The notes under the pieces: generated by a model
Told to the model about the DNA's origin: nothing
Seen by the model: the letters and a program-made list of their open reading frames with translations, nothing else
Databases searched by the model: none
Source: Patescibacteria group bacterium
GTDB lineage: Bacteria; Patescibacteriota; Patescibacteriia; JAXHNJ01
Direction: 5' to 3'
Assembly (NCBI GenBank): GCA_043812155.1
Contig: JBDRMK010000017.1
Coordinates: 77,824 to 141,823, forward strand
DNA length: 64,000 nt
Made by a program: the position numbers and the translations under genes
Shown here: positions 1-64,000 of the stretch, in pieces
How the letters are laid out: every line of letters begins with the position of its first letter
Position numbering within the stretch: position 1 is the stretch's first letter

Positions 1-148
1 CATCCGAGCCTGAATTATTATTTTCGTTCAAGACCCCCTGGTTATTATTGGCATTAACCGATTCACTGGGCCAGAAATAAAAATAGTAAACCGCCGCTCC
101 GCCTAAAAGAACGATCAGCGTCAGGGAAAGAATAATTATTTTTTTCAT
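1..148 (-). CDS. Partial CDS, N-terminal part of a membrane-anchored protein; the gene continues beyond the window start.
   Basis: ATG at 146-148 on the minus strand gives MKKIIILSLTLIVLLGGAAVYYF, a hydrophobic signal/TM segment. The frame is open to the window edge. Confidence 0.4.
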   Translation of the reverse strand, partial: MKKIIILSLTLIVLLGGAAVYYFYFWPSESVNANNNQGVLNENNNSGSD

Positions 149-183
149 ATAGTTTTATAATAGCTTATAAATATACAAGGTAT

Positions 184-2166
184 TTAGCCTAGCCCTTCCG
201 AGTCGCGGGTAATATTCAATTCGTCTTTTTGGCGGGGCTGAACATTTCGGCCGACTTTTTCCTCCGGCCCTGTCTGGCTTTCTTCGGCCGCGCCTGCCTC
301 ACCGCCCAGCTGACGTTCAAATTCCTTTTTCGCCGCTTCAATTTCCAGCAGCTGCCGGGGGTCGGAAGTGATAAGCTGGTCTTCGGTATAAGAAGCGACG
401 ACTTTAATGGCCGCGTGGCGGGTGCCGGCGAAAAATATCCCTTCGCCGACGCCGCATTCCAAAAGCAAATAGCGCTCTCCCTGGGTTAAAAGAAATGTTT
501 TGGCGATAATATCAATGCCGGCCGGAGATTGCTTCATCAAAAGCTGCAGGGCGGAGTTATTGACGATCGCCTGGCCGTAAGGTGAGCGCAAGAAATCATT
601 GACATCCTGAGTGATAGTAGTAACCCCGAGATAATATTTGCGGCAGCGCTTGACCAAAGCGTAAATAAATTTGGCGGAATCCTCGTTCTGCATCAGCCAC
701 CAGGCCTCGTCGATCACCAGCACTCTTTTTTTCATCTTGGAGCGCACCACGTTCCAGATATAAGAAACGATCATGGAAATGCCGATGGCCCGCAGCTCAT
801 CTTCTAAGTCTCTGACGGAAAAAACCACCAGCTGATTATTCACTTCCACATTGGTCGGGCTGTTAAAAAGTCCGGAAAACGTTCCTTCAGTGTATTTTTT
901 CAATCTTTCGGTCAGTTCTTCGGCCCCGACCATCCCTTCCAGAACATCCTGAAGGTCTTTCATTAAAGGCGGCTCAATTTTTGAAAGATCAGAATCAGGG
1001 GTAATATCCTTATTGGAGTAAGTCTCCAAAAGGGCCCGGTCAATGATAGAATCCTCCTCATGGGTCAGTTCGCCCAGCATCAGACGAAGCAAGGATTTTA
1101 AGGTAATGACGGCCGAACGGATAATATCAGCCGTTTTCTCCCCTCCGTAAACCGCTTTAGGCAGATCGAACGGATTGATGCGGCTTTCGGAATTCAGGGA
1201 AATATTAATGTAGGTGCCGCCGACCGCGTCGCAAAGATATTTATACTCCATTTCCGGGTCAACGATGATCACGTCGGTGCCGAACATCAGGCTGCGCAGG
1301 ACTTCCAGTTTCACGGCGTAGCTTTTCCCCGAGCCGGAAACGGCGAAAACATTCAAATTGGCGTTTTCCAGGGAAAAACGGTCAAAAAGGATAAGGCTGT
1401 TGTTATGCCGGTTAATGCCGTAAAGGATGCCGTTGTCCGAAGATAGGTCCGCGGAAATAAAAGGGAAAGAAGAGGCGCAAGGCGAGGAATTCATATTAAA
1501 AGTGACTTGCAATTCATCCAAGCCTAAAGGCAGAGTGGAATTGAAACCCTGCTCCGCCTGAAAAAGAACCCTCTTTGTGTAAATAAGAGTGGAGCCGAAG
1601 ATTGATTCTATTTTTTCAGTCAGGCGGTCCAATTCATCTTTCTTATCGGCGTAAAGAGTGAGGTAAAGGGCGAATTGGAAAAATTTTTCCGTGCCTTGGG
1701 TCAGATCATCCCTCAGTTTTTCAATATCTTTTAAGGCGGTTTCCCGCATCGGGTCCCGCGGCGCGCCTTTTTCCGCGTCGGACAAAATCTGCGCTTCAAT
1801 GGCGCCGACCCGGTTTTTCAGTTGTTTTAATATCAGTTTTGATTCCACCGGGTAAAAAAACATGGCCACGTCCAAAGCGACATTAAGATTGATAATGGGC
1901 GAGAACCAGCCGACGGAGATATAGCGAGGGTAAGTGACGACAAAAAGAGTCCTGACGAATTTGCCGCCCAAATTAATGTAATCCCTTTCAATATTAATCG
2001 CGGCCGGGGCAATCAGGTCCCGCACCGAAATAGTGCCTTTGCGGTAAATTCTTTCCGCCTCAATGATCTCGCGAGCCACATCCGCTTTTATGGGTTTTTT
2101 TTCGGGCGCCGAGACCGGCGTTCTGGCCGCTATGATTTTTCCTTTGGATAAATTTATATCGGGCAT
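184..2166 (-). CDS. virB4: VirB4/TrbE/CagE-family type IV secretion (conjugation-type) ATPase.
   Basis: Walker A FAVSGSGKSY and Walker B VLVIDEAWWLM. N-terminal region (GTISVRDLIAPAAINIERDYINLGGKFVRTLFVVTYP) is typical of Gram-positive-type VirB4. Likely start is MPDINL at 2166, not the upstream ATG at 2259, because the upstream gene stops at 2174. Confidence 0.8.
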   Translation of the reverse strand: MPDINLSKGKIIAARTPVSAPEKKPIKADVAREIIEAERIYRKGTISVRDLIAPAAINIERDYINLGGKFVRTLFVVTYPRYISVGWFSPIINLNVALDVAMFFYPVESKLILKQLKNRVGAIEAQILSDAEKGAPRDPMRETALKDIEKLRDDLTQGTEKFFQFALYLTLYADKKDELDRLTEKIESIFGSTLIYTKRVLFQAEQGFNSTLPLGLDELQVTFNMNSSPCASSFPFISADLSSDNGILYGINRHNNSLILFDRFSLENANLNVFAVSGSGKSYAVKLEVLRSLMFGTDVIIVDPEMEYKYLCDAVGGTYINISLNSESRINPFDLPKAVYGGEKTADIIRSAVITLKSLLRLMLGELTHEEDSIIDRALLETYSNKDITPDSDLSKIEPPLMKDLQDVLEGMVGAEELTERLKKYTEGTFSGLFNSPTNVEVNNQLVVFSVRDLEDELRAIGISMIVSYIWNVVRSKMKKRVLVIDEAWWLMQNEDSAKFIYALVKRCRKYYLGVTTITQDVNDFLRSPYGQAIVNNSALQLLMKQSPAGIDIIAKTFLLTQGERYLLLECGVGEGIFFAGTRHAAIKVVASYTEDQLITSDPRQLLEIEAAKKEFERQLGGEAGAAEESQTGPEEKVGRNVQPRQKDELNITRDSEGLG

Positions 2167-2173
2167 AATAATT

Positions 2174-2848
2174 TTATTCTTCCAAATTAATTTTATTGAT
2201 GTCAACCATTTTTTCCTGGTTATAGGATTCCGGATTATAAGTGTTATAAAACAATTCAATCAGGCTTTGCGTGTCCAAGATTTCGGATCTCAAACCGATA
2301 GAAGAAAGGGCATCCCTCACGTAATCCACCCGTTTGAATATTTCTTCTTTGTATTTCTCAAATTTTTGCTTTTTTAAATGAATGGCCGTGGTCGGCGATA
2401 TTGATTCCACGATCCGGCTGATAAATTTTTTTGGCTTGTCGCCCCGGCCGGAATAGGGAATCGCCGCGTAAAATCTTTTACTCATGATATCAGCCATTTG
2501 GATCAATTCAGCGATATATTGGCGGTATTCAGTCGTCTGCATCCGCAATAATTCATTGGTCTGCTCCTTTTCTATTTTTTTAAGCTGCTCAAGATAGGCG
2601 TCAATATTCAATTTACGCGACTGGATGACGATCTGCAGATTAAAATCAAGGGAATTAATGAATTGGATATAACCCTGAATAACCGCTTCCTGCTCTTCCT
2701 GTGATTTCAAGGAAAAATTTATTGAGGAGACCAAGAGAACGGCCCGGATCGATCCGTCTTTAAGCACGATGCAATTATCCTTGATTTCCAAGATATCAAG
2801 GTATTTTTGGGTGGCCACCGCTTTAGAAGCCGTTCTTATTTTTGGCAT
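2174..2848 (-). CDS. Hypothetical protein, co-directional with and immediately upstream of virB4; possible T4SS accessory protein.
   Basis: 224-aa ORF, 7-bp gap to virB4, no recognisable motif. Role inferred from context only. Confidence 0.45.
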   Translation of the reverse strand: MPKIRTASKAVATQKYLDILEIKDNCIVLKDGSIRAVLLVSSINFSLKSQEEQEAVIQGYIQFINSLDFNLQIVIQSRKLNIDAYLEQLKKIEKEQTNELLRMQTTEYRQYIAELIQMADIMSKRFYAAIPYSGRGDKPKKFISRIVESISPTTAIHLKKQKFEKYKEEIFKRVDYVRDALSSIGLRSEILDTQSLIELFYNTYNPESYNQEKMVDINKINLEE

Positions 2849-2860
2849 GAAATTGTATAA

Positions 2861-3310
2861 TTATTTTTTATTTTGTTCCGATAATTCGTCTTCCTGGTAG
2901 GCGCCGCCGGTATCAACAATCAGGGATACTTGGGTCAGTTTTGAAGCAGAAAGAGGTTTTTTATGCGGGATGATCACGGGGGCGCGGGGCTTTTCTTCCT
3001 TGTATTTAAAATCACTTTTGGTGAACGATTTGCTCCAAACCCGCAGACGCGGCTCTTTCATCGTATTAAATAAATTCAGGAGAAAATAATGGAAAGGGCG
3101 GCCATTCAGGCGCAGAAAAGCGAAAAGTCCGGAAATCCCGAAAAGGAGGACGGCGATAACGGCAAAAAGGAAAAAATTTATGCTGAAAAAAATCTGATAA
3201 TCAAGGTAGATTAAAACTCCCGCCACTAAAAGCGTGACGAACTGGCGGACTGAAATCGGCCCGATAATTTTGCTTTCAATGTCGATAAATTGCGGAACTG
3301 TAAATTGCAT
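2861..3310 (-). CDS. Small polytopic membrane protein in the position VirB3 occupies (upstream of VirB4).
   Basis: 149 aa with two to three hydrophobic helices (LLVAGVLIYLDYQIFFSINFFLFAVIAVLLFGISGLFAF). Gene-order inference only. Confidence 0.4.
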   Translation of the reverse strand: MQFTVPQFIDIESKIIGPISVRQFVTLLVAGVLIYLDYQIFFSINFFLFAVIAVLLFGISGLFAFLRLNGRPFHYFLLNLFNTMKEPRLRVWSKSFTKSDFKYKEEKPRAPVIIPHKKPLSASKLTQVSLIVDTGGAYQEDELSEQNKK

Positions 3311-3318
3311 CGTGTTTA

Positions 3319-5004
3319 TTAAAATCTTAATTCTTTATTCAAATCAGCCAGATCGCTGAATTCTTTTTCCGTCAGATATGGCTGGCCGGAAGCCGTTCTT
3401 TCTTCCACCACTTCTCGGATAGTTCTGGCTCTTTCCATGCTTTGCCGGCCCATTTCCAGGTACAATTGATAAACCTCCGATTCCCGCCAGGCTTTTACCC
3501 CGGCCGCGAAACGCGTAAATGAATCTTCTTTCAAAAGATTGATCTTATCGTAAACTTTCCGCACGGCGCTTACCCGATCACTGCCGATACGCCTGAAATC
3601 ATTTAAACTTAACATTCTTAATTCTTCAACCGGCCCGGAAATTTTGGCTTTGCCCTTAATATCCTCGAGTCTTGGTTTTTGCGAAATAACAGAAGGCCGC
3701 TGAATATTTATGGGCGTAGATATATTTTCTCTCTCATTTTTCTGCTCTGCTTCTTCGCGCAATTTACTAAGGGCTTTTTCAAACAGAACCTGAGCTTGGG
3801 TCTTGACCGGCTCAGCGAGCGCCTCTTTAATAGGGGAGATTTTTTCTTCATCTGACATTTCTTTTGTATCTTGGGTTGATTCTGGTTCTTCCGGAACTGG
3901 TTTAAAAATTTTTTCCTTTTCTAAAGTGGCGGCTAAGGCTTCTTTAGGCGTCGGGACAGGAATTTTTGGCCGAGCCTCCCCCTGGGGCTTTAAAGCATGC
4001 AGACGCGGAATTTCATTCCTTAGATCTGTGATAATATTTTCCGCCTGGTCTTCCGGATATTCCAAGCCGCCGATCTTTGACGAGCGGGTCAATAAGTCAA
4101 AAGTGTCGCTTTCCGTTCGGATTTCTTTAAGCCTTGAGCCGGCGATGGAAAAAAAACGCTTTTTTAAAATATCATCCTCAAAAACTAGATTATATTTTGA
4201 AATAATTTGATTTATTACTTCGTCAACGCTTAAAGTGTCCGAAAGCGGAAAAGAGGAAAGGTTTTTTTCATGATTTTTTATTTCTTCATCGTCTTCAGGA
4301 TCTAAATAAGAATTGGCTGTTGATTTCTCGCTCGGCTCCAAACTTACCGTTTTCAACTGATTTTTTACTTCTTCGGTAACGGGCGACAGTTCAACTTCTT
4401 TCGTTTCTTCCACTGGTTTTTCTGTTTTGGCCGGCGGTAAATCTTTTCGCTCCGGCGGCAGAGAAGGGATAGGCGGAGGAATATTTTTTTCTTCTTTAAC
4501 AGACGGCCGGGCCGGCGAAAATTCCTCTAATTTTCCCTGCTTCATGATTTTTAACCGGCCGTCTTTGTCCTTTATCACGATTGTTTCCAGGCTGGCCGGT
4601 TTTTCCGCCACTTCATTAATAAATTCGTATATTCCAAAAATATTTTTTAATAGGATCAGCGTTTTTTCCGGGATATTCTGATTTCTTAAAGAACTGAGAT
4701 AATCCTCAGTTTTATTGATTTTCCCGGCGGAAAAATCAATAAAATCTTTCAGCCAATTGGAAATCAAAGGCGGCATTCTTAAGCCTTTATTCGTCACCAT
4801 GAACGCGCCCAGGGATTGATTATTGGTTTTCAAGGCGGCGGTTATTTTTTGCGCCAATATTTTCCGTGAAGCCAAAGGCAAGCTTAAAAACTTCAGGCGC
4901 AAATTTTTCAAAGTTTCCGGATAAGAAAGAAGACCGGGCAAATTTCGGCTTACCTCGTTTAATAGCTCTTCATCGGTCATTAATTGTAAGGACTGGCCCT
5001 CCAT
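3319..5004 (-). CDS. Hypothetical protein, 561 aa, with Pro/Glu/Lys-rich linker regions.
   Basis: Long ORF with no TM segments and low-complexity PPPIPSLPPERKDLPPAKTEKP stretches. No recognisable catalytic motif. Confidence 0.5.
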   Translation of the reverse strand: MEGQSLQLMTDEELLNEVSRNLPGLLSYPETLKNLRLKFLSLPLASRKILAQKITAALKTNNQSLGAFMVTNKGLRMPPLISNWLKDFIDFSAGKINKTEDYLSSLRNQNIPEKTLILLKNIFGIYEFINEVAEKPASLETIVIKDKDGRLKIMKQGKLEEFSPARPSVKEEKNIPPPIPSLPPERKDLPPAKTEKPVEETKEVELSPVTEEVKNQLKTVSLEPSEKSTANSYLDPEDDEEIKNHEKNLSSFPLSDTLSVDEVINQIISKYNLVFEDDILKKRFFSIAGSRLKEIRTESDTFDLLTRSSKIGGLEYPEDQAENIITDLRNEIPRLHALKPQGEARPKIPVPTPKEALAATLEKEKIFKPVPEEPESTQDTKEMSDEEKISPIKEALAEPVKTQAQVLFEKALSKLREEAEQKNERENISTPINIQRPSVISQKPRLEDIKGKAKISGPVEELRMLSLNDFRRIGSDRVSAVRKVYDKINLLKEDSFTRFAAGVKAWRESEVYQLYLEMGRQSMERARTIREVVEERTASGQPYLTEKEFSDLADLNKELRF

Positions 5005-5007
5005 AGT

Positions 5008-5949
5008 TTATAAAGTAGTTATCGGTCTTGATTGAGTGATATAAAATTTATTTTTGTGCAATGCCCATTCAATATCCTGCGGATGATGGTAATGCTTTTC
5101 AATAAGTTTGCAGATTTTCGCCAGTTCGACAATTTGCCGGCCGGCCAATTTCTGCTGATGGCCTTTTTTGCCCTTAATTTTTATTTTTACCGTACCGCTC
5201 TTTTTCTTCCGGATAATTTTTTCATTCTGCTCGGCCACGTTAATATCCACCAGATAATTATCTTTTTTATCAATTACATATGTGTCCGGCGTCACCTGGC
5301 CGGAAACAATCGCCTCCCCTTGGCCCAAGACCGCTTCAATAACCATCTGATTTTTGTCTTTGGAAACCGGATGCACAGTGAAAGCCACGCCGGAAACTTC
5401 TGAATCAATCATCTTCTGAATAACCACGGCCACCGCCACCTTCTGCTTATGCAATTTCTTTTCATAACGGTAGAAAATGGCCCGGGGCGTGAACATGGAA
5501 GACCAGCATTTTTTCACGGCCGCCAAAAGATTTGGCTGATTGACAAATAAATAAGATTCCAGCTCTCCGGCCCAGGAAGCGATTTTAGAATCCTCGGCCG
5601 TGGCGCTTGATCTTACCGCCACATAAGGTGATTTTAATTTTTTAAAGGCCGCCAAAATCGGTTTTTTAAGATCCTCGGGCATTTTTTTCTTGGCAGAAAC
5701 AGCCCGGATCTCATTGGAGGCGCGGTCAACCGAATTTACATCCTTATAATTGACATTGGAAATACGAGCCTCAATTTCAATATCCAAATCGCTTTCGGCT
5801 AAGAATTTATCAAAGGCGGAAGCCAAAATAACGAAACCGTCAGGCACAGGGAAACCGTGAGCGGCCATTTCTCCCAGAGAAGCGCCTTTGCCGCCGGCTT
5901 CTTTGACATTTTTTTTGCTTATTTTGGCAAAAGGGATGACAAAATTCAT
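5008..5949 (-). CDS. Stand-alone PEP-utilising enzyme N-terminal (pyruvate phosphate dikinase / PEP synthase PEP/pyruvate-binding, ATP-grasp) domain protein.
   Basis: GGKGASLGEM motif and the general pattern of the PPDK/PpsA N-terminal nucleotide-binding domain. No phosphohistidine or TIM-barrel domains follow. Start probably at MNFVIPFAK. Confidence 0.65.
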   Translation of the reverse strand: MNFVIPFAKISKKNVKEAGGKGASLGEMAAHGFPVPDGFVILASAFDKFLAESDLDIEIEARISNVNYKDVNSVDRASNEIRAVSAKKKMPEDLKKPILAAFKKLKSPYVAVRSSATAEDSKIASWAGELESYLFVNQPNLLAAVKKCWSSMFTPRAIFYRYEKKLHKQKVAVAVVIQKMIDSEVSGVAFTVHPVSKDKNQMVIEAVLGQGEAIVSGQVTPDTYVIDKKDNYLVDINVAEQNEKIIRKKKSGTVKIKIKGKKGHQQKLAGRQIVELAKICKLIEKHYHHPQDIEWALHKNKFYITQSRPITTL

Positions 5950-6050
5950 ATAAATTTGCCTTATTATTATGCCATAACTTTGAAGTTTTAACAAATATCA
6001 ATTTATTCAAAAAAAGAAGCACAAAATCATTTATATGCCCATAAATTGAA

Positions 6051-6848
6051 CTAATAAAGTCTAATATTTAGTACTTTCGGTATTTCCTCTATCAAATCAC
6101 CGGCGTTATAATAGACGCCGACCTTTTTATACAAATTATCACCGGCCAGACCGTTTATCAAGACTCCTACCTGGCCGGCCAAAAATAAATCGTTTTTACA
6201 GGCCAAGGCCGCCACAAGACCGGATAAGACATCGCCCGTCCCGCCTTTGGTCATGCCTTCATTGCCTGTCGTATTTATAAAACATTCTTTAAGCGAGCAG
6301 ACATAATCATTTTTACCTTTCAAAACTATATAACAGCAGCAATTTTTTGCCATCCTGGCGCAATTTTCCGGGCTGGCTTTGATACCGAATAATTTTTCAA
6401 ATTCGCCAGGGTGAGGGGTGACTAAACAATTTGTATTCAATAATTTTTTATCTGCCATTTTTAAGGCGTCGGCGTCCAACACGAATTTTTTGTCTTTATA
6501 ATTTATCAATAATGAATTGAGTGCTTTTTTATTTTCTGACGACACGCCCCAACCCGGACCGATCAAAATTACGTCTGATTTTTTTACCGTATCATTTAAT
6601 TCATTGCTATTAATCGTGATAAAGGCCGGGCTATTCTTTTTAATTTCCCGCATTAATTTCATACTACCTGAGACTGAATAGAAATATATCAGATCGACTA
6701 TTTTAGAAGCGATTTCAATCGCGTACCACGGGGCTCCATGATATTTTTCTGACCCGGCGATAATCAATAAAACGCCGTTTTCGCCTTTGCGGGAATTTTT
6801 CGGCGGGTGGTATAAATGTTTTAAAATTGATCGGGTGATTTTTTTCAT
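6051..6848 (-). CDS. nnrD: ADP/ATP-dependent NAD(P)H-hydrate dehydratase (YjeF C-terminal / carbohydrate-kinase-like family).
   Basis: KGENGVLLIIAGSEKYHGAPWYA N-terminal motif and GTGDVLSGLVAALA C-terminal motif. Confidence 0.75.
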   Translation of the reverse strand: MKKITRSILKHLYHPPKNSRKGENGVLLIIAGSEKYHGAPWYAIEIASKIVDLIYFYSVSGSMKLMREIKKNSPAFITINSNELNDTVKKSDVILIGPGWGVSSENKKALNSLLINYKDKKFVLDADALKMADKKLLNTNCLVTPHPGEFEKLFGIKASPENCARMAKNCCCYIVLKGKNDYVCSLKECFINTTGNEGMTKGGTGDVLSGLVAALACKNDLFLAGQVGVLINGLAGDNLYKKVGVYYNAGDLIEEIPKVLNIRLY

Positions 6849-7013
6849 AAATTTACACGTGTCGAGCGGGGGCTCGACAGGTACCCGGAAAAAAGGAGTT
6901 TGTTGAGCGAGGGCTTGACACTACCCTAGAGGGTAAACGTGTGATAAGCGACGGCTCGATAATATTTTCTTCTTTCTGGCGGGTAGGTCGGAGCCCCTGC
7001 TCCGACCTTTCGC
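6849..7013. repeat. Cluster of REP-like palindromic elements downstream of the RAYT gene.
   Basis: Hairpins gtcgagc-ggggg-ctcgac and ggtcggagc-ccct-gctccgacc. A GGGTAGG (GTAG-containing) head is shared with two intragenic copies. Direct repeats acgtgtcgagcgg / acgtgtgataagcgacgg. Confidence 0.5.
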
Positions 7014-7709
7014 TCATAATTCATCAATTTTTATCAAAGCATGATCATTAAATTCATAATTTCGGTACGACGACCACGGGTAATCTTCAGGATTCTTAAC
7101 CAGTTTAGCTTTGACGGGATTATGATGGATGTAATACAATTTTTGCTCCAATTTCTTTTCGGAGTAAATATTGAAATCGTAAAAATCTGGCATCCATATT
7201 GAATATTTTCTTGTTTTTTCTTTATTTTCCCTCGGGTAGGCCGAATCCTCGGATTTGGCAGAAAGACGTGTCCGATCTAAGGATCGAACTTTACCCGTTA
7301 GCGGGTAGGCCGAATCCTTGGATTCGGCCGGAAGGCAGGCCCGATCTGAGGATCGGACGGTACCCAACGTAGCGGGATAATCAAAAATTTTTCCCGTTAC
7401 AGAAAACTTCTTGAGTAAATCGGTCTTTTTATCCTTTAATAATTGCTGTACTATCTGTATGCTTGAAAATTTTTTAAAATCCCGCATTACTCTGGAAATA
7501 TCATTGTATTTATCATTTAACTGAATTAATAGATGGACATGGTTCGGCATAATGACAAAACCAAGCAACTTATAGGAAAATTTATTGCAATAGAATATTA
7601 GATTGTCAATGATAATACGGCATAATTTATCCTCTTGAAAAAGCGCTATTTTGTTAAAAGTGTGAACGGTAACAAAATGAACCGTATTTTCAATATTGTA
7701 TTTCTTCAT
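7014..7709 (-). CDS. REP-associated tyrosine transposase (RAYT, IS200/IS605 TnpA-like Y1 transposase) with an in-frame insertion of two REP-like units.
   Basis: HUH motif MPNHVHLL and C-terminal DYPWSSYRNY catalytic Tyr region. The central segment RSSDRACLPAESKDSAYPLTGKV / RSLDRTRLSAKSEDSAYP is encoded by tandem GGGTAGGCCGAATCC hairpin repeats. Confidence 0.75.
   Translation of the reverse strand: MKKYNIENTVHFVTVHTFNKIALFQEDKLCRIIIDNLIFYCNKFSYKLLGFVIMPNHVHLLIQLNDKYNDISRVMRDFKKFSSIQIVQQLLKDKKTDLLKKFSVTGKIFDYPATLGTVRSSDRACLPAESKDSAYPLTGKVRSLDRTRLSAKSEDSAYPRENKEKTRKYSIWMPDFYDFNIYSEKKLEQKLYYIHHNPVKAKLVKNPEDYPWSSYRNYEFNDHALIKIDEL
7200..7385. repeat. Two tandem REP-like hairpin units (GGGTAGGCCGAATCC(T/C)(C/T)GGATT(T/C)GGC followed by CCGATCT(A/G)AGGATCG) embedded in frame in the RAYT coding sequence.
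   Basis: Direct reading of two near-identical ~70-bp units, each with two short hairpins. They share the GCGGGTAGG head with the element at 6978-7000. Confidence 0.55.
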
Positions 7710-8011
7710 GGCAAACTCATGATGATTTGCTGTATCCGCTCCGCCTCTTGCCTAACTATCTCCGTGTCGTATTCCCCGGCGTGCATGCTTGTCCCCGAAT
7801 AAGAGGGCCTCTTGGCGTCAAAATGCAAATTCAAGATCAGCTCTTCGCGGCTGTCCTTATTAACATAAATGTGAAATTTGGGAAATTCGCTTCGACCGGC
7901 CCGGCGGGCAAAACCCGGCTCGCCTTTATTGTCGCCGGAATAATGATAGCCACATTTGCGCAAAAGCGTTAAAGTATTTTCGGAAAAATTTTTCGCGATT
8001 ATAAGCCTCAT
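7706..8011 (-). CDS. Hypothetical protein, 101 aa, translationally coupled to the RAYT gene.
   Basis: 4-bp ATGA overlap with the RAYT gene. No recognisable motif. Confidence 0.4.
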   Translation of the reverse strand: MRLIIAKNFSENTLTLLRKCGYHYSGDNKGEPGFARRAGRSEFPKFHIYVNKDSREELILNLHFDAKRPSYSGTSMHAGEYDTEIVRQEAERIQQIIMSLP

Positions 8012-8233
8012 AATGACTATATTCTAGCGCTTTTTCCAAATATTTTCAAACCCAAAAATCCGGTACCTTTAAACGGATGTTCCGGCTATCCCAAATTGTC
8101 ATGCTGAGGCTGTCGTGAGCTTGCGAACGACACTCGAAGCATAGACAATGTGCCCATTTACAAGCGTCACCCTTCGAGGCCCAGCCTGCCCTGAGTGGCA
8201 ACGAAGGACGCCTCAGGGTGACAATATATTTTA
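8012..8233. repeat. Highly structured intergenic element with nested hairpins. It shares a ~14-mer (agcctgccctgag / ctcagggcaggct) and cccttcg with the element at 54228-54275.
   Basis: Stems atgct...agcat, gtcgt...acgac and a 13-bp bulged stem gtcaccct(tc)gaggc...gcctcagggtgac, followed by a T-rich tract on the plus strand. Confidence 0.35.
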
Positions 8234-9682
8234 TTACTCCATCACCAAACTTCCGTCATCATTAAGGTTCACCATCGCCCATTCAACCTGGCTGGTACCG
8301 ATATTATAATAGACCAAGCCAAGGTATGAATCCTGCTTTAAAGCGCGGAAAATATTTTCCAGTTGCCAGGCGACATAGGCCGATTGATCTCCTTCCGGCA
8401 GAATCCGGCTAAGCACGAATTTTAGGAATATTTTCAAGTATATGGAGTCTTCTTTGTTTTGGCGGAAATTATCGGCTAAAACCTTGGGATCAACGCCGGG
8501 CTTTTGTTTTATTAGAATTGGGAATATTTCTTTTTCAAAAATTTCCTGGACAAAAGGGTCTGAAATGATATTTTTCAATTCCCCTGTCCGGGCCAGAATA
8601 ATAAGGCAGGCGGCGGCGACATTCGGCTCTTTATCGCGGTAAGCGTCAAAAAAATAATTTTTCAGCTTTTCAAACTCGCCTTTTGAAGCGCTAACAATAT
8701 TACTTTCTTCGGCGCTAATTTGCTTTAAAAGAGGTTCGTTTTCCGCCGCTGTTTTATTAAGCTTTTCCCGAATAGAGTCCGTTTCCGAGAGTTTATCTTC
8801 TTTTACTCCTTCTTCTTCTTTAACGGTAGGCTTAGTAGATACGGGAGTAGGAGTAAAAGAAGATAATGATTCCTCTTTTTGGCCGCCGAGGTTAAGTGAG
8901 GCTAAAGCTTTTTCCCTAACGGCTATAATAGTATTAATTTTATTCTCGTCAAATTTCAACGGCTGGAAGACGCCGCCGATAATATTACCCTGATGTCCTT
9001 CATCGTCTATGGGAATAGCCTCCTCCAATCCTTCAAGCGTCAAAGAAGAAAGTTTTAATTTTTCATAAAATTTAATTACCTGCTCAACTTTCTTTTTGTC
9101 TTCCGGCGGCAGACTCTTAGTGTTCGTATCGGTAAAAAGATATTCCGTCACTTTGATCAAGGAAATAACTTCGTTGCCCAAAATTGACCGATAGGCAAGA
9201 ATCCAGTTACCGACCGTGGGGGGCAAAAGACGGCCATTGACTTCAATGTCTTTTTGGGTGAGTTTTTCGGCATTTCTCTCTAAAGCCTCTTTGACTCTTT
9301 TTTTAAATTCATCGCGTATATCCAATGGGAAAATAAACAATAGGCGGGCACGGAAACTATCTTCTAAATAATAATCAGACATGGAAAAAATCGCCGTCAG
9401 ATGCTTTCCAAACATTTCCACCACGTCATCTTCTTTTAGGAGACTTAAGGCGACCCAAGAAGCCCGGACGATCATTTCCCGCACTTTCTCGTAAATATCC
9501 GGGTAATCCAAGACAAACGACGGGTAATCTTTAAAAGCCTGGGTAAGATTGGCGGCAAACAGAAGCGCGTCTTCGGTCTGGCTAAAAGTAATAATCTCCT
9601 CAAGCTTCCGGGCAAGTTTCTGCGAGAAAGCTGGAACCGTTAGTTTTTCGACGATTAATTTGGTGTCCGCGTTGATAATCAT
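8234..9682 (-). CDS. Hypothetical protein, 482 aa, last gene of the giant-protein operon.
   Basis: 4-bp overlap with the upstream membrane-protein gene. No recognisable motif. Confidence 0.5.
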   Translation of the reverse strand: MIINADTKLIVEKLTVPAFSQKLARKLEEIITFSQTEDALLFAANLTQAFKDYPSFVLDYPDIYEKVREMIVRASWVALSLLKEDDVVEMFGKHLTAIFSMSDYYLEDSFRARLLFIFPLDIRDEFKKRVKEALERNAEKLTQKDIEVNGRLLPPTVGNWILAYRSILGNEVISLIKVTEYLFTDTNTKSLPPEDKKKVEQVIKFYEKLKLSSLTLEGLEEAIPIDDEGHQGNIIGGVFQPLKFDENKINTIIAVREKALASLNLGGQKEESLSSFTPTPVSTKPTVKEEEGVKEDKLSETDSIREKLNKTAAENEPLLKQISAEESNIVSASKGEFEKLKNYFFDAYRDKEPNVAAACLIILARTGELKNIISDPFVQEIFEKEIFPILIKQKPGVDPKVLADNFRQNKEDSIYLKIFLKFVLSRILPEGDQSAYVAWQLENIFRALKQDSYLGLVYYNIGTSQVEWAMVNLNDDGSLVME

Positions 9683-12600
9683 GTGTTATGAAATTTATCA
9701 GGATAAAGCTCTTTTGTTGAGCCTATAACGTCCGACAATTCCTTTGCTTCCTCCTGTATTTCGTCGGCGTTCCTTTTGGCGTATAATTTTAACTCTTCAA
9801 TAAATTTCAGAAAAGCCTGCTGTTCGGTCAAAAGCCCATACTTCTCTAAATCTTTATACTTTTTTGCATTTTTCATATTATTATCCAAGGTTAAAGCCAA
9901 TTGCTTAAGGATAATCGTGTTTGCGTCGCTGGATAAATGCTGGGCGGCGCTTTTGTTATAACGGTTGCGAGGAAAATTATTCAAGATACCCTGCCAATTA
10001 TTCATCAGCAAAGCCAAGCCCATCCCGCCGACGATATGAAAACGTTTGCCTGTTTTCGGATCTATTCTTTCTCCGCCATAGCCCAAGCGGTTGGATCTAC
10101 GGATAATGGTCTCGGGATCGCGTTTGGCCATTTCAATCATGTTGCGCGCCTCCTGCTCATGCGGATCACGGGCCCGGTAACGGCCGTTTTTCACCCCGAC
10201 GCTCTGGCCAAAAGTCCAATGATCAATGTTTTCGGCCATATTAGATAAATCATTCTGCAGGGCAAGCGCTTCCTGCGTCGGACTGCCAAGCTGTTTCATC
10301 ACAATCTGTTTCATAAAATCGGTCAAACCCTGCTGATTGGAATCAAAATAAAGCCCTTTTTGTTTCGCTTCCCAGCCTTTTGCCGCCTCTTCGGCCGTGA
10401 CTGAACGATCTTCTTTGTATTGAGTTGCGTTCAAAATTTCATTCAAGTGGCCGACCCGGGCGGACTGCATCAGAACGCCGTTGGCCCGGATACGGTCTTT
10501 ATTTTTCAGCGCGTCTTTAAACATATAGATCAATTCGTCCTCATTTGTCGTATCTAATTTATTCATTTCTTCCCGTTCCAAAAGCCTCCGGGCGCGCAAA
10601 GAATAAAAAGCCTGCGGCCCCATGGCTCCCACTTTTTTATCTTCCAAGCGGGAGATATTATCACGAATTTTTTTCATTTCTTCCTCATGAGATTTTTTGT
10701 CCTCAGGGCTAACCGGATTAGTCGCTAATTTCACATCCAACTCCTTTACCTCATCCTGCATTTTTTTATGCTCTTCGGCCATATCGCCCCGCCAATCCTC
10801 GGTAAAATTCCACTTAGGGTCAAGGGTGATGGGGGCGGTCAGACTGTTGGCCAGATCGCCCTGCAATTGGGTCATTTTTTCCCTGGCTCTTTTTTGCCGG
10901 TCATTTCCGTCCGTCCCGCCCATTTTTATCGCTTCGGCGATTGCCTGTTTTTCCTTATCAATATCCTCGGAGATTTTAATCTGCGGCGCGTATTTTTTAC
11001 TCAATTCTGCGTGCAGTTTTTCCGCCTCCATCGCCCGCTCGTTCAATTTACTTTTTTCTTCGGGTTTATCCTTTGTCTTTGCCTCATCCCGCCAAGACTT
11101 TATCATTTCCGGCAATCTTCTTATATTTTCCATCAGCGCCGCGCTAAAACCTTTTTTCAACTCCTGGCTCATGCTATTAGGATCAAGGGTATTTGATTTA
11201 TTGTTAATAAATTCATCCAAGGCTTTCATGTCGCCCTCTTTATCTTTTTTCTCATCCTGCATTTTTTTATGTTCATCATGCGTATAAAAACCCCCTTTTT
11301 TTTCTATTTCTTCAACCTTTCCATTTTCTTTATCAATTTCGGCTTGTATACCTTTAACACGTGTATCGCCACCCATCAACGAGCGGGGCAAGCGGTTAAA
11401 AACCCCTCTCCAGCCTAAAAAAGCCTCCGCTGAATCGCGCGGCGCGCCGAGCATGCCGCCGATGGTTCCCAAAACACCGCCTTTTTGCAGCATCTGGCCG
11501 GCTCGGCCCTGGCCCACAATTTCCCGATCGCGGGTTTTTTTCTCCCGGGCCTCCTGAATGCCCTTCCAGATGCGCTTCGGGCTTAAACCGATCCCCGTTC
11601 TTTCGTGCAGACGACTTTCGCCGTAGCCGAGTAGAGATCTAATTGGCTTTATACGAGAGGCGATTCCTAGTCCGATTGCGCCGCCGGCCAATCCGGCCGC
11701 GCCTAAGGTCGCCGCCTTGCGCAAAAGCCCGCCGGTTTTATTCTGCGCCCAGGATATGGCAGAGCCGCCGGCTACCCCCATCTGCTGGCCCATCATCAGG
11801 GCGCCGATAAGCAAGGAAATGGAAATAATATAGCTTAAGAGCCGGTCAGAAGAAGAAACTTCGGAAATAGTGGTGTAAAATTTATTGGCGGTCGCCGAAC
11901 CTGGCTGTGGAGAACCACTTTCAATCACGGCCGGCTGCTCTATGCTCATCGCGTCCGGGCTCACATTCAACTCCTTTTGCGCTAAACTTTGGTCAGCGCC
12001 GCGGGTGGTCATGATCGTCAGGGCCAGCCAGAGGAAAAAAGCGAGCATCGGTCCGCCGGTCAGATTTTTCCCGAAATCGCCCCACCAGCGGGAAGCGAAT
12101 TTTTCCCCGCCCCCCGGCCAGGTCTTCAAGAGAAAAGCGACCGGCGATAAAACGATCAAAACCCAAAGCCAGATAATGCGCATCAGAAGAACCAAAGTGA
12201 TGGCGATCATGACGATCAAAGCGATGGTCACTAAAAGCAGAGCTAAAAGCAAAGAACCAATGATATCCTTGAATTCATACGTCTGGTCGCCGGCCAGCGT
12301 GATCTGAAGCATCTCTTTTATCCCGAGGGCGTTGGCGAAAGTCCCGGCCGCCACCCCGGAAAAAGCGTTGACAAAAGTCAGCATGATCACCTGGAAAATA
12401 TCAATGAAAAAGCCGCAGATAAATTTGGAGAAATTGATCAAAAAAGCCATCAGGATCAGGCGGCCGAGCATCTTATTGTAGCGGTAGGTTTCCCATTTCA
12501 GGATAGTGCCAAAAGCCATCATCAGCAGAATCCCGATAAAGAACATATTGCAGACGTCTCGGGTGATGACCCAGCCTTTGACCACGGCCGTGGCATTAGT

Positions 12601-12843
12601 AAAATCGTTGTATGAGGCGACCGCCACCAGCATCTGGATGACCGCCACCAGAAGTTTGGCAAACAAAACCAGAATGGCGTACAAAAGCCAGCCGATCGCT
12701 TTGCCGAACAGCTCGGAAATATCTATCAGGGCGTGCGCGCTCTGCGGCCAAAAGAGACCGGCCGCCACCACCACCGTAAGAAGAAGGGCGGTCGGCAGGA
12801 TTATTTTCGCTTTTTTTGTTTTAGGAAAAATCATGTTGATCAC
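9679..12843 (-). CDS. Large polytopic membrane protein with a long charged coiled-coil C-terminal half; VirB6/TrbL-like by topology and context.
   Basis: At least seven hydrophobic helices in the first ~300 aa, then a Gly-rich and Lys/Glu-rich coiled-coil region. 4-bp overlaps with both neighbouring genes. Confidence 0.5.
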   Translation of the reverse strand: MINMIFPKTKKAKIILPTALLLTVVVAAGLFWPQSAHALIDISELFGKAIGWLLYAILVLFAKLLVAVIQMLVAVASYNDFTNATAVVKGWVITRDVCNMFFIGILLMMAFGTILKWETYRYNKMLGRLILMAFLINFSKFICGFFIDIFQVIMLTFVNAFSGVAAGTFANALGIKEMLQITLAGDQTYEFKDIIGSLLLALLLVTIALIVMIAITLVLLMRIIWLWVLIVLSPVAFLLKTWPGGGEKFASRWWGDFGKNLTGGPMLAFFLWLALTIMTTRGADQSLAQKELNVSPDAMSIEQPAVIESGSPQPGSATANKFYTTISEVSSSDRLLSYIISISLLIGALMMGQQMGVAGGSAISWAQNKTGGLLRKAATLGAAGLAGGAIGLGIASRIKPIRSLLGYGESRLHERTGIGLSPKRIWKGIQEAREKKTRDREIVGQGRAGQMLQKGGVLGTIGGMLGAPRDSAEAFLGWRGVFNRLPRSLMGGDTRVKGIQAEIDKENGKVEEIEKKGGFYTHDEHKKMQDEKKDKEGDMKALDEFINNKSNTLDPNSMSQELKKGFSAALMENIRRLPEMIKSWRDEAKTKDKPEEKSKLNERAMEAEKLHAELSKKYAPQIKISEDIDKEKQAIAEAIKMGGTDGNDRQKRAREKMTQLQGDLANSLTAPITLDPKWNFTEDWRGDMAEEHKKMQDEVKELDVKLATNPVSPEDKKSHEEEMKKIRDNISRLEDKKVGAMGPQAFYSLRARRLLEREEMNKLDTTNEDELIYMFKDALKNKDRIRANGVLMQSARVGHLNEILNATQYKEDRSVTAEEAAKGWEAKQKGLYFDSNQQGLTDFMKQIVMKQLGSPTQEALALQNDLSNMAENIDHWTFGQSVGVKNGRYRARDPHEQEARNMIEMAKRDPETIIRRSNRLGYGGERIDPKTGKRFHIVGGMGLALLMNNWQGILNNFPRNRYNKSAAQHLSSDANTIILKQLALTLDNNMKNAKKYKDLEKYGLLTEQQAFLKFIEELKLYAKRNADEIQEEAKELSDVIGSTKELYPDKFHNT

Positions 12844-15800
12844 TTAAGCTCAACGATTAATTGACCGCAAGGCCGGCCGTTGTCCATGCCGCCTGAGCAG
12901 ACTCCGTCGGAACAACTGGCGCTTACTGCGACCCCGCCGGCACTATTATATATCGGCCGGCAGGTATCCACCGGAGCCCAATTTTGGATTAAATTGTTTG
13001 CGCAAGTGAAGGCATTATCAATTCCATCATAAATTAAAGGGCAGGTCCCACCTATACAATTGAGATTGCCGGCCGGATTGCACCAGCCGCCCTCATTTGA
13101 GCCCGCCCCTTCCAAATAGGCCGGGTTTTTATTGCCGTTATGGCAGACAGAATCATACATCGTGCCCCGCTTCGGATTAGCCGAACACCAGCCCCAGTTA
13201 TCTTCCAGGAGAATGTGGATATTATAGGTACAGCCTTCGCTATTATGGCAATTGGTACCGTTATAAGTATGGGTGAATATGTGGGGATTGTTGGGATCGT
13301 CTTTGGATTTATAGCCGGCCGCCGGCGAATCTCTGGCTCCGTCGCCCCAGTCGATCCAAATGGTCCTTAAAGGCTGCTGCTCGGTGTCCACCCGGCTGTT
13401 AAAAGACAGTCTGACCTTACCGCCGTCCCGGCCCAGTCTGACCGTAGTGGAAGAACCGTCGCCTAATTTAATATTCTTGACTACCGGCGCGTAGGCGCAA
13501 AAAGTATTTTCGTTAAGAGGATCGTAAGCCGGCCGGACAGAGCTTGGACAGACGGTCACCGGCGGACCCCAAACCGGCACGAAACGCTCCTGAAGTTCAG
13601 CATTACTCCCAGAAACTAATTGATATGTATTTACGAATGGCCCGCTGGTTTGCCATTCATAAATGCCGTAACTGCGGGTAAATAAAGCCCGGATGTTTAA
13701 TTCGGCAAAAAGTTCAGCTGGCTCATTTGTCCAAACATGATAGGCATCCACTGCCTCGCAGGAGGCTTTGGTAATACGAAGCAAATCCTTGCCATGAAGC
13801 CGGTCAAAGCAATAGTATCTTTTCCTGTTGTTCCAAACATAACCGGCTCCTTCGCAGGCGGCTTGAGACGTAAGAGCGGTCTCATCACCAAGAGTAGTCG
13901 GATTTAAACACCACCAGATAGGCAGAGTAGTATTAAGATATGGCCACATATTAATAGTTTGGGAGCCGCGATAACTGCCAGCGCCGCCGGCGCAAGGCCC
14001 GAAATCAACCGGCGGCGAGGTATTCTGAACACAATCTGAATCCATGACGCAAGAAACCGCTGCCCCGGCAGGATTTTTTCGGGCGCAGCTGCCTACTCCT
14101 ATGCAGACACCCTGGGCCACAGTGGTATCGGGATATTGGCCGAGACAATCTATGTTATTAAGGCAAGCCACGCCGTCTTTATTGCCGCCGCCCCAGCAGA
14201 TCCGCTTGGAGCAATCGCCGACGCAGGCGTAAGACTTGCCGGCCCGCACCTGAAAAGGAGACTCCGGAAAATTATAAGTATCCGCTTCTTCCGCTGACAA
14301 AGTCGGCCAGACGGCCGGATCGCCGCCTTCAGTCACCGCGCCGCCATATGGGGTAAAATCCGTGGTCAGGGAATAATTCAATTGCGGCACTTTATAACCG
14401 CTGGAATTTATTTTTCCGGCCCAGGCCGCGTTCTCGCCCCCTTCAGTCACCACTTCAACCAATTTCGTGCAAAATTCCTTAGGATAAAAGGTTAAACGGG
14501 AAATATAGAAAACGGCGTTACCTCCCAATAAATCATTATCATCTTTCATTATCATAACCGCCTTATCAAAGCCGCCGATACTATTAAATTGTAATTGGAT
14601 GCCCCCGGCAAAATTAAAAGAATTTGGACAACAAATGCCGTTAATGCCTCGCCCGCAACTGTTTGCCAGAGAATTAGGATCAGCCCAATCCTGGCTAAGC
14701 AACAACTGCTTGTTTTCCGCGCTGCATGTTCCTTCACTTACCCAGCCAGACCAATTATTGGCCGCGTTGAATTCAAAAGCGCCGTTTGCATTGGAAGAAT
14801 GATCAAAAGTATAAGACGCTGTGACTTTAATAGTGTTATCCTTCAACAAATACTTGCTATAATCTTTGCCCGGCGTAGACGCGGTATAATAACGTAAGTG
14901 ACCGCATTGGGCCGGACTACCGTCGCCGTAGATAAAATATTTTATCATGTGTGAACCATCATGGACTCCATAACAAAAGGCCGAACCATTTAAATCGCAA
15001 TTTTCATGACACTCTTCATTAGAATTGTCAGATGCGCAATAATAATTGCCGCCAGACCAAGATTGCCACACTGTGCCATTGGCTGGAATATCCTGACAAT
15101 AGACCTGCGGCTTTTGCGCCCCTAAAACTCCTAAAGATTCAGCGCAGTAATACAAGGGTGTGCGGCCGGAATAGCCCGCGGTTTCTTCCGCGCCGAATAG
15201 ATTGGATTCGCCGTAAAGGATATCCACCGGCCACCAGGAGAGGCAGAGGCTTTCGTTATCAGGATCGCGCTGCAGGCAATAGCCGCGCCAGCCCCGCTGG
15301 TAAATGCCGTTGCTGTCGTAATATTCGCAGGAAGGCGCGTCCTCCTGAGGGTAAAGCCGGCAGCTGCGATTCAGGAAAACTCCGGCTCCCACCTGCAGGA
15401 CCGGCTCAATTTTTATTTCATCCACGTAAAAAGGCTGGGCGCTGCCTTCAACCGCATAAATATCCAGATAAGTGTAGGCGCCGCCGACGCCAGGCGCTGC
15501 CGGAGTGGTAATATACTGCCAGCCGCTGGTCAAAGTATAAGTGCCCAAAACGCTTACTTTCGGGTTATTGCCGCCCGAATTTAAAGAGAATCTCACTTTC
15601 TGCGGGTCGGAATTTTCGGATTTTATCTTCAGGTTAACGGCATATTTAGAAGAAACGCTGGTGTCGCCGGAAGCTTGCACTCTGACGCCCTGATTTAAGC
15701 TGTCCATATCGCCTATCTTTAAGACGTAATTGCTTTTTTTATCCTTAGCGGCCGGATCCTCAACGATCTCGATAGTGGTAGGATTGGTCGCCACATTAGG

Positions 15801-17423
15801 ATATTTAGTGAAATTAGTCCATTTTTTTATATCATAGTTGTAACTCGTATCCTCAAAATCATAATTTTTAATCCTTACTTTTTCGCCTACTTCTGTCATG
15901 GCCGACCAGGGATAATAGCCCCTGACCAAGGGACTGCCGGCCTGATACTGCCAGTCAAGACCGGCGATAACCGAACCGGAAAGCCATTTTAACTGGTTGA
16001 TCTCATCCGGGGTGCGGTAGGTCATTTCCTCCTGGGGCAGATCAACATAGCTTGAGCATTGGTTTGATTTGTTCAATGAAGTGCAGGCGGTCAAATTCAA
16101 GCAAAGCTCTTCCGTTTGATTGGTTTTTGGATCTTTTTGTTCGATACCCGTGTTGCAGGTCAGCCACTTGGCGCATTCCCGGTCTTTTTTCACTTTTAAA
16201 ATGACGTTGGCGTCGCAGCGCGGATAAGTGCCGTAGCAGCCGGCCAGGGCCGGACTATTAAAAAGACCGTCGTCCTCGCACCGCGCCTGGCCGGAGCAAG
16301 TGCCGGGCTGGCAATCGCTATCCACGGCGCAGGCCTGGCCGTCGTTCGGTCCGCCGACGCAAACCGGGCAATCAGCGTCAGTCACGCAAGAAACAGCCGA
16401 ATTGCTGGCGCAGCTCCGGTAGCAATCAACGCGGTTGCACTGGTAAGGATCGCCGGTAAGACCCGGGTCCTGGGAACAGACTCCGCCCGGCTGGCAGGTC
16501 TGGCCGGAAGCGCAGATGAAACCGCAGTGCTCACAGTTGGAAACCAAGGTGGCTGTGCCCACGTCGCAATACAATCCGGTTGGCGAGCATTCGCCGATGG
16601 GGATATTGCCGTCGCACTGGCCGGTGGTAAAGACCCGGTCGCCGCCCGAAGAAGTGACAAAAGAAAATTCGCCGCTTTGAGAGGAATTGCCGGCTTCGTC
16701 AAAAGCCTGCACCCGGTAAAAATAAGTGGCGCCAGGCACCAAAGCCAAGGCCGTGGCCGGAGGCAAATGCAAAGTATGGACCACGATATAAGGGCCGGCG
16801 TTGTCATTGGCCCGGTTTTCCAGAGGCAAATAAGCGTCAAAGTTCGGCGAGGAAGTGGCGCCGTAGGCGATGGCCACATGGGCTTCTTCGCTGGTATAAA
16901 TTTCGACATCGGCATCGGTGTCATTAGCTCCCACCCGGATAAATGTAATAAAGGGAGCGTCTTTGTCCGCGCTGCCGCCCGGAGTGACAAAAGGCCGGTC
17001 GACGCTTGTTTTTTCTTCGCCTTTATCCGTTTTGGAAACGACCTGATAATGATAAGTGGTATTGGCTTTCAAGCCGCCGATGGAAACGCGGTGAGTTTTT
17101 ACATAATCCGCCTGATGGCAGGTATCGCAGGTGAAATCATTATAATTAGTGTCGGTTCCTATTCTCACCGTAGAATCCGCTAAAAGATTGGTGTCCCAAA
17201 CAATGGTCACGGAAGTTGAGGTCAAAGAGCTTAGATGAATATTGGTAATATAAAGAGAGGTGGTCTGGGCGCGGGCTGACGGAATGGGAAAGACCATAGC
17301 GCTCTTAAGCTGGGTAAAAGAAAAATTTACAGACCAGGCGGAAAAGACCAAGGCAAAAACAAAACTCAAGGCGAAAAACGCCATTTTCGGCCGGAGTTTA
17401 AATTTTTCTTTCATTTTTATCAT
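12840..17423 (-). CDS. Giant secreted cysteine-rich protein, 1527 aa (signal peptide, FN3/PAP-N-like and PKD-like domains, EGF-like Cys repeats).
   Basis: N-terminal hydrophobic signal. Motifs VTIVWDTN...TTYHYQV (FN3-like) and WIDWGDGARDS...FTHTYN (PKD-like). Many CxxC-rich stretches. Confidence 0.7.
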   Translation of the reverse strand: MIKMKEKFKLRPKMAFFALSFVFALVFSAWSVNFSFTQLKSAMVFPIPSARAQTTSLYITNIHLSSLTSTSVTIVWDTNLLADSTVRIGTDTNYNDFTCDTCHQADYVKTHRVSIGGLKANTTYHYQVVSKTDKGEEKTSVDRPFVTPGGSADKDAPFITFIRVGANDTDADVEIYTSEEAHVAIAYGATSSPNFDAYLPLENRANDNAGPYIVVHTLHLPPATALALVPGATYFYRVQAFDEAGNSSQSGEFSFVTSSGGDRVFTTGQCDGNIPIGECSPTGLYCDVGTATLVSNCEHCGFICASGQTCQPGGVCSQDPGLTGDPYQCNRVDCYRSCASNSAVSCVTDADCPVCVGGPNDGQACAVDSDCQPGTCSGQARCEDDGLFNSPALAGCYGTYPRCDANVILKVKKDRECAKWLTCNTGIEQKDPKTNQTEELCLNLTACTSLNKSNQCSSYVDLPQEEMTYRTPDEINQLKWLSGSVIAGLDWQYQAGSPLVRGYYPWSAMTEVGEKVRIKNYDFEDTSYNYDIKKWTNFTKYPNVATNPTTIEIVEDPAAKDKKSNYVLKIGDMDSLNQGVRVQASGDTSVSSKYAVNLKIKSENSDPQKVRFSLNSGGNNPKVSVLGTYTLTSGWQYITTPAAPGVGGAYTYLDIYAVEGSAQPFYVDEIKIEPVLQVGAGVFLNRSCRLYPQEDAPSCEYYDSNGIYQRGWRGYCLQRDPDNESLCLSWWPVDILYGESNLFGAEETAGYSGRTPLYYCAESLGVLGAQKPQVYCQDIPANGTVWQSWSGGNYYCASDNSNEECHENCDLNGSAFCYGVHDGSHMIKYFIYGDGSPAQCGHLRYYTASTPGKDYSKYLLKDNTIKVTASYTFDHSSNANGAFEFNAANNWSGWVSEGTCSAENKQLLLSQDWADPNSLANSCGRGINGICCPNSFNFAGGIQLQFNSIGGFDKAVMIMKDDNDLLGGNAVFYISRLTFYPKEFCTKLVEVVTEGGENAAWAGKINSSGYKVPQLNYSLTTDFTPYGGAVTEGGDPAVWPTLSAEEADTYNFPESPFQVRAGKSYACVGDCSKRICWGGGNKDGVACLNNIDCLGQYPDTTVAQGVCIGVGSCARKNPAGAAVSCVMDSDCVQNTSPPVDFGPCAGGAGSYRGSQTINMWPYLNTTLPIWWCLNPTTLGDETALTSQAACEGAGYVWNNRKRYYCFDRLHGKDLLRITKASCEAVDAYHVWTNEPAELFAELNIRALFTRSYGIYEWQTSGPFVNTYQLVSGSNAELQERFVPVWGPPVTVCPSSVRPAYDPLNENTFCAYAPVVKNIKLGDGSSTTVRLGRDGGKVRLSFNSRVDTEQQPLRTIWIDWGDGARDSPAAGYKSKDDPNNPHIFTHTYNGTNCHNSEGCTYNIHILLEDNWGWCSANPKRGTMYDSVCHNGNKNPAYLEGAGSNEGGWCNPAGNLNCIGGTCPLIYDGIDNAFTCANNLIQNWAPVDTCRPIYNSAGGVAVSASCSDGVCSGGMDNGRPCGQLIVELK

Positions 17424-17436
17424 AATTATTTGATCG

Positions 17437-20400
17437 TTAATGGGCGCAATTAATTTTGGCGTCGCAGGAAGTTATCCGGTAATGGTAGCGGCTGTTGGCT
17501 TTCAAATTTATCAGCTCAAGGCTGTGACTGGTGGTTAAACTCTCATCCTTGACGCAATCTCCCGGCCTGAGACATTCATCATCATCACCGTATAAATGAT
17601 CATAATCGCCTCCTATTTCTATGACGTAGTCCACCCGCGAGGTGGCCGGTTCATCCGTTTCCCAGGTAATGACCGCTTTGCGCTTGCCCGTGATTTCATC
17701 AAGACTGACGTCAACGTTGATCATCGTCAGCACGGGCGGCGCTACGTCATTTATAATAACGAAATTAACCAAATCGCTATCGGTGGAATTACCCGCGCTG
17801 TCATAGGCCGTGGCCTGCAAAGTGTGAGAACCCGGGCTCCGCGTGGTGGTATCAAATAAATAATCGTATGGAAAGCCTGTCCAAGTGACAAAAGGAGAAG
17901 CCTCGCTGTCTAAAATCAGTTCCACTCTGGTGACCCCGGCATTATCAGACGCTTCCACAGTAATATTGTAGCTCGCGGAAATTTCTTCGCCTTCGGTCGG
18001 AGTCAGGATCCTGACCACCGGCGCTTCCAGATCCGGTTCAGCTAAAGTTGTGAAAGAAATGGAAGAAGGACAGCCGGTGGAGGCAAAATTAGACTCTTCC
18101 GCCGTATCCCAAACCCCGATATTCAAATAATAGGTGGTGGAGGGCAGAAGATTTCCAATAAAGACCTCAAACGAAGTATTGATATCCGCCACGCCGATAA
18201 ATGAATGCAAAAGTGTGCAATCAGCATTCAGAAGGACGGCGATATCCGCCTGAGCGGGTTCTGAAGTATCAAAGGTCAAAATAGCGGAGTTATATGAGGG
18301 GTCAATATTGATATTGGAAATGACCGGCGGCTCTTGATCCGCTTCGCACAGGCCCGTATCTTCCGCGCACACAGGCGTGGCCGGCGGACAGGTATATTCG
18401 CATTGCCGGCAATCATTGACTAGTTGCAAGGCCGCATTGCAGTACTGTTTGGTCGTTTCATTACAGCCGCCTCTGGCCGTACCGTCGGCGCACTGTTCCG
18501 CGCAAGCATGGGTGCCGGTAGCATCGCAATAAGGTTCGGTTGACGTCGTCGAACAATCAAATGAACATTCCTGGCAATTATGGCCTACGGTCGGCGATAA
18601 TTGTCCGGGAGTGCAAAAACTGTCGCCTGATAACCGGCAGCAATACTGCGAAGCGGTATTGCATTGGCCAAAATTTGTCCCGTCCGGACAAGCCGGCAAA
18701 CATTGGCCGGTCGCGCTGCAGAAAGGAGTGGCCGCCGGACAGATATAGCCGCACTGCAAACAATTATTCACGAAGTTATTGGCGCTCTGGCAATACTGGG
18801 CGCCTGAACAGCTGCCGACTGGAGTGGTTATGTTGCAGCCTGGCTCACAAAGACCGTTAGAGGTATTACAGAAAATATTGCTGGCCGGACAGGTGTAGCC
18901 GCACTGCAAACAATTATTCACAAAGTTATTGGCGCTCTGGCAATATTGGGTACCCGAACAGCTGCCGACTGGAGTGGTTGAATTGCAGCCCGGCAAACAT
19001 TGGCCGGTCGCGCTGCAGAAAGGGGTGGCGGCCGGACAGATATAGCCGCACTGCAAACAATTGTTCACAAAATTATTGGCGCTCTGGCAATACTGAGTGC
19101 CGAAACAGCTGCCGACTGGGGTGGTTGAATTGCAGCCTTCTTCACACTGGCCGGTTGAGCTGCAGTAGGGAGTGGCAACCGGACAGGTGTAGCCGCATTT
19201 TGTTTGATTTAAAGAACAATTATTGGAAAGCTGTAAACTAATAGGATCGCAGTATAGCAAACCGGCATTACAACTATCTGGACTGGTGCCATCTAAACAT
19301 TTTTCCTCGCAGGCCTGAAGAGTAGTATTGCAGTATGGAGTGGCGGCTGGACAGGTATAGCCGCAGTGCACGCAATTCTTTGTTCCGTCCAAAGGCATTA
19401 AGGTCGTGCCCTGGCAATACTGCTGGCTTAAATTGCAAGAGCCGTCATCCGTGCCATCCGGACAGGCAGCCAGGGTGGTAAAATTTTTATCAGTTGAACA
19501 AATCTCTTGCGCTAAATTATTTTGAGAACAAACAATATAATAATACGAAGTTAATGGCAATAAATTATCAAGAATTAAAGCATGGTCAGTCGTCTGCGTA
19601 AAATCACTTTTATATGAATCGTAGGAAATACCATAATAAACTAAGGTGCCGGCATCGCCGACCGCCCAGAAAGCATTTGCTCCGGCTAAATATACGGCAT
19701 GCAAGGTTCGATTATTGCCACTAATCGAGGTATAATTTTGCCAGTTGGTACCAGCGTTATTGGTGCAGAAAAAACCGCCTGAACCCCCGACCACACAAGC
19801 ATTGTTTATTGAAAGAGCATAAATATTATTAAAAGATAAGCCAGAACCCGTTGTTTGAGAAATCCAAGTGCTGCCACCATTACTAGTCCGGAGAATTAAA
19901 TCGTAAATGCCGGCAATCCAGGCATTATTCGAATCTATCACTGCGATTTTACGAAGAGCATTGGTCGTACCGCTCGTCTGCCTATTCCAAGTGGCACCGC
20001 CGTTAGTCGTCTTAATTATTGTGCCGCTAGTCCCAACCGCCCAACCGTTATTCGCGTCATATACCTCAACTCCAATCAGCATGTTCGAAACTCCGCTAGT
20101 CTCTTTAACCCAGGTTAAACCGCCATCAACTGTATGCAAAACCGTTCCTAAATCACCGACCGCCCAAGCTTGCTGTCCGTCAATAGCGGCAATACTGAGA
20201 AGAGCCACGTTTACACCACTCACCTGCTTACTCCAGGTGGCACCGCCGTTAGTTGTTTTAATAATTGTGCCATTGGCTCCAACCGCCCAAGCAGTGTTTG
20301 CGTCAATAGCTTCCACGTCTAGCAAATTTACCGTAACGCCGCTTGTCTGCGCGGTCCAGAAATTAGAAAAATTAAGATTAGTGTGTAAAATAATTCCAGA

Positions 20401-20700
20401 CTGACCAACTATCCAACCGCTTTTACCGATCATATCCAAGCCAATCAACATATTAGTGCCAGCCACATTTTCTACTGACCAAGCCGGCCCAGCCGAAACA
20501 ACGTAATAAGCCTGGGAATCCCCGTTTTCATCGGTCGGCCAGGAAATTGTGGCGGTGGTCGCTTTTAGATTGCTTACGGCCGGATCACTGGTAATACTGA
20601 TCGCGTTCGCTTGCCGTCCAAGAAAGAAACCAAAGGCGAATATAATTATCAAAGAAACGACTTTTTTTATGGAAAAAATATTTTTAAGCGAGTAGTTCAT
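17437..20700 (-). CDS. Secreted 1087-aa protein with a BNR/Ycf48-like beta-propeller, five tandem Cys-rich ~48-aa repeats and C-terminal Ig-like domains.
   Basis: Signal peptide. Repeated TTNGGATW / TVDGGLTW Asp-box-like motifs. Repeats CLQCGYxCPAATPFCSATGQCLPGCNSTTPVGSCSGTQYCQSANNFVNN. The stop of the upstream gene abuts this start codon. Confidence 0.7.
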   Translation of the reverse strand: MNYSLKNIFSIKKVVSLIIIFAFGFFLGRQANAISITSDPAVSNLKATTATISWPTDENGDSQAYYVVSAGPAWSVENVAGTNMLIGLDMIGKSGWIVGQSGIILHTNLNFSNFWTAQTSGVTVNLLDVEAIDANTAWAVGANGTIIKTTNGGATWSKQVSGVNVALLSIAAIDGQQAWAVGDLGTVLHTVDGGLTWVKETSGVSNMLIGVEVYDANNGWAVGTSGTIIKTTNGGATWNRQTSGTTNALRKIAVIDSNNAWIAGIYDLILRTSNGGSTWISQTTGSGLSFNNIYALSINNACVVGGSGGFFCTNNAGTNWQNYTSISGNNRTLHAVYLAGANAFWAVGDAGTLVYYGISYDSYKSDFTQTTDHALILDNLLPLTSYYYIVCSQNNLAQEICSTDKNFTTLAACPDGTDDGSCNLSQQYCQGTTLMPLDGTKNCVHCGYTCPAATPYCNTTLQACEEKCLDGTSPDSCNAGLLYCDPISLQLSNNCSLNQTKCGYTCPVATPYCSSTGQCEEGCNSTTPVGSCFGTQYCQSANNFVNNCLQCGYICPAATPFCSATGQCLPGCNSTTPVGSCSGTQYCQSANNFVNNCLQCGYTCPASNIFCNTSNGLCEPGCNITTPVGSCSGAQYCQSANNFVNNCLQCGYICPAATPFCSATGQCLPACPDGTNFGQCNTASQYCCRLSGDSFCTPGQLSPTVGHNCQECSFDCSTTSTEPYCDATGTHACAEQCADGTARGGCNETTKQYCNAALQLVNDCRQCEYTCPPATPVCAEDTGLCEADQEPPVISNINIDPSYNSAILTFDTSEPAQADIAVLLNADCTLLHSFIGVADINTSFEVFIGNLLPSTTYYLNIGVWDTAEESNFASTGCPSSISFTTLAEPDLEAPVVRILTPTEGEEISASYNITVEASDNAGVTRVELILDSEASPFVTWTGFPYDYLFDTTTRSPGSHTLQATAYDSAGNSTDSDLVNFVIINDVAPPVLTMINVDVSLDEITGKRKAVITWETDEPATSRVDYVIEIGGDYDHLYGDDDECLRPGDCVKDESLTTSHSLELINLKANSRYHYRITSCDAKINCAH
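18700..19250. repeat. About 3.3 near-identical tandem copies of a 144-147-bp coding repeat inside the 1087-aa gene.
   Basis: Unit ccggacag(a/g)t(a/g)tagccgcactgcaaacaatt...ctgccgactgg(a/g)gtggtt recurs starting near 18737, 18880 and 19027. Confidence 0.7.
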
Positions 20701-23700
20701 TTATTTTCCTCTCATATTCAAGACCGGATTAGAGGTGTCGTTAAAAGGCATGCATCCTTCGGCCTGATTAACCTGGTTGGCGCATTCTTCTTTATTTTCT
20801 TCCGCCATATCTTTTATATAATAATATGAGCGGCAACCCGGCAATCCAGTGGCGGAACAATTACCGCCAGGGCAATCAAGGTCGTTATTGCACATTTGCC
20901 CGTTTCGGTCCCCTCCTTGGCAAACAGTCGGTTGACAACTTTCGTCCACGGGCACGGTGACTCCGTTCTCTTCTACTAGAGCACAACCCGTGCGGCAAGA
21001 AGCGGGGTCAGAAGGATCACGGTATTCATTGCAGCCGCTTTGTTCTTCCGGGCACAACCCTGCCCAGTAGTCGCAAGCGGTCGTGCCGGTGCATTGGGCA
21101 TTGCTGGTGCAGGCAGCGCCCACATTCATTACGCCGCCCCCGCAAAGCGGAGCGACGCAGACACCGCCCGGACAACCGGCATTATCGCTACAAGTTGTGC
21201 CATCGCGCTCTCCGCCTAAACAATAGCGACAATCCGAATTATCAACGCAAGCCACATCGGCGAAAGCCCCGGAGGCGCAGACTTTCACGCAGGCCCGGCC
21301 GGTCGGTATTTTTTCCGGTGGCGGAGTAACATACGGGCATAAAAGATTCGTCCCTAATTTAAACCATTGGTATTCGCCTCCGCCGCTTCCCAGTTTATAC
21401 TCGCAGGTCTTGGAGCGGGGATCCTTGAACCAACTGGTTCCGCCGCCATTAGTATAAGCATATTCCGCGCAGCCATCTTCGGCGGCCAGACAAACAATAG
21501 AAACATCATTTCCCTTTTCATCAGTGTATTGATACTTTTCCGGATCATTAAGCAGGAATTTTGTCTCCCAGGAAACAGGCTCGTCAATCTGATTTAAGGC
21601 GGGAAGACCGAAACTCTGGCAGCCTTTAGCGCTGGCCGGACAAGTTTTGGCCTTGTCATAAACAACCGTTTCAAATGAATCAGCGGGAATAGTAATACCT
21701 CGAACGACCGTGGCAAAAGGATTATGATAATTTTGGGTATTGATCATGGCGGCGCAGCCGATGAATTGAATAGGGCAGAGATGATCGAAAGATTTAATAT
21801 AATGAATGGCGTTTTTAGTATCCTTATAAGCCTGGCAGTTAAGATCACCCGCACCGCAGCTGGTAAAGGTATTTTTGATGATATAAGAGACATCCGCCAC
21901 TTCCTCCAATAAAACATTATCAATATAGAAGGGTCCGTTAAGCTCAAGGGCGATCTGGTCAAAATCCATCATGTCCCGGTCAAAAACCAGCGGCCCCAGA
22001 ACATATTGGTTCCAATCCTGGGTGACACTGACCGGTCCGCTGATGAAGGAAATTATATTATCAGGCACGCCGTTATTATTTTGGATGACCGCGTTATTAA
22101 TCGTCGTGGTGCCGGCCCCGTCCGGTTTCAGCCAGAAAGAAAGCTGGTAATATTGGCCGCTTACGAGTTTTTTCTCTTTCAAGACAGCAGGATCAACCAC
22201 GCTGGTGGCCGTGCTATTACCTGCTACATGCAAAGAATGCTCGGTCGCCCGCAAAGATTCATTGCTGATGCTTCCCGCCTGCCATTCAGTCGCGCCTAAA
22301 GTCGTATCTTCAAAAGTGGCCTGGAAGACTTTGCGGCTGACACTGCCGGTATTGCCTTTATACTCGCGGCAGCCGGCGGCTTTGGCCGGGCAGCTGATGC
22401 TTTCCGATGGGATCAAATAAAATATCTTTGTCTTACCGGCGATAGAATCAATGGTATTGCGGTGCGGATAACATTCAGCCGAAGCTTTTATCACCCGCGA
22501 GCGCAATATATAGTAAACATTGCCCGCGGTATCATAATATTCCGTGCAATCGGGATTAATCTCCATCTCGGCCGCCGTGCAAGCAGCCACCTCTTTTATA
22601 TCAGAACAGGTTGAGCCGGGGCACTGACCATCATTGATACAGACATCGCCAATATTGTCCCCGCCGGCGCAAACGGTCAAATTATCGATGCACACCGGAT
22701 CAGCGCCCACATTCGGCACGGATAAATTAGTGCAGGGAGCATTGGAGGTATTGCTCTTTTTAAGACGATAAGCGGTCAATTGGTAGCCGCGCGTGTCGCT
22801 GCCTTCCCAAGTATAGAAAGTATTGATTTCTGCCGCCTCGGGCTTGACGCACTGGCGGATTTTCGTGTAATAAGCCTTGCCTTCTCCGCCTTTGGCGACA
22901 ATATCCAAATTCGTGTATTCTTCGCAGCCCACGGAAGCGACTTCACAACGCTGGCCGCTGCCGCCAATAAAGTAAACCGGGTCGCGCTCCGGCCGTTCCG
23001 GAATGCTTAAGATCGGCTCTTCCCGGAAAGGCTGGCAACCGACCTTATCCGCCGAACATAAATTGCTGGGGTAAACAACGCCCGGAATAGCCGCTCCCTT
23101 GCCTTTAACCGGCGTGTATTTTTCGCAGCCGACGTCTTTTTCTTCACAGGCGATGCGATTGCTGTTCAAATAAATCTGATTGGTCTTGCCATAGTCTTTA
23201 TAAGCGGAAAGGGTATTTTCCTCCAACTGCATGGCATCAACATAAACATCAACCGCCACTCCGGCGACGGGATCGCTGGCTCTGACGATCAAAATCAGAC
23301 TGTTGGGGGAAACAGGATTTCCGCCTCCGTCTAAAGTAATGTGGTCAACCGTAAAAGTCGTGCTGAATCTTTGCCATTCAGTGGTCAGCGAGATAGGCAT
23401 AGAAACCAGGTAATCTGGGAAAAAACCAACTCCCCCATTTTTCACCACCAGGCGGCTAGTCGTCGTCGCCGCCGTCGCCTTGGCATAAATAGAATAAGTG
23501 AAAGTCCGGTTCAAAACCGGGTAGCCGGTGTCAATTTGATCCGTCGCTAAATATTGGCCGGAATCGCCCGGGCCGCAAGAAGGCAATTCTCTTAATTTCA
23601 AAGCGATCGAACCGGTGTAAGCGTCGGAAACCGCTTCGGCGGTCGCCCCGCAAGTGTTTTCCACAATAATGTCGGTAAAATTATTGCTGACATTATTATC

Positions 23701-26454
23701 AACTTCACCGGTGTAATATTCAAAACTGGAATTCGGGACTAAATTGGTATGGTTGCCCGTCGGGATAAACTCCTGGCAGCCCACGTTGTTTTCCGCGCAT
23801 TCTTTTACATCGCGATCAAAGTGAATTTTATTGCCCGTTGTCTTGGTGCAGGTCCACTGGTTTGTCGTTGTATCAAAATCCGGTTCCTGGCAATACCACT
23901 GACAGCCGGCGTTAGCCGCCGTGCAGCCGTTGATATCCAAGGTTTTTTTAAGATAAGAAACAACCGAGCCATCCGACGCCTTATAACTCTGGCAGGAAGC
24001 GTACTGCCGGTCGCAAGCGTCGCCGTTAAATTTCCAGACGGGTCTTTCTTCAAAACAATAGCCGTATTTAAGGCATTTGCCCTGGCTGTCCTGCTGCAGA
24101 CAAGATTGCTCATTGACGCAAACGTCGCTGTTACGGCTTATCTCCCAGTGGCCGATATCCGGGGTAATATTAGTCGTCGGATCATATTTACAATCCGTTT
24201 TATTATCTCCATTAGTATCTTCATCGCAAATATATTGTTTTAGCTGGATCTCCTCGCCTACGCCTCTTTTTTGGCAATATGTTTCCGGCAATTTTAACAC
24301 CCAGTTAGGATCGATCAAACCGCAGAAAGGCGAGGCATTGGCTTCGGCCTGACAATAAGGTTCCGCCTCACCGACACAGTGCCCGACGATCTGATCGGGC
24401 GTTTCCCGGCAGACAAAACCTTCAGGGCAGACCGGCGTAGTTAAATCACACGCGTCATAACAAGCCTTGCGTCCGCCGTCCGCCTGGATCGTGCAAATTT
24501 GACCGGCGTCGCAATCACTATTATCATCGCAAGAGGGGTACAAAGTAGTATCATAACAATCGCTGTCTCCGCCGCAGGAAATAGATTTATCATTACTGCA
24601 ATATTTTTTGCCGCCGCTTTCGCAGCGTTCCGCTTCCTCAATTAATTTTTGCAGGGTAATATTTTGGGGATGATCCTTAATCCATTTGGCGGCCAGCTCC
24701 CAGCCCACGGGCACGACGCGGTATGTGCGTAAATAGACAATCGAGCGGTAAGAGATGCCTGAATTTAGGCTTGGCTCCCGGCCTTCGGCGTCAAAGCCGA
24801 AAGTCCCGCCGATCAAACCCTTTTCAATCGCTTGTTTTACCGACAGCTCCTGATCAATCGCCGTCTGAAAACCCGAATCAATAATCCCCCTGGCGGTTAA
24901 ATCACCCGCGGAAACCGGGTCCTGGCCGGGACTGCCCAAGGTAAAATTAAGTTTGGAAATCGAGGCGAACTGAAGCTTGGCCGCGGCCACGCCTGACGGC
25001 TGAACACTGCCAAAAACCAGCTGGCTTAATTTTGAGCCCCCCGAAGGGCCTTTGCAGCCGGCCGCCGAAGGATTAAGGGCGCACTTGCCGCCGAAAAATC
25101 TCTGGGTCAACCGGTCAATTAAAGTATTGGTAAATATCGTGATAAGATCCGCTTTAAGCGAACCGGTCCGCACTTCTTCCGGTCTCGTGGCCGCGCTTTG
25201 CGTATCCTCTAAGCGGTTTTGCACTGATTCTCTAGGGGCAATAATAGAAACCCCCAATTTATCGGTCAGGGAACTGACCGAATCTGACGACGCAATTACC
25301 TGCGCCGCGGAATAATCTTTCTGCGTTTTTATTTCTTCCAGATTCAAAACTTTCAGAACCTTGCCGATATCATTCTGCTCCGATTCCAGGTAAAGATTGA
25401 TCGTGCCGCCCACTAATTTTTGGTTGGCAAGAACGCCATTTTTCGCGTCCGTAACTTTGGCGAAATTTTTAAAAATTTCATTCGCGGTGCACCGGGAGGT
25501 TCTTATTCCGCCTTTGCAGTTTTTTAAGCAGATCTGCAGTTCGCTTTGCAAACCTTTCATTTCGTTGATATAAAAACGCTGGACAGTGGCAATACAAAGT
25601 TGAAGATTTTCCCGGGTCAAAGGTATCTTTGTCCATTTATCCCTTTCTTCATCGGTATAATATCCTGTTGGCTGACAGTAAACACCGGGCGGAGTAGAAA
25701 GACCAGGACCTTGTTCGCAAGCAATCGGGCAGGGAAAATATCCATCACTATGCCTATCAATATTATCGAGAACTCTAAGCGAACCCTCATTATCATTATC
25801 AAGTGCGGTTAAATAAGGAATACTGCTGTAGGGGATAATCATGCTTGCCTTTCCAGTTTTCGGATCAATCGCCATTAAATTATACCGCAGGTCGTCTACC
25901 GCGGGCTTATTTACAATTTCGCATTTCCGGTTGCAATAGTCCAATGGATTGTCACTTATCAAATCGCCGATAACCATAGTTAAGGCCATTTGCGTGGGCA
26001 ATTGCCCGGCGCAAACATCAATGCCAAAAACCTCTTCTCCCATGGAATAAAGGAAATCGCCGGCTGAGGCCTGGCTCAATTTCGTCCAATAATGGGGGTC
26101 AGTCATAAAAAGCGGCTTCTGGCCGGTGCCGGCCGAAGCGATCCAGACCGCCGTATCCTGAACCACCCGGCCCAAAAAAGTGCGGAGGGAATTTTTAAAA
26201 GCGACATCAGTCGCCACTGTAAAAGCTTCTTTAGCTTTTTCTTTAACTTTATCAAAAGCTTTCTGGGCTTGAGCCCAGGCTTTTTGCCAGAAACCTTGGC
26301 CTTCAAGAACAGGGGCGGAAACCACGCCGCCAACCGCGTTCGCCGGCCTAGGTTCAAAAGCCAATAAAAAAAGAAAAACAAACGAAATAAAAAACAGGAG
26401 CAAAAAACTACTGGCTAATATTTTTTTATTTATACTCTTTTTTTCGACGGGCAT
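20701..26454 (-). CDS. Giant 1917-aa cysteine-rich surface/secreted protein with two CBM4/9-like beta-sandwich domains and an N-terminal membrane anchor.
   Basis: N-terminal TM (LLLFFISFVFLFLLAF). Dense Cys content. Two segments resemble carbohydrate-binding-module folds (around TEWQRFSTTFTV and NGPFYIDNVLLEE). Confidence 0.7.
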   Translation of the reverse strand: MPVEKKSINKKILASSFLLLFFISFVFLFLLAFEPRPANAVGGVVSAPVLEGQGFWQKAWAQAQKAFDKVKEKAKEAFTVATDVAFKNSLRTFLGRVVQDTAVWIASAGTGQKPLFMTDPHYWTKLSQASAGDFLYSMGEEVFGIDVCAGQLPTQMALTMVIGDLISDNPLDYCNRKCEIVNKPAVDDLRYNLMAIDPKTGKASMIIPYSSIPYLTALDNDNEGSLRVLDNIDRHSDGYFPCPIACEQGPGLSTPPGVYCQPTGYYTDEERDKWTKIPLTRENLQLCIATVQRFYINEMKGLQSELQICLKNCKGGIRTSRCTANEIFKNFAKVTDAKNGVLANQKLVGGTINLYLESEQNDIGKVLKVLNLEEIKTQKDYSAAQVIASSDSVSSLTDKLGVSIIAPRESVQNRLEDTQSAATRPEEVRTGSLKADLITIFTNTLIDRLTQRFFGGKCALNPSAAGCKGPSGGSKLSQLVFGSVQPSGVAAAKLQFASISKLNFTLGSPGQDPVSAGDLTARGIIDSGFQTAIDQELSVKQAIEKGLIGGTFGFDAEGREPSLNSGISYRSIVYLRTYRVVPVGWELAAKWIKDHPQNITLQKLIEEAERCESGGKKYCSNDKSISCGGDSDCYDTTLYPSCDDNSDCDAGQICTIQADGGRKACYDACDLTTPVCPEGFVCRETPDQIVGHCVGEAEPYCQAEANASPFCGLIDPNWVLKLPETYCQKRGVGEEIQLKQYICDEDTNGDNKTDCKYDPTTNITPDIGHWEISRNSDVCVNEQSCLQQDSQGKCLKYGYCFEERPVWKFNGDACDRQYASCQSYKASDGSVVSYLKKTLDINGCTAANAGCQWYCQEPDFDTTTNQWTCTKTTGNKIHFDRDVKECAENNVGCQEFIPTGNHTNLVPNSSFEYYTGEVDNNVSNNFTDIIVENTCGATAEAVSDAYTGSIALKLRELPSCGPGDSGQYLATDQIDTGYPVLNRTFTYSIYAKATAATTTSRLVVKNGGVGFFPDYLVSMPISLTTEWQRFSTTFTVDHITLDGGGNPVSPNSLILIVRASDPVAGVAVDVYVDAMQLEENTLSAYKDYGKTNQIYLNSNRIACEEKDVGCEKYTPVKGKGAAIPGVVYPSNLCSADKVGCQPFREEPILSIPERPERDPVYFIGGSGQRCEVASVGCEEYTNLDIVAKGGEGKAYYTKIRQCVKPEAAEINTFYTWEGSDTRGYQLTAYRLKKSNTSNAPCTNLSVPNVGADPVCIDNLTVCAGGDNIGDVCINDGQCPGSTCSDIKEVAACTAAEMEINPDCTEYYDTAGNVYYILRSRVIKASAECYPHRNTIDSIAGKTKIFYLIPSESISCPAKAAGCREYKGNTGSVSRKVFQATFEDTTLGATEWQAGSISNESLRATEHSLHVAGNSTATSVVDPAVLKEKKLVSGQYYQLSFWLKPDGAGTTTINNAVIQNNNGVPDNIISFISGPVSVTQDWNQYVLGPLVFDRDMMDFDQIALELNGPFYIDNVLLEEVADVSYIIKNTFTSCGAGDLNCQAYKDTKNAIHYIKSFDHLCPIQFIGCAAMINTQNYHNPFATVVRGITIPADSFETVVYDKAKTCPASAKGCQSFGLPALNQIDEPVSWETKFLLNDPEKYQYTDEKGNDVSIVCLAAEDGCAEYAYTNGGGTSWFKDPRSKTCEYKLGSGGGEYQWFKLGTNLLCPYVTPPPEKIPTGRACVKVCASGAFADVACVDNSDCRYCLGGERDGTTCSDNAGCPGGVCVAPLCGGGVMNVGAACTSNAQCTGTTACDYWAGLCPEEQSGCNEYRDPSDPASCRTGCALVEENGVTVPVDESCQPTVCQGGDRNGQMCNNDLDCPGGNCSATGLPGCRSYYYIKDMAEENKEECANQVNQAEGCMPFNDTSNPVLNMRGK

Positions 26455-26477
26455 AAAATTTTATTTTCGCCCTTATA

Positions 26478-27335
26478 TTATTGGCTGGTATTCGTATTGG
26501 CAGTGCCCTGATCTTCCAAGGCTTTTAGAAAAATTGCCTGCAAAGTTTCGTCATCCAATCCGCTTAATTCCGACTCCGCCACGCCGCTTTCGATTAAAAG
26601 CTGCCTGATCTCGGCGGGCGTTAAAGTCCTTAAAATACTGGTCGCCTCTTCATCAGAAATATTGGCATTCGGAGAAATATTGATATCGGCCGCGGGACTT
26701 ATATTGCTATTGGCGTTTGTCTGCGTATCCTGGACGGTCTGGTTATATACTTCCATTAATTCTTCATCGCTCATGCCGTCCAAGACATTCTGGGGCACGC
26801 CCGCGTTTTTCAAGGTTTCCCGCAAAGTGTCAGCGGTCGCGTTGCCGGAAAGGAGGGTGGAATTTGTCGCCGAAACGCTGGAATTGTCCGTAGTACTAGC
26901 ATTGGCGAGGCTCGTATTGGTATCCGCGCCATAGCTCACGCAGGCCTGGCCTTCCGGACAATTGGGATCAGTGCCGCTGTCAATTTCCTGCTTGTCGGTG
27001 AGACCGTCAGAGTCAGAATCGGCTAAATAAGGGCTGGTGCGATGAAAATAAAGTTCATCATAATCGGAAAGCCCGTCCGTGTCCGTGTCTTTGTTTTTTA
27101 AAGCGTCAATCTGGTCAATCTGCACCTGAGTAAGAAAAGAAGAAGTGTTGCTTGGCACCGCTTCCGGCATAAAAGGACTTTTTACGTATTGGGAAAGCCT
27201 TAGGAAACCAAAAAATAAAGCGACGATCCCGATCAAACCGACAAAAGCGTAGATCTTTCTTTCATTCTTTATTTCGGGAGGTGAATTTTTTTTATCTTGA
27301 AAATTCTCGGAATTTCCAGGTTCAAATTCAGACAT
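26478..27335 (-). CDS. Membrane-anchored protein with thrombospondin-type-3-like calcium-binding Asp repeats.
   Basis: Single TM (FVGLIGIVALFFGFL). DTDTDGLSDYDE and DSDSDGLTDKQEIDSGTDPNCPEGQAC motifs. Asn/Thr/Ser-rich tail. Confidence 0.55.
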   Translation of the reverse strand: MSEFEPGNSENFQDKKNSPPEIKNERKIYAFVGLIGIVALFFGFLRLSQYVKSPFMPEAVPSNTSSFLTQVQIDQIDALKNKDTDTDGLSDYDELYFHRTSPYLADSDSDGLTDKQEIDSGTDPNCPEGQACVSYGADTNTSLANASTTDNSSVSATNSTLLSGNATADTLRETLKNAGVPQNVLDGMSDEELMEVYNQTVQDTQTNANSNISPAADINISPNANISDEEATSILRTLTPAEIRQLLIESGVAESELSGLDDETLQAIFLKALEDQGTANTNTSQ

Positions 27336-27381
27336 TTTTAAAGGTAAATTGATCCATTTTTACTTATCCATTATATCATAT

Positions 27382-28221
27382 TTAACCTAAAATGTCAAAG
27401 AATTGTTTGGTTAGATTTAGCCAATTTTCAAGGCTTAATTCCTGGGCTCTTACTTTAAGGGGTAATTTTAGTTCTTTTAGAATTTTTTCGCTAATTTCAG
27501 CGGAAATTCCCAAACCATGCTTTAAATTATTGGTTAGCTTTTTTCTTTTGGCGCTAAATCCTATTTTAACAAGCTTCGCGAAATTCATTTCATTGACGTT
27601 AAATCTATTAATCCCGATATTTTCCAATTTTATCAAGGTGGAATTAATTTCCGGCCGGGGCCAAAAATATTCCTTACCCGCCTCCAAAATTATTTTAGGC
27701 GAAGAATAAAACTGGGTGAAAACCGCGAGCAAACTCATCTTACCGGGCAAAGCCGTGATCCTTTGGGCTACTTCTTTCTGCACTAAGATTATCATTTCTT
27801 TTGGCCGGGGACGTAAAGTAAGAAAATTTCTTAAAACCAGAGAAGTTATGTTATACGGCAGATTTGAAATTAACTTATAGTTTAAATCCTTAAAATATGT
27901 ATTTAAATCGACCTTAAAAATATCCGCTTGAATTATTTCAATATTTTTTCGGCGGGCAAATTTGTTTTTTAAAAAAAACGCCAGACGCCGGTCTAATTCC
28001 ACCGCCACAATTTTTTTTACTCGGGCCGCGATATCATCGGTTAAAAAACCAAAGCCCGATCCGATTTCTAAAACCAAGTCATCTGGCTTTAAACTACTGA
28101 CTTCAATGATTTGCTGATTTATTTTTTTGTTAAACAAAAAATTTTGGCCGGCTGAACGATGAGGCAACAAGCCGACTTGTTGGCAAAGAGATATAATACT
28201 TTTTTTTGATAACTCCAACAT
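27382..28221 (-). CDS. rsmA: 16S rRNA (adenine1518/1519-N6)-dimethyltransferase.
   Basis: GQNFL, EIGSGFGFLT and NLPYNI motifs of the KsgA/RsmA family. Confidence 0.85.
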   Translation of the reverse strand: MLELSKKSIISLCQQVGLLPHRSAGQNFLFNKKINQQIIEVSSLKPDDLVLEIGSGFGFLTDDIAARVKKIVAVELDRRLAFFLKNKFARRKNIEIIQADIFKVDLNTYFKDLNYKLISNLPYNITSLVLRNFLTLRPRPKEMIILVQKEVAQRITALPGKMSLLAVFTQFYSSPKIILEAGKEYFWPRPEINSTLIKLENIGINRFNVNEMNFAKLVKIGFSAKRKKLTNNLKHGLGISAEISEKILKELKLPLKVRAQELSLENWLNLTKQFFDILG

Positions 28222-28228
28222 GAAAAAA

Positions 28229-29389
28229 TTATAATAGCACGTAAAGCAAGGTCATCAGTCCGCCGATGACAAAAGCGGCGTTCCAGCCGGAAAAAAAGAA
28301 AAGTAAAACATAAACCGACAGACTAGCAATTATCTTGCCGAAGGCCAAGGATTGCTCAAAAAATACCACCGTTCGGATTATGTCGGATTTATTAGCTTGG
28401 TCATAGGTCGTTGTCACCACCGGCATGTATATCGTGCTTTTAAAGATCCGGGAGAATGTGTCAATGAATAAAATATGAAAACCATTGACCGCCAGGATCC
28501 TCACGAACCAGATGGCCGAATAAAATAAAGAACCGGTTCTAATTAATTTCTTTTTATTCTTATTGTCCGTTAATTTTCCGATGAATAAAACCAGAATACT
28601 GGTAATCAAAGTGGCTAAAGCGACGACGCTACCTAAAGTAAGAAAATCTTTTATCACCCAGTAGATAAAAACCGGCCAGACGACCATGACGATAAGCTCT
28701 TCGCCGAATCCCAGGTAGGCGAAAAAACTCCGGCGGTTTTCTTTGCTGAATATCATTTTAAAAGTGGAAAAATACGGAAAAGCCTCTTTTTTGAATATTT
28801 CTTTGGTCACCATCATGGGAATATTAGAGATCAGGATCAAGAGGGAAACGACGAAAAACAGAACATTAAAACCGAAGAATTTGATGATAAAACCGCCGGC
28901 CAAAGGCCCCAGCACGCAGACAATCATGGAAATATTAACAATGCCCGCCGTTTCCCTGCCCCGGTCCTCTTTTTGAGAATATTCGGCAAAATCGCCGTGA
29001 TACGCCGGCCAATAAAGGCTTTTTTGCATGGCAAACATAAAAACCGCCAAGACAAGAAAGACCGGATGGTGGGGTATCAAAAATAGGCATAAATAATAAA
29101 AGATCAGAAAAAAACAGCTGTACAGAATACTCCGCTCATAGCCGATTGAACCGACTGATTTGCCGCCCAGAGGGATCAGAAAAACATACAAAACATATAC
29201 TGCCAGATAAAAAAGCAGGATCTGCTGCAAGTTGTAGCCGATTTTCCAGAGGTAAATCGGCTCAAAAATAGAGATGGCGGAAACGGCGAAATCCATGATC
29301 GCCACCGAGGCGTAAAGCTCTTCCAGCTGGCGGGACACTCGTTTGGAAAAATAATGGACGGCGTGATAAGAAAAATTTTTTATGCTCAT
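28229..29389 (-). CDS. MFS-type transporter.
   Basis: About 11-12 hydrophobic helices and typical MFS length (386 aa). Confidence 0.6.
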   Translation of the reverse strand: MSIKNFSYHAVHYFSKRVSRQLEELYASVAIMDFAVSAISIFEPIYLWKIGYNLQQILLFYLAVYVLYVFLIPLGGKSVGSIGYERSILYSCFFLIFYYLCLFLIPHHPVFLVLAVFMFAMQKSLYWPAYHGDFAEYSQKEDRGRETAGIVNISMIVCVLGPLAGGFIIKFFGFNVLFFVVSLLILISNIPMMVTKEIFKKEAFPYFSTFKMIFSKENRRSFFAYLGFGEELIVMVVWPVFIYWVIKDFLTLGSVVALATLITSILVLFIGKLTDNKNKKKLIRTGSLFYSAIWFVRILAVNGFHILFIDTFSRIFKSTIYMPVVTTTYDQANKSDIIRTVVFFEQSLAFGKIIASLSVYVLLFFFSGWNAAFVIGGLMTLLYVLL

Positions 29390-30036
29390 AATTTTATCGG
29401 CCCCTGTCTTATTATTTTTATTTTATTATTTTTTAATATTACCAAAGTGGAAGGCTTAACTTTTTTTAAACGGCCGGCGTCAATGATCAGATCCGGCTGG
29501 TATTTCCTGCGGGAAAAATTTCTTAGAACATCCTTGATATTATAGCATTCTTTTCCCCCGGCTAAATTGGCTGAAGTGGCCGTTATGGGCTTACCGAAAC
29601 GCGCGCAAATCTGCCGGGCCAAGTTCTGTTTTGGCACCCGAACGCCTAATTTTATTTTTTTATTTTTTAAAGGCAATATCAACGTTAACGGCCCGGGCCA
29701 GTATTTACGGGCTAAAAATAACTCCTTGGCGTTTAAACGGAAAAATTTTTTGACCTGGGGTAAGGAACTGGCCACGAGAGCTATTTTTTTGTTTTTTGGA
29801 CGATTTTTTATGAGGTGAATTTTTTTCAATGCGGCGGCTGATTTAAAGTCGGCGGCCAGACCATAAGCCGTGTCTGTGGGAAAAACCAATACGCCTTGAT
29901 TTTTTAAGGCGGAAATCACTTTCGTCCAGAAATATTTAGTTTTTGGCTTGATAATTTCCAATTTTTTAAATTCCCGCTTTACTCTTAAAAAAATCAATCG
30001 CTTCAATTTCCCCGACATAGCATCTGCCATTTTCAT
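29386..30036 (-). CDS. tsaC: L-threonylcarbamoyladenylate synthase (YrdC/Sua5 family).
   Basis: VFPTDTAYGLAAD and TSANLAG motifs. The annotated ATG start overlaps the upstream thioredoxin-like gene by 71 nt, so the true start may be a downstream non-ATG codon. Confidence 0.8.
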   Translation of the reverse strand: MKMADAMSGKLKRLIFLRVKREFKKLEIIKPKTKYFWTKVISALKNQGVLVFPTDTAYGLAADFKSAAALKKIHLIKNRPKNKKIALVASSLPQVKKFFRLNAKELFLARKYWPGPLTLILPLKNKKIKLGVRVPKQNLARQICARFGKPITATSANLAGGKECYNIKDVLRNFSRRKYQPDLIIDAGRLKKVKPSTLVILKNNKIKIIRQGPIKL

Positions 30037-30328
30037 AAATCATCGGCACCCCCCTTTGACTCTCAGGAATTTGGCAGCCAGCCGCTTTAGTATTGAATAA
30101 ATTATAATTTTCTTCCGTGGAAAAAGCCTCCACCTTACTGTATTCCACTTTTTCATCAACTTTATTATCGGCGATATATTGTTCGACTTTCTGGCAATGG
30201 CCGCAATCATTACTATAAAAGAAAATCGGCTCTTTAGGCGCGGTATCGGTGCTCGCCGACTTTTCACCGCAGCCGACAATTATAAAAGCGAAAGCGAAAA
30301 TGACGGCGAATATAAATATCTTTTTCAT
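29966..30328 (-). CDS. Thioredoxin-fold lipoprotein with a CGHC redox motif.
   Basis: Lipobox-like N-terminus ending in IVGC, followed by a CGHC active-site motif. Confidence 0.55.
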   Translation of the reverse strand: MKKIFIFAVIFAFAFIIVGCGEKSASTDTAPKEPIFFYSNDCGHCQKVEQYIADNKVDEKVEYSKVEAFSTEENYNLFNTKAAGCQIPESQRGVPMIYENGRCYVGEIEAIDFFKSKAGI

Positions 30329-30332
30329 TTTA

Positions 30333-30884
30333 TTATTCTTTAATGGTAAATATATCGCTCACTTTTCTCTCTTTGTAGTGAAGCAATAAATGAGCCAACT
30401 TTTCATAATCTTTAGGCAGATCAACCATCCCTTTTCTTTCTACGCGCGGATATCCAATTGGGAGACAAATAATCGGCGTGATATTTTCCGGTAAATCAAG
30501 GGCTTTTTTGATCTTTACTCCGTCAAAAGCCCCGCAGGCGCAGGAACCTAAGCCCAGAGCCGTGGCCGCCAACATCATATTAGAAATTATAATCCCGGAA
30601 TCTATATGAGGATACTTATTATCGTTTTGCTCGCCGGAAATTATACAAATTACCATGATCACCGGCGCCTCTTTGAGCCAAAAATTACCGGCAAAATTCG
30701 CTTTCACTACGGCCGTTCTTAATTCTTTATTTTTTACCACATAGACTTTATACGGCTGGCGATGGCGGGCCGAAGCGGAATGCAAACCCGCCCCCATGAT
30801 CTTCTGAAGTTTTTCTTCTTCCACCGGCTTTTCCAAATAAGCGCGAACGGAATGGCGTTTTAAAATTGTTTCGAATAAATCCAT
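30333..30884 (-). CDS. Nitroreductase-family protein.
   Basis: RHSVRAY N-terminal motif and length typical of NfnB/NfsA-like FMN nitroreductases. Confidence 0.7.
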   Translation of the reverse strand: MDLFETILKRHSVRAYLEKPVEEEKLQKIMGAGLHSASARHRQPYKVYVVKNKELRTAVVKANFAGNFWLKEAPVIMVICIISGEQNDNKYPHIDSGIIISNMMLAATALGLGSCACGAFDGVKIKKALDLPENITPIICLPIGYPRVERKGMVDLPKDYEKLAHLLLHYKERKVSDIFTIKE

Positions 30885-30889
30885 ACGAC

Positions 30890-31273
30890 CTATATATTTG
30901 GTAAACCTTTAATAGTGTCCTTTTCTCCCTCTTCCAATGAATTCATATCCAGAAAAATAATATCCGTCAGGGCTTTAACTTCGTGATAAATATTCGGAGA
31001 AATTTTTATCATAACGGGATAATCAACAACTGCCCGCATTTCTTCCGACGTTTTTAAATCTTTAAAATATATCTCAATTTTACCGGAAAGAAATACAAGA
31101 ATTTCTGGATTTTTCATATTACTTTTACCCGTGTGGTAATGAACTCCGCTGACCGTACCGACTTTTCTCTTAGCAAAGAGAATCTTATCAGACGGACGGT
31201 TTTCAAACTGAAAAGTCATGCCTTTTTCATTTTCCATGACTTTTACCAGCTTATTTATTTCAACACCCTTCAT
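30890..31273 (-). CDS. Cupin-fold protein, WxcM/FdtA-like (sugar 3,4-ketoisomerase family) by weak similarity.
   Basis: SGVHYH motif resembling the FdtA cupin core. Small size. Adjacent methyltransferase gene. Confidence 0.4.
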   Translation of the reverse strand: MKGVEINKLVKVMENEKGMTFQFENRPSDKILFAKRKVGTVSGVHYHTGKSNMKNPEILVFLSGKIEIYFKDLKTSEEMRAVVDYPVMIKISPNIYHEVKALTDIIFLDMNSLEEGEKDTIKGLPNI

Positions 31274-31293
31274 ATTTATTATTTTAAATCATT

Positions 31294-31935
31294 TTATTTT
31301 TCCGCCTGAATAAACCAACGGCCATAATTACCCATTTTTATTTTCACTTTTTTAAATTTTAAAAAAAATCTTGCGATCTCTTTTTTAGTGAAAAAACTGT
31401 GCGGCAATCCTTTTTCCGGACCGGTTAAAGGAATATAGGTACCGGCGGACACCATTCGCTTTTTTTGAAAATGGTGCCACTCATTTATTTGCTGACAATC
31501 CGGCAAGGTAATCAGAGTTTTTCCGTTATTCCGTAAAGCCCGGAATATTCTATTTACTAATTTTCTAATTTGCGCTTTTTTGCCGTGCTGGAGAGTGTTA
31601 AACGAAAAAATAAAATCATATTTACCCGGCGGAATTTTATACTTAAACATATCGGCCTTTATTATCCTGGATTTATCCTTCAATAATTTTTTAGTCATTT
31701 TTACCGCCGATAGACTGGAGTCAATCCCGTCGGTTGCAAAGCCCAATGTTTGCAGATATTTGAGGTATCTTCCGTCACCACAGCCGATGTCCAAAGCGGA
31801 TTTTGAAGTAAATTTTGACCGTTTAATAAATTTTTTAAATGGCGGGTATATTTCGTAGCCGAGAGAAGCATAGGCCGGCCCGCCTTTCAAATAATTTTTA
31901 TAAATCTTATCCCAAGTGGTCAAATTAAACGACAA
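31294..31935 (-). CDS. Class I SAM-dependent methyltransferase.
   Basis: ALDIGCGDGRY motif I. Confidence 0.65.
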   Translation of the reverse strand: MSFNLTTWDKIYKNYLKGGPAYASLGYEIYPPFKKFIKRSKFTSKSALDIGCGDGRYLKYLQTLGFATDGIDSSLSAVKMTKKLLKDKSRIIKADMFKYKIPPGKYDFIFSFNTLQHGKKAQIRKLVNRIFRALRNNGKTLITLPDCQQINEWHHFQKKRMVSAGTYIPLTGPEKGLPHSFFTKKEIARFFLKFKKVKIKMGNYGRWFIQAEK

Positions 31936-34633
31936 AATTAATTAATCTGCCTTTAACAAATATTACTTTCTTTGGCTCGCCTATAACGTACTTTCTCACT
32001 TTTTCAGAACTTAAAGCTTTTTCCTTTGCTTCACTTTCCGAAATATCCGCCGGTAATCTTAAACGCTCGCGCAGTTTGCCATTTACCTGGATGATAAATT
32101 CCACTTCTTCGTCTTTAACTAGTTTGGAGTCATAAGAAGGCCATTTTTCCTTGAAAATAGATTCTTTATGCCCTAATTTCTCCCAAAGTTCCTCGGCCAA
32201 ATGCGGGGCAAAAGGCGATAATAACTTACAATAAATTTCCCGTTCATCTTTTTTTGAACTATTTTCTTCAATATTACCAAGATTTATATAAATATTTATC
32301 AATTTCATTAAAGCTGAAACAGCCGTATTAAAGTGCAGATTATCAATATCTTCTGTTACTTTTTTAACCGTTTTGTTTAAGCCATATTTTTTTGTTTCTA
32401 AATCTTGAGTACCAAAATTCGTCTGGAAATGTTTTTGTATCCTATCTAAAAATCTTTTCATTCCTCTTAAACCGTCTGTGTTCCAGTTGATCGCCTGGTC
32501 AAACGGCCCCATGAACATTTCGTAAAGCCGGACGGCGTCCGCCCCGAATTCCTTGATAATGACATCGGGATTGACCACGTTGCCGAATGATTTGGACATT
32601 TTCCGGCCGTCTTCGGCCAAGACCATGCCATGAGAAACCCGACGTTTATATGGTTCATCAGTCGGCACTAATTTCAAATCATATAAGGCTTTGTACCAAA
32701 ATCTTGAATACAATAGATGTAGAGTCGTGTGTTCCATCCCGCCGTTGTACAAATCCACCGGCAACCAGTGCTTCATATTTTTCATGTCCGCGAATTTCTT
32801 GTCATTATGCGGATCGCAATAGCGGATGAAATACCAGTTTGAACCGGCCCAGTTAGGCATGGTATCAGTCTCTCTTTTCGCCTGGCCGCCGCACTTCGGG
32901 CATTTCACATTCACCCATTCGGTAATTTTCGCTAGTGGCGATTCGCCTGTATTCGTCGGCTCATATTCTTTGACTTCGGGTAATTCCACCGGCAGATCTT
33001 TTTCCGGCACCGGCACGACTCCGCATTTTTCGCAATGGATCAAGGGAATCGGCTCGCCCCAGTAATGCTGACGAGAAAAAATCCAGTCGCGGAGCTTGTA
33101 ATTGACGGCGGCTTTGGCCAAAGAAAAAGATTGGTTCGGAAAAAATGGCAGGATCTCCGGCAAAACAGTGATATTCCCGTTCGATTTGCTAAAGTGATGT
33201 TTGCCAGAAAAAAGATGAAATTCCGCTTCAGGCAAATTCTTTTTATAGTATTCTACGCTTTCGACGGGAATAAATGGATCATTATCCGAAAACATGATAA
33301 TAAATCGCTCCGCCAAAGCGCGTATTTTTTTCCAATTAAAAAGTCCTGATTCATTCATGGCCTCAACCGCTTTCCAGTCAGCCGTCGGATGCGAGTGTCT
33401 TAATTCCGTCCACTTCTGCCAGGGATTTGTCGGCGCCACTAATATTACGGTATGAACATTTTTACCTAATAATTGCAGATGATACAACATGGCAGGGCAA
33501 CCAAGACTATGACCTACTAATACCGATTGTTCGTTAATCTGCTCGTCAAACCGAGCCAATTGTTCGTTCCAAACGGCCATCGTGGGATGATCAGTATCGG
33601 ACAAAGAAGGTACTATTACCTCCCATCCCTTCTGACCAAGTTCTTTTTTCAACCAGGGAAACCAATTTTCTTTTTCATGCCCGCCAATACCATGAACAAC
33701 AAGACAGGTTTTAGTTTTCTGGCCGTCGGTTGAATTCAAATCTTTGATAATAATTTCTTTAAACTTAACTGAATCCATGCCATTATACTTACCGGAATTA
33801 ATCATTATCCCATCGCCGGCGTAAATTTTTCCTCTAATAAATTTGTCAAAAACATAATGATGCAATGGATCTTTTACTTTTTGATCCGCTTCTTTTTCGC
33901 TCAGCCATATAACTTTAAATTTTTCATTATCTTTTCGGTCAGTTATTCCTTTTTCTTCATCCATAAGTTCAAAATAAAGCCCCACCACCTCAATTTCCCG
34001 ATCTACATTTTTAGAGTGGGCCGTATAATGATGGTGGATTTTTTCTGACTGGGCAATAAATTTTAAATTTTTATAACCCGTTTCTTCTTTAATTTCACGT
34101 TTTGCACAAGCAACAGGATCTTCTCCTTTTTCCAAACCGCCACCAATAAGCAGATAACCCCCAAGCCCAGAGCCCCAATTTAGGGCTAAAATCCGGCCAT
34201 TTTTGGGATTTTTCACCAGAGCGACGATACTGCGGCGAAATTCTTCATTCTTCTTCGGAGTTCCGGTAACCGGCTCAATGACGTTAATTACCGGCAAATC
34301 GTATTTTTTCGCAAATTCAAAATCCCTTTCATCGTGCCCCGGCACCGCCATTATGGCGCCGGTGCCATAACCCGATAAAACATAATCCGCGACAAAAATG
34401 GGAATTTCTTCATTATTCACGGGATTAATAGCTTTGATTCCTTTTAATTCCACTCCAGTTTTTTCTTTTGATTCGGCGCGCTCTAAATCCGATTTCGCTT
34501 TGGCTTTTTTAATATATCCTTCCACCTCCTGGCGATTAGCGATTTGCGGCAAGAAATCGGCGATCAATTCATGCTCCGGCGACAAAACCATGTAAGTCAC
34601 GCCGTAGAGAGTGTCAGGTCTTGTTGTAAAAAC
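31925..34633 (-). CDS. leuS: Leucyl-tRNA synthetase, C-terminal 900 aa, with NUDIX and YdeN-type serine-hydrolase domains inserted in the CP1 region.
   Basis: YGTGAIMAVPGHDERDFEFA, NYKLRDWIFSRQHYWGEPIP and KMSKS motifs. The frame extends upstream of the annotated GTG (34600) to include VFTTRPDTLYGVTYMVLSPEH. Inserted NUDIX box GGGLEKGEDPVACAKREIKEETGY. Inserted hydrolase motifs VHGIGG, LVGHSLGC, FSDNDP and GKHHF. Confidence 0.85.
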   Translation of the reverse strand, partial: VFTTRPDTLYGVTYMVLSPEHELIADFLPQIANRQEVEGYIKKAKAKSDLERAESKEKTGVELKGIKAINPVNNEEIPIFVADYVLSGYGTGAIMAVPGHDERDFEFAKKYDLPVINVIEPVTGTPKKNEEFRRSIVALVKNPKNGRILALNWGSGLGGYLLIGGGLEKGEDPVACAKREIKEETGYKNLKFIAQSEKIHHHYTAHSKNVDREIEVVGLYFELMDEEKGITDRKDNEKFKVIWLSEKEADQKVKDPLHHYVFDKFIRGKIYAGDGIMINSGKYNGMDSVKFKEIIIKDLNSTDGQKTKTCLVVHGIGGHEKENWFPWLKKELGQKGWEVIVPSLSDTDHPTMAVWNEQLARFDEQINEQSVLVGHSLGCPAMLYHLQLLGKNVHTVILVAPTNPWQKWTELRHSHPTADWKAVEAMNESGLFNWKKIRALAERFIIMFSDNDPFIPVESVEYYKKNLPEAEFHLFSGKHHFSKSNGNITVLPEILPFFPNQSFSLAKAAVNYKLRDWIFSRQHYWGEPIPLIHCEKCGVVPVPEKDLPVELPEVKEYEPTNTGESPLAKITEWVNVKCPKCGGQAKRETDTMPNWAGSNWYFIRYCDPHNDKKFADMKNMKHWLPVDLYNGGMEHTTLHLLYSRFWYKALYDLKLVPTDEPYKRRVSHGMVLAEDGRKMSKSFGNVVNPDVIIKEFGADAVRLYEMFMGPFDQAINWNTDGLRGMKRFLDRIQKHFQTNFGTQDLETKKYGLNKTVKKVTEDIDNLHFNTAVSALMKLINIYINLGNIEENSSKKDEREIYCKLLSPFAPHLAEELWEKLGHKESIFKEKWPSYDSKLVKDEEVEFIIQVNGKLRERLRLPADISESEAKEKALSSEKVRKYVIGEPKKVIFVKGRLINFVV

Positions 34634-34634
34634 T

Positions 34635-35369
34635 TCAATGTGTGGTTTCGAATTTATAATTTCGGATTTCTAATTTTATATTAGCGCCCTCCGACCTTCC
34701 AATCCAGTCAATCTGCTGCTTTTTTATTTTTTCCAAAAAATCAACCTTATCCAAATCTTTGATTAAGCGGTCAGCATATTCAGTAATTTTAAAAAGCCAC
34801 TGCTTTTGATTTTTCTTGGTCACTTCTGCCCCGCATCTTTCGCACTTGCCCCCGACCACTTCTTCATTGGCTAAACCGATCTTGCAGGCTGGACACCAAT
34901 TGATCGGCATTTCTTTCTGGTAAACCAAACCGGCTTTGTATAATTGCAAGAATATCCACTGCGTCCATTTGTAATATTTCGGGTCGGAAGTATCAATCGC
35001 TCTTTCCCAGTCAAAAGAAAAACCCATCGCTTTCAACTGGCGGGTGAAATTGGCAATATTCTCCCGGGTTATATCTTGCGGTTTTCTTTTGACCTTTATG
35101 GCGTAATTTTCCGTGGGCAAACCGAAAGAATCAAAACCGATGGGGAATAAAACGTTTTCCCCTTCCATTCTTTTTTTTCGGGCCATAATATCAATTGCCG
35201 TGTAGGAACGAAGATGCCCCACATGAAGACCGTCGCCGGAAACATAGGGGAATTCTATCAGGCAATAATACTTATTCAGGGATTTATCATTGGCTAAAAA
35301 TAATTTTTGCTTTTGCCAAAAATCCTGCCATTTTTTTTCAATTTTACCCGGGCTAAAACCGTCGTTCAT
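34635..35369 (-). CDS. leuS: Leucyl-tRNA synthetase, N-terminal 244-aa catalytic portion, separated from the rest by an apparent frameshift.
   Basis: HIGH motif (HVGHLRSY), zinc-binding CPAC...CERCG, and [10 protein letters not shown] immediately before the expected editing domain. A TGA stop at 34635-34637 interrupts the frame. Confidence 0.8.
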
Positions 35370-35417
35370 ACCGAAATTTTATCATTTTTTGGCCGGTTTA
35401 ACAAATTGGACTTCTGC

Positions 35418-35445
35418 TTGACTTAACCGGCTAGTTTGATATAAT
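35418..35445 (+). promoter_or_regulatory. Sigma70-like promoter, TTGACT-N16-TATAAT, for the LysM/M23 gene.
   Basis: TTGACT at 35418-35423 and TATAAT at 35440-35445 in the divergent leuS / peptidase intergenic region. Confidence 0.5.
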
Positions 35446-35553
35446 AGGTTTTATCTTTTATTGACCACGGAAAAAGGCAAAATTTAACTAACATTAAAGA
35501 AAAAACCTATTTCCTTCCAGCTCAAAAAAATCGCCATTCTCACTCTTTCAAAA

Positions 35554-36840
35554 TTGTTCAGGGCTTTAAGCGTTGTCGGCCGGAGCTTAAGGCTTTTTTT
35601 CGTTTACGGACTGGGCAAGCCTCTGGTTTTTATCATCGGTTTTTTTCTTAAACCCGTGGCTATTACTTTATACAAACTGTACCGATTTTTAAAAAAAGAA
35701 TACCTAAAATTGAATCTGCCGACCGGCCAGAAGTTTTTTCAATTTTTTACTCACAAATACTTTGTCCATTTCATTATCATTGTCCTCACTCTTTCCGTGG
35801 CCAGCAACAGTTTGAGCGCCCGCGAGATTAAATTGGAGGAATTCGGCAAAAAAACTCTTTTTTCCGCTTTGGTCGCTTCCGATCAAAATCAAGAAACAAT
35901 AGAAGGAGTGGAAACGGTTCTCGCAAAAAGCAATTACCTGGAACGTAAGGACGCTTTGCGCGCCCGGGTCACGCCAACCGACGATAGCATACAAATTACA
36001 GAAACCACTCTTGTCACCACGGAAGAAGGCACCGCTTTAGTGAAAAACACTTTGCCTGACACCTCATTAACCGGCCAGCCGCGGGAAAACATTGAATCAT
36101 ATCAGGTTAAGGGCGGCGACACGATCAGCACCATTGCCGGCCAATTCGGCATTTCCACCAATACTATTTTGTGGGCCAATAGTTTGAACAGCACCGATTT
36201 AATAAAACCCGGCCAGACCCTGACTATTCCGCCGGTCTCGGGCGTCCTTTATAAAATACAAAAAGGCGACACCGTGGCCAGTCTCGCCAAAAAATATAAA
36301 GCGGATGAAAAAAACATCTTGGAATATAATCAGCTGGCCGACGCTTCAGCCATAGAAGTCGGCGATCAAATCATGATTCCGGGCGGAGAAATAGAACCGC
36401 CGCCGCCCGCCCCGAAAAAAACCACTTCTGGATTTGCTTCAATTTTTTCCGGCAATGCCCCGCCTTCGGCCCGTGTCTCTGAAGGTTCCCGTCTGCTTTG
36501 GCCCACGCCAAGCCATAAAATAAACCAATATTACCGATGGGGGCATCAAGCCATTGATATTGACGGCAATTATTCTTCGCCGATTTACGCCGCTGAGGAC
36601 GGCACGGCTGAAAAAGTCGGCCAGGGCACCGGTTACGGCAATGTTATTATTATCAGCCACGGCGGCGGCAAAAAAACCGTTTACGCCCACTTGAGCAAAT
36701 TCTTCATTAAGCAAGGCCAGGCGGTTTCAAAAGGCCAAACGATCGGCATGATGGGCTGCACCGGTTGGTGTACAGGCACCCACCTTCACTTTGAAGTCGT
36801 AATCAGCGGCAGTAAAGTCAACCCTTTAAGTTACTTATAA
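35554..36840 (+). CDS. Membrane-anchored peptidoglycan hydrolase with two LysM domains and a C-terminal M23 metallopeptidase domain.
   Basis: LysM motifs YQVKGGDTISTIAGQFGIS and YKIQKGDTVASLAKKYK. M23 motifs HQAIDI and GCTGWCTGTHLHFEV. Apparent TTG start. Confidence 0.8.
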   Translation: MFRALSVVGRSLRLFFVYGLGKPLVFIIGFFLKPVAITLYKLYRFLKKEYLKLNLPTGQKFFQFFTHKYFVHFIIIVLTLSVASNSLSAREIKLEEFGKKTLFSALVASDQNQETIEGVETVLAKSNYLERKDALRARVTPTDDSIQITETTLVTTEEGTALVKNTLPDTSLTGQPRENIESYQVKGGDTISTIAGQFGISTNTILWANSLNSTDLIKPGQTLTIPPVSGVLYKIQKGDTVASLAKKYKADEKNILEYNQLADASAIEVGDQIMIPGGEIEPPPPAPKKTTSGFASIFSGNAPPSARVSEGSRLLWPTPSHKINQYYRWGHQAIDIDGNYSSPIYAAEDGTAEKVGQGTGYGNVIIISHGGGKKTVYAHLSKFFIKQGQAVSKGQTIGMMGCTGWCTGTHLHFEVVISGSKVNPLSYL

Positions 36841-36890
36841 ATACGTTAAAAAAAAGCCTGTCTTATTCATAAAGCCAGACTTTTTTATTA

Positions 36891-37091
36891 TTAGGCGGCG
36901 TAATAAGCAAAAGTCCGCTGGCCGAAATTCTGAAAAATCCGAGCTAATTCTTCCAAACCCTCCCAGATTTGTCTAACGTTTTCCGTTTCTGAGCACCGTA
37001 TAAAAATAACCGTCTGCTCGTCCGTGGGAAGATTCATTAAACGACGGGTATATAAGATTAGATCGATAAGAGTATCTTTTGTTAATAGCAT
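36891..37091 (-). CDS. Small hypothetical ORF, 66 aa.
   Basis: ORF only; no supporting motif. Confidence 0.2.
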   Translation of the reverse strand: MLLTKDTLIDLILYTRRLMNLPTDEQTVIFIRCSETENVRQIWEGLEELARIFQNFGQRTFAYYAA

Positions 37092-37120
37092 TTTTGTTTT
37101 TGTTTTAGCGATATGACAAT

Positions 37121-37146
37121 ATAAAAAGAGGGCTTTTCACCTCTTT
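37121..37146 (-). terminator. Putative intrinsic terminator downstream of comM/yifB.
   Basis: Stem aaagagg / cctcttt with an 8-nt loop, followed on the minus strand by a T-rich tract. Confidence 0.4.
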
Positions 37147-37194
37147 ATATCCTAATTATAGCGCAAATTCGTGAAAAAGTCAAGCGACCCCCTC

Positions 37195-38712
37195 CTATTC
37201 CTCCCCTTTTGGCCGGTACTGCAAGGCCTCGGCCAAGTGTTTTATTTCAATTTTTTCCGAACCTTCCAGATCGGCAATGGTCCGGGAAAGTTTTAAGATC
37301 TTGTGGTATGAACGGCAGGATAAATTCAGCTGGATGGCCGAATTCTTGATCAGTTGCTTTCCGGCGTCATCCAAACGGCAGAATGTTTCTACGTCTTTCG
37401 CCTTGATCTCCGAATTTAATTTATAGGGATAATCCTTAAATCTTATTTTTTGAAAAGTCTGGGCGTTTTCCGCTCTTTTTCTTATGACCCCCGAGCCTTC
37501 CCCCAATTTTTCCGTCATCAATTTTTCTGTTTTTAACCGCGGCACTTCCAAGTGTAAATCAATCCGGTCCAGAAGCGGCCCGGAGATTTTTTTCCGGTAA
37601 CGGATTATTTGCGAGGGCGAACAGGTGCATTCTTTTTCCGGATCACTGTAATAGCCGCACGGACAGGGATTTAAGGCCGCCACCAGCATAAAGCGGGCTG
37701 GATAGGTCAGACTGCCGGCCACCCGGGCCACGGTTACTTCCCCTTCTTCCAAAGGCTGGCGCAGACTTTCCAATACCCCGCGCTGAAATTCCGGCAGTTC
37801 ATCCAAAAACAACACGCCGCGATGGGCTAACGAGACTTCGCCGGGGCGAGGGATCCGGCCGCCGCCGATAATAGAAGCGGCGGAAGCAGTGTGGTGCGGC
37901 GAACGAAAAGGCCTTTTAGTAATTAAAGGCTGGTCAGATCTTACTAAGCCGGAAACGCTGTATATTTTTGTCACTTCCAGAGCATCGGCTAAATCCATTT
38001 CCGGCAAAATTGTGGTCAGGGCCTTAGAAAGCAAGGTTTTTCCCGAACCCGGCGGCCCGGACATCAGGATATTGTGATGACCGGCGGCCGCGATTTCCAA
38101 AGCCCGTTTAACATGTTCCTGGCCTTTGATGTAGGCCATATCCAATTCTGAATCAAAATTAGAGTTTGTATTTTCCCAAACATATTGATGACAAGGAACC
38201 AATTCTTTTTTTAACAGATGATTAACTACTTGATTAAGGTCATGGCAGGGAAAAATACGGGGTCCGGGGATCAAACAGGCTTCATTGGCGTTTTCCGCTG
38301 GCAATAATATATTTTTTATCCGCTTTTTTTTGGCCAGCTCGACAAAAGAAAGAACGCCATTAACCGGTCTTAAGCTTCCGTCCAAAGAAAGCTCGCCTAA
38401 GAAAAGGCCTTCACGAAAAGAAAAAGAAAGCTGCTTGGTGGCCGCAAGCAGGGCCAGGGCAATAGGCAGATCATAAGACGGGCCTTCTTTTTTAATATCG
38501 GCCGGCGCCAGATTGATCGTCTGGCGGCCGTAGGGAAAAATAAAACCGCTGTTTCTAACGGCGGAACGGACTCTTTCTGTCGCTTCCTGGACGGCCGCGT
38601 CCGGCAGTCCGACAATTGTAAATTTCGGCAAACCGCTTGCCGTGTCCGCCTCCACTTCCACCAGGACCGAATTGAGGCCGATTAAGGCCGCCGAATATAT
38701 TTTTGATGACAT
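37195..38712 (-). CDS. comM: YifB/ComM-family Mg-chelatase-like AAA+ ATPase.
   Basis: Walker A GPPGSGKTLL and characteristic YifB N-terminal and C-terminal regions. Confidence 0.8.
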   Translation of the reverse strand: MSSKIYSAALIGLNSVLVEVEADTASGLPKFTIVGLPDAAVQEATERVRSAVRNSGFIFPYGRQTINLAPADIKKEGPSYDLPIALALLAATKQLSFSFREGLFLGELSLDGSLRPVNGVLSFVELAKKKRIKNILLPAENANEACLIPGPRIFPCHDLNQVVNHLLKKELVPCHQYVWENTNSNFDSELDMAYIKGQEHVKRALEIAAAGHHNILMSGPPGSGKTLLSKALTTILPEMDLADALEVTKIYSVSGLVRSDQPLITKRPFRSPHHTASAASIIGGGRIPRPGEVSLAHRGVLFLDELPEFQRGVLESLRQPLEEGEVTVARVAGSLTYPARFMLVAALNPCPCGYYSDPEKECTCSPSQIIRYRKKISGPLLDRIDLHLEVPRLKTEKLMTEKLGEGSGVIRKRAENAQTFQKIRFKDYPYKLNSEIKAKDVETFCRLDDAGKQLIKNSAIQLNLSCRSYHKILKLSRTIADLEGSEKIEIKHLAEALQYRPKGEE

Positions 38713-38764
38713 AAAAAAGGTCGCTTTCTTCCTAAAGCCACCATGTATCTGTTTTAACGATAAT

Positions 38765-39229
38765 CTATTTTAAAATATCTGTCAAATTATTCCGGCCAAA
38801 ACTTTTTATAAATATAAGTCCGACGCCCAACACGATCATCGCATCTGATATATTAAACACTGGGAACCAGCCGAGAAAATTAACGTAATCAACAACGTGG
38901 CCGAAACGAACCCGATCAATAAGATTAGAGACCGCGCCCACAAATATCAGGCCAAAAGACCAGAGAAAAAAATAATTTGAACGCTTTAAGCTAATTATAA
39001 GAAAATAAAAAACTATTATAATTATTAAAATAATCAAAGGGTATAAAAGATATGAAGCGACCGGAAAACTCAAGGCCAGACCTTGATTCGGGTAATAATT
39101 TATTTTTAAAATATTTTTTACGGCAAAAAACCCTTCGCGGTTTAAAACCAGCCACTTGAATAGACGGTCTAAAATAAAGGCAAAAAAAATAACGGCGGAT
39201 AAAAAATATTTATTTTTTAAGAGCCGCAT
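38765..39229 (-). CDS. lspA: Lipoprotein signal peptidase (signal peptidase II).
   Basis: Four TM helices, FNISDAMIVLGV and GHVVDY motifs, ~150 aa. Confidence 0.7.
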   Translation of the reverse strand: MRLLKNKYFLSAVIFFAFILDRLFKWLVLNREGFFAVKNILKINYYPNQGLALSFPVASYLLYPLIILIIIIVFYFLIISLKRSNYFFLWSFGLIFVGAVSNLIDRVRFGHVVDYVNFLGWFPVFNISDAMIVLGVGLIFIKSFGRNNLTDILK

Positions 39230-39230
39230 C

Positions 39231-39587
39231 TTATAAATTATTACATTTAACGCAGACCGAGGCCGCCGGATTGACCTCTAGCCTTTCCCGGGGAATTTCT
39301 TCTCCGCAATTTTCGCACTTTCCGTAATCGCCTTTTTCCAACCTATCCAAAGCTTTATCCACTTCCGCTAATTTTCCCTGGAGATTGCCCTCTAAAGAAA
39401 GATCGTCTTGATACTGAGCTACCTCCGTGGCGTTGTCTTCATCAGAATCGCCGTATTGCGGCAATTTGGCGTGAAATTCGTCTTTTGCCTTTTTATCCTC
39501 TGGCCCGAGAGCGCCCAATCTTTTTCTTAAATCCGCCCTTTCTCCTTCTAATTTTTCTTTCATCTCGGCGATAAAATTTGCGTCCAT
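39231..39587 (-). CDS. DksA/TraR-family C4 zinc-finger transcription factor.
   Basis: Coiled-coil N-terminus and C-terminal CENCGEEIPRERLEVNPAASVCVKC. Confidence 0.7.
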   Translation of the reverse strand: MDANFIAEMKEKLEGERADLRKRLGALGPEDKKAKDEFHAKLPQYGDSDEDNATEVAQYQDDLSLEGNLQGKLAEVDKALDRLEKGDYGKCENCGEEIPRERLEVNPAASVCVKCNNL

Positions 39588-39757
39588 AGTTTTTCGTTAA
39601 AAAATAAAAAGTGAGTTATTGTTAAATAAAATTAGTCACTTTCTAGGCTTAATTATAGCCCCGGTCAAAATTCCTGTCAATAATAACCCGCGTTCTAAAA
39701 AGCCCACTTTTTTCAAGAGGACTTTTTAGTTTTTTTTGTTTTTGACTATATCTAGTT

Positions 39758-42700
39758 CTATTTACTAATGGTCATATCCACGCCGCCGCGGAATCCCGGA
39801 TGCAAGGCCATAAACTGATGAGCGGCCTGCCCTGAAGAATTCATGATTCTTACCTGCGGTCCGCCGGCGCTCATGGGCGTGACAATAATTTCCGAAGTGC
39901 CGTCCGCGTCCAGATCCGCCACCGCGATATCCGCTCCGCCGCGGAAAGAAGTGGCAAAAGCGAAGAATTGTCTTTCCAAACCGTTTGGTCCGTAAACTTG
40001 AATATGCGCTCCGCCCCTCACCGGCGACACGACCAATTCCGCCTGGTTATCGCCGTCCACGTCGCCGATGCCCGCTTTCAAACCCATCCGCCAGGCGCGA
40101 TTATAGGCAAAGCCGGAAAGTAAAGCCGAGCCAGTATAAGTAACCACACGATATTGAGGTCCGCCGGCTGAAGCCGGGGTCAAAGCCAAGTCTTTCGCTC
40201 CGTCGCCGTTATAGTCACCCAGTGCTATATTTACCCCGCCGCGGAAACCGGTCGGGAAAGCGAAAAACTGGCTGACTAAACCGCCGGTCCCGTTGAATAT
40301 TCTCACGTGAGGCGCCGCGCCCTGGCCAGGAACCGCCACAATTTCGTCCGCGCCGTCGCCATTAACATCACCCACTGTCACTTCCACGCCGGCTCTTAAA
40401 GTGGTGGCAAAGGCAAAGAAAGAAGAATACAGGGAGAGACTGCCGTTAGCGTACTTATAAATTCTGACCTGCGGGCCGCCGTTGGAGGTCGGGGTAACGA
40501 TAATTTCCGCGTTGCCGTCGCCGTCCACGTCGCCCAGAGCCAGAGAATAAGTGCCGCGGAAAGTTCTCGCGAAGACAAAAGTATTGGCCAGGTTCTGGCC
40601 GGAAGAATTAAAGACGCGCAGATGCGGCGCGGCCAAAGCTCCGGGCAAAGTCACGATCTCATCATTGCCATCGCCGTCCAGATCGCCCATTACCGCTTTC
40701 ACTCCTGTTCTTAAATTTGAATTATAGGCCATAAAACTCGCTTGTTGAGTGCCGTTTGAATCCCAGACAGTAACCTGAGGTCCGCCGCCCACTTTGGGTG
40801 CCGTCACGATATTTTTAACCGTATTGCTGCCATAGCGCGAGGAACCGGTGGTTATGGCAAAATCAGTGAAATGATTAACCGTCATCATGATCGTATTTTG
40901 TTCCGTATTCTGGACGACATTGTCGGGCAACTTCCAGGTGGAAGAATTGGAATCCCAGTATCGGCCGATGATCGAAGTTTCTTCAATACCTTCTGCTTTA
41001 AGCATCGCATCATCGTAAAAAATGGTTATCGTAACACTGCTGTTAAAGCTTGAGGTGACTGATTGCCCGTTGCTGTCCGTCAATTCCAAGCTCCAGGCAA
41101 AACCCAAGGCCGGTTTCGCCTCAGGCGTGCGGTATATATTGATATTGGGGGAGGCCGTAAGCGTGTAATTTCCCGAAGAGGCAATAGCATTAGCCGGGAT
41201 GGTAATGATCGAATTATCCGGCAAAGTAATAGTCGTCAATTGCGAGGCGTCAAAAGTACTGCTTATACCTTGAGGGATATTAAAGGCTGATTTCCTTAAA
41301 GTAAAGTTTTTACTGATTATGGTACCGACCGTGCTTAATGTGATCGGCTCTTCATTGGAGCGGTAAAAACTCGTTCCATCCATGCTGTCACAGCCGATAT
41401 ACCAGGTCCCCCTAGTTAAAGGAATATTGTACGAACCATCCATTACCTGACCGCCGGAAAAACCGCCTTGCGGATTCCAGGCGTGGCAAAATCCCATTCT
41501 TAATGCGGTGCCGTCTTCACGAGTAGCTGAACCGGTGACACTGCCTTCCGAGGCCCGAAATTTAAGAGTAATCGGAGTCGTGATATTGGCCGCCACGGAT
41601 ACATCAACATTTTGAGGGGGCAGAAATGACGACATTTCCGGCGGCAGACCGGCGCCGCAGGAATAAGTTCCCGCCACCACACCGATCATGGCGCTGCCGT
41701 CCCTGATCTGTCCTCCGGTATTCAAGACACTGCCGCCTTCAACCGGCCCTTTAACTTCTCTTTCTTTCTGCTTCATGTTGTTGCACCACACCCACCCGTC
41801 TTTGACTTTATTGCCGTTGGGATCTAAAACCGTGGCCGCGATATAAGCGTTAGCCCGATGGGCTTTTAAAGTTTTTACGGCCCGACCGTTGACCGGCACG
41901 GTCACCGGCGATTGATCCGGATTGCCTTGCATAAAACCCGGGGTTCTGATGTTATAGCCGAGAAAATAGGTGCCGTGCTTGACTGAAATGCGATAACTGC
42001 CGTCCGCGTTTATGCGGGCGTTATAGCCAAACCCCTGCCCCTCGCCGTTGGCATAAACATCGCCTTGGACATTCGTGATCACCGCGCCAGTCGAAGCATC
42101 TCTTAAGTAGCCGACGATTTCCCCGTCATTTTGAATTAGGGTCACGTTAACTGTTTTATTTTCTCCGACGGCAACCGCCACTTCCACTTCTTTATCCAAA
42201 GACATGTTTGATTCCGGCGGCACATTAGCGGCGCAAACATAGGTGTAGCCGCCTAATAATTTTATACTGGCGCTTGATCCCTGGATACCCATGCCGAAAT
42301 CACTGCCTGGTCCTGGCTGCGTTCCCTTTTTGCGGCAGTAAGCCCAGCCGTACATATTGGAAATCAGGTTACCGGCCGCGTCTTTTAAAACGATAGTTAC
42401 TTGGGCATCAGCCAGAGTCAAACTAAAATTTACCCCCGTCGTTACCTGAGTATCCGTAAGAATAGACACTCTGGTCTGCCCTCCTTGAGTGATATAATTC
42501 TTCTGGCTGGCGTCCCACTGGTCAATCGCCACCTCCCATTCGCCTTTAAAAACCGGGATGGAATATGAGCCGTCGGCCGCCGTCGTCGCGTTGCTCCAGC
42601 CTGATCCGCCCGATCCTGATATCCAGGCATTGACCCTGATGCTCCCGACAGCCACGCCGGAAGTGTTGGTAACCACGCCCTTGATACGGGCGGCTTTTTC

Positions 42701-43810
42701 TTTCAAATAAATCGTGCCAAGAGCTTTTGTTTCGCCGGTAACTACCGTTACCTGCATGGAAGGAATATAATAAGTTGAGCCTTGTGAATTCAGTTGCAGA
42801 GTATAGGTGCCGGCTTTAGCCGGGATACTGAAAGAGCCGTCGCTCTGCAAACCGCTGCCTGAACCCTGGCCAGTTTCATTTCTTAAATCGACATAATATT
42901 GCCAGGGATCCGCTATAATGCCGCCGTCGGGTTTAACCAATTTGCCCGTAACCGTCGCATCGGCTTTTACCACCGTAAAATTTTGGGTATAGGTTCCGGC
43001 CGCCGAAACATCTATCATCGGATCCTGGCTCTGCCAGAACCAATCTGTGGTCACCCGCTGTCCGTCTACCCATTGGGCATCCGGATGAAGCTGCCAGAGG
43101 CCGGCGGTAGTCAAAGCTAGCCGGAAATATCCGTCGCTGCCGCAATTGGTATTCGACCATTCTTGAGCGCCCTGCAAATTAGCGTTTATCGCGCAAGTCG
43201 AAACCGCGCCGCCGGTATCGTAAGTGACATAACCCTCGATAAATTTATCGATGCCGATCAAAATAGCGCTGTTATTTTGGCCCTGGCCGGCGCCTCCGCA
43301 ATCGGGACCGCAGACCTGGGCGTTGATATCCACGCCGTAAGTGCCGGCGGCTAAAGGATTGATTACGTTATTGATTAAAATCGTAACCGTGCTGCCGCTC
43401 GCGATTGTTTGGGCGTCTGAGAAATACGGCGAAATAAAATTTTGGTTTTGATTTATTATCAGCGTGGTGCCGACACTTGCCCCGTCATCTTTAATATAGC
43501 CAAGGGAAGCGCTGGTAAAATTAATGGCATGGTTAGCATCACTCACTCCATTAAAAAATGTGCTCATATTAAATCCCCCTAACTGTCCGCTGCCAACGGT
43601 CATATCAGCGTTAATCTTGAATGAAAAAAGATAACTGGTGGTGGCGCCCAAAACCGTGCTTGATGGAGAAACGGTAATTTCGGAGATGCCGGCGACTACA
43701 TTAGTGGTATAACCGGCGGCCTGCCCGACGTTTAATCCGATGAATGAAAAAGGTCCAAGCAGAGAAAAAATGGTAATAATACTGATGAAAAATTTGGTTT
43801 TTTTGATCAT
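39758..43810 (-). CDS. Giant 1350-aa secreted surface protein with C-terminal FG-GAP/VCBS beta-propeller repeats.
   Basis: Signal peptide. Six repeats of the form GDxDGDGxxEIVxxPxxxGGPQVRIx near the C-terminus. Thr/Gly-rich beta-sandwich-like N-terminal regions. Confidence 0.7.
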   Translation of the reverse strand: MIKKTKFFISIITIFSLLGPFSFIGLNVGQAAGYTTNVVAGISEITVSPSSTVLGATTSYLFSFKINADMTVGSGQLGGFNMSTFFNGVSDANHAINFTSASLGYIKDDGASVGTTLIINQNQNFISPYFSDAQTIASGSTVTILINNVINPLAAGTYGVDINAQVCGPDCGGAGQGQNNSAILIGIDKFIEGYVTYDTGGAVSTCAINANLQGAQEWSNTNCGSDGYFRLALTTAGLWQLHPDAQWVDGQRVTTDWFWQSQDPMIDVSAAGTYTQNFTVVKADATVTGKLVKPDGGIIADPWQYYVDLRNETGQGSGSGLQSDGSFSIPAKAGTYTLQLNSQGSTYYIPSMQVTVVTGETKALGTIYLKEKAARIKGVVTNTSGVAVGSIRVNAWISGSGGSGWSNATTAADGSYSIPVFKGEWEVAIDQWDASQKNYITQGGQTRVSILTDTQVTTGVNFSLTLADAQVTIVLKDAAGNLISNMYGWAYCRKKGTQPGPGSDFGMGIQGSSASIKLLGGYTYVCAANVPPESNMSLDKEVEVAVAVGENKTVNVTLIQNDGEIVGYLRDASTGAVITNVQGDVYANGEGQGFGYNARINADGSYRISVKHGTYFLGYNIRTPGFMQGNPDQSPVTVPVNGRAVKTLKAHRANAYIAATVLDPNGNKVKDGWVWCNNMKQKEREVKGPVEGGSVLNTGGQIRDGSAMIGVVAGTYSCGAGLPPEMSSFLPPQNVDVSVAANITTPITLKFRASEGSVTGSATREDGTALRMGFCHAWNPQGGFSGGQVMDGSYNIPLTRGTWYIGCDSMDGTSFYRSNEEPITLSTVGTIISKNFTLRKSAFNIPQGISSTFDASQLTTITLPDNSIITIPANAIASSGNYTLTASPNINIYRTPEAKPALGFAWSLELTDSNGQSVTSSFNSSVTITIFYDDAMLKAEGIEETSIIGRYWDSNSSTWKLPDNVVQNTEQNTIMMTVNHFTDFAITTGSSRYGSNTVKNIVTAPKVGGGPQVTVWDSNGTQQASFMAYNSNLRTGVKAVMGDLDGDGNDEIVTLPGALAAPHLRVFNSSGQNLANTFVFARTFRGTYSLALGDVDGDGNAEIIVTPTSNGGPQVRIYKYANGSLSLYSSFFAFATTLRAGVEVTVGDVNGDGADEIVAVPGQGAAPHVRIFNGTGGLVSQFFAFPTGFRGGVNIALGDYNGDGAKDLALTPASAGGPQYRVVTYTGSALLSGFAYNRAWRMGLKAGIGDVDGDNQAELVVSPVRGGAHIQVYGPNGLERQFFAFATSFRGGADIAVADLDADGTSEIIVTPMSAGGPQVRIMNSSGQAAHQFMALHPGFRGGVDMTISK

Positions 43811-44611
43811 ATTATTTTGTTTAATTTTTAATATATATTTAAATTAGTAGTGGTCTAAAATAAAAAAACCACAAAATTAGTGGTTATCTAAACCCTCCCT
43901 TGTTCCATCCCTCCCCTGTTTTATTAAACTTTTTGTTTTTTGCATGAAGAAAAGTTGAAAAAACCTCTCTTTTAGCTAAATTTTTTTGTTTTCTTACTTT
44001 ATTATACACCTATATTTCTATTTTGTCAACCGTAAACGGCTTAGATTACTGTATTTTCAACAATATGTGATAATTTTTTAAATAAACGAAAAGGCGCATG
44101 TGATCACCTTAAAACTAAGTTGCTTAAGAGGCGACATGCGCCTTAATGGGGTTTATTATCCAATTTTATCCCGCCGTTAGCCGGCTCCCTGCACTATTTC
44201 CCAGAGGACCGCGTAGCGGCAGAATAAAATATGATGATGTAGCCCCAACTTTCTCTTTGTTTCTGGAGTCAAAAAGATCAATATATCTCAACCATTCTTC
44301 CGGTATAATCTCTGGTTTTAAGGCCAAAAATCTACCTTTTTGTTTTTGTGTTACAAATTTTTTCAAACGGGTGTCCAGAAAACACCCATGACGAATAGTT
44401 GAGAAGGGCCTTTTCCCAAATTTAGCTAATATTAGGGAAAAACCCTTCTCAGCTGATATTATTGTCAAACTTACACCAATAGTATATCAGACTATCTATG
44501 TATTGTCAAGTACGCTCAAAAATTAAAAAATTAGCTTAAACTAGCTAAAATATCCTGTGGATAAAATTCTATATATTTAATATAAATATAAAAATTATAA
44601 TTTGGCTAATA
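43811..44611. promoter_or_regulatory. Unusually long (800-bp) AT-rich intergenic region with multiple palindromes. Probably holds the promoter of the FG-GAP gene and possibly an uncharacterised RNA.
   Basis: 11-bp perfect inverted repeat aaggcgcatgt...acatgcgcctt (~44094-44147). ~16-bp imperfect palindrome 44401-44450. GCTAATATTAGC palindromes at ~44424 and 44604. No convincing ORF. Confidence 0.3.
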
Positions 44612-45169
44612 TTAGCCTAATCTATTTTTTATATATTTAAATATTTTTTGGTATTCTTCTTCCTTGGAAAATGAAGTAGTATCAAGGAAAAAATCAAAAT
44701 TGTCCGGATTAAACACATCAATCCCGTATATTTCACGATACCGTTTTTCATCGCTTTTCATCCGTTCACGGTTTATCTGGAGAACATCCTCTACATTCGT
44801 CACCTGTCTGGCTTCATTCCTCATGCTGTTGATTTTAAAATCTTCAAAAACTCTTTTTGCCCCGATATTTTCGTCAACATCCAAAAATATTTTTAAGGAT
44901 TGGGGAATGAAATGGTAAGCGGTCCGACCTTCAATAACCAAATTGTCCTCTCTTTTTCCGATCTCAGACAATTGTTTGTCAACTTCTTTATCAATAGAAT
45001 GATCTTTCTCCCCTAATTTCAGATATTCAACCAAAGTCAGATTCTTCTTTTTGGAAGCGGCCCGAAAAATATCGCCCATGTAATACCTTTTATAGCCTAA
45101 GTCTTGGGCCAGTCTTTTGGCGATCGTTGACTTGCCGCTTCCGGGTTTTCCCGAAATGGAAATTATCAT
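44612..45169 (-). CDS. cmk: Cytidylate kinase-like P-loop kinase.
   Basis: P-loop ISGKPGSGKSTIAKRLA and ~185-aa length consistent with short-form CMP kinases. Confidence 0.6.
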   Translation of the reverse strand: MIISISGKPGSGKSTIAKRLAQDLGYKRYYMGDIFRAASKKKNLTLVEYLKLGEKDHSIDKEVDKQLSEIGKREDNLVIEGRTAYHFIPQSLKIFLDVDENIGAKRVFEDFKINSMRNEARQVTNVEDVLQINRERMKSDEKRYREIYGIDVFNPDNFDFFLDTTSFSKEEEYQKIFKYIKNRLG

Positions 45170-45191
45170 TTTTTATGATTTTTGATTTTCG

Positions 45192-47435
45192 TTAAAATCT
45201 TTTACGCGGGCTAAACGGTCTTCTCCCCCGGCCGCTTGAATCGTGCGAGTCGCGGGAAAAATTGTCATAACCGGCCGGCGCTTGCGATAAGGCCTTGACC
45301 GAGAGACTGACTCGGCCTCTTTCTTTATCCACGTCAACGACCTTAACTTTTATTTTGTCGCCGACCTTAACTATGTCGCTTACCTTATTGATCCTTTGGT
45401 AGGAAAATTCAGAAATATGGACCATGCCGTCATGGCCGGGAAATAATTCCACGATCGCTCCGATCTCCTTGCTTTCATTGTTCCGGTCCTTCAAGATCTG
45501 GGTGACCACGCCTTCATGGACTTCTCCGATGACCACTTCGCGCGTCAAATTTTTCACCCACTCAAGAGCTTTATTTCCCATTTCCGGATTATGAGCCGTG
45601 ATCAAAACCAGGCCGTCATCTTCAATGTCAATTTTTGTCACGTCGCGGCCGCCGCACTCATCAATGATCTTATTGATCGTTTCTCCGCCGCGGCCAATCA
45701 CTTCTCTTATTTGCTCCGGATCAATTCTTAAGGAATAGATCCGAGGGGCATACATGGAAAGTTCTTTTCTGGGAGCGGGAATCACGCCTTTTATCACATC
45801 TAAGATTTTCAGCCTGGCAATTTTGGCGGCCTCTAATGTTTCCTTACAAATCTGCGTATTTAGGCCGGAAACTTTGATATCCAGCTGCATGGCCGTAATG
45901 CCGTTTTCCGTGCCGGCGACTTTGAAATCCATGCCGCCGGAATGGTCTTCGATCCCCTGGATATCGGTTAAAATCTTATATTTCCCGCTTTTTTCATCCA
46001 TGATTATACCCATGGCGATGCCGGCGACCGGAGTCTTTATCGGCACCCCGGCGTCCATTAAAGCCAAGGATGAACCACAAACGGAAGCCTGGGAAGTAGA
46101 ACCATTAGAAGACAAGACCTCGGAAACAACGCGAATGGTATATGGAAAATCTTCTTTGGAAGGCAATACCGGCTCAAGCGATTTTTCCGCGAGAGCCCCG
46201 TGGCCGATTTCCCGCCGGCCCGCGCCCCGCAAAGGCGCCACTTCGCCGACGGAAAATCCGGGGAAATTATAATGATGCATGTATCTTTTTTTGCCTGATT
46301 CTTCCATGGTGTCCAGGGTCTGTTCGTCTCCGGGCGAGCCTAAGGTAACAATGGAAAGCACCTGTGTTTCGCCGCGGTTAAAAAGACCGGAACCGTGCGT
46401 CCGCGGCAAGAGCCCGACTTGAGCCGAAAGCGGTCTGACTTCGTCCAAAGCGCGGCCGTCTACCCGCACTCCATCTTCCAAGACAATTCGCTTGGCTTCA
46501 GCGTCCAGAAGTTCTTCCAATAGGATCAAACCCTTGGCCCGTGTTTCCTTGCTCACCTCGTTGTCTTCTTTTAAGACGGTATCCAACTCTTCTTTTAATT
46601 TGGTTAATTCCTCTTCGCGTTTGGTCTTATCTTTTGTCTTTAATAATTCTTTTATTTTTCCCGCCGCGAAATCTTTGACCTTGCCTTGAACTTTTTCAAA
46701 AGCTTCTCTTTCTTCTTCGTTTTCCCCTTCAAAATCGCCTGTTATTTTTTCCGAACCGACCTTTTTTCTCACTTCTTCCATCAGCTCGATCACGGTGCCT
46801 AAATTTTTCTGGGCAAAAACGATGCCTTCTATAATCACTTCTTCTGAAGTTTCATTGGCCTTAGCCTCCATCATGACCACTTTATCTTGGGTACCGGCTA
46901 CCACGAGATCAAAAGCGCTCTTTTCGCGGGCGGCATACGTGGGATTTAACACCCATTCGCCGTTTATCTGGCCGACTCGGGCGCAGGCGATCGGACCATT
47001 CCAGGGAATACTGGAAAGATGCAAAGCGCAGGAAGCGGCAATCAGGGAAATAATATCGGAATCATTTTCCTGGTCCACGGAAAGAACGGTAATCACCAAC
47101 TGCACGTCGTTCCTCATTTTCTGGTTGAAAAAAGGCCGCATGGCGCGGTCAACCAGCCGGGAAATCAAGATCGCGTCGTCGGAAGGCCGACCTTCCCTTT
47201 TGATAAAACGAGAGCCTTTTATTTTTCCGGCGGCATAAAGTCTCTCTTCGTAATCAACCAAAAGCGGGAAGTAATCAATGCCTTCCCTGATGTTGCGGCT
47301 CATCACGGCCGTGGCTAAAACCACGGTGTCGCCGTACTGAACCGTGCAGGAGCCGTGGGCCTGACCCGCGAGTTTGCCTGTTTCGATGATTAGTTTTTTT
47401 CCGGCCAATTCTCTTTCAAATCTTTGCACGGACAT
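45192..47435 (-). CDS. pnp: Polyribonucleotide nucleotidyltransferase (PNPase).
   Basis: Two RNase PH-like domains followed by KH and S1 domains ([13 protein letters not shown]...VHISE). 747 aa. Confidence 0.9.
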
Positions 47436-47559
47436 AAAAATACCTTTCTTTCTTGGCCGGCAGGCTCTAGACTACCCGAAAGGGCTTTTTTAAGCGCTTT
47501 GTTGATAGTCCATCTGTCTGGCGGCCAATTATTTATTTAGTTATAAATTGTAAAATTTT

Positions 47560-48291
47560 TTACGCGGCTTTTTCCGTCGGCTCTTTATCGTCTTCCGCGG
47601 AAATTTCATTTTGCTCTTTTATTATTTTCTTTTGTTCCCTTATATCCTTCCTAATCATACTCGCTGGACCGCGGCCAGCAAAACCTTTCTTCACGTAGTC
47701 AATTTGTTTAGTGGTTGACGCCAAATCAAGACCTTTATCACGCTGTAAGACTCCTGATGTTTCGAGAATTCCACCTTTTTTTTTCATAGCGCTTACTAAT
47801 CCAAGATCTCTATCCGGCCCCATCGCATTTTCCATTTTTTTCTCCCAATTATCCGGGATCGCGTCGCCAAATTTCGCTTCCGTTGCTCGCCAGGCTCTTT
47901 CCATAATAGTCTTTAATCTATTAACTAATAGTGTGGCTTCCGAGGTGCTTAAATTTTTCGCGCCTTCTCTTTCAGCCTTATTTCTTAATCTTATAACATC
48001 GCCATCTCGATTTAACATCAAGTCAGTTTCCTTTTTAAAAAAACGAAAAATTCTTCCTTTATTCTCATATTCTCTCCGCTTCGCTTCAGGCATATTAATA
48101 TCTGGAATGGCATATTGATTCGTCTCATCGCCCATCTCAACCAGAGCTTTGCCTAATGAAGGCTCCAAACCATAAAACTGGGAATCAACCGGATACCTGC
48201 CTATATGTTCTTCAGCGACCTCATTTGATGCTGACGGAAAATCTTCGGCCGGTCCGATTTCTAATTTTGATGTTTCCTCACCATTAGCCAT
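47560..48291 (-). CDS. Hypothetical protein, 243 aa.
   Basis: ORF only. Confidence 0.45.
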   Translation of the reverse strand: MANGEETSKLEIGPAEDFPSASNEVAEEHIGRYPVDSQFYGLEPSLGKALVEMGDETNQYAIPDINMPEAKRREYENKGRIFRFFKKETDLMLNRDGDVIRLRNKAEREGAKNLSTSEATLLVNRLKTIMERAWRATEAKFGDAIPDNWEKKMENAMGPDRDLGLVSAMKKKGGILETSGVLQRDKGLDLASTTKQIDYVKKGFAGRGPASMIRKDIREQKKIIKEQNEISAEDDKEPTEKAA

Positions 48292-48309
48292 ATGTTTATC
48301 AATTAATAT

Positions 48310-48840
48310 TTATCTTCTCCTGTTCGGCCTTCGCGGGCCGATAGGCAATAAAAATTTCTTTTTATTGGCGGATAAATCGGTAAATTCATCAGCGGTTTCC
48401 TTCAGTTTAGTAGAGCAGGATTCGCCGAAAGCCATCACTTCCACAAAACAGCCTTTGTTTGTTTTTAAATAATTGACCAAAGGCAGGTAATCGCCGTCGC
48501 CGGTGACTAAAATAACCGTGTCCATTTTATTGGCAAGCAAAACGGCGTCAATAGTGATGCCGACGTCCCAGTCGCCTTTTTTCGCTCCCCCCCAGAAAAC
48601 CTGTAAATCTTTCATCTTCACTTCAAAACCCTGCTTGTCTAGGGCTTCAAAAAAATTCTGTTCTTCTTGGCTGGCCGCTTTAATAACGTAAGCGATCGCC
48701 CGGATCAGTTTCCGGCCGGAAACCGCTTCTTCCAAAATTTTGCCGAAATTTACTTTCGCCCCGTACAGATTTTTAGCAGAATGATACATGTTAGAAACGT
48801 CAACAAAAACTCCAACCCGCTGCTCAAGATGCTTTATCAT
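48310..48840 (-). CDS. NYN-domain (LabA-like, PIN-related) ribonuclease-fold protein.
   Basis: VGVFVDVSNMYHSA and ILVTGDGDYLPLVNYLK motifs. Confidence 0.7.
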   Translation of the reverse strand: MIKHLEQRVGVFVDVSNMYHSAKNLYGAKVNFGKILEEAVSGRKLIRAIAYVIKAASQEEQNFFEALDKQGFEVKMKDLQVFWGGAKKGDWDVGITIDAVLLANKMDTVILVTGDGDYLPLVNYLKTNKGCFVEVMAFGESCSTKLKETADEFTDLSANKKKFLLPIGPRRPNRRR

Positions 48841-49106
48841 TATTTCAATTTTAATTTTTTAATTAAAGACTCGTAGCCTTTCTGATTGTCTTTTTCCAGG
48901 TATTTTAAAAGCCGCCGGCGCAGTCCCACTTTGCGCAAAAGCCCGCGGCGGGAAGAGAAATCTTTTTTATGGGTTTTTAAGTGATCCGTCAGCTGCCGGA
49001 TCTCCTCCGAGAGAATGGCGATCTGCACTTCGCTTGAACCGGTGTCAGAAGCATGAGTCTTGTACTTCTCAATGATTCGGTCTTTTTGCAGTTTTGATAA
49101 AGGCAT
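48840..49106 (-). CDS. rpsO: 30S ribosomal protein S15.
   Basis: [29 protein letters not shown] signature. 88 aa. Confidence 0.9.
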
Positions 49107-49581
49107 ACTTTTTCCTTTGTCCGCGCCTTCCCAGTTAAGTCTTTGGCTTAACGCGAGAAAACGTAGCTAATAATTAATAAGATAATAATGACATAAAGGC
49201 GGTTAAAGGTCAAGAGGCATCTTGGCTAATTTATAATGAAGCACAAAATTCAAAGCTCAAAATCCAAAACAATACCTAATGATCAAAATTCAAATATCAA
49301 AACCAATCCGCCGTCAACCTTAATTTATTTCAGGGTCTCCTTTTATTCAATAAAGTCTTGATAAAGCGGAAGATGCTGAAACCACGCCAGGGACGGCCAG
49401 GCAATTTCAGTATGACGGAGGAAAGAGCGGGTTTTTGATTTAAGATTTTGAATTTATAATTTGTTTTGTGCTTTGTGCTTTGAATTTATAACCAAAATCA
49501 CCCTCAAAATCATGCTTATCGCAAAAAACATAACCATAACTTAGTCTTGCCATTTAAGTCTTTGTGTCGTAAAATGTAATC

Positions 49582-50319
49582 ATGCAAGAGGAAATAAAAA
49601 ACTTGATGGCGGATTTCATTAAAGCCAAAAAACAGGAAGTTAATTCGGCCACCCTCAATAATTACAGATTTTATCTTAACCGTTTTTTTTATCTTTTAAA
49701 CTTGTCAGGGCCGGAAGAACTTAATTATCAAACCGTCAGGGCTTTTCGGGGAAAATTAAATCAGCTAAAATTAAGCCCCGCCACGCAGAACTACCACCTG
49801 ATCGCCCTGCGATCATTCTTAAAGTTTTTAAACGAAGAAAACATCAACAACCTTGATCCAAAAAAAATAACTCTATATCCGGTGAAGATTTCCAAAAATG
49901 AGCCCGTGACAAAAAAAGAAATAGAAAAAATAATGGAAACACCGGACAAAGATGATGTTTCAAAAATTATCAACAAAAGGGACAAGCTCCTCCTGGAACT
50001 GCTTTTTTCCTCACAGTATAAAGTGTCAAAAATTGCCAAGTTGAAAATAAAGGAAGTCTCCGGTTTAAAAATTGGCGAGCAGGGAAAATACTGGCTAAAA
50101 TTGTATTTAAAATCCAGAAAGGATAAAAGCGAATTTCTTTTTATCCGCCATGACCGAGCTCAACCAAAAGCCATGCGCCATAAGCCATACGCCATAAGCC
50201 CTCTGACGGCACGCTCCATCCAAAGAATCGTCGCTTCTTGCGCCAAGAAAGCCGGCATTAGGAAAAAAATCACGCCGGAAAGCTTCAGAAATATTGCGAT
50301 AAATTATTTTTTTACTTAA
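49582..50319 (+). CDS. Tyrosine recombinase (XerC/XerD/phage-integrase-like) that is C-terminally degenerate; it lacks the catalytic RHR-Y region.
   Basis: The N-terminal SAM-like core-binding domain is recognisable (YRFYLNRFF...LSPATQNYHLIALRSFLKFL). The C-terminus ends ITPESFRNIAINYFFT with no HxxR or catalytic Tyr. Confidence 0.55.
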   Translation: MQEEIKNLMADFIKAKKQEVNSATLNNYRFYLNRFFYLLNLSGPEELNYQTVRAFRGKLNQLKLSPATQNYHLIALRSFLKFLNEENINNLDPKKITLYPVKISKNEPVTKKEIEKIMETPDKDDVSKIINKRDKLLLELLFSSQYKVSKIAKLKIKEVSGLKIGEQGKYWLKLYLKSRKDKSEFLFIRHDRAQPKAMRHKPYAISPLTARSIQRIVASCAKKAGIRKKITPESFRNIAINYFFT

Positions 50320-50330
50320 TCCTAATAACA

Positions 50331-50461
50331 TGCTATAATAAAATTAAATAAAATCGCCTTGGACGATAGGGAGCAAAAAACGAAAGGTCTCGCTTAAATA
50401 GAGCGTTTATTAAGCCAGGAACTATCGTCAATTATAACCGGCTAGCGTCGGTTATTTTTTA
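50331..50461 (+). promoter_or_regulatory. Candidate leader or small RNA upstream of the cation antiporter gene: extended -10 promoter, ~90-nt structured region and an intrinsic terminator.
   Basis: TGCTATAAT at 50331-50339. 8-bp stem gacgatag / ctatcgtc enclosing aaacg...cgttt. Terminator stem ataaccg-gctagcgt-cggttat followed by TTTTTT at 50434-50461, 30 nt before the antiporter ATG. Confidence 0.4.
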
Positions 50462-50491
50462 TCGCATTTTTAAGTTATTAATATATTTAAC

Positions 50492-51451
50492 ATGATATTT
50501 TCCATACTGCTATTAATTATGGGGCTGATAATTTTAATCGCGGGCGCCGAAGGACTGGTACGCGGTTCAACTTCGCTGGCGAAAAAAATCGGCATTCCCC
50601 CCTTGATTATCGGTTTAACCATCGTCGCTTTCGGCACCTCAATGCCAGAATTAATTGTCAATATTTTTGCCGCTCTGGAAAAGACCTCAGACATCGCCGT
50701 CGGCAATATCATCGGCAGTAATATTTTTAATATTCTATTTATATTAGGGCTGGTTTCGATTTTCCGCCCCTTGACGGTAAAGAGCAGCACTGTCTGGAAG
50801 GAAATTCCTTTCGCTCTATTGGCGATGATTATGGTATTCATTATGGGAAATGACAGTTTTTTTGATAAAACCGGATTAAACGCTCTGACCCGCACAGACG
50901 GTTTTTCGCTGATCGCCATGTTCCTAATTTTTATGATTTATATTCTCAGTTTGGCCAAAAAAAACAAGGACGAAGAGCAAGAAAAAATAAAAATATATTC
51001 TTGGGGAATATCCATATCGTTTATTTCTGGCGGATTAATTCTATTGTTCTTGGGAGGAAAACTTTTAGTGGACAGCGCTATAGTGCTCGCCCAGCTGGCC
51101 GGTTTGTCGGAATCGCTGATTGGCCTGACTATTGTCGCAATCGGAACTTCTTTGCCGGAATTAGCCACTTCCGCGATAGCCGCTTATCACCGACATAACG
51201 ATATTGCGGTGGGCAATATTGTCGGATCCAATATTTTTAACATTTTCTGGATACTTGGCCTGACGAGCTCTATTTTTAAACTTCCGTTTAACCCTGGCAC
51301 CAATGTGGATTTAACAGCCGGAATAATAGCGACTTTTCTGCTATTTATTTTCATGTTTATCGGAACTCGGAAAAAATTAGATCGCTGGCAAGGAGTTTTA
51401 TTTCTGATGTCGTACATCGCTTACACGATATATCTCATCATAAGAGGATAA
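50492..51451 (+). CDS. CaCA-family sodium/calcium exchanger (YrbG-like).
   Basis: Two alpha-repeat motifs GNIIGSNIFNILFILG and GNIVGSNIFNIFWILG. GTSMPEL and GTSLPEL motifs. ~10 TM helices. Confidence 0.8.
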   Translation: MIFSILLLIMGLIILIAGAEGLVRGSTSLAKKIGIPPLIIGLTIVAFGTSMPELIVNIFAALEKTSDIAVGNIIGSNIFNILFILGLVSIFRPLTVKSSTVWKEIPFALLAMIMVFIMGNDSFFDKTGLNALTRTDGFSLIAMFLIFMIYILSLAKKNKDEEQEKIKIYSWGISISFISGGLILLFLGGKLLVDSAIVLAQLAGLSESLIGLTIVAIGTSLPELATSAIAAYHRHNDIAVGNIVGSNIFNIFWILGLTSSIFKLPFNPGTNVDLTAGIIATFLLFIFMFIGTRKKLDRWQGVLFLMSYIAYTIYLIIRG

Positions 51452-51584
51452 ACATATTAATTGGCGGCGCAAGATATTCAATTGACTAATTTTCAGTTTT
51501 TTGTTATTTTTACACTACTTTTGTCCCTGTAGTTTCCGCCCGAGGCGGACCCGCCCTGGGCTGGCAACGGACAATTTATTTATG

Positions 51585-51656
51585 AGCCCCTGTAGTTCAA
51601 CGGATAGAACAACAGCCTTCTAAGCTGTGGATACAGGTTCAATTCCTGTCGGGGGT
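51585..51656 (+). tRNA. tRNA-Arg (anticodon TCT).
   Basis: Hand-folded cloverleaf: acceptor GCCCCTG / CGGGGGT with two G-U pairs; D-arm GTTC-AACGGATA-GAAC; anticodon arm ACAGC-CTTCTAA-GCTGT; T-arm ACAGG-TTCAATT-CCTGT; discriminator A. Confidence 0.75.
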
Positions 51657-51788
51657 AAATAACGAAATAATCATGGTGCCTGTGGTGTAGTGGTTCGCAC
51701 ACGACTCTGCCCGCCCCGCTCGCCAAAGACAAATTAAAATATTATTTCTATTATATAAATTAAAAACTTAATTGAAGGGTTGCAGAAG

Positions 51789-51861
51789 GGTGACTATAGT
51801 GTAGTAGTTAGCACAGAGCCCTGTGGAGGCTTTAGCGAGGGTGCAAATCCCTCTAGTCACC
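51789..51861 (+). tRNA. tRNA-His (anticodon GTG) with an encoded G-1 paired to discriminator C73.
   Basis: Acceptor GTGACTA / TAGTCAC plus G-1:C73; D-arm GTGT-AGTAGTTA-GCAC; anticodon arm GAGCC-CTGTGGA-GGCTT; T-arm GAGGG-TGCAAAT-CCCTC. Confidence 0.75.
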
Positions 51862-51976
51862 CTTCTGCATCTCTAACATTTCTATGGCTCGCTTTGGCGG
51901 GCCGGGGTGGCAAGGGTTCTGCGCCAAAGGCGCATCAGCCTCTGGCTGAAATTCCCATCAGTTCCCCACCAAAAAT

Positions 51977-52000
51977 CATTCCTAAAAGGAATGGTTTTTG
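51977..52000 (+). terminator. Putative terminator downstream of the tRNA pair.
   Basis: Stem cattcc-taaaa-ggaatg followed by gtttttg. Confidence 0.35.
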
Positions 52001-52017
52001 CTGTCAAGATAATTAAA

Positions 52018-52045
52018 GGAACTCCGTCCAGACGGAGCTCCTTAA
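52018..52045 (-). terminator. Putative intrinsic terminator for the minus-strand gene ending at 52066.
   Basis: Imperfect palindrome ggaactccgtc-caga-cggagctcc, followed on the minus strand by TTTAATTAT. Confidence 0.4.
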
Positions 52046-52065
52046 TTTAGTGGAATTAATATTTT

Positions 52066-52707
52066 TTAACCTTTCGCTTCCAAGCCGGCCAGTTCAAAAA
52101 AATCGCTTTCCGCTGCCTGATACTGGATTTGAATTGCGTCAAGATCACTTTTTGCGGTATCAATCTGACTGGTTAAACCGTCAATTTCCAGGCCTAAATC
52201 GTCTATGGTTTTTTGATCCGCCGCGCTAATAGTCGAGGATTTCTCCATGATACTGATCATGGATTTCAGTTTTTCAAGCATCTGGGTTTGAAGGTCATTA
52301 TATGTGATTTTTGCCGTATTTTCCTTCCCGGCCATCTCAATAAAGTTATCTGCGCTTGTCTTTATTTCAGCATCTTTTATTCCTTCAGCGGCGGTTTTCA
52401 ATTCAGCTATTTTGGCTTCCGCGGCGTCCAATTTCGCCGCCGCCTCGGCTTTCCGAGCCAGGGCGCTTTCAAGGATAACAAGCGCCTCAGTATAGTTTTT
52501 TTCATTTACTTGCTGTTCAAATTCATTCCAACCGGGCAAGATGGTCAAATCAGAAACTTGCGCCGCTTCTTCGTCTAGGGCTACTTTTTCGTTATGCGTG
52601 TCAATAAACGCTTGCGGCACTTTTGAAGCCGTCAAAAGGCTGTAGCCAAAAAACCCTAAAATTCCCAAGACCACCAGGATAATAACGATAATGACTGGTT
52701 TTTTCAT
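52066..52707 (-). CDS. Membrane-anchored coiled-coil protein, hypothetical.
   Basis: N-terminal TM (VIIVIILVVLGILGFFGYSLL) followed by Ala/Glu/Lys-rich helical sequence. Confidence 0.5.
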   Translation of the reverse strand: MKKPVIIVIILVVLGILGFFGYSLLTASKVPQAFIDTHNEKVALDEEAAQVSDLTILPGWNEFEQQVNEKNYTEALVILESALARKAEAAAKLDAAEAKIAELKTAAEGIKDAEIKTSADNFIEMAGKENTAKITYNDLQTQMLEKLKSMISIMEKSSTISAADQKTIDDLGLEIDGLTSQIDTAKSDLDAIQIQYQAAESDFFELAGLEAKG

Positions 52708-53112
52708 AATTTTTAATTTAATAATTATTTCTTTCTTGCTTATTCTTTTTTAATCATAACACAACTGCTTTTTGATTAAAAGCGACCGATATTTACTGTA
52801 TAAAACGGTCGCATAAACATCAGCGGCCATTGGACTAACTAAAATTCAGCCAAGTATGATTAAATAATATTCAGCCCTTGATTTTATTCTAAAATTCAGT
52901 TAGAATACCTTATCATTCATCATTAACAATACTTGTATGGCAAAAAGAGCGCACGCGGTGGGCCGGACGCAAAGGTCCCATTCTCACAAAACAAAAAAGA
53001 GACTGGAAATAAAAAGACTGATGCTTGAAGCCAGGGCCAAAAAATACCGTAAATAGAATTTTTAGGATAAAAAAACGCCTCTAAAAATTAGGAGGTGTTT
53101 TTAGTTAAGAGA

Positions 53113-53121
53113 TGGTATAAT
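53113..53121 (+). promoter_or_regulatory. Extended -10 promoter element TGGTATAAT, 14 nt upstream of the ATG at 53136; the transcript would be near-leaderless.
   Basis: Perfect TGnTATAAT match. An upstream hairpin aaaaacgcctc...gaggtgttttt (53070-53107) could terminate upstream transcription. Confidence 0.4.
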
Positions 53122-53135
53122 AAATATATATTACT

Positions 53136-53564
53136 ATGAACCAAATACTCCCGTCGGAAAACCCTGCCAAGAAATCTAAAAAAATTTTATATGGATTGCT
53201 GATTGGTATGGCCGCGATCATCCTGCTGGGAATATGTTTAGGCTATTGGTATAACCAACTGCCGAAAAACAATCCGCAAAGGAGCCAATATACTTGCGAA
53301 CAAGCCGGCGGGCAGTGGCTGGTAGATGAATCGACTTGTCTGATTTCCAACCGGTTGGCCGGCGAGGCATGCACTGACGGCGGGCAATGCCAGTCCGGCG
53401 TCTGTTTTCCGCCTGACTTGACTGAAGAACATCAAGCCGCCGTCACCCGGGGAGAAAAAGTCTCCGGCCTGACCGGCACCTGTTATCCGGAAGAGTTGAT
53501 TGGAGACTGCGTAAAACAGATTCTCAAAGGAACCGTCTCGCGGGAATCGCTCTGTATTGAATGA
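53136..53564 (+). CDS. Small membrane-anchored Cys-containing extracytoplasmic protein, hypothetical.
   Basis: N-terminal TM (LYGLLIGMAAIILLGICLGYW) and eight Cys residues. Confidence 0.5.
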   Translation: MNQILPSENPAKKSKKILYGLLIGMAAIILLGICLGYWYNQLPKNNPQRSQYTCEQAGGQWLVDESTCLISNRLAGEACTDGGQCQSGVCFPPDLTEEHQAAVTRGEKVSGLTGTCYPEELIGDCVKQILKGTVSRESLCIE

Positions 53565-53585
53565 TATTTTTTCAAAAAAATTAGT

Positions 53586-53783
53586 ATGGATATGGACGGA
53601 CAACAAAGAGAAAATATAAGACCGGGTTTGAAAGTGGCAATCGTCTTGAAAAAAGACCAGACTTCCGGTCGGCTGACTGAAGGAATAGTCAGGGATATTT
53701 TGACTAATTCCTCTTTCCATCCGCATGGCATCAAGGTCAGATTGGAAACAGGAGAAGTGGGAAGAGTTAAGGAAATTTTTTAA
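53586..53783 (+). CDS. YwbE-family (DUF2196) small conserved protein.
   Basis: IRPGLKVAIVLKKDQTSGRLTEGIVRDILTNSSFHPHGIKVRLETGEVGRV closely follows the YwbE family pattern. Confidence 0.7.
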   Translation: MDMDGQQRENIRPGLKVAIVLKKDQTSGRLTEGIVRDILTNSSFHPHGIKVRLETGEVGRVKEIF

Positions 53784-53788
53784 TCCCT

Positions 53789-54127
53789 ATGAACCCAATT
53801 GTTATTATCGTCATTGCCCAATTGCTATTCACGACTAGCGACCTGGTTGGTCGCCATTTTATGACTACAAATGGATTCACACTCAAGTCATTTTTAAGTT
53901 TGTGGTTTTTGGGATACTTTCTCATACGCAACATAGCAATGTTCGGTCAACTGTATGTTTTTTCAAAAATTGAGCTTGGACACTCAATGGCTTTATTCGG
54001 AGCGACATCAATCGTTTTGGCGAATGTGTTAGGCTTTTTGTTCCTGAAAGAAGTTTTGTCACCAGTAACATATATCGGTATTGTTTTAGCGATTGGGGCG
54101 TTCTTAATCCTTGCTGTCCGCATCTAA
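53789..54127 (+). CDS. Small four-helix membrane protein (DMT/EamA-like half-transporter or SMR-like).
   Basis: 112 aa with four hydrophobic segments. Confidence 0.45.
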   Translation: MNPIVIIVIAQLLFTTSDLVGRHFMTTNGFTLKSFLSLWFLGYFLIRNIAMFGQLYVFSKIELGHSMALFGATSIVLANVLGFLFLKEVLSPVTYIGIVLAIGAFLILAVRI

Positions 54128-54275
54128 CTTTTATAAATTTCAATGAAGAAAACTTTAAATCAAAAAGCCCGAATATATCTCTAGTGTTATGGCTTATTTT
54201 TTGTCCAGACGAAATTAGTTGCTCTTTCTGGCAGCCCTTCGGCCCGGCTCAGGGCAGGCTCCAAGAGCCAAAGAC

Positions 54276-54353
54276 TGCTGGGGGCTTCAGTTTTTGATAC
54301 CTCTAACATCTTAGTCTATTCTTAAACAAAAAAGGAAGCCCCCAGACCCCCAG
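54276..54353. repeat. 78-bp long-loop hairpin repeat (copy 1), stem ctgggggcttc / gaagcccccag, with a trailing agacccccagc.
   Basis: Near-identical (~90%) to the reverse complement of 60293-60370. Confidence 0.6.
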
Positions 54354-54699
54354 CACTCTAAAGTCTTTTAGTTACTGCTAATTTTTTACAGCGGGATTTT
54401 TTTATAAAATTAATATTCCACGTTTTTGCTACACGAGATACAGAAAACCAGGCGGACGAGGGGGCTCCGGGGGCAAAGCTGGAAGCCAAACGGCCACACG
54501 GGAAAACCTTGCCCTGCTCTCGCGGTTTTTTGCCCCCGGAACTTTTGCAACTTTTGGTTACAAAAGTTGAAATCATCAACCTAAAGCAAAAATTCAGTTA
54601 AACTACCAGGACTACACTCAAATAATAGATAAAGAAAAAAGAGATTCTTTAAAACCGCCCCTTTTCGCCCTAAACCGGGTTTTTTGGTAGAATATATAT

Positions 54700-55329
54700 A
54701 TGACTGAAGAAAAATACATCAGACTGAATACTGTTTTAAAGCCGCCGCAGGAAATTGTAGAAAAGGTAATTACTTTAAGCCAGGAAATCGGAAAAAAGCA
54801 CGCCGCGGAATTTATATTGGATGGCCGGAATTTTTTTCCTCATCTCACTCTTTATTCCCCGGAATATCCCCAAAACCGATTAGATGATGTCATGGAAAAA
54901 GTAAATATACTGGCGGAAGAATTTCCAGCCGTTAATATGGAATATAAGGGTCTTAGATCCGGCCAAGGCTTTATCGTTCTTGATTTTGCCCTGACTCCGG
55001 CCATCAAAAAAATGCACGAAACGATTGTAAAAATTTTGAATCCATTAAGGGAGGGGCATCACAAGGAAAAATATGACGCCCCGGATTACCAGATGAAAAT
55101 GTCCGATGAGCAAAAAAACAATATTATAAAATACGGTTATCCTGACGCGATGGGTTTATATCATCCGCATCTTTCTATCATTCGCCTGAAAGATGAAAAA
55201 ATCGCCCGGGAAATTTGCCAAAATTTAACCTGGTCAGAAAAAGAATTTACTATAGACACCCTGGCAGTCTATAAGATGGGAAAACACGGCACTTGCACGG
55301 AACTGGAGGCTGAATTCAAACTTTCATAA
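54700..55329 (+). CDS. 2H phosphoesterase superfamily protein (LigT-like 2'-5' RNA ligase / cyclic phosphodiesterase).
   Basis: Two H-x-T/S-x motifs (HLTLY and HPHLSII) with appropriate spacing. Confidence 0.55.
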   Translation: MTEEKYIRLNTVLKPPQEIVEKVITLSQEIGKKHAAEFILDGRNFFPHLTLYSPEYPQNRLDDVMEKVNILAEEFPAVNMEYKGLRSGQGFIVLDFALTPAIKKMHETIVKILNPLREGHHKEKYDAPDYQMKMSDEQKNNIIKYGYPDAMGLYHPHLSIIRLKDEKIAREICQNLTWSEKEFTIDTLAVYKMGKHGTCTELEAEFKLS

Positions 55330-55350
55330 AAAAATATTAACATAAAAAAT

Positions 55351-55378
55351 GACCCGCGGAAGATAACTCCCGCGGGTC
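55351..55378 (-). terminator. Intrinsic terminator downstream of purL.
   Basis: 9-bp GC-rich stem gacccgcgg / ccgcgggtc with a 10-nt loop, followed on the minus strand by ATTTTTTATG. Confidence 0.55.
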
Positions 55379-55399
55379 GGTTAAGGTTCATAAGAAAGT

Positions 55400-58300
55400 T
55401 CAGTTTCGTTCGCACCACTGCCTGGCGTTCTGGAACATCATAAGCCAGGGAGAAGCCTGGAGTTTTCCTCTCCAGTCTTCCGGCAGCCAGGGCCACTGCC
55501 AGGCCAAGAAAACGCGTTCCGGGTGCGGCATGATAGCCAGGTGCCGGCCATCGCCGGAACAAAGAGCAGCGATCCCGTTTCTGGAGCCGTTCGGGTTATA
55601 CGGATACTGCTCCGTCGGCTGGCCGTCATCATCCACAAAGACCGCCGGAACCAAGCTATAAGCAGCCGCTCCTTCCAGGATTGCCGGATCGGGACAATAC
55701 AGACGCCCCTCGCCGTGGGCCACCCAAATTCCCAGAGTTGATCCCGCCATATTGTTAAGCATTATGGAAGGACTCCTGAGAATCTTAGCGGTCACCCAGC
55801 GGGATTCGAAGCGTTCCGACGAGTTGCGGATGAAGCGCGGCTGCTTTTCGCTAGGTATCCCTTCCCAGGGCACCCAGCCTAAAAGCACCTCCAGCTGACA
55901 GCCGTTGCAGACACCGAGGGAAAACGTATCCGGCCTTTGGCGGAAACGCTCGAACATCTCGCGGAGCCGGCCGTTGAACTTAATGCTGCCGGCCCAACCC
56001 TTGGCGCTGTCCAGCACATCCGCATATGAGAAACCGCCGACAAAGACGGCCCCCCGGCAAGCCTCAAGCGAGTAGTCGCCGTTCAAAAGGTCAGTCATGG
56101 TGACATCCACGGAATTGAATCCGGCCAGATAGAAAGCCGAAGTCATTTCCCGGTCACCGTTACTGCCTTCCTCCCGGATGATTGCCACTTCAGGCTTAAC
56201 CGTCCGAAGCAGAACTTCCGGCGCGGTTGCTTGCGGCTCAAAGGAAAGGTAATAGCGAGGACCTTTTCGGTCGTGCCGTCCGGCCTGATCCAAGGCAAAC
56301 TTGAGATTCATCTGATGTTTCTCAAGCTCGTCGCTGATTGACTCCCACCAGGAAAGAAGGGTGGGAAGTTCAAGATCAGGCACGACTTCACGACCCTGCC
56401 GCAAGCTTATCCGGCGTTCAATTGTCGTCTTGCCTAAATCGTAAACCGGAACACCGCATTCACCCAAGAGGCTTCTTATCTCGGCTTCGTTTTCGGGCAA
56501 AACTTCCAAGACCGCTCCCAGTTCTTCCGAAAACAAGGACTCTATGACAGTCCCGTTATACGGCACTTCCACTTTTATCCCACTGTTGCCGGCCAGGGCC
56601 ATTTCCACCAGAGTCGTGATGAGCCCGGCGTCACTGATATCATGGCCGGCCAAAATCAGATCTCGGTCGATCAGCTTTTGGACAGACAAGAAAGTGTTTT
56701 TCAGCAAAGCGGGATCATCAACATCCGGCGATTCGTTGCCGATCTGCTGGTGGATTTGTGCCAGGGCCGAACCGCCCAAACGATGTTTGCCCGGAGCCAT
56801 GGTCAAGAATAAAAGAGAACTTAGCCCGGGCCGCTTGATGTCCGGAGTGACCACCTTGGTAATGTCAGGCACAGTGACATAGGCGGAAATAACCAGCTGT
56901 CCCGGCGCTTTGACGGTTTCATCGCCGACCCTAGCCGCCATGGACAGACTGTCTTTACCTCCGTCTACCGCCATACCCAACTTAATCATCAGGTCACGCA
57001 TCGCCTCAGCCGCCGCGCGCATTTTGGCGCCTTCACCTGGCATCTTGCCAGCCCACATCCAATTGGCCGAACATTTGACGTCGGAAAGGGAGCTAATCCG
57101 GGCGAACATCAGATTGGTCAGGCATTCCGCCACGGCCATCCGAGCCCCGGCTTGCGGTGAAACCAGCATCTTAATCGGCTGCTCCCCGATAGCCGTGGCC
57201 GCGCCTGTCAGACCGAAATGGCTTTGGGCCACCACACTGACGTCGGAAACCGGAAGCTGCAAAGGACCGCAGCACTGCTGTCGGGCGACGAGGCCGGTCA
57301 CGCTCCGGTCAACCTTGCGCACCAGGTACCCTTTCGAACCGACTGAAGGCAGGCGAAAGACTTTCTGAAGAGCTTCCGCCACGGACAGATCAGCCGGAAG
57401 AGAAAGAGGAGCAAGCGCGAGAGGCACGGGATCGATCACGAAGGTTTTCTGCGGCATGTGACAGAGGATTTTGCCGAGATCAAGATCGACGGGCCGGGAA
57501 CCATCCTGGGAGTCTGAGACCGTAATGCGTCCATCGCCGGTGATTTCCCCCAAGATCTCGCAGTTGACTTTCTCACGGGTGCAGATCGCCTTGAATTCGT
57601 CTACCCGGTCGGGAAAAATCAGAAACGCGTCGCGCTCCTGGTATTCCGCTCCCCAGATTTCTAGGAAAGACATGGTCGCGTCACCCACCTGAATCTGGCG
57701 GATGTCTACGCGGCCGCCGGCCGGCTCCACGAGCTCGGTCAGGACGTTGCAGGGTCCGCCCGCGCCTTGATCGTGAGCGACTCGGATGGGATTTTTTTCT
57801 CCCATCTCGACGCAGGCCCGTACAACACGGTTAAGTTTCTGTTCCTCTTCCGCGTCGCCGCGCTGAACCGCGTTGAAATCCAGTTCGGCTTTGTTTTCCC
57901 CCTGAATCATACTGGAAGCCGAACCACCGCCCATGCCAATTCGGTAAGCCGGCCCGCCGACCTGAACGATAACCAGGCCAGGGGTTGGCTTGTCCTTTTT
58001 GATATGGCGGTCGTCAATCTGACCCACGCCGCCAGTGAACATGATTGGTTTGATCCATTCACGACGTTCACCGTCAGGCAGTCTCAGACCGAAAGTCCGG
58101 ACAAATCCCTGAGTAACCGGCTCGCCAAACTTATTCCCATAGTCAGAAGCACCATTGCTCTCTTCTATCAGGATGGTAAGCGGAGAAGCCAGATTGCTAG
58201 GATACTCGAAGTCCGGGTTTTCGCCGGGTATCGTGTAATCGGGAATATTGAGATTTCCCACGCAATAACCGGCGGTTCCCGCGATCACCAAGCCGCCCTG

Positions 58301-59242
58301 ACCGACACATTGACCGTCACGGATACGCCCGCCTGTTCCGGTAGTGGCACCGGGGAAAGGAGCGACTCCGCTGGGAAAATTGTGGGTCTCGGCGGTAAAA
58401 GTAATGTGGTACAAACGAGTCTCCAGGGAAAAAGGCGAGCAAATTCCAGGGGCGTTCGGAATGAGCGTCAGAATTTGATACCCTCGGATACTGCTGGCAT
58501 CGTCGCTGAAACCGATGATGCTGTTCCCCGGATTGGCCTGAAGCGTGGACTTAACGATCTCGAAAAGAGTCTCGGGAAGTTCCTGTCCGTTCTGGACCAT
58601 TTTTCCCTTGAAGAACCAGTGGCGGGAATGTTCGCTGTTGGCTTGTCCCAACTGAAAACATTCCGCGTCTGTGGGATCAAGGCCGATGTCATTCACAAAC
58701 AGGTTGAAGTAAAAATCAAGATCCCACGCATCCATGCCCAGACCCATTTCCCGGTTAATGTTTGCCAAAGCGCCGATTCTCTCTTTCCTTAAGGGAATTA
58801 TTCGAACGAGCTTTGGAGCCATCCCGGTAGAAAAAGTGCTGAGCGGCTGAACATACTGGCATTCGGTCATGCGGTCGTGATGATTCGCCAAAAAAGCGGC
58901 TTCGTCACTTCCTTCCGGCAGGACATAGCGGCGGGACCGTTCAAGGCGGGTCACTTTGGTCAGGCCGCAGGCATGGCAGATGCCGACCGCGTTGGTTGAA
59001 AAAGCGGTGGCAAAATTCAAGCGCGGGCCGATTTCGATGACCGCGTTTGCTTGAGGCCCGGAAAGTAGAGAATTCTTATCCAGGTATAACGGCTCAAAAG
59101 TCTCGGCAAGAAGCCATATGAGAACTCTTTGCTCCTCGGCCGAGAGAGACTCCGATGTTTCCACATTGAAACAATATTCCATCTGTGGACTGATTCGGCG
59201 GTAGAAACGTTGCACCATTGAACTGTTTTCTTTTTTTCCCAT
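55400..59242 (-). CDS. purL: Phosphoribosylformylglycinamidine synthase, large single-chain form (FGAM synthetase).
   Basis: 1280 aa. N-terminal FGAM synthetase region, duplicated AIR-synthase-like domains, and a C-terminal glutamine amidotransferase with GVCNGCQ and HGEGR motifs. Markedly higher GC content than flanking genes. Confidence 0.9.
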   Translation of the reverse strand: MGKKENSSMVQRFYRRISPQMEYCFNVETSESLSAEEQRVLIWLLAETFEPLYLDKNSLLSGPQANAVIEIGPRLNFATAFSTNAVGICHACGLTKVTRLERSRRYVLPEGSDEAAFLANHHDRMTECQYVQPLSTFSTGMAPKLVRIIPLRKERIGALANINREMGLGMDAWDLDFYFNLFVNDIGLDPTDAECFQLGQANSEHSRHWFFKGKMVQNGQELPETLFEIVKSTLQANPGNSIIGFSDDASSIRGYQILTLIPNAPGICSPFSLETRLYHITFTAETHNFPSGVAPFPGATTGTGGRIRDGQCVGQGGLVIAGTAGYCVGNLNIPDYTIPGENPDFEYPSNLASPLTILIEESNGASDYGNKFGEPVTQGFVRTFGLRLPDGERREWIKPIMFTGGVGQIDDRHIKKDKPTPGLVIVQVGGPAYRIGMGGGSASSMIQGENKAELDFNAVQRGDAEEEQKLNRVVRACVEMGEKNPIRVAHDQGAGGPCNVLTELVEPAGGRVDIRQIQVGDATMSFLEIWGAEYQERDAFLIFPDRVDEFKAICTREKVNCEILGEITGDGRITVSDSQDGSRPVDLDLGKILCHMPQKTFVIDPVPLALAPLSLPADLSVAEALQKVFRLPSVGSKGYLVRKVDRSVTGLVARQQCCGPLQLPVSDVSVVAQSHFGLTGAATAIGEQPIKMLVSPQAGARMAVAECLTNLMFARISSLSDVKCSANWMWAGKMPGEGAKMRAAAEAMRDLMIKLGMAVDGGKDSLSMAARVGDETVKAPGQLVISAYVTVPDITKVVTPDIKRPGLSSLLFLTMAPGKHRLGGSALAQIHQQIGNESPDVDDPALLKNTFLSVQKLIDRDLILAGHDISDAGLITTLVEMALAGNSGIKVEVPYNGTVIESLFSEELGAVLEVLPENEAEIRSLLGECGVPVYDLGKTTIERRISLRQGREVVPDLELPTLLSWWESISDELEKHQMNLKFALDQAGRHDRKGPRYYLSFEPQATAPEVLLRTVKPEVAIIREEGSNGDREMTSAFYLAGFNSVDVTMTDLLNGDYSLEACRGAVFVGGFSYADVLDSAKGWAGSIKFNGRLREMFERFRQRPDTFSLGVCNGCQLEVLLGWVPWEGIPSEKQPRFIRNSSERFESRWVTAKILRSPSIMLNNMAGSTLGIWVAHGEGRLYCPDPAILEGAAAYSLVPAVFVDDDGQPTEQYPYNPNGSRNGIAALCSGDGRHLAIMPHPERVFLAWQWPWLPEDWRGKLQASPWLMMFQNARQWCERN

Positions 59243-59310
59243 GATTTACAACCTTCCTTTCTGGAGTGCTTCCGTTTGACAGTAAACTAAATAACTAGTT
59301 TTTATCTTGA

Positions 59311-59334
59311 CGCTAATCTTAAACAAGATTAGCG
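59311..59334. promoter_or_regulatory. Perfect 10-bp inverted repeat cgctaatctt-aaac-aagattagcg in the divergent purL / M23 promoter region; candidate operator overlapping a TTGACG -35-like hexamer.
   Basis: Read directly from the sequence. Its half-site GCTAAT recurs in other intergenic palindromes in the window. Confidence 0.35.
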
Positions 59335-59477
59335 CTAATCAGTGCTTATTTTTCGCATTTTTTCAATGAACTAGTTAAAGTATCTTATACTATTAATAAG
59401 ACAACTGTCAATCAGTTTCACTGGTCTATAATTAAAGAGAAAGGGCGCTAAAAGTTATATTATGTTATGATAATTAC

Positions 59478-60197
59478 ATGAAAAAAAATCTCCAAATCCT
59501 TATCATCTTGGCAGTTATCCTTGTGGCCGGATTAGGTGTATTTTTATTTATCAAAAAAACAGGACCGGCCTGCTCAAAAAACGCAGATTGCCGAAATATA
59601 AATATTCGACAAAATGTCAATATCAATCAAAATATTAACACTACTCGGCAAAATACTAATATCACTCAAAATGTTAACGCGACTAGCAACTCTAACTTTC
59701 AGCCGCCTTTAACAAGAGCTGGGGAAAGAGTGACGAAAAAACCCTTCGGCATTTACATTACAAAAGACAATTCGCCGGTCCAGCCGGAAAGATTTGCGGG
59801 TTATCATACCGGGACTGATTTTGAAGTTTTTCCCGAGGAATTAAATACAGAAGTACCGGTACATGCAGTCTGTTCGGGAACCTTAAAATTAAAAGAAACC
59901 GCCTCGGGCTACGGCGGGGTAGCCGTGCAAAATTGCGAATTAAACGGCGCCGCGATTACCGTTATCTACGGCCATTTGAAACTATCGAGTATTACTAAAA
60001 TAGCGGGCGAGAATTTAACTGTCGGTGAAACCTTAGGAATCTTAGGCGACGGATACAGCGCCGAAACCAATGGCGAACGTAAACATCTGCATCTGGGTTT
60101 CCATAAAGGCACTGCTACCAATATTAAGGGTTATGTCAGCCTGGAAAGCCAGCTCTCTGATTGGATAAACCCGTGTTTGTATGTTTGCCACAATTAG
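59478..60197 (+). CDS. Membrane-anchored M23-family metallopeptidase.
   Basis: N-terminal TM. HTGTDFEV and HLHLGFHKG zinc-ligand motifs. Confidence 0.75.
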   Translation: MKKNLQILIILAVILVAGLGVFLFIKKTGPACSKNADCRNINIRQNVNINQNINTTRQNTNITQNVNATSNSNFQPPLTRAGERVTKKPFGIYITKDNSPVQPERFAGYHTGTDFEVFPEELNTEVPVHAVCSGTLKLKETASGYGGVAVQNCELNGAAITVIYGHLKLSSITKIAGENLTVGETLGILGDGYSAETNGERKHLHLGFHKGTATNIKGYVSLESQLSDWINPCLYVCHN

Positions 60198-60292
60198 CCG
60201 CATAAATCCGAAGCACGAAATCCTAAATCCTAAACAAATTCAAAATTCGAAACTCCGATTAAAAAATTAGCTATCAGTAAAGATTTTAGAAC

Positions 60293-60370
60293 GCTGGGGT
60301 CTGGGGGCTTCCCTTTTTTGTTTCAGAATAAACAAAGATGTTAGTAGTATCAAAAACAGAAGCCCCCAGG
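60293..60370. repeat. 78-bp long-loop hairpin repeat (copy 2), inverted relative to copy 1.
   Basis: gctggggtctgggggcttccc...cagaagcccccagg. The reverse complement aligns with 54276-54353. Confidence 0.6.
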
Positions 60371-60521
60371 GCTTTTGGTTCTTTTGGCATCAAAAGAACA
60401 AACAATTATACCTAAACAAAAAATCAGACAAACCACTAATAATGTGTTTGGTTTTAAGCTATCCTTTTCGCCCTCAACCAGGTTTTTTGATATACTCTAA
60501 ATATACTATTAAACTATTAAT

Positions 60522-61146
60522 ATGAAAGCGGTCATCTTCGACATGGACGGCGTGGTCTCGGACACCCAAAAGTATCAGGCCGAGGCCGAATCAAAATTAC
60601 TTTTAAGATCCGGGATACATATGTCCCCTGACGAAATAACGGCTAAATACGCCGGCGTGTCCGATTACGAATGGTTTAAGGATATGTTTGCCCAGGCCGG
60701 CCAGCCGGTTGATCTTAAAAAAATAGTGAGGGAAAAATGGAAAATAGTCTTTGAGATCGCCACCGGCCGTATCCAACCGATCAAAGGAGCAACAGCGCTG
60801 ATAAAAAATTTAAAGGAAAAAGGATTCCCTCTCGCTATTGCCTCAGCCTCCGCTAAGCCATTTATTAATCTGGTAATGAAAGAATTGAGTTTGGAAAATG
60901 TTTTTGATGTTTTAGTCAGTTCAACGGAAGTCGCCAAAGGCAAACCAGCCCCGGATATTTTTTTATTGGCCGCCGAAAAATTAGGCGTCGCACCTTTAGA
61001 CTGCGTCGTAATTGAAGACGGAATTAAAGGAATGGAAGCGGCCAAAACGCCGGCATGAAATGCCTTGGACTGGTCGCCGATAAAAACGGAAATTATCCCG
61101 CCGATGTTCTCGTTAATTCTCTGGCTGAGATAGAAATTGATTTTTT
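60522..61146 (+). CDS. HAD-superfamily hydrolase (beta-phosphoglucomutase-like) interrupted by an apparent 1-nt frameshift near its 3' end.
   Basis: Motif I FDMDGVVSDT. The frame stops at 61056-61058 after AAKTPA. The +1 frame continues as AGMKCLGLVADKNGNYPADVLVNSLAEIEIDFLKK, which is the expected HAD C-terminus. Confidence 0.65.
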
Positions 61147-61168
61147 AAAAAAATAATATAATTAATCT

Positions 61169-61375
61169 ATGAAAAAATCTTACCTCATTATCCTTATCGT
61201 TGTCATTCTGGTCGGGGCCGGCCTGGCTTTTTATTTCACTGGCGGCAAAGAATGCAAAGATCTAAATGAGCAAGAATGTAAAAAAGACGACCGCTGCCTT
61301 TCCACCCTTATCCCCTGCACCGATCCCACCTGCACTTCTGACGCGGTTTTCAAGGAATGCAAAGATAAAAAATAA
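61169..61375 (+). CDS. Small membrane-anchored Cys-rich protein, hypothetical.
   Basis: N-terminal TM followed by CK-rich KECKDLNEQECKKDDRC...CTDPTCTSD. Confidence 0.4.
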   Translation: MKKSYLIILIVVILVGAGLAFYFTGGKECKDLNEQECKKDDRCLSTLIPCTDPTCTSDAVFKECKDKK

Positions 61376-61474
61376 TAGATCTGCTATCCGCCTGGCTGGT
61401 GTTTTTAAATTTGCCTGGCTTTATAAATTAGAATATAATATATATATATTTTTTAGCAATCATTAAAAAATAAT

Positions 61475-62089
61475 ATGCCGGAAGAAATTAACCAAGAACA
61501 AAACAAAGTTATTAGAGAAATAAAAGACAACACGGCCAACCCCGCGGCTTTAGGCCTGTTGGGGTTCGGGATGACCACGGTGCTTTTAAATCTGCATAAC
61601 GCCGGATTTTTCCCGTTAAGCGCCGTGATTCTAGGGATGGGCATATTTTACGGCGGACTGGCCCAGGTGATCGCCGGAATCATGGAATGGGAGAAAAACA
61701 ATACTTTCGGCGCCACTGCTTTCACCTCTTACGGTTTTTTCTGGCTTTCTTTAGTAGCGATCTGGGTGATACCGGCGATAGGCTGGTCAAAAGCGCCTGA
61801 TAATTCAGCCATGGCCGCCTACCTTTTTATGTGGGGCTTTTTTACCGCGGTGATGTTCTTCGGCACCCTGAAAATGAACCGCGCCTTGCAGTTCGTTTTT
61901 GCCTCCCTGGCCATCCTGTTTTTCTTGCTCGCCCTTGGCGACGCTACCGGAAACACTCTTTTAAAACAGATCGCCGGCTATGAAGGGATCATCTGCGGCT
62001 TATCCGCCGTCTATACCGCTTTGGCTTTGGTGCTGAATGAAGTCTACGGAAAAACTATCCTGCCCATCTGTCCGGTAAAAAAAGATTAG
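61475..62089 (+). CDS. satP: GPR1/FUN34/YaaH-family acetate/succinate transporter.
   Basis: [24 protein letters not shown] signature and six TM helices. Confidence 0.8.
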
Positions 62090-62114
62090 GGTTAAATACT
62101 AATTCAAATAAACA

Positions 62115-62156
62115 AAAAATACTCATCTTGCGACGGGTATTTTTTGTTTATCTTAT
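62115..62156. terminator. Bidirectional terminator-like hairpin between the convergent satP-like and cspA genes.
   Basis: 12-bp AT-rich stem aaacaaaaaata / tattttttgttt with a 16-nt GC-containing loop; T-runs on both strands. Confidence 0.45.
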
Positions 62157-62164
62157 GAGATAAT

Positions 62165-62362
62165 TTAAGCTTTGCTGACTTTCACAGCCGCGGGACCCTT
62201 TGGGGTGTCAGAGACTTCGAAAGTGACCGCGTCGCCTTCTCTTAAGTCGCTGAAAGCCACTCCCACCAGTTCATTGGCGTGGAAAAACAGGTCTTTCTGG
62301 TTGCCTTCGGCGGTGATAAAGCCGAAGTTCTTGTCGGTCAGCTTTTTTATTGTTCCTTGCAT
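62165..62362 (-). CDS. cspA: Cold-shock protein (CspA family).
   Basis: GTIKKLTDKNFGFITAEGNQKDLFFH RNP-1-like motif. 65 aa. Confidence 0.85.
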   Translation of the reverse strand: MQGTIKKLTDKNFGFITAEGNQKDLFFHANELVGVAFSDLREGDAVTFEVSDTPKGPAAVKVSKA

Positions 62363-62601
62363 AGCAATTGAAAAATAAAGATTGATTAAGATATAGTAAC
62401 CTTTGAAATTCGACTAAATTTTTCAATACTTACTATATTTTTGAACGACTGTCCGGAAGAATAAATTTTACTGCCAGCCAGTTGTTCATAAGTATGATAC
62501 CAGAGATTGACAATAAAGTCAATCCCGGCCGGACTGGCTATGATGCAAATTTTTCTGTATACTTAATTTAAGATAAATATTTATTAATACGCTAAAATTT
62601 T

Positions 62602-63531
62602 ATGCCTGGAAAAGAATCACTCGAGGGAAGAGAAATTCCGCCTGATTTATCGGCTTTGGATTTAAACAGTCTGCAAAAAGAGGCGGAAGAATATAATCAC
62701 CGTTTTAACGCCGGAACTATGATGGCCGATATGCTTAAAGCACACGTACGAAATGAAGAGCTACCGCCACAGAAGGCAACAGACCGTGAACCACCCTTGG
62801 AAAGAATAAAACTTCAATACGCCGATCTTATTGGCCGCACCGGCATCAGCTTGGAAACAATAGGCACTAACCGTATCTTTGGGGCGGACGGAGAAAGACA
62901 GGCTTCCGAACTTCGTTTTAATCTGTCTGACCGAAACAAATTTATTGAATACTTAAAGTCAATCCCGCCGGAAAATCTCAGCCCTTCGCAGGCTGAAGGG
63001 TTAAAAACCGTGGCCGAAAGCCTGACCACCCAACTCGCCCAAGAATACCAAGTGACAAATCCCAAAGACGAAAGAATGATTGAACTTTTAGGCGGACTAA
63101 AAGAGATGAACCAAGCTTACGACCGTCTTGATCCGGAAAAACAAAACGGCTTGAGCCGGGCGGTGGAACGACTAAAAAAATATGACCGGGCGTCTCAAGG
63201 CAAACACTTGAAGGAATATATCGCCGTGGAAAAAGCCGGCCTGATGGCCGAGGTAGGCGGCCGTAATTTCGGCCCGAGCCAATGGCATACCGATGCCACG
63301 CCGGAATTTTACGAAGAACATTGGCAACAGGCCTTAGAGATATTAAAAAGCCTGGGCGATAATCCGCAGGCCCAAAACTTACAAGACCAAGTCCGGGAAA
63401 ATTTAAAAGCCTCTCTGGCCCATGCGAGAGAGAATTTGGAACGGAATGAAGAATCACATCTGGCTAATAGCAGAGAAGCTTTTTTTCTGCAAGTAATCTC
63501 TCGGGCGGAAAAAGAATTAGCAAAAATATAA
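62602..63531 (+). CDS. Hypothetical protein, 309 aa, helical and charged.
   Basis: ORF only. Confidence 0.45.
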   Translation: MPGKESLEGREIPPDLSALDLNSLQKEAEEYNHRFNAGTMMADMLKAHVRNEELPPQKATDREPPLERIKLQYADLIGRTGISLETIGTNRIFGADGERQASELRFNLSDRNKFIEYLKSIPPENLSPSQAEGLKTVAESLTTQLAQEYQVTNPKDERMIELLGGLKEMNQAYDRLDPEKQNGLSRAVERLKKYDRASQGKHLKEYIAVEKAGLMAEVGGRNFGPSQWHTDATPEFYEEHWQQALEILKSLGDNPQAQNLQDQVRENLKASLAHARENLERNEESHLANSREAFFLQVISRAEKELAKI

Positions 63532-63543
63532 TAATGCCCCCTC

Positions 63544-63750
63544 TTATTCCCCCAAAACCCATTCCAGTATATCAATCTGTTTTTCGACGATTTTCTTTTT
63601 ATCTTCATTCTCTAAAGTTAGCTCCTCGCCTTTTTCCGAATCCTCATCAACGCCTTCATCTTCCAGCGTTTCCTCAAGTTCATTTTCTAAATCATCCTTC
63701 TCACTTTCCAGTTCGTCAATTTTATCTTTAATTTCTTCTTCCGTGCGCAT
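63544..63750 (-). CDS. Small, highly acidic, coiled-coil hypothetical protein.
   Basis: 68 aa, Glu/Asp-rich. Compositional evidence only. Confidence 0.3.
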   Translation of the reverse strand: MRTEEEIKDKIDELESEKDDLENELEETLEDEGVDEDSEKGEELTLENEDKKKIVEKQIDILEWVLGE

Positions 63751-63754
63751 AAGT

Positions 63755-64000
63755 TTATTGTTTAGTTATATTTAGGACGTAAACCTGGTTGTTTTGGCCG
63801 GCGATCCCTTCAACAACGATCGGGTCGCCCGCTTTAAGCCAGCCATTGGCCAGCAAATCCGGGCAATGACCCTGGCTGTCCGCGCTTAAAACACAGGTAC
63901 TGATATAATTTTGGCCGTCGAAAACCAGCTCGCGGTTGATGGCCGGATTGCCCGGGCCTTCCCATAGAACATACCACTTCTGACTTTCCGCTGGCTTGGA
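63755..64000 (-). CDS. Partial CDS, C-terminal fragment of a protein that continues beyond the window end.
   Basis: Frame open from the window edge to a TAA at 63755-63757, translating as ...GQNYISTCVLSADSQGHCPDLLANGWLKAGDPIVVEGIAGQNNQVYVLNITKQ. Confidence 0.35.
   Translation of the reverse strand, partial: SKPAESQKWYVLWEGPGNPAINRELVFDGQNYISTCVLSADSQGHCPDLLANGWLKAGDPIVVEGIAGQNNQVYVLNITKQ

Follow-up and report, generated by a model that had tools for sequence, protein, structure and literature searches.

A locus very probably encoding the central part of a chromosomal Patescibacteria-type type IV secretion system, with the N-terminal part of VirB4 as a separate gene

A Patescibacteria clade of type IV secretion systems (T4SS) has been described by Quinonero-Coronel et al. 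2025 (PMC12102498). In that article TrsD is the most abundant component of the clade, VirB3/PrgI, VirB6 and VirB2-like pilins are present, and relaxases are mostly absent. Many classes have ksgA in the vicinity of the system, and class ABY1 has recG and radA there. In the published phylogeny this lineage falls inside the monoderm (MPF-FATA-like) class of conjugation machinery. T4SS genes SEML1_0006-0019 are essential for epibiotic growth of S. epibionticum, a Saccharibacterium and a member of a different class from the lineage of the DNA considered here (Wang et al. 2023, PMC10633639). The Patescibacteria T4SS is reviewed in PMC12857230. The T4SS core reported here is real but not new, because the system has already been described in papers of 2023–2025, and nearly all Patescibacteria (CPR) carry it.

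The window, meaning the whole 64 kb stretch of DNA analysed, contains close to one edge four close-packed genes on the minus strand, encoding proteins of 561 aa, 149 aa (PrgI-like), 224 aa and 660 aa (VirB4), which are separated by gaps of only 8, 12 and 7 nt (Table 1). The ORF positions in an earlier note on this DNA are exact. As a whole, the region is best explained, with little room for doubt, as the central part of a chromosomally encoded Patescibacteria-type T4SS. Like the described clade, it has a VirB4 closest to Patescibacteria MAG proteins, a TrsD-like gene adjoining virB4, PrgI/VirB3-like and VirB6-like genes nearby and, in relatives, PF18895 pilin genes. It likewise lacks a nearby relaxase or T4CP, is chromosomal, has ksgA in its neighbourhood and has recG/radA downstream in relatives, as PMC12102498 reports for class ABY1. 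There is no essential difference, only local gene insertions. IS200-like, Carb_kinase and PPDK_N genes are inserted between the block of VirB6-like, 482-aa and 101-aa genes and the block running from the 561-aa gene to virB4. The suggestion that this is a T4SS of the type reported for episymbiotic ultra-small bacteria agrees with both PMC12102498 and PMC10633639.

Table 1. Features of the T4SS cluster and of possible mobile elements in the window.
Feature	Position	Strand	Basis or location
Bitopic membrane protein, first 49 codons, cut by window edge	1..146	-	Match in locus L081
VirB4-type T4SS ATPase, 660 aa	184..2166	-	NF045971, P-loop_TraG, PDB 4AG5
TrsD/TraC-like protein, 224 aa	2174..2848	-	N-terminal positions of VirB4 models
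PrgI/VirB3-like small membrane protein, 149 aa	2861..3310	-	Pfam PF12666 PrgI
Conserved cytoplasmic helical protein, 561 aa	3319..5004	-	Synteny, AF2 model, conservation profile
Stand-alone PPDK_N (PEP/pyruvate dikinase nucleotide-binding domain) protein, 328 aa	5008..5994	-	Pfam
IS200-like transposase	7014..7709		Inside T4SS cluster
Conserved small protein between the 482- and 561-aa genes, 101 aa	7706..8011	-	Position in relatives
Cytoplasmic protein, 482 aa	8234..9682	-	Distant kin of N-terminal part of 561-aa protein
VirB6-like polytopic membrane protein ('extended VirB6'), 1054 aa	9679..12843	-	Hydrophobic segments, homologue matches
Three giant secreted/surface proteins (1917, 1087, 1527 aa)	12840..26454	-	Domains, N-terminal hydrophobic segments
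Truncated tyrosine recombinase	49582..50319		45 kb from cluster

Confirmed relatives number at least 429; the 80 loci retained for examination come from Patescibacteria-type MAGs (Kerfeldbacteria and Falkowbacteria types). The order and direction of the four genes are kept in 77–80 of the 80, a linkage far beyond chance that confirms the expected association of the neighbouring genes. The 561-aa gene is directly upstream of the PrgI-like gene in 77/80 loci, and the latter directly upstream of the 224-aa gene in 78/80. The full conserved order, named by protein length where there is no family name, is 1527-1054-482-(101)-561-PrgI-224-VirB4-194.

The ATPase is securely assigned to VirB4 by its profile and structure matches. 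It scores 362.7 bits against NF045971, the NCBIfam CD1110 VirB4 family (cut-off 325; profile positions 180–729 of 752), and matches Pfam P-loop_TraG (E 6e-29), the solved VirB4 C-terminal domain PDB 4AG5 (E 2.8e-49) and TrwK (6e-9). The matches to NF045971, above its cut-off, and to 4AG5 lead to rejection of an FtsK or HerA identity. The translation contains a Walker A motif, AVSGSGKSY, and a Walker B motif, VLVIDEAWW, and corresponds to the C-terminal part of the VirB4 N-domain plus the P-loop ATPase domain. The 660-aa reading starts at the ATG at 2166, and its MPDINLSK start is identical in the closest relative (locus L081). Identity to Patescibacteria MAG proteins is 71–81%, on which basis this VirB4 may be placed in the published Patescibacteria clade.

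The small membrane protein had been proposed as the VirB3 equivalent from its position, and this is supported by a match to PrgI of 29.4 bits (gathering score 27). The protein has two adjacent hydrophobic helices, at about aa 22–41 and 44–66, forming a two-helix hairpin. The earlier note's idea of a minimal apparatus does not hold, since a VirB6-like gene, a paralogue of the 561-aa gene and giant surface-protein genes lie upstream in conserved order, and relatives carry still more components past the window start. The 1054-aa VirB6-like protein has several hydrophobic segments within aa 11–357, a conserved block at aa 87–273 and a long, charged coiled-coil C-terminal extension. Pfam TrbL/VirB6 matches are found in 5 of 39 family members (best E 1e-6; 0.0057 in the homologue from locus L001), and the window's own protein has none. 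Its gene is upstream, with the order kept, in 41/80 loci. The giant proteins have N-terminal signal or anchor segments and fn3, BNR/Ycf48-like, Big and CBM domains, and are probably adhesins. The genes encoding them lie tight against the VirB6-like gene, with junctions of 0 nt, 13 nt and a 4-nt overlap, and a homologue of the 1527-aa gene is directly upstream of the VirB6-like gene in 25/80 loci. The 328-aa protein matches PPDK_N (E 3.8e-97) and its gene ends 3 nt before the 561-aa gene. The two adjoin in 21/80 loci, with PPDK_N missing from that position in the closest relative, and the protein is probably an operon passenger rather than a part of the T4SS.

Downstream of virB4, the membrane-protein gene noted at the window edge is present. 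Its ATG start codon is at 146 (MKKIIILSLTLIVLLGGAAVYYFYFW...), and the gene, which is cut off by the window start, matches the N-terminus of the 194-aa gene that follows virB4 in the closest relative. Members of this family of about 194 aa have an N-terminal TM helix, an Asn-rich linker and a C-terminal domain of about 120 aa. The family is immediately downstream of virB4 in 74/81 loci, has weak NTF2_YvbJ matches in only 3 of 72 members and is a candidate for the VirB8-position protein. Beyond the window start, relatives carry an SLT lytic transglycosylase as well as VirB2-like pilin-domain (T4SS_pilin, PF18895) proteins. Only 183 nt of the window remain after virB4, so that the presence here of the pilin, SLT and 194-aa genes is inferred from relatives.

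It is conceivable, if rather unlikely, that the T4SS is an importer, taking up host DNA or RNA for nucleotide supply or recombination without export, in the manner of the archaeal Ced or Helicobacter ComB T4SS-derived uptake systems. Relaxase and coupling protein genes are not found nearby. Among the 43 loci with at least 8 kb of downstream sequence, RadA is co-directionally downstream of the cluster in 31 and RecG in 36, both also being present in the closest relative; PMC12102498 likewise has comF, recG and radA adjoining the T4SS in class ABY1, and the T4SS has been proposed as a candidate nucleotide-acquisition route (PMC11665869). This adjacency may, however, only reflect a conserved chromosomal neighbourhood. 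VirB4 has a weak match to CedB (E 2e-10), but at 39.8 bits this is far under the cut-off of 700, the best models being conjugative VirB4 families, and no CedA-like or ComB-specific component was found.

Far less probable is a role in moving DNA between cells, with the genes as the mating-pair-formation module of an integrative conjugative element or plasmid fragment. Outside the Patescibacteria, the closest annotated relatives are indeed CD1110-family conjugative VirB4 proteins on Bacillota and Actinomycetota plasmids (29–35% identity), a transposase lies within the cluster and a truncated recombinase is present in the window. The recombinase is however distant (Table 1), and housekeeping genes flank and interleave the cluster, the window also carrying KsgA, Sua5, LeuRS, PNPase and PurL. 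The gene order recurs among the species representatives examined and is shared by hundreds of Patescibacteria species, with class-level conservation. A Pfam scan of 45 window ORFs revealed no domain of a relaxase, coupling protein or pilin, in keeping with the earlier note as far as relaxase and coupling protein are concerned. These ORFs are the long gene-like ones, most of at least 120 aa, with shorter ones included only within positions 1–12000; the last kilobases are covered by a single 309-aa ORF (62602..63531), which has no match. Of the 3,035 Patescibacteria genomes in PMC12102498, only 103 have relaxases, and these are seldom close to virB4.

The 224-aa protein, previously of unknown function, is the N-terminal part of VirB4 encoded as a gene of its own, TrsD/TraC-like. 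It matches NF045975 at positions 101–289 of 894 (E 2e-9), and the 660-aa protein covers the consecutive positions 285–892. Likewise, it matches NF045971 at positions 18–111 and phrog_2666 at positions 4–93, with VirB4 at 131–364 of the latter. The TrsD model NF041427 is matched with E 1.2e-5, at 25 bits far under the NCBIfam cut-off of 200. Foldseek, queried with the AF2 model, gives R388 TrwK/VirB4 as every one of its 12 best matches, with weak E-values (0.013–0.16) and a query-normalised TM-score of about 0.3–0.4. Stand-alone homologues of about 225–240 aa, with Pfam PF26593 TraC-like, number more than 5,000. Although the two ORFs are in different frames, and the mechanically longest VirB4 ORF extends to a TTG at 2259 and overlaps the end of the 224-aa gene, a frameshifted pseudogene or assembly error in a decaying module is effectively refuted by the separation of the genes in every one of the 79 related loci, where each of the three relative frames occurs (14, 30 and 35 loci) and the spacing varies, as well as by the equal length of the stand-alone homologues, the equivalent arrangement on Bacillota plasmids and the high conservation of both parts (94% identity to the closest relative for the 224-aa protein, 81% for VirB4).

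This separate N-terminal gene has parallels in known conjugation systems. In the staphylococcal conjugative plasmids of pGO1/pSK41 type (MPF-FATA subclass), the stand-alone TrsD, related to the VirB4 N-terminus, has its gene immediately before that of the VirB4 ATPase TrsE, and the 224-aa protein matches the TrsD model at the sub-threshold score given above. A relaxase and the coupling protein TrsK are encoded on those plasmids, which lack VirB2-like pilins (established knowledge and PMC12102498). The Bacillota megaplasmid NZ_CP062975.1 of Pontibacillus sp. shares the core order of pilin-like, VirB6-like (779 aa), VirB3-like (116 aa), stand-alone VirB4-N-like (274 aa; 27% identity, E 8e-30) and VirB4 (CD1110 family; 35% identity) genes and a cell-wall hydrolase gene. 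It differs in having no 561/482-type proteins between the VirB6-like and VirB3-like genes and no giant surface-protein genes attached. In the Mycoplasma ICE VirB4 (Mbov_0397 family, NF045975), the model spanned jointly by the two window proteins is a single polypeptide, and the window scores of 35.8 and 278 bits are under its cut-off of 590.

The earlier note saw no recognisable homologs for the accessory proteins, which is wrong for two of these three, the 224-aa protein being the VirB4 N-part, and fits only the 561-aa protein. This protein has no Pfam, PDB-sequence or Foldseek-PDB match and no tblastn match in 72,556 plasmids, consistent with a lineage-specific protein, and has no predicted TM segment. 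Its family is nevertheless widespread, with 2,360 cluster representatives at E<=1e-10. The AF2 model has three helical modules (aa 1–160, 257–336 and 458–561), joined by disordered Pro- and charge-rich linkers, and the C-terminus is conserved in the family (...LN..LRF). The description as Pro-rich is correct for the linkers (15.8% in aa 161–255 and 10.9% in aa 338–456) but not for the whole protein, at only 7.0%. Residues 5–85 match residues 78–161 of the 482-aa protein by BLASTP (E 5e-5), and in some loci both queries match one ORF. The 482-aa gene, whose start overlaps the VirB6-like gene stop by 4 nt, is between the VirB6-like and 561-aa genes in 27–34 loci. The 101-aa protein has no family match and is at the equivalent position in 9–10 loci, as well as in the closest relative. 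Both the 561- and 482-aa proteins are absent from the one Bacillota relative examined, and the best guess is that they serve in the cytoplasm as lineage-specific parts for scaffolding or substrate recruitment. In the text of PMC12102498 available to us, supplementary tables aside, neither the 561-, 482- and 194-aa families nor the coupled giant surface proteins receive a name.

By analogy with VirB3, VirB4, VirB6 and VirB8 in solved T4SSs, a VirB4 hexamer would dock on the cytoplasmic membrane via the VirB3-like protein and its own detached N-domain. It would energise assembly of a channel made by the VirB6-like and bitopic 194-aa proteins, and would also drive polymerisation of VirB2-like pilins, while holding on to the host cell would fall to the giant surface proteins. 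The role of this Patescibacteria-type T4SS is most likely epibiotic interaction with a host bacterium rather than conjugation, through protein export or a pilus-based conduit.

The 660 aa protein scored 362.7 bits against NF045971 ('VirB4-like conjugal transfer ATPase, CD1110 family'; E 3.8e-108), the cut-off of which is 325. It also matched Pfam P-loop_TraG (101 bits, E 6e-29), with HerA/DUF87 far weaker at 30 bits. The only solved structures matched were those of VirB4 proteins, 4AG5 (E 2.8e-49) and R388 TrwK (E 6e-9). The protein is therefore identified from these matches as a VirB4 T4SS ATPase of the CD1110 family and MPF-FATA type. A VirB4 had been called from the sequence in an earlier note, which had named FtsK and HerA as examples of families to which it might otherwise belong. 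An FtsK or HerA identity is ruled out by the NF045971 score and the VirB4-only PDB matches. The four genes described in that note are all present as minus strand ORFs, with the Walker A (GSGKSY) and Walker B (VIDEAWW) motifs in VirB4. The longest, mechanically called virB4 ORF opens at a TTG at 2259; the ATG that gives 660 aa begins a protein whose MPDINLSK start is identical to that of the called gene in the closest relative. Identity to the VirB4 of the 80 relatives examined is 71–81%, and the best plasmid VirB4s share 29–35% identity with it.

The 224 aa protein had been considered of unknown function and is now explained as the N-terminal part of VirB4. The 224 and 660 aa proteins align to successive stretches of identical models: 101–289 (E 2e-9) and 285–892 of the 894 positions of NF045975, 18–111 (E 2.4e-4) and 180–729 of the 752 positions of NF045971, and 4–93 (E 1.4e-8) and 131–364 of phrog_2666. 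The TrsD/TraD model NF041427 matches the 224 aa protein at E 1.2e-5; with a score of 25.2 bits, where the cut-off is 200, the protein is a remote relative and does not belong to the staphylococcal TrsD subfamily itself. Its homologues number more than 5,000; the best 120 of these are all stand-alone proteins of approximately 220–250 aa carrying precomputed PF26593 (TraC-like), and one homologue bears the NCBI name 'TraC family protein'. An AF2 model from 79 sequences (pLDDT 74, pTM 0.62) gave R388 TrwK/VirB4 as all of the best 12 Foldseek matches in the PDB, at probabilities up to 0.99 and weak E values of 0.013–0.16. That the split is a frameshift or pseudogene has practically no chance of being true and is ruled out, since separate ORFs with the 224 aa homologue directly upstream of VirB4 occur in 79/79 related loci, in all three relative frames (14, 30, and 35 loci) and with varied spacing. 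The comparisons indicate that the 224 aa protein is a VirB4 front end, TrsD/TraC-like, encoded as its own gene.

Features of the window with their coordinates and, for six proteins, the number of related loci matched
Feature	Coordinates	Strand	Length (aa)	Loci matched (of 80)
Gene of the 194 aa family, VirB8-position candidate (cut by window start)	146..1	minus		
VirB4 ATPase	2166..184	minus	660	
VirB4 N-terminal part, TrsD/TraC-like	2848..2174	minus	224	79
PrgI-like	3310..2861	minus	149	78
561 aa protein	5004..3319	minus	561	77
PPDK_N protein	5008..5994	minus	328	
IS200-like Y1 transposase	7014..7709	minus		
Tandem repeat in Y1 transposase gene	7233..7365			
101 aa protein	7706..8011	minus	101	
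482 aa protein	9682..8234	minus	482	27
VirB6-like	9679..12843	minus	1054	41
Three giant surface proteins	12840..26454	minus	1527, 1087, 1917	25 (1527 aa)
LeuRS, both ORFs	31925..35369	minus		
LeuRS, second ORF	34600..31925	minus	891	
LeuRS, first ORF	35369..34635	minus	244	
Tyrosine recombinase/phage-integrase family	49582..50319		245	
tRNA-Arg(TCT) and tRNA-His(GTG)	51586..51862			

The 149 aa protein passes the Pfam PrgI model PF12666 (29.4 bits, gathering score 27) and has a two-helix membrane hairpin, with hydrophobic helices at approximately aa 22–41 and 44–66. The position of its gene near virB4, from which a VirB3 had been guessed, is kept in 78 of the 80 loci, and the protein is assigned on its sequence as the VirB3 equivalent. 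In the 1054 aa protein, a conserved polytopic domain at the N-terminus, with several hydrophobic segments between aa 11 and 357 in a simple hydropathy scan rather than a topology predictor, is followed by a long charged coiled-coil tail. Although the window protein itself does not match the TrbL/VirB6 profile, PF04610 is matched by 5 of 39 homologues (best E 1e-6), because of which it is called an extended VirB6-like protein; the homologue in one relative, L001, reaches E 0.0057, below the gathering score.

The gene starting at 146 (MKKIIILSLTLIVLLGGAAVYYFYFW...), 37 nt past the virB4 stop, leaves the window. It is a member of a family of proteins approximately 194 aa long, in which a TM helix and an Asn-rich linker precede a conserved C-terminal domain of approximately 120 aa; they are predicted to be bitopic from a single N-terminal hydrophobic segment. 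The family follows virB4 directly in 74 of 81 loci. NTF2_YvbJ is matched by 3 of 72 members (best 4e-5), and the family profile found only TM or low-complexity matches in the PDB and Pfam, with none to VirB8. The family is a candidate for the VirB8 position. Beyond it in relatives are an acidic TM protein and proteins with the PF18895 T4SS_pilin domain, one of which combines pilin and SLT in L001. The window stops short of the pilin-domain genes, which are seen only in the relatives L001 and L081. Further downstream in relatives are DsbA, RadA, a DksA/TraR zinc finger, and RecG. Among the 43 loci having at least 8 kb of downstream sequence, 31 include RadA and 36 include RecG.

Spacers of only 8, 12, and 7 nt separate the four genes from 561 to virB4. 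With tblastn of the window proteins in the 80 related loci, the co-directional order is 1527-like giant, 1054, 482, (101), (PPDK_N), 561, PrgI, 224, VirB4, in which the bracketed genes occur only sometimes. The low counts for the 1054, 482, and 1527 aa proteins are partly due to many loci ending early upstream. What is shown is a VirB4 in two parts, with partners resembling VirB3 and VirB6, in conserved linkage with pilin-domain, hydrolase, and giant surface proteins, and no conjugation-specific DNA-processing genes. The earlier suggestion that the apparatus might be minimal was wrong, since the conserved order reaches the VirB6-like and giant protein genes and, in relatives, pilin-domain genes. 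Numbers of predicted promoters and terminators were at the level of shuffled sequence (28 against 22.7 and 21 against 19.4), hence operon boundaries could not be drawn from them.

In this genome IS200-like, Carb_kinase, and stand-alone PPDK_N genes lie between the two halves of the cluster. The start of the IS200-like Y1 transposase gene (Pfam Y1_Tnp, E 2e-9) overlaps the 3' end of the 101 aa gene. Its tandem repeat (69 nt, 1.9 copies, 81% match) doubles a GxVRSxDRxxLxAxSxDSAYP peptide within the protein, and the closest relative, L081, is without the transposase gene at the matching position. The PPDK_N protein consists of the ATP-grasp nucleotide-binding domain of PEP synthase/pyruvate phosphate dikinase, without the phosphohistidine or PEP-utilising domains. 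Its gene stops 3 nt ahead of the 561 aa gene, and the two are adjacent in 21 of the 80 loci.

The 561 aa protein had been described as Pro-rich, which holds for two linkers, aa 161–255 (16%) and 338–456 (11%), and not for the whole, at 7% proline. It has no TM segment and no Pfam, NCBIfam or PHROG match. A family profile of 68 sequences found only low-complexity or single-member chance matches among PDB sequences and Pfam, and tblastn found no match in 72,556 plasmids. Conservation is high in a middle module (approximately aa 257–336) and in a C-terminal module (approximately aa 441–561) that ends in a conserved LN..LRF, the N-terminal module being more variable and the linkers poorly conserved. 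A homologue search with just the last 122 aa of the protein yielded no sequences, and the alignment for an AF2 model had 8 sequences. The model has three helical domains joined by disordered linkers (pLDDT about 90 in the middle one, mean 63). Foldseek with this model found nothing in the PDB better than E 1.5; CagZ, at E 3–6, was rejected as noise.

The 561 family has 2,360 cluster representatives at E<=1e-10, and an N-terminal motif is shared with the 482 aa protein (E 5e-5). It is a widespread cytoplasmic protein tied to the cluster, with the 482 aa protein as a relative. Queries with 482 and 561 meet in one ORF of 580–740 aa in some related loci (L040:5967-8186 and L067:5959-8025; also L017, L021, and L030), which suggests that the two are paralogues, or that fused or merged versions exist.

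Upstream of the VirB6-like gene are three giant genes, the proteins of which have signal/anchor N-termini. These genes are packed end to end, with a 4 nt overlap with the start of the VirB6-like gene, and encode fn3, purple-acid-phosphatase-N-like, BNR/Ycf48-like, Big_7, and CBM_4_9 domains. In 25 of the 80 loci a homologue of the 1527 aa protein is encoded ahead of the VirB6-like gene. Since no PrgB-type adhesins were detected in Patescibacteria, according to a survey (PMC12102498), the three giant proteins may be the functional adhesins.

A stand-alone gene for the VirB4 N-terminal part upstream of virB4 is common to the window and to plasmids of the Bacillota. Of the 345 plasmids with a match to the 224 aa protein, 282 are from Bacillus. 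A Pontibacillus megaplasmid encodes, in order, a pilin-like protein, a 779 aa protein with a weak TrbL match, a 116 aa protein with a weak TraL/PrgI match, a 274 aa protein 27% identical to the window protein (E 8e-30), a CD1110-family VirB4, and a cell-wall endopeptidase. This locus, L082, is at 351801-361354 of NZ_CP062975.1, an 898 kb plasmid of Pontibacillus sp. designated 'non-mobilizable'. Its pilin-like protein is of the Mbov_0395 family, its peptidoglycan endopeptidase has 1,050 aa, and its VirB4 is split. The T4SS-like core adjoins flagellar genes, with no relaxase annotated within 9 kb, and may be another non-conjugative use of T4SS machinery in a monoderm.

At least 429 relatives were confirmed, of which 80 loci were kept and examined. 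These are from Patescibacteria MAGs or similar, those named being Kerfeldbacteria, Falkowbacteria, and Parcubacteria, lineages that belong to GTDB class ABY1. The best VirB4 relative among the 80 is from a Kerfeldbacteria MAG, at 81% identity. Many loci, including L002, L008, L009, L017, L018, L020, and L027, are TPA assemblies titled 'uncultured Gammaproteobacteria bacterium', with VirB4 72–78% identical and gene order as in the Kerfeldbacteria/Falkowbacteria MAGs. On such Patescibacteria-type clusters these titles look like mislabels.

Elsewhere in the window are the housekeeping genes for KsgA, Sua5, an MFS transporter, LeuRS, a ComM-like Mg-chelatase, LspA, PNPase, and PurL, and two tRNAs. 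LeuRS appears both split and insertion-bearing, which is unusual. The first of its two adjacent ORFs encodes the N-terminal catalytic half; the second encodes the editing domain, NUDIX (aa 122–245) and serine/alpha-beta hydrolase (aa 300–475) domains, then the C-terminal catalytic half and the anticodon-binding domain. The recombinase gene is approximately 1.3 kb from the two tRNAs and may mark the remnant of an integrated element.

Among 45 window ORFs scanned with Pfam, mostly of 120 aa or more, there was neither a relaxase nor a VirD4/TcpA-type coupling protein, and no pilin domain, in agreement with what had been seen in the sequence alone. It is very improbable that the cluster is a conjugative element, either an ICE or a plasmid MPF module, given that no relaxase, coupling protein or linked integration or replication function was found in 64 kb and that the sole recombinase is truncated and 45 kb away. 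The T4SS locus is chromosomal and inherited vertically, and is no ICE.

In their survey of 3,035 Patescibacteria genomes, Quinonero-Coronel et al. 2025 (PMC12102498) report VirB4 in 2,417 assemblies, nearly all in one clade nested within MPF-FATA. Near virB4 they describe VirB3/PrgI, VirB6, and VirB2-like pilins including PF18895. VirB8 was rarely detected and hardly at all outside class ABY1; there were next to no relaxases, and T4CP genes seldom lay close to virB4. In many classes ksgA is nearby, as are comF, recG, and radA in ABY1. The window locus resembles the system described there in having TrsD-like, PrgI, and VirB6-like genes near virB4, with pilin-domain genes in relatives, and in being chromosomal (KsgA, LeuRS, PNPase, PurL) without relaxase or T4CP among the window ORFs scanned. 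It is very probably a Patescibacteria T4SS, membership of its VirB4 in the Patescibacteria clade being suggested by the 71–81% identity rather than by a tree. It fits the published description in every respect tested and so represents a system that has been described before, and the main idea of the earlier note, a T4SS-like apparatus as in episymbiotic ultra-small bacteria, was correct.

T4SS genes including a pilin array are essential for the epibiotic growth of Southlakia epibionticum, where missing coupling and relaxase proteins were also noted (Wang et al. 2023, PMC10633639). A 2025 review (PMC12857230) and a perspective (PMC11665869) leave the role undecided, discussing both effector export and nucleotide acquisition. 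By analogy with R388 and Gram-positive T4SS, VirB4 hexamers would dock on the membrane through VirB3 and a VirB4 N-domain supplied in trans, and would power the building of a translocon of the VirB6/VirB8 type and of a VirB2-like pilus, while the giant surface proteins would bind the host. A role in host interaction through export or pilus contact is favoured over the import of nucleic acids, which is unlikely, the adjacency of RadA and RecG in this lineage being the point in its favour.

Almost every member of the huge and largely uncultured Patescibacteria radiation has this T4SS, which the one species tested needs for epibiotic growth. Among T4SS of the monoderm type, no other has VirB2-like pilins. 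The window adds one more instance of it and no new kind. Its value is a cleaner Kerfeldbacteria/Falkowbacteria-type parts list, comprising the split VirB4, the bitopic protein in the VirB8 position, the giant genes packed against the VirB6-like gene, and the 561 and 482 aa proteins. The 561 family with its 482 aa relative leaves a small chance of something new. No counterpart of either protein is known, and both are clear candidates for structural work and for studies of their interactions. They have no Pfam, PDB or plasmid match and are encoded between the VirB6-like and VirB3-like genes in almost all related loci examined. On a rather improbable reading, they are Patescibacteria-specific cytoplasmic T4SS subunits acting as a substrate receptor or scaffold in place of the missing coupling protein. 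If true, this would define T4CP-independent substrate selection, or a mode of import connected with RadA and RecG, in the only T4SS that is known to be essential to the organism carrying it.

Follow-up and report, generated by a model that had tools for sequence, protein, structure and literature searches.

How does a gene for a REP-associated tyrosine transposase (RAYT, or TnpAREP) come to carry in its own reading frame hairpins of the kind such enzymes are associated with, and are these repeats inserted elements or native coding sequence? The question is raised by a locus in the 64-kb stretch of patescibacterial DNA analyzed here (hereafter the window). We read the locus, with considerable confidence, as a REPtron, in which a single-copy RAYT passed on by vertical descent is accompanied by the REP hairpins that belong to it; a doublet of these has settled inside the gene itself and is tolerated there.

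An intact RAYT under purifying selection

The 231-aa open reading frame at positions 7014–7709 (minus strand) is a RAYT/TnpAREP-type Y1 HUH enzyme. The protein matches Pfam Y1_Tnp (2e-9) and scores 114 bits against the NCBIfam model NF047646 (REP_Tyr_transpos; cutoff 80), versus 34 bits against the IS200 transposase model NF033573, which is under that model's cutoff of 55. Its top PDB match by sequence is 4ER8 (E = 5e-16), also the top Foldseek match (E = 1.9e-8, target TM 0.74) of an AlphaFold2 model whose core has pLDDT > 90. Family models, sequence and fold thus uphold the first-pass annotation, made from the sequence alone, in calling this ORF a RAYT, and its placement of the HUH motif within NHVHLL is likewise correct, the motif being H57-V-H59. 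The same annotation took DYPWSSYRNY for the C-terminal tyrosine region; the catalytic tyrosine is instead Y193 (YYIHHNP), which aligns with Y115 of E. coli TnpAREP, the position changed in the catalytic mutant Y115F (PMC8266576), and DYPWSSYRNY is a conserved tail motif. Across RAYT alignments H57, H59, and Y193 are conserved, and H57-V-H59 is invariant.

The residues that contact GTAG in the E. coli enzyme are less faithfully kept. W172 corresponds to the conserved W94, while Q95 is replaced by M173 and R104 by Y182; the position of M173 is Q in most relatives, and that of Y182 is almost invariably Y or F across the clade. The lack of conservation at the equivalents of Q95 and R104 counts against a REPtron; recognition of the foot by the window RAYT is an assumption. 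As to the tetranucleotide itself, GTAG is a recognition/guide motif and the studied RAYTs cut at a CT or CA dinucleotide adjacent to the REP (PMC8266576), so that the initial description of GTAG as the site of recognition and cleavage stands for recognition and fails for cleavage.

The core of the gene is under strong purifying selection, with a dN/dS of ~0.07 against orthologues at a dS of at least 1.4; this value and the intact reading frame rule out a pseudogene. Synonymous divergence of the repeated segment is two- to four-fold lower (dS 0.3–0.7, based on only ~27 synonymous sites), which could stem from gene conversion instead of selection. The window holds one copy of the gene, and its synteny is kept at three orthologous loci (L001–L003) in the order 101-aa ORF, RAYT, Carb_kinase.

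Two inverted REP pairs in frame within a predicted surface loop

Codons 115–159 are made of two copies of one discrete 63-nt unit. Doublet 1 occupies 7303–7365 on the minus strand (codons 115–136, LGTVRSSDRACLPAESKDSAYP) and is followed, after 6 nt (GCTAAC on the coding strand), by doublet 2 at 7234–7296, also on the minus strand (codons 138–159, TGKVRSLDRTRLSAKSEDSAYP); as a tandem repeat, 7302–7365 and 7233–7296 have a spacing of 69 nt (23 codons) and an identity of 81%. The two in-frame tandem hairpin copies noticed at first pass are therefore real, with their limits refined here to the 63-nt units, and the translation proposed for them agrees with that of the ORF.

Within each unit, two REP hairpins stand in inverted orientation with the feet pointing outward, and every hairpin consists of a foot GGGTA(G/C/A), a stem of 8 bp, and a loop of 4 nt; the stems of the two hairpins differ, and each folds by itself. 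On the coding strand, doublet 1 reads GGGTAC-c-GTCCGATC/ctca/GATCGGGC, a 13-nt spacer, and then GCCGAATC/caag/GATTCGGC-CTACCC, this second hairpin being GGGTAG-GCCGAATC/cttg/GATTCGGC on the plus strand. The feet of doublet 2 are GGGTAA (sense) and GGGTAG (antisense). That the sense-strand feet are GGGTAC and GGGTAA, not GTAG, counts against a REPtron.

The pattern GGGTAGGYCGRAKCC has three exact matches in the window, versus 0.5 expected even with two mismatches allowed. A foot-plus-hairpin scan of the 64 kb returned six matches, all within 6879–7365, versus ~1 per shuffled window. When REPs with a 5′ GT[AG]G foot are sought in the ~1 kb around the gene, there are six footed hairpins, all within 6860–7365; they lie inside the gene or 3′ of it, and none lies 5′. 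REPs on either side of the gene are typical of classical REPtrons, and the missing 5′ REP is a further point against the assignment.

In the protein, the insert falls into the loop between helix alphaC, with its short extension, and strand beta4. AlphaFold2 places a helix at residues 71–92 and another at 96–101 ahead of it, and models the insert as a disordered surface loop (pLDDT < 50 for residues 106–150 and 155–163).

Three further REPs in the 3′ spacer

A 165-nt spacer (6849–7013) separates the RAYT from the NAD(P)H-hydrate dehydratase gene (6051–6848, minus strand) and contains three single units. Unit a, GGGTAG-GTCGGAGC/ccct/GCTCCGAC, at 6981–7006 on the plus strand and hence antisense to the RAYT, begins 8 nt past the stop codon and is missing at the orthologous position of L001, L002, and L003. 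It had been described as a third copy of the internal repeat, which is right for the GGGTAG foot and the 8-bp/4-nt architecture and wrong for the stem sequence, which is not common to them. Unit d (6901–6926, minus strand), GGGTAG-TGTCAAGC/cctc/GCTCAACA as read from the sequence, is degenerate, with two A/A mismatches in its stem. The palindromes previously reported at 6858–6880 turn out to belong to another REP, unit e (6860–6886, minus strand), GGGTAC-c-TGTCGAGC/cccc/GCTCGACA, which is the orthologue of the lone intergenic GGGTAG REP in L002/L003. No Rfam family was matched by the repeats or by the neighboring structured spacer.

Gain, loss, and turnover of the insert among relatives

Distant homologues of ~184 aa are devoid of the insert, which in the alignment sits between conserved blocks. 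Of the two outcomes that the first-pass annotation had envisaged for such a comparison, an insertion between conserved blocks or a segment native to homologues, the alignment thus yields the former. At the orthologous loci, the internal copy number is one in L002/L003, one plus a degraded second (~1.5) in L001, and two in the window; L002/L003 lack doublet 2, and a partial deletion has affected it in L001. The unit orthologous to doublet 1 is found in L001, L002/L003, L005, and L086. The intergenic REPs vary as well, with none in L001, where the RAYT and the downstream gene overlap by 4 nt, one in L002/L003, and three in the window.

In L086, an identical 63-nt unit occurs both in the ORF (851–913) and directly past the stop codon (1137–1199), with unrelated flanks, and L087 has the same hairpins within the gene and close behind its 3′ end. 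L005 is frameshifted by a repeat-associated duplication. Elsewhere in the gene, internal REPs follow the HUH strand (L087/L089) or lie around residue 95 (L006–L008 and L088). Among distant relatives on genome contigs (at most 34% identity), internal REPs occur in Dehalococcoidia and Kerfeldbacteria, and Planctomycetota relatives have classical REP arrays on both sides of the RAYT. In one further locus (L033), hairpins taken to be internal actually lie past the stop codon. An assembly artefact is ruled out by the occurrence of the same architecture in independent NCBI, JGI, and ENA assemblies. The absence of the segment from the ~184-aa homologues, its variable copy number, and the presence of the L086 unit both inside and outside the ORF support, at the level of sequence comparison, the view that the repeated segment consists of inserted REP-type hairpins and is not native conserved sequence.

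REP hairpins seen only at the RAYT locus

All 35 footed units in 11 RAYT loci lie in the gene or at most 400 nt away, and no REP was found farther than 400 nt from the RAYT in the 6–12 kb around relatives. Pattern and foot/hairpin scans of the 64-kb window detected no such hairpin outside the RAYT locus, which counts against a REPtron inasmuch as a dispersed family is the usual hallmark of REPs; REPtrons do occur in species without REP families (Di Nocera 2013, PMC3733652). The first-pass annotation had regarded a lack of further copies elsewhere in the genome as fatal to its reading, and that lack is half borne out, none being present off-locus in the 64 kb. An exact scan for hairpin A plus foot gave no match in a genome contig collection that does not include the source MAG or GCA_034520665.1, and L086 as the only match in a metagenome contig collection, which says little on dispersal because L001, L003, and the source genome lie outside that collection. 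With every copy in the 64 kb falling at the RAYT locus, we use 'REP' for REPtron-local hairpins and not for a dispersed family.

The 24 distinct unit sequences show compensated double changes at six of the eight stem positions, with foot and loop length constant; as these sequences were chosen for pairing, their diversity is informative and the percentage paired is not. All seven hairpins containing a G.T wobble are intact on the footed strand only, and that strand is sense in some and antisense in others, which points to single-stranded DNA and not to mRNA structure. An explanation by RNA structure was rejected, since footed hairpins are kept intact on either strand and wobbles are found on the antisense strand as well.

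Origin of the internal doublets

In the REPtron that we favor, the enzyme would be a TnpAREP-type Y1 HUH single-strand DNA endonuclease/ligase whose cognate REPs carry the foot directly 5′ of the hairpin. A 63-nt inverted REP pair would have entered the enzyme's own gene, where it is now found twice; because the unit is a multiple of three, stop-free, and located in the alphaC–beta4 loop, it is translated as a disordered linker of ~46 residues and tolerated. The three further REPs would have built up in the short intergenic stretch that follows the gene. By analogy with E. coli TnpAREP, the RAYT may bind and cut the hairpins where the replication fork exposes single-stranded DNA, and the insertion and duplication are likely to have been local, either because the enzyme prefers the vicinity of its own gene or because the hairpins promote slippage. 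The protein carrying the insert presumably remains active.

The internal doublets might instead be maintained cis-elements, serving as an autoregulatory binding or cleavage site, or as a protected master copy that links enzyme and substrate in a streamlined genome whose genes leave hardly any space between them. Same-site hairpins do persist with compensatory stem changes between the window and L004, whose RAYTs are 52% identical, and the low synonymous divergence of the insert relative to the core, the location of every G.T wobble on the footed strand, and the restriction of REPs to the RAYT locus in all genome fragments examined point in the same direction. Many members of the clade and all distant homologues, however, have no internal REP or have one at another site, the variable copy number and the frameshifted L005 look like unregulated turnover, and repeated re-insertion or gene conversion could account for the conservation, so that we judge maintenance for a cis function unlikely.

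We consider it very unlikely that ordinary slippage duplicated a native linker that happens to be palindromic and is unrelated to REP mobility. The two units are indeed adjacent and head-to-tail, and the sequence ahead of unit 1 (TATCCCGCTACGTT) resembles the inter-unit junction (TACCCGCTAAC), which together fit unequal exchange for the second copy. Yet slippage from one to two copies leaves the first copy unexplained, and the foot/8-bp/4-nt architecture that the unit has in common with the intergenic hairpins, the identical unit outside the ORF of L086, the different REP sequences that related RAYTs bear at three different sites, and the absence of the segment from distant homologues all speak against it. 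We give hardly any credence to the idea that gene and hairpins together are an autonomous insertion sequence of the IS200/IS605 type, whose subterminal ends would be the hairpins, even though the genomic context varies by lineage, with the RAYT beside LexA (L005/L086), sortase (L004), or RmuC (L087), and a duplicated 5′ end of carB flanks the REP-plus-RAYT unit of L006. Against such an element stand the single copy in 64 kb, a position kept across three genomes with saturated synonymous sites, the NCBIfam assignment to RAYT with an IS200 score short of its cutoff, and the lack in the window of both a 5′-side hairpin and tnpB.

Returning to the REPtron, a bolder version of it, which we regard as doubtful, would have the REP system in streamlined Patescibacteria and Dehalococcoidia collapse onto its own RAYT gene, with the ORF and the 3′ spacer as sole refuge and the doublets selected as a linked master copy or autoregulatory site. 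The locus would then be a minimal, self-contained REPtron whose RAYT lineage lies outside subclass 2.4. As the REPs are seemingly confined to the enzyme's locus in a tiny genome, the locus offers a simple system for studying the role of a domesticated RAYT left with hardly any substrates and raises the question of whether such an enzyme favors the vicinity of its gene. The present view of RAYT function is unchanged by it.

Comparison with known REP systems

In sequence as in fold, the window RAYT comes closest to the enzyme of the E. coli REPtron (PDB 4ER8; Ton-Hoang 2012, PMC3333891; Messing 2012, PMC3479197; Corneloup 2021, PMC8266576; the sources on E. coli TnpAREP, REPs, and BIMEs). Common to both are an HUH motif with a single catalytic tyrosine, a GTAG-type foot 5′ of the hairpin, inverted REP pairs, and a gene that is single-copy (in the window, one copy in 64 kb). 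E. coli REPs, in contrast, are present in hundreds of extragenic copies, have a longer stem with a bulge, and flank the gene on both sides, and the 165-aa E. coli TnpAREP bridges the two conserved blocks with ~8 residues, versus ~90 in the window RAYT. REPIN–RAYT systems (Bertels and Rainey 2011, PMC3116915) are similar in that an inverted REP pair is the replicating unit and the RAYT is single-copy and vertically inherited, as that of the window probably is. Unlike REPINs, the window doublet folds into no single long hairpin, because its two stems differ, and nothing like the tens to hundreds of copies of a REPIN population was seen in the window.

In-frame intragenic REPs were described by Di Nocera 2013 (PMC3733652), who cites the work on Rickettsia palindromic elements. 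Such elements resemble the window doublets as palindromic repeats that lie in frame in coding genes and are translated and tolerated; their hosts are unrelated genes, many of them for replication or repair, whereas the host in the window is the mobilizing enzyme itself. The Rickettsia elements are also longer and are not known to be associated with a RAYT.

The closest precedent for the arrangement is subclass 2.4 of Quentin, Siguier, Chandler, and Fichant (2018, BMC Genomics 19:475, PMC6006769), which equals Bertels RAYT group 4 and in which in-frame REP insertions in tnpAREP genes have been described. As in the window, those insertions keep the reading frame, short DNA repeats cause length heterogeneity, feet stand at both REP ends, and more REPs flank the gene. 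The REPs themselves differ, those of subclass 2.4 reading GTAG+GGGC...GCCC, in which three consecutive G-C pairs form the base of the stem (GTAGGGGC...GCCC), while the window has a GGGTAG foot and stems starting GCC, GTC, TGT, GCG, or CGG. The alternative form in subclass 2.4 is a double-foot single hairpin, while the window doublet has feet at both ends but two hairpins. The variable insertion of subclass 2.4 lies in the beta3:alphaC loop, which is used by the relatives L087/L089, and that of the window between alphaC and beta4. Of the conserved W94, Q95, and R104 that define subclass 2.4, only the first is kept in the window (W172). Its key motifs NH[IFV]H, WQ, and YIxNNP read NHVH, WM, and YIHHNP in the window and WQ and YIHNNP in orthologues and relatives, a pattern that subclass 2.6 also fits. 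Two traits of subclass 2.6, a helical addition of ~21 residues separating alphaC from beta4 and a proximal tail that contains SS, are matched by the modeled helices and by DYPWSSYRNY, and with its non-conserved R104 equivalent and SS-type tail the window RAYT fits subclass 2.6 better than 2.4 on both counts. Unlike subclass 2.6, which has atypical non-GTAG structures and Bacteroidetes hosts, the window combines REPs bearing the canonical GTAG foot with a patescibacterial host, a group not reported in the 2018 survey.

The initial assessment of the arrangement as unusual is thus fair, although it is not new: Quentin et al. 2018 already describe in-frame REPs in tnpAREP, and the window case adds a member or a mild variant. 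Judged against the published subclass features only, it apparently extends in-frame REPs in tnpAREP beyond subclass 2.4 to Patescibacteria and Dehalococcoidia. What is particular to it is this clade, another flavor of REP, and another loop, and together with its relatives it provides a clean comparative example of REP turnover within and beside a RAYT gene.

A RAYT gene with REP hairpins in its own reading frame

The first-pass annotation had read the ORF at 7014-7709 on the minus strand (231 aa) as a RAYT, and profile and structural evidence bear this out. The protein matches Pfam Y1_Tnp at 2e-9 and scores 114 bits against the NCBIfam equivalog REP_Tyr_transpos (cutoff 80), against 34 bits, under the cutoff of 55, for the IS200 transposase model. 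E. coli TnpAREP (4ER8) is both the best solved relative by a RAYT-clade profile (E 5e-16) and the top fold match of the AlphaFold2 model (E 1.9e-8, target TM 0.74), the core of which has pLDDT above 90. H57 and H59 of NHVHLL are invariant across the RAYT alignments, and Y193 in YYIHHNP aligns with Y115 of the E. coli enzyme, the catalytic residue for which a Y115F mutant is described (PMC8266576). DYPWSSYRNY, previously taken for the Tyr region, is instead a conserved tail motif distinct from the catalytic site. The E. coli residues that contact GTAG are not conserved in the alignment (Q95 to M173, R104 to Y182). A single RAYT copy could be detected in the window. Its start overlaps by 4 nt a 101-aa ORF (7706-8011, minus strand) with no Pfam or NCBIfam match.

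A repeat search recovered a tandem repeat within the gene (7233-7296 and 7302-7365, offset 69 nt, 81% identity), which on the coding strand consists of two full 63-nt units with GCTAAC between them, encoding residues 115-136 and 138-159, in agreement with the two in-frame hairpin repeats first noticed. On this strand each unit begins with GGGTA(C/A) and one further nucleotide, continues with two hairpins set 13 nt apart, both of 8-bp stem and 4-nt loop, and closes with CTACCC; it is thus a pair of inverted hairpins, each preceded on its own strand by a GGGTAN foot. Three single REP units lie in the 165-nt spacer that separates the RAYT stop codon from the NAD(P)H-hydrate dehydratase gene (6051-6848): one at 6981-7006 (plus strand, GGGTAG foot), one at 6860-6886 (minus strand, GGGTAC foot) and a degenerate one at 6901-6926 (minus strand, GGGTAG foot, two stem mismatches). 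A search for further copies elsewhere in the genome had been proposed; a footed-hairpin scan, for which about one match anywhere is expected per shuffled window, found no REP outside the RAYT locus in the 64 kb, GC-rich hairpins with a GGGTA-type foot being confined to 6860-7365.

The repeat segment lies between conserved blocks, as had been proposed. These blocks stand about 90 residues apart in the window RAYT and are bridged by about 8 residues in E. coli TnpAREP, and typical homologues of about 184 aa lack the segment. In the AlphaFold2 model, residues 106-150 and 155-163 have pLDDT below 50 and sit between a short helix (96-101) after alphaC and a strand at 177-181. Homologue comparison and the predicted fold together identify the repeat segment as an insertion.

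Other palindromes and composition of the window

The GC-rich intergenic region at 8046-8233, upstream of the 101-aa ORF, contains nested long hairpins (GTCATGCTGAGG...AGCATAGAC and GTCACCCTTCGAGGC...GCCTCAGGGTGAC; DNA fold z-score -4.1) with no Rfam family match and no GGGTAG foot. Within a 482-aa ORF (8234-9682, minus strand), a perfect 18-bp inverted repeat at 8793-8866 (TTATCTTCTTTTACTCCT / AGGAGTAAAAGAAGATAA, loop of about 38 nt) gives weak miRNA-like Rfam matches on both strands and could be another in-frame palindromic insertion. G+C in 1-kb bins ranges from 0.34 (44001-45000) to 0.59 (57001-58000), with 0.57 at 16001-17000. GC skew is negative in most bins, and its cumulative value declines near-steadily, therefore indicating no replication origin or terminus in the window.

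Turnover of REP units at related loci

Three loci from other assemblies (L001-L003) share with the window the gene order 101-aa ORF, RAYT, dehydratase, and the orthologous loci differ exactly at the REPs. The window has two internal units and three 3'-spacer REPs, L002 and L003 have one of each, and L001 has one internal unit plus a partly deleted second, no spacer REPs and genes overlapping by 4 nt. Between the window and L001, the 101-aa ORF is 95% identical and the RAYT 79%. In two further loci, L086 and L005, the gene ahead of the RAYT is LexA, to which the 101-aa ORF is unrelated.

L086 (gene order LexA, RAYT) has two copies of the 63-nt unit, one within the ORF (L086 851-913) and one just past its stop codon (1137-1199), the copies being identical from GGGTAC to CTACCC with unrelated flanks. 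In L005 (GCA_034520665.1), a 149-nt segment comprising the 63-nt unit and 86 nt of coding sequence is present three times in tandem (L005 6337-6788), which breaks the frame and makes this RAYT a pseudogene. Judged from these sequences, the 63-nt unit is a discrete element, recently duplicated outside the window lineage. L005 also carries a further RAYT fragment copy after the stop codon (7020-7200) and, at 7967-8263, a 123-nt tandem unit (2.4 copies), a duplication of the 5' end of a Y-family DNA polymerase (IMS) gene; every unit contains a hairpin rich in G+C (CCCCGCACC...GATGCGGG) that differs in type from the RAYT REPs.

More distant relatives vary in stem and site. A 52% identical RAYT in another genomic context (L004) carries three footed hairpins within the gene, at the same site and with stems that are related but compensated; the clade member L088 contains an internal doublet whose stems (GCGAAAGC, CGGCGAGC) are unrelated; and in two others, L087 and L089, hairpins directly follow the HUH strand, those of L087 being repeated just 3' of the gene. 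Two Dehalococcoidia loci (L006, L008) have internal and flanking GGGTAG hairpins, and one from Kerfeldbacteria (L007) a single internal one. All 35 footed units, across 11 loci, lie inside the RAYT gene or at most 400 nt away. In L006, from a Dehalococcoidales MAG, the REP and RAYT are bracketed by two copies of about 55 nt from the carB 5' end (5385-5437 and 6143-6195), as if the REP and RAYT had inserted at the carB start with a long target duplication. Three Planctomycetota loci with distant RAYTs (L011, L025, L051) show the classical REPtron layout, with GGTGCGAGAATCCCTTCTCGCACC hairpin arrays on both sides in opposite orientation and no such hairpins inside the gene.

Conservation of the hairpins and a possible mechanism

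Among 24 distinct aligned units, the GGGTA foot and 8/4/8 geometry are constant and compensated double changes occur at 6 of 8 stem positions; because the units were chosen for pairing, their diversity is informative and their 100% pairing is not. The hairpins with G.T wobbles (7/7) are intact on the footed strand only, which is sense in some and antisense in others, a pattern consistent with selection acting on DNA folded as a single strand rather than on mRNA. In comparisons with L001, L002 and L086, dN in the RAYT core is 0.09-0.19, dS is at least 1.4 and dN/dS is about 0.07, which points to a functional gene. The insert columns, with few sites, have dS 0.3-0.7 and dN/dS 0.25-0.6, suggesting weaker constraint on the insert at the protein level and stronger conservation at the DNA level, as expected if the hairpins are structure-maintained or renewed through gene conversion or re-insertion.

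By analogy with the TnpAREP enzymes of E. coli, S. maltophilia and Marinomonas (PMC8266576), the window RAYT would bind REP hairpins folded from single-stranded DNA, with the GTAG-type foot serving recognition and choice of cleavage site, and would cleave at a nearby dinucleotide before strand rejoining. Local copying would have placed REP units in a permissive loop of the RAYT gene and in the spacer next to it. Only insertions that keep the frame and lack stop codons would survive. The step from one internal copy to two may equally reflect hairpin-promoted unequal exchange.

Relation to known REP systems

Overall, the original observation is confirmed and its interpretation supported with minor corrections. 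In-frame REP insertion has already been published: Quentin et al. 2018 (PMC6006769) describe REP insertions that keep the frame in a peripheral variable region between HuH and Y, calling such in-gene insertions unique to subclass 2.4, and Di Nocera et al. 2013 (PMC3733652) report REPs that lie in frame within other genes, as well as REPtrons in species that lack REP families. Among the papers searched, none links RAYTs with Patescibacteria, the group to which the MAG containing the window belongs. Compared by published features, the window RAYT is not obviously of subclass 2.4: the GTAG+GGGC stem base is missing from its REPs, R104 has no conserved equivalent, and the insertion lies in alphaC:beta4, whereas that of subclass 2.4 lies in beta3:alphaC. 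An SS tail and an additional helix following alphaC are features that it shares with subclass 2.6.

Follow-up and report, generated by a model that had tools for sequence, protein, structure and literature searches.

Giant cysteine-rich proteins and a VirB6-like protein in the upstream module of a Patescibacteria type IV secretion locus

What do three giant, cysteine-rich proteins do beside a polytopic membrane protein, and do they belong with the secretion genes found nearby? The question is raised by five consecutive minus-strand genes, A to E, in a 64,000-nt stretch of Patescibacteria DNA (the window). The initial annotation of the window had described them as co-directional and closely packed, and an ORF check returned exactly its coordinates (Table 1) – A directly abuts B, 13 nt separate B from C, and C/D and D/E each overlap by 4 bp. 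The two overlaps suggest translational coupling. The genes are not the free-standing five-gene operon proposed there; the unit runs from the upstream gene U to F, PrgI, TrsD and VirB4. Judged by gene order, the block is the upstream module of a conserved Patescibacteria type IV secretion system (T4SS) locus. The first gene of this conserved module is U, 23 nt upstream of A. Its product has a single N-terminal anchor (TM at about residues 26–52) and an extracellular part with two TSP3-type, calcium-binding DxDxDG motifs and an S/T/N-rich tail. A consensus scan found a sigma-70-type promoter-like site ~35 nt upstream of the U start codon, and this is the probable start of the transcription unit.

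Table 1. Positions of genes, domains and sites in the window
Feature	Coordinates	Strand	Details
VirB4 ATPase	184–2259	minus	Pfam P-loop_TraG 7e-29, AAA_10, CagE_TrbE_VirB
TrsD/TraC-like	2174–2848	minus	homologous to VirB4 N-terminal part; NCBIfam TrsD 1.2e-5, VirB4_plasma 2e-9
PrgI-family (VirB3-like)	2861–3310	minus	small membrane protein; Pfam PF12666 1.2e-6
F	3319–5004	minus	561-aa soluble protein, Patescibacteria-specific
PPDK_N protein	5008–5994	minus	interrupts T4SS locus
NAD(P)HX dehydratase	6051–6848	minus	interrupts T4SS locus
Y1_Tnp/IS200-like gene	7014–7709	minus	interrupts T4SS locus
s	7706–8011	minus	101 aa, conserved after E in the window's clade
E	8234–9682	minus	ORF 482 aa
D	9679–12843	minus	ORF 1054 aa
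C	12840–17423	minus	ORF 1527 aa
B	17437–20700	minus	ORF 1087 aa
Tandem DNA array in B	18693–19197	minus	147 nt x 3.4 copies, 78% matches
A	20701–26454	minus	ORF 1917 aa
Second CBM_4_9-like domain of A	22003–22329	minus	residues 1376–1484, Pfam PF02018
First CBM4/9-like jelly roll of A	23185–23757	minus	residues about 900–1090, Foldseek
U	26478–27335	minus	285-aa membrane protein, TSP3 repeats; Pfam TSP3_bac 4.8e-6
Promoter-like site	27370–27398	minus	TTGACA-17 nt-TATAAT plus extended -10 TG, 12/12 matches

PrgI, TrsD and VirB4 lie 4.7 kb downstream of D. Between s and F the locus is broken by three genes (5008–7709) that are unrelated and no part of the T4SS; it is contiguous in related locus L005 and interrupted differently elsewhere. 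The 224-aa gene next to VirB4 is not the product of a frameshift in VirB4. That explanation was ruled out – the gene is TrsD, which is separate (225–257 aa) in all relatives, and a separate TrsD gene has been described for the Patescibacteria T4SS (PMC12102498). The true start of VirB4 is probably the ATG at 2166, which would give about 660 aa as in relatives. Beyond VirB4, relatives encode small proteins and, two to three genes on, a PF18895 T4SS_pilin; here that position is to the left of the window edge. No relaxase or VirD4/TcpA-type coupling protein was found among the window ORFs scanned.

E is a soluble protein with one cysteine. D, E and F have no match in Pfam or NCBIfam, and scanning 33 E and 34 F homologues singly produced only single-member noise. 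A homologue search with E returned 12 proteins, all unannotated. E and F share an N-terminal domain of ~110–140 aa, and F is a distant paralogue of E. F is always directly upstream of PrgI/VirB3, and its C-terminal domain of ~110 aa is highly conserved.

Gene order was compared across 86 loci, of which 80 came from genomes that represent a species. Homology was assigned by single-pass phmmer, so the counts are conservative. The order U, giant, D, E, (s), F, PrgI, TrsD, VirB4, pilin was seen in loci L001–L007. Among the loci with at least 6 kb of upstream sequence, a giant of the A/C family was upstream of D in 49 of 61; the other 12 had no giant within 10 kb, which counts against the linkage. 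In 67 of 72 loci the gene directly after the VirB6-like one belonged to the E or F family, and VirB4 was at most 10 kb away in 45 of 51. The gene just before the giant was a U homologue in 20 loci and in L087–L089. A reverse test from three distant A homologues (24–32% identity) recovered the same order. The suggestion that the block is coupled to the nearby VirB4 module is thus strongly supported by gene order conserved in about 90 related loci, and on this comparison A to E are members of the T4SS locus. It is common for housekeeping genes to separate the D-E module from the F-VirB4 module; together with the D loci that have no giant, these insertions indicate that the two modules can be physically separate.

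The comparison also changed the outline of the unit, which is larger than five genes. In most loci a single protein of 2,200–3,350 aa takes the place of A and C, with which it is collinear; A is the counterpart of its N-terminal two thirds and residues about 350–1420 of C that of its C-terminal third; the two proteins would therefore be expected to act together. B-family matches occurred in only 8 of the 86 loci, and B is between A and C only in close relatives of the window. By this sequence comparison, the A/C split is specific to the window's clade, and B is a clade-specific insertion between two halves of one giant. A, B and C as recent paralogues were ruled out – the one match among them is a 45-aa cysteine motif shared by A and C.

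The reading that we favour, and regard as fairly probable, is that U and the five genes form the envelope and surface module of the Patescibacteria T4SS, with the giants as its host-contact part. A giant is not known from the genetically studied Saccharibacterial T4SS, which counts against this; so do the Sec signals of A, B and C, in which no domain for interaction with a T4SS could be recognised. Informatively named matches to the A family are from Parcubacteria, Komeili- and Magasanikbacteria rather than from Saccharibacteria.

D is the member of the block that most resembles a known T4SS subunit. A signal peptide is followed by about 7 hydrophobic helices in residues 40–385 – a polytopic inner-membrane protein of this family is expected to have five or more – and by a 650-aa, all-helical, hydrophilic C-terminal domain. 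In a Foldseek search of the PDB its top four matches were all VirB6 chains, and the modelled membrane domain (residues about 40–385) is of the VirB6/TrwI fold, making D an 'extended VirB6'. The fold, the helices and the nearby VirB3 and VirB4 genes bear out the earlier description of D as VirB6-like. In sequence searches the resemblance is fainter. The window D reached no VirB6 model in Pfam or NCBIfam, and a D profile against PDB sequences returned only coiled-coil noise; Pfam TrbL (PF04610) matched 8 of 26 aligned D-family members (best E 8.7e-7), and PF04610 and PF19590 are precomputed for several D homologues. For the helical tail, no relative was detected beyond the D family. Strongly basic sequence follows the last TM helix, so that, by the positive-inside rule alone, the C-terminal domain is predicted to be cytoplasmic. 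A and D are identical to proteins annotated as hypothetical in a Patescibacteria MAG, where the deposited D (1051 aa) starts 3 codons later than the ORF used here. Relatives of D were found in at least 568 species-representative genomes, the named lineages being Falkow-, Kerfeld-, Komeili-, Veblen-, Uhr- and Buchananbacteria.

The A family has at least 724 cluster representatives (50% identity, E≤1e-30), mostly of 2,500–3,800 aa. After a signal peptide (residues 1–40), A has a conserved, cysteine-poor domain (residues about 60–600) that is modelled as mostly helical, for the most part at low confidence; the model of residues 1–1200 had a pLDDT of 61, with most of the N-terminal 600 residues below 50. 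Residues 520–720 form a confidently modelled domain, though in the fold search CBM matches swamped the others. These came from the first jelly roll (pLDDT about 75–93), which matched the PDB entry 2y64_A, a CBM4-2, with an E-value of 1.7e-9 and a TMt of 0.78, and also CBM16 and CBM22. The CBM4/9-like domain that had been proposed for A is therefore confirmed at the level of fold. The second such domain matched PF02018 at 5.1e-5 (24.1 bits, just under the 25.9-bit cutoff), and CBM_4_9 is precomputed for many A homologues, which also carry dockerin and PA14. A search of PDB sequences with A gave no match. A also has cysteine-rich hairpin repeats, and the motif C-x6-C-x2-[YFWM] occurs 12 times where shuffled sequences gave 0.43.

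The N-terminus of C has a signal peptide of its own and a pair of FN3 domains, and a weak CBM_4_9-like match covers residues about 518–640 (PF02018, 9e-4, 20 bits). Its matches among PDB sequences were to FN3 only. Conservation within the giant extends to the C-terminal domain of C; a 'WGDG...HTY'-like stretch near the C-terminus was spotted by eye only. In the accessory protein B the order is FN3, a BNR/Ycf48-type beta-propeller (PSII_BNR 8e-28), FN3, cysteine-rich repeats, the Ig-like Big_7, and FN3. The propeller also matches the glycosylhydrolase family NF045728, but weakly (2e-8, far under its cutoff). The initial annotation was thus right about the FN3 modules of B and C (fn3/Pur_ac_phosph_N) and the propeller and Ig-like modules of B. 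Its EGF-like and PKD domains are not supported, since no such profile matched at E≤0.01 in the whole proteins or at E≤1 in ten sub-segments; the cysteine-rich parts of the giants are unclassified repeats.

In B these repeats form a run of ~50-aa units with 8 cysteines each (residues about 405–790), the most alike of which – three to four adjacent copies – are encoded by the tandem DNA array. Such an array might suggest that the long ORFs are misassembled repeats or chance, the first a possibility that the earlier work had itself raised. The copies are only 78% alike, orthologues of the same architecture come from many independent assemblies and sequencing projects, the cluster representatives of the family number at least 724 at E≤1e-30, and cysteines are invariant throughout the A family; these sequence comparisons refute the idea.

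The giants had also been set apart by their GC content. It is indeed above that of leuS (0.48–0.505 against 0.40–0.41), but it does not distinguish them or mark them as foreign, since purL (0.555), the gene for an FG-GAP giant (0.51), pnp (0.49) and VirB4 (0.48) are just as high. A large part of the excess falls on codon position 2, where it follows amino-acid composition. The high GC is accordingly no sign of horizontal acquisition.

Rather than mere adhesins, the giants could be a structural conduit outside the cell – a stalk, sheath or cap that crosses the wall and S-layer to the host, with macromolecules passing along or through it, as in VirB5/VirB2/VirB9-10 or DotA-IcmX. The strict adjacency of the giant gene and the VirB6-like gene, with its 4-bp overlap, would suit this reading, as would the R388 structure that D matched, in which VirB6 and VirB5 form the base of the stalk. 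Patescibacteria have no recognisable VirB8, VirB9 or VirB10 (PMC12102498), tubular structures have been reported at the parasite-host interface of a cultivated relative (bioRxiv 10.64898/2026.06.21.733656), and the N-terminal domain of A is helical as modelled. In the fold search A nevertheless showed no structural likeness to T4SS stalk or pilus subunits, its confident matches being to CBMs only; modular CBM/FN3/Ig proteins that vary between lineages (dockerin, PA14, the insertion of B) are typical of adhesins; and relatives encode VirB2-like pilins separately. We consider a conduit unlikely.

All of A, B, C and D begin with a hydrophobic signal sequence that ends in AxA (ANA, ANA, ARA and AHA, respectively). 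A has 95 cysteines (5.0%), B 68 (6.3%) and C 71 (4.6%), while all other window proteins have 0–3.4%, the secreted FG-GAP giant among them 0.7%. The claim that A, B and C are extracellular is upheld by their signal peptides, invariant cysteines and CBM, FN3, Ig-like and propeller domains. Near their C-termini there is no LPXTG-like motif and no hydrophobic segment. Very large secreted proteins whose genes lie beside a secretion system, in what is expected to be an obligate epibiont or parasite, could also be effectors or toxins, secreted or contact-dependent, that are aimed at the host. The Sec signal peptides favour export by Sec over the T4SS, profile searches found no toxin, peptidase or nuclease domain, no immunity-like gene follows the giants, and a variable tip is lacking at the C-terminus, where C has a conserved domain. 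A toxin is very improbable on these grounds.

The same domains allow that the giants bind or process glycans for nutrient scavenging, or serve the S-layer or cell wall, and are mere neighbours of the T4SS. CBM4/9 domains, the propeller with its glycosylhydrolase-like match, and the dockerin and PA14 of homologues agree with this. The wider order of leuS, ksgA, U and giant is conserved too, so part of the synteny could be simple inheritance. Pfam, NCBIfam and sub-segment searches, however, found no catalytic glycoside-hydrolase or lyase domain in the 4,500 residues of the giants, the linkage to the T4SS holds at 24–30% identity while other neighbours differ, and the overlapping VirB6-like gene suggests co-translation. 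This reading is rather improbable. Since CBM folds are also found in enzymes and phage tail proteins, glycan binding would in any case be no proof of host adhesion.

If the giants are the host-contact part of the T4SS, as we favour, the module might work as follows. The chromosomal T4SS typical of Patescibacteria derives from the conjugation machinery of monoderm bacteria. In it, D would be a VirB6-type polytopic channel or platform subunit, and its helical, probably cytoplasmic C-terminal domain would be placed to touch E, F, TrsD and VirB4. Export of A, B and C would be by Sec, to judge from their signal peptides with conserved AxA cleavage sites, and they would then fold oxidatively into rigid, disulfide-cross-linked multidomain proteins with at least three CBM4/9-type, putatively glycan-binding jelly rolls, FN3/Ig modules and a BNR propeller. 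In L089 a DsbA-like gene is found close to the locus. With no sortase signal or C-terminal anchor, they would have to be held at the surface by protein contacts, the candidate partners being U, the outer loops of D, or the VirB2-like pili whose genes are downstream in relatives. There they would most likely bind polysaccharide on the envelope of a host bacterium and hold the T4SS channel or pilus against it, in a role perhaps analogous to that of enterococcal PrgA/PrgB/PrgC or the VirB5 tip adhesin.

Few systems have been shown to be indispensable to Patescibacteria living as epibionts, and the T4SS is among them – the evidence comes from a Saccharibacterium (Wang et al. 2023, PMC10633639) – and its role in the phylum has been called completely unknown (PMC11665869). 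A dedicated phylum-wide survey found no adhesins (Quinonero-Coronel et al. 2025, PMC12102498). With its size, conservation, export signals and putative glycan-binding domains, and with its genes tied by their order to that of the VirB6 channel, the giant family is a concrete candidate for the T4SS component that contacts the host in a major, uncultivated part of the phylum. More tentatively, and with the odds somewhat against it, the family and its TSP3 anchor may be the missing extracellular host-recognition component of the T4SS in Falkow-, Kerfeld-, Komeili- and Uhrbacteria-like lineages. Giants of this kind would select the host through their CBM modules and link attachment to the VirB6 channel; as determinants of host range they would help to trace the hosts of CPR bacteria that have not been cultivated. 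Whether attachment and T4SS function reside on one module, and whether CBM modules track host identity, can be tested now. A further question is how a monoderm with a tiny genome folds proteins with about 70–95 cysteines each. In annotation pipelines the VirB6 homologue goes unnoticed here, and the giants are taken for hypothetical proteins with no connection to one another.

With the known Patescibacteria-type T4SS, the locus shares VirB4, a separate TrsD, PrgI/VirB3, a VirB6 homologue, VirB2-like pilins (in relatives) and a chromosomal position with no relaxase or T4CP nearby. The system is already known, and what the published descriptions consulted lack is the linked module – they list no adhesin and make no mention of a cysteine-rich giant, a TSP3 anchor or the E/F families (PMC10633639, PMC12102498). 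The T4SS studied by experiment is that of Saccharibacteria, while the present layout is that of Falkow-, Kerfeld-, Komeili- and Uhrbacteria-like genomes. From the 'extended VirB6' of the VirB6/TrbL family (review PMC12857230), the window D differs by a signal peptide that looks cleavable. The VirB6-type subunits closest to D, in VirB5-VirB6 of R388 and DotA-IcmX of Legionella, have an extracytoplasmic partner in the same system; no similarity to VirB5 or IcmX was detected in A, B or C, and a partnership with D would be by analogy only.

PrgB, PrgA and PrgC of pCF10 are surface adhesins of a Gram-positive conjugative T4SS, encoded in the same operon. Like them, the giants are large exported proteins, predicted to be at the surface, encoded in the operon of a monoderm-type T4SS, and the Prg proteins are thought to make and stabilise cell-cell contact. 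The giants differ in having no sequence similarity to them, no LPXTG signal and no PrgB-type adhesin domain, and in being 2–3 times larger, extremely cysteine-rich and equipped with CBM modules. With cellulosomal CBM-dockerin-FN3 exoproteins they share CBM4/9 jelly rolls, FN3/Ig spacers and calcium modules – dockerin in homologues of the giants, TSP3/DxDxDG in U – but they have no catalytic domains, no cohesin and far more cysteine, and their genomic linkage is to a T4SS, not to glycoside hydrolases.

The five-gene block is the surface/envelope half of a chromosomal type IV secretion system (T4SS) locus found widely across one part of the Patescibacteria. All five minus-strand ORFs proposed in the initial annotation were found, with exactly its coordinates: three giant cysteine-rich secreted proteins (A, B and C), a VirB6-like membrane protein (D) and the gene after it (E). 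A and B abut, 13 nt separate B from C, and C/D and D/E each overlap by 4 bp. The operon that had been proposed is thus co-directional and packed, but it is not a stand-alone unit – it belongs to a larger T4SS locus that includes U, a TSP3-repeat anchor protein gene upstream of A. A and D are identical to ABIH38_03195 and ABIH38_03180, hypothetical proteins of a 'Patescibacteria group bacterium' MAG.

Features of the T4SS locus and of other regions of the window
Feature	Position	Strand	Description
VirB4	184-2259		downstream of block
TrsD/TraC-like gene	2174-2848		downstream of block
PrgI/VirB3-like gene	2861-3310		downstream of block
F	3319-5004		561-aa gene upstream of PrgI
Y1_Tnp (IS200-like) gene	7014-7709	minus	4-bp overlap with s
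s	7706-8011		101-aa gene
E	8234-9682	minus	482-aa ORF
D	9679-12843	minus	1054-aa ORF
C	12840-17423	minus	1527-aa ORF
B	17437-20700	minus	1087-aa ORF
A	20701-26454	minus	1917-aa ORF
U	26478-27335		285 aa, N-terminally anchored membrane protein, two DxDxDG (TSP3-type) motifs
Promoter-like site	27398-27370		perfect TTGACA-17-TATAAT, extended -10 TG
leuS	31925-35369	minus	reading frame changes near 34600-34640
FG-GAP protein gene	39758-43810	minus	1350 aa, cysteine 0.7%
Tyrosine recombinase/integrase gene	49582-50319	plus	short, 245 aa, in low-GC stretch

Relatives of D were found in at least 568 species-representative genomes. Around five D homologues whose contexts were inspected (43%, 39%, 49%, 39% and 30% identity, best local alignment), the order is giant(s), D, E-like gene, 100-aa gene, F-like gene, PrgI, TrsD, VirB4, small proteins and T4SS_pilin. 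In 80 loci retained with 10-kb flanks, ORFs were called and searched with the window proteins. Of the 61 loci whose upstream flank reaches 6 kb or more, 49 have an A/C-family giant upstream of D (29 within 1.5 kb); an E- or F-family gene is directly downstream in 67 of 72, and VirB4 is within 10 kb in 45 of 51. A reverse test started at three remote homologues of A (24-32% identity), and all three had U homologues upstream and D and E homologues downstream; the locus extended to F and PrgI in two and to VirB4 in one. The operonic linkage of the block with VirB3, TrsD and VirB4 is conserved, and this gene order upholds the suggested coupling to the VirB4 module. The earlier reading of a dedicated adhesion or host-interaction system is essentially right once re-framed as half of a T4SS locus.

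On the 1.03-Mb contig of a close relative (L005) nothing interrupts the locus. The window has three genes foreign to the system between s and F, for a Y1_Tnp-like protein, an NAD(P)HX dehydratase and a PPDK_N protein; at the same site, different genes are inserted in other lineages (AdoHcy hydrolase, MetK and others). Y1_Tnp genes occupy the equivalent position in T4SS loci of other lineages (L004 15283-16611; L023), in L004 fused to an NAD(P)HX dehydratase domain, and the gene looks like a resident, possibly domesticated one rather than an active IS. A frameshift fragment was considered for the TrsD gene and rejected, as a separate TrsD gene is normal in the phylum (PMC12102498).

D itself had no match in Pfam or NCBIfam. 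Its 392 relatives, the named ones almost all Patescibacteria, include several with precomputed PF04610 (TrbL/VirB6) or PF19590 matches, and TrbL matched 8 of 26 aligned family members on rescan (best E 8.7e-7). An AlphaFold2 model (alignment of 103 sequences, mean pLDDT 79) has a helical membrane domain (~40-385) and then an all-helical domain of 650 aa; the four PDB chains that it matches best in Foldseek are TrwI/VirB6 from the R388 T4SS (prob 0.85-0.96, E only 0.24-0.36). D is therefore a VirB6-fold membrane subunit, an 'extended VirB6' as PMC12857230 defines the term. After the final hydrophobic helix comes a segment with 13 K/R vs 5 D/E, and by the positive-inside rule the long C-terminal tail is probably cytoplasmic. 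With such a subunit encoded beside them, the giants might be part of the conduit itself, a reading that is unlikely given their CBM folds.

E and F are both soluble and cysteine-poor, with no family match found. They are distant paralogues with a common N-terminal domain of ~110-140 aa (hhalign probability 97%, E 4.7e-11), and putative lineage-specific cytoplasmic partners. The ~110-aa C-terminal domain of F is very conserved (motifs GPIEEL, FRRLG and AWR) and matches no known family; many PrgF-like proteins have been reported near virB4 in the phylum (PMC12102498).

A, B, C and D have a hydrophobic N-terminal signal sequence with an AxA end, a Sec-type signal on A-C. A has 95 cysteines (5.0%), B 68 (6.3%) and C 71 (4.6%); no other window protein exceeds 3.4%, and cysteine richness is therefore specific to the block. 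A second secreted giant, the FG-GAP protein, is unrelated to A-C and also has CarboxypepD_reg and further beta-sandwich domains.

Several predicted domains were recovered in Pfam – FN3 (fn3/Pur_ac_phosph_N) in B and C, a BNR/Ycf48-type propeller in B (8e-28) and an Ig-like Big_7 in B. EGF-like and PKD domains had no profile match, even for ten sub-segments at E<=1, a scan whose sole extra match was a weak CBM_4_9 in C. The cysteine-rich stretches of A and B are unclassified repeats: A has the motif C-x6-C-x2-[YFWM] 12 times vs 0.43 expected from shuffles, and B has ~50-aa repeats of 8 cysteines apiece, the most alike forming a tandem array (147 nt x 3.4, 78% matches). The CBM4/9-like domain holds at the level of fold: the A model (residues 1-1200, pLDDT 61) is confident in part only, and within that part residues ~900-1090 match CBM4-2, CBM16 and CBM22 (E 1.7e-9, TMt 0.78), with the Pfam CBM_4_9 match in A below threshold. 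Such folds would also suit glycan-scavenging or wall proteins that are mere neighbours of the T4SS, which is improbable beside the conserved linkage. Neither an LPXTG signal nor a C-terminal anchor was found in A-C. In L089 a DsbA/thioredoxin-like gene (4258-5046, minus; PF13462, PF01323) adjoins T4SS_pilin genes ~5 kb from the giant, a candidate source of the oxidative folding that cysteine-rich giants would need.

In most relatives one protein of 2,200-3,350 aa aligns collinearly with A (~1-1800) and then C (~350-1420), so A and C must work together. Only close relatives of the window (L001-L005, L007) encode A and C separately and have B in between. The 'three giants' layout is a lineage-specific split, in which C gained a signal peptide and an FN3 pair of its own and B was added as an accessory. 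Many loci (L006, L012, L015, L017 and others) have an extra charged-residue-rich gene of ~180-260 aa that separates the giant from the VirB6-like gene; the window lacks it, and there C overlaps D. A search of 1.84 billion cluster representatives gives the A family 1,228 members at E<=1e-3, of which 724 reach E<=1e-30; most are 2,500-3,800 aa long, and those that have a name are all called 'hypothetical' or after CBM or dockerin domains. Many cysteines are invariant and the AxA site is conserved; an artefact is hardly conceivable.

The transcription unit probably begins one gene before A, at U. The promoter-like site is just upstream of U, and no terminator-like site is conspicuous within the block. 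In 20 loci, plus L087-L089, a U homologue immediately precedes the giant. The order M23/LysM peptidase, leuS, (MFS, Sua5), ksgA, U, giant (window 26478-36840) is kept in L087 and L089 with A identity of only ~27-32%, so the position of the T4SS locus on the chromosome is stable in the lineage.

The GC content of A-D (0.48-0.505) does exceed that of leuS (0.40-0.41), as the initial annotation held, but it is no distinguishing mark: purL (0.555), the FG-GAP gene (0.51), pnp (0.49) and VirB4 (0.48) are as high. Much of the excess is at codon position 2, and GC is therefore uninformative on origin. In leuS, an ORF closes with '...[21 protein letters not shown]', after which LeuRS resumes in another frame, '[13 protein letters not shown]...', which could be a frameshift, assembly error or recoding. 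Its 891-aa part has in-frame NUDIX (residues 122-245) and Ser_hydrolase/alpha-beta-hydrolase (residues 300-475) insertions between the editing domain and the remaining catalytic core; the L087 leuS (1054 aa) also has a hydrolase insertion, so this one is conserved. Several small ORFs around the integrase gene had no family match.

The Patescibacteria T4SS is known from Southlakia epibionticum, which cannot do without it (PMC10633639), and its function has been called completely unknown (PMC11665869). A phylum-wide survey covers VirB4, TrsD, VirB3, VirB6 and VirB2-like pilins and states that adhesins such as PrgB were not detected (PMC12102498); its text is without 'giant', 'large protein' or 'surface protein', and has 'cysteine' only in describing VirB1. 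A full-text literature search for giant or cysteine-rich proteins tied to the Patescibacteria T4SS gave nothing relevant, and within these limits the conserved U-giant-VirB6-E module appears undescribed. The giants are a concrete candidate for the host-contact part of this T4SS. On function, we infer that A-C would fold into elongated, disulfide-stabilised multidomain proteins, held at the surface via contacts with U, D loops or pilins, and may bind host-cell envelope polysaccharide, thereby docking the T4SS channel or pilus. Secreted proteins encoded in a T4SS locus might also be effectors or toxins, which is very improbable. As surface proteins that would dock the T4SS, A-C are proposed analogues, not homologues, of PrgA/B/C and VirB5.
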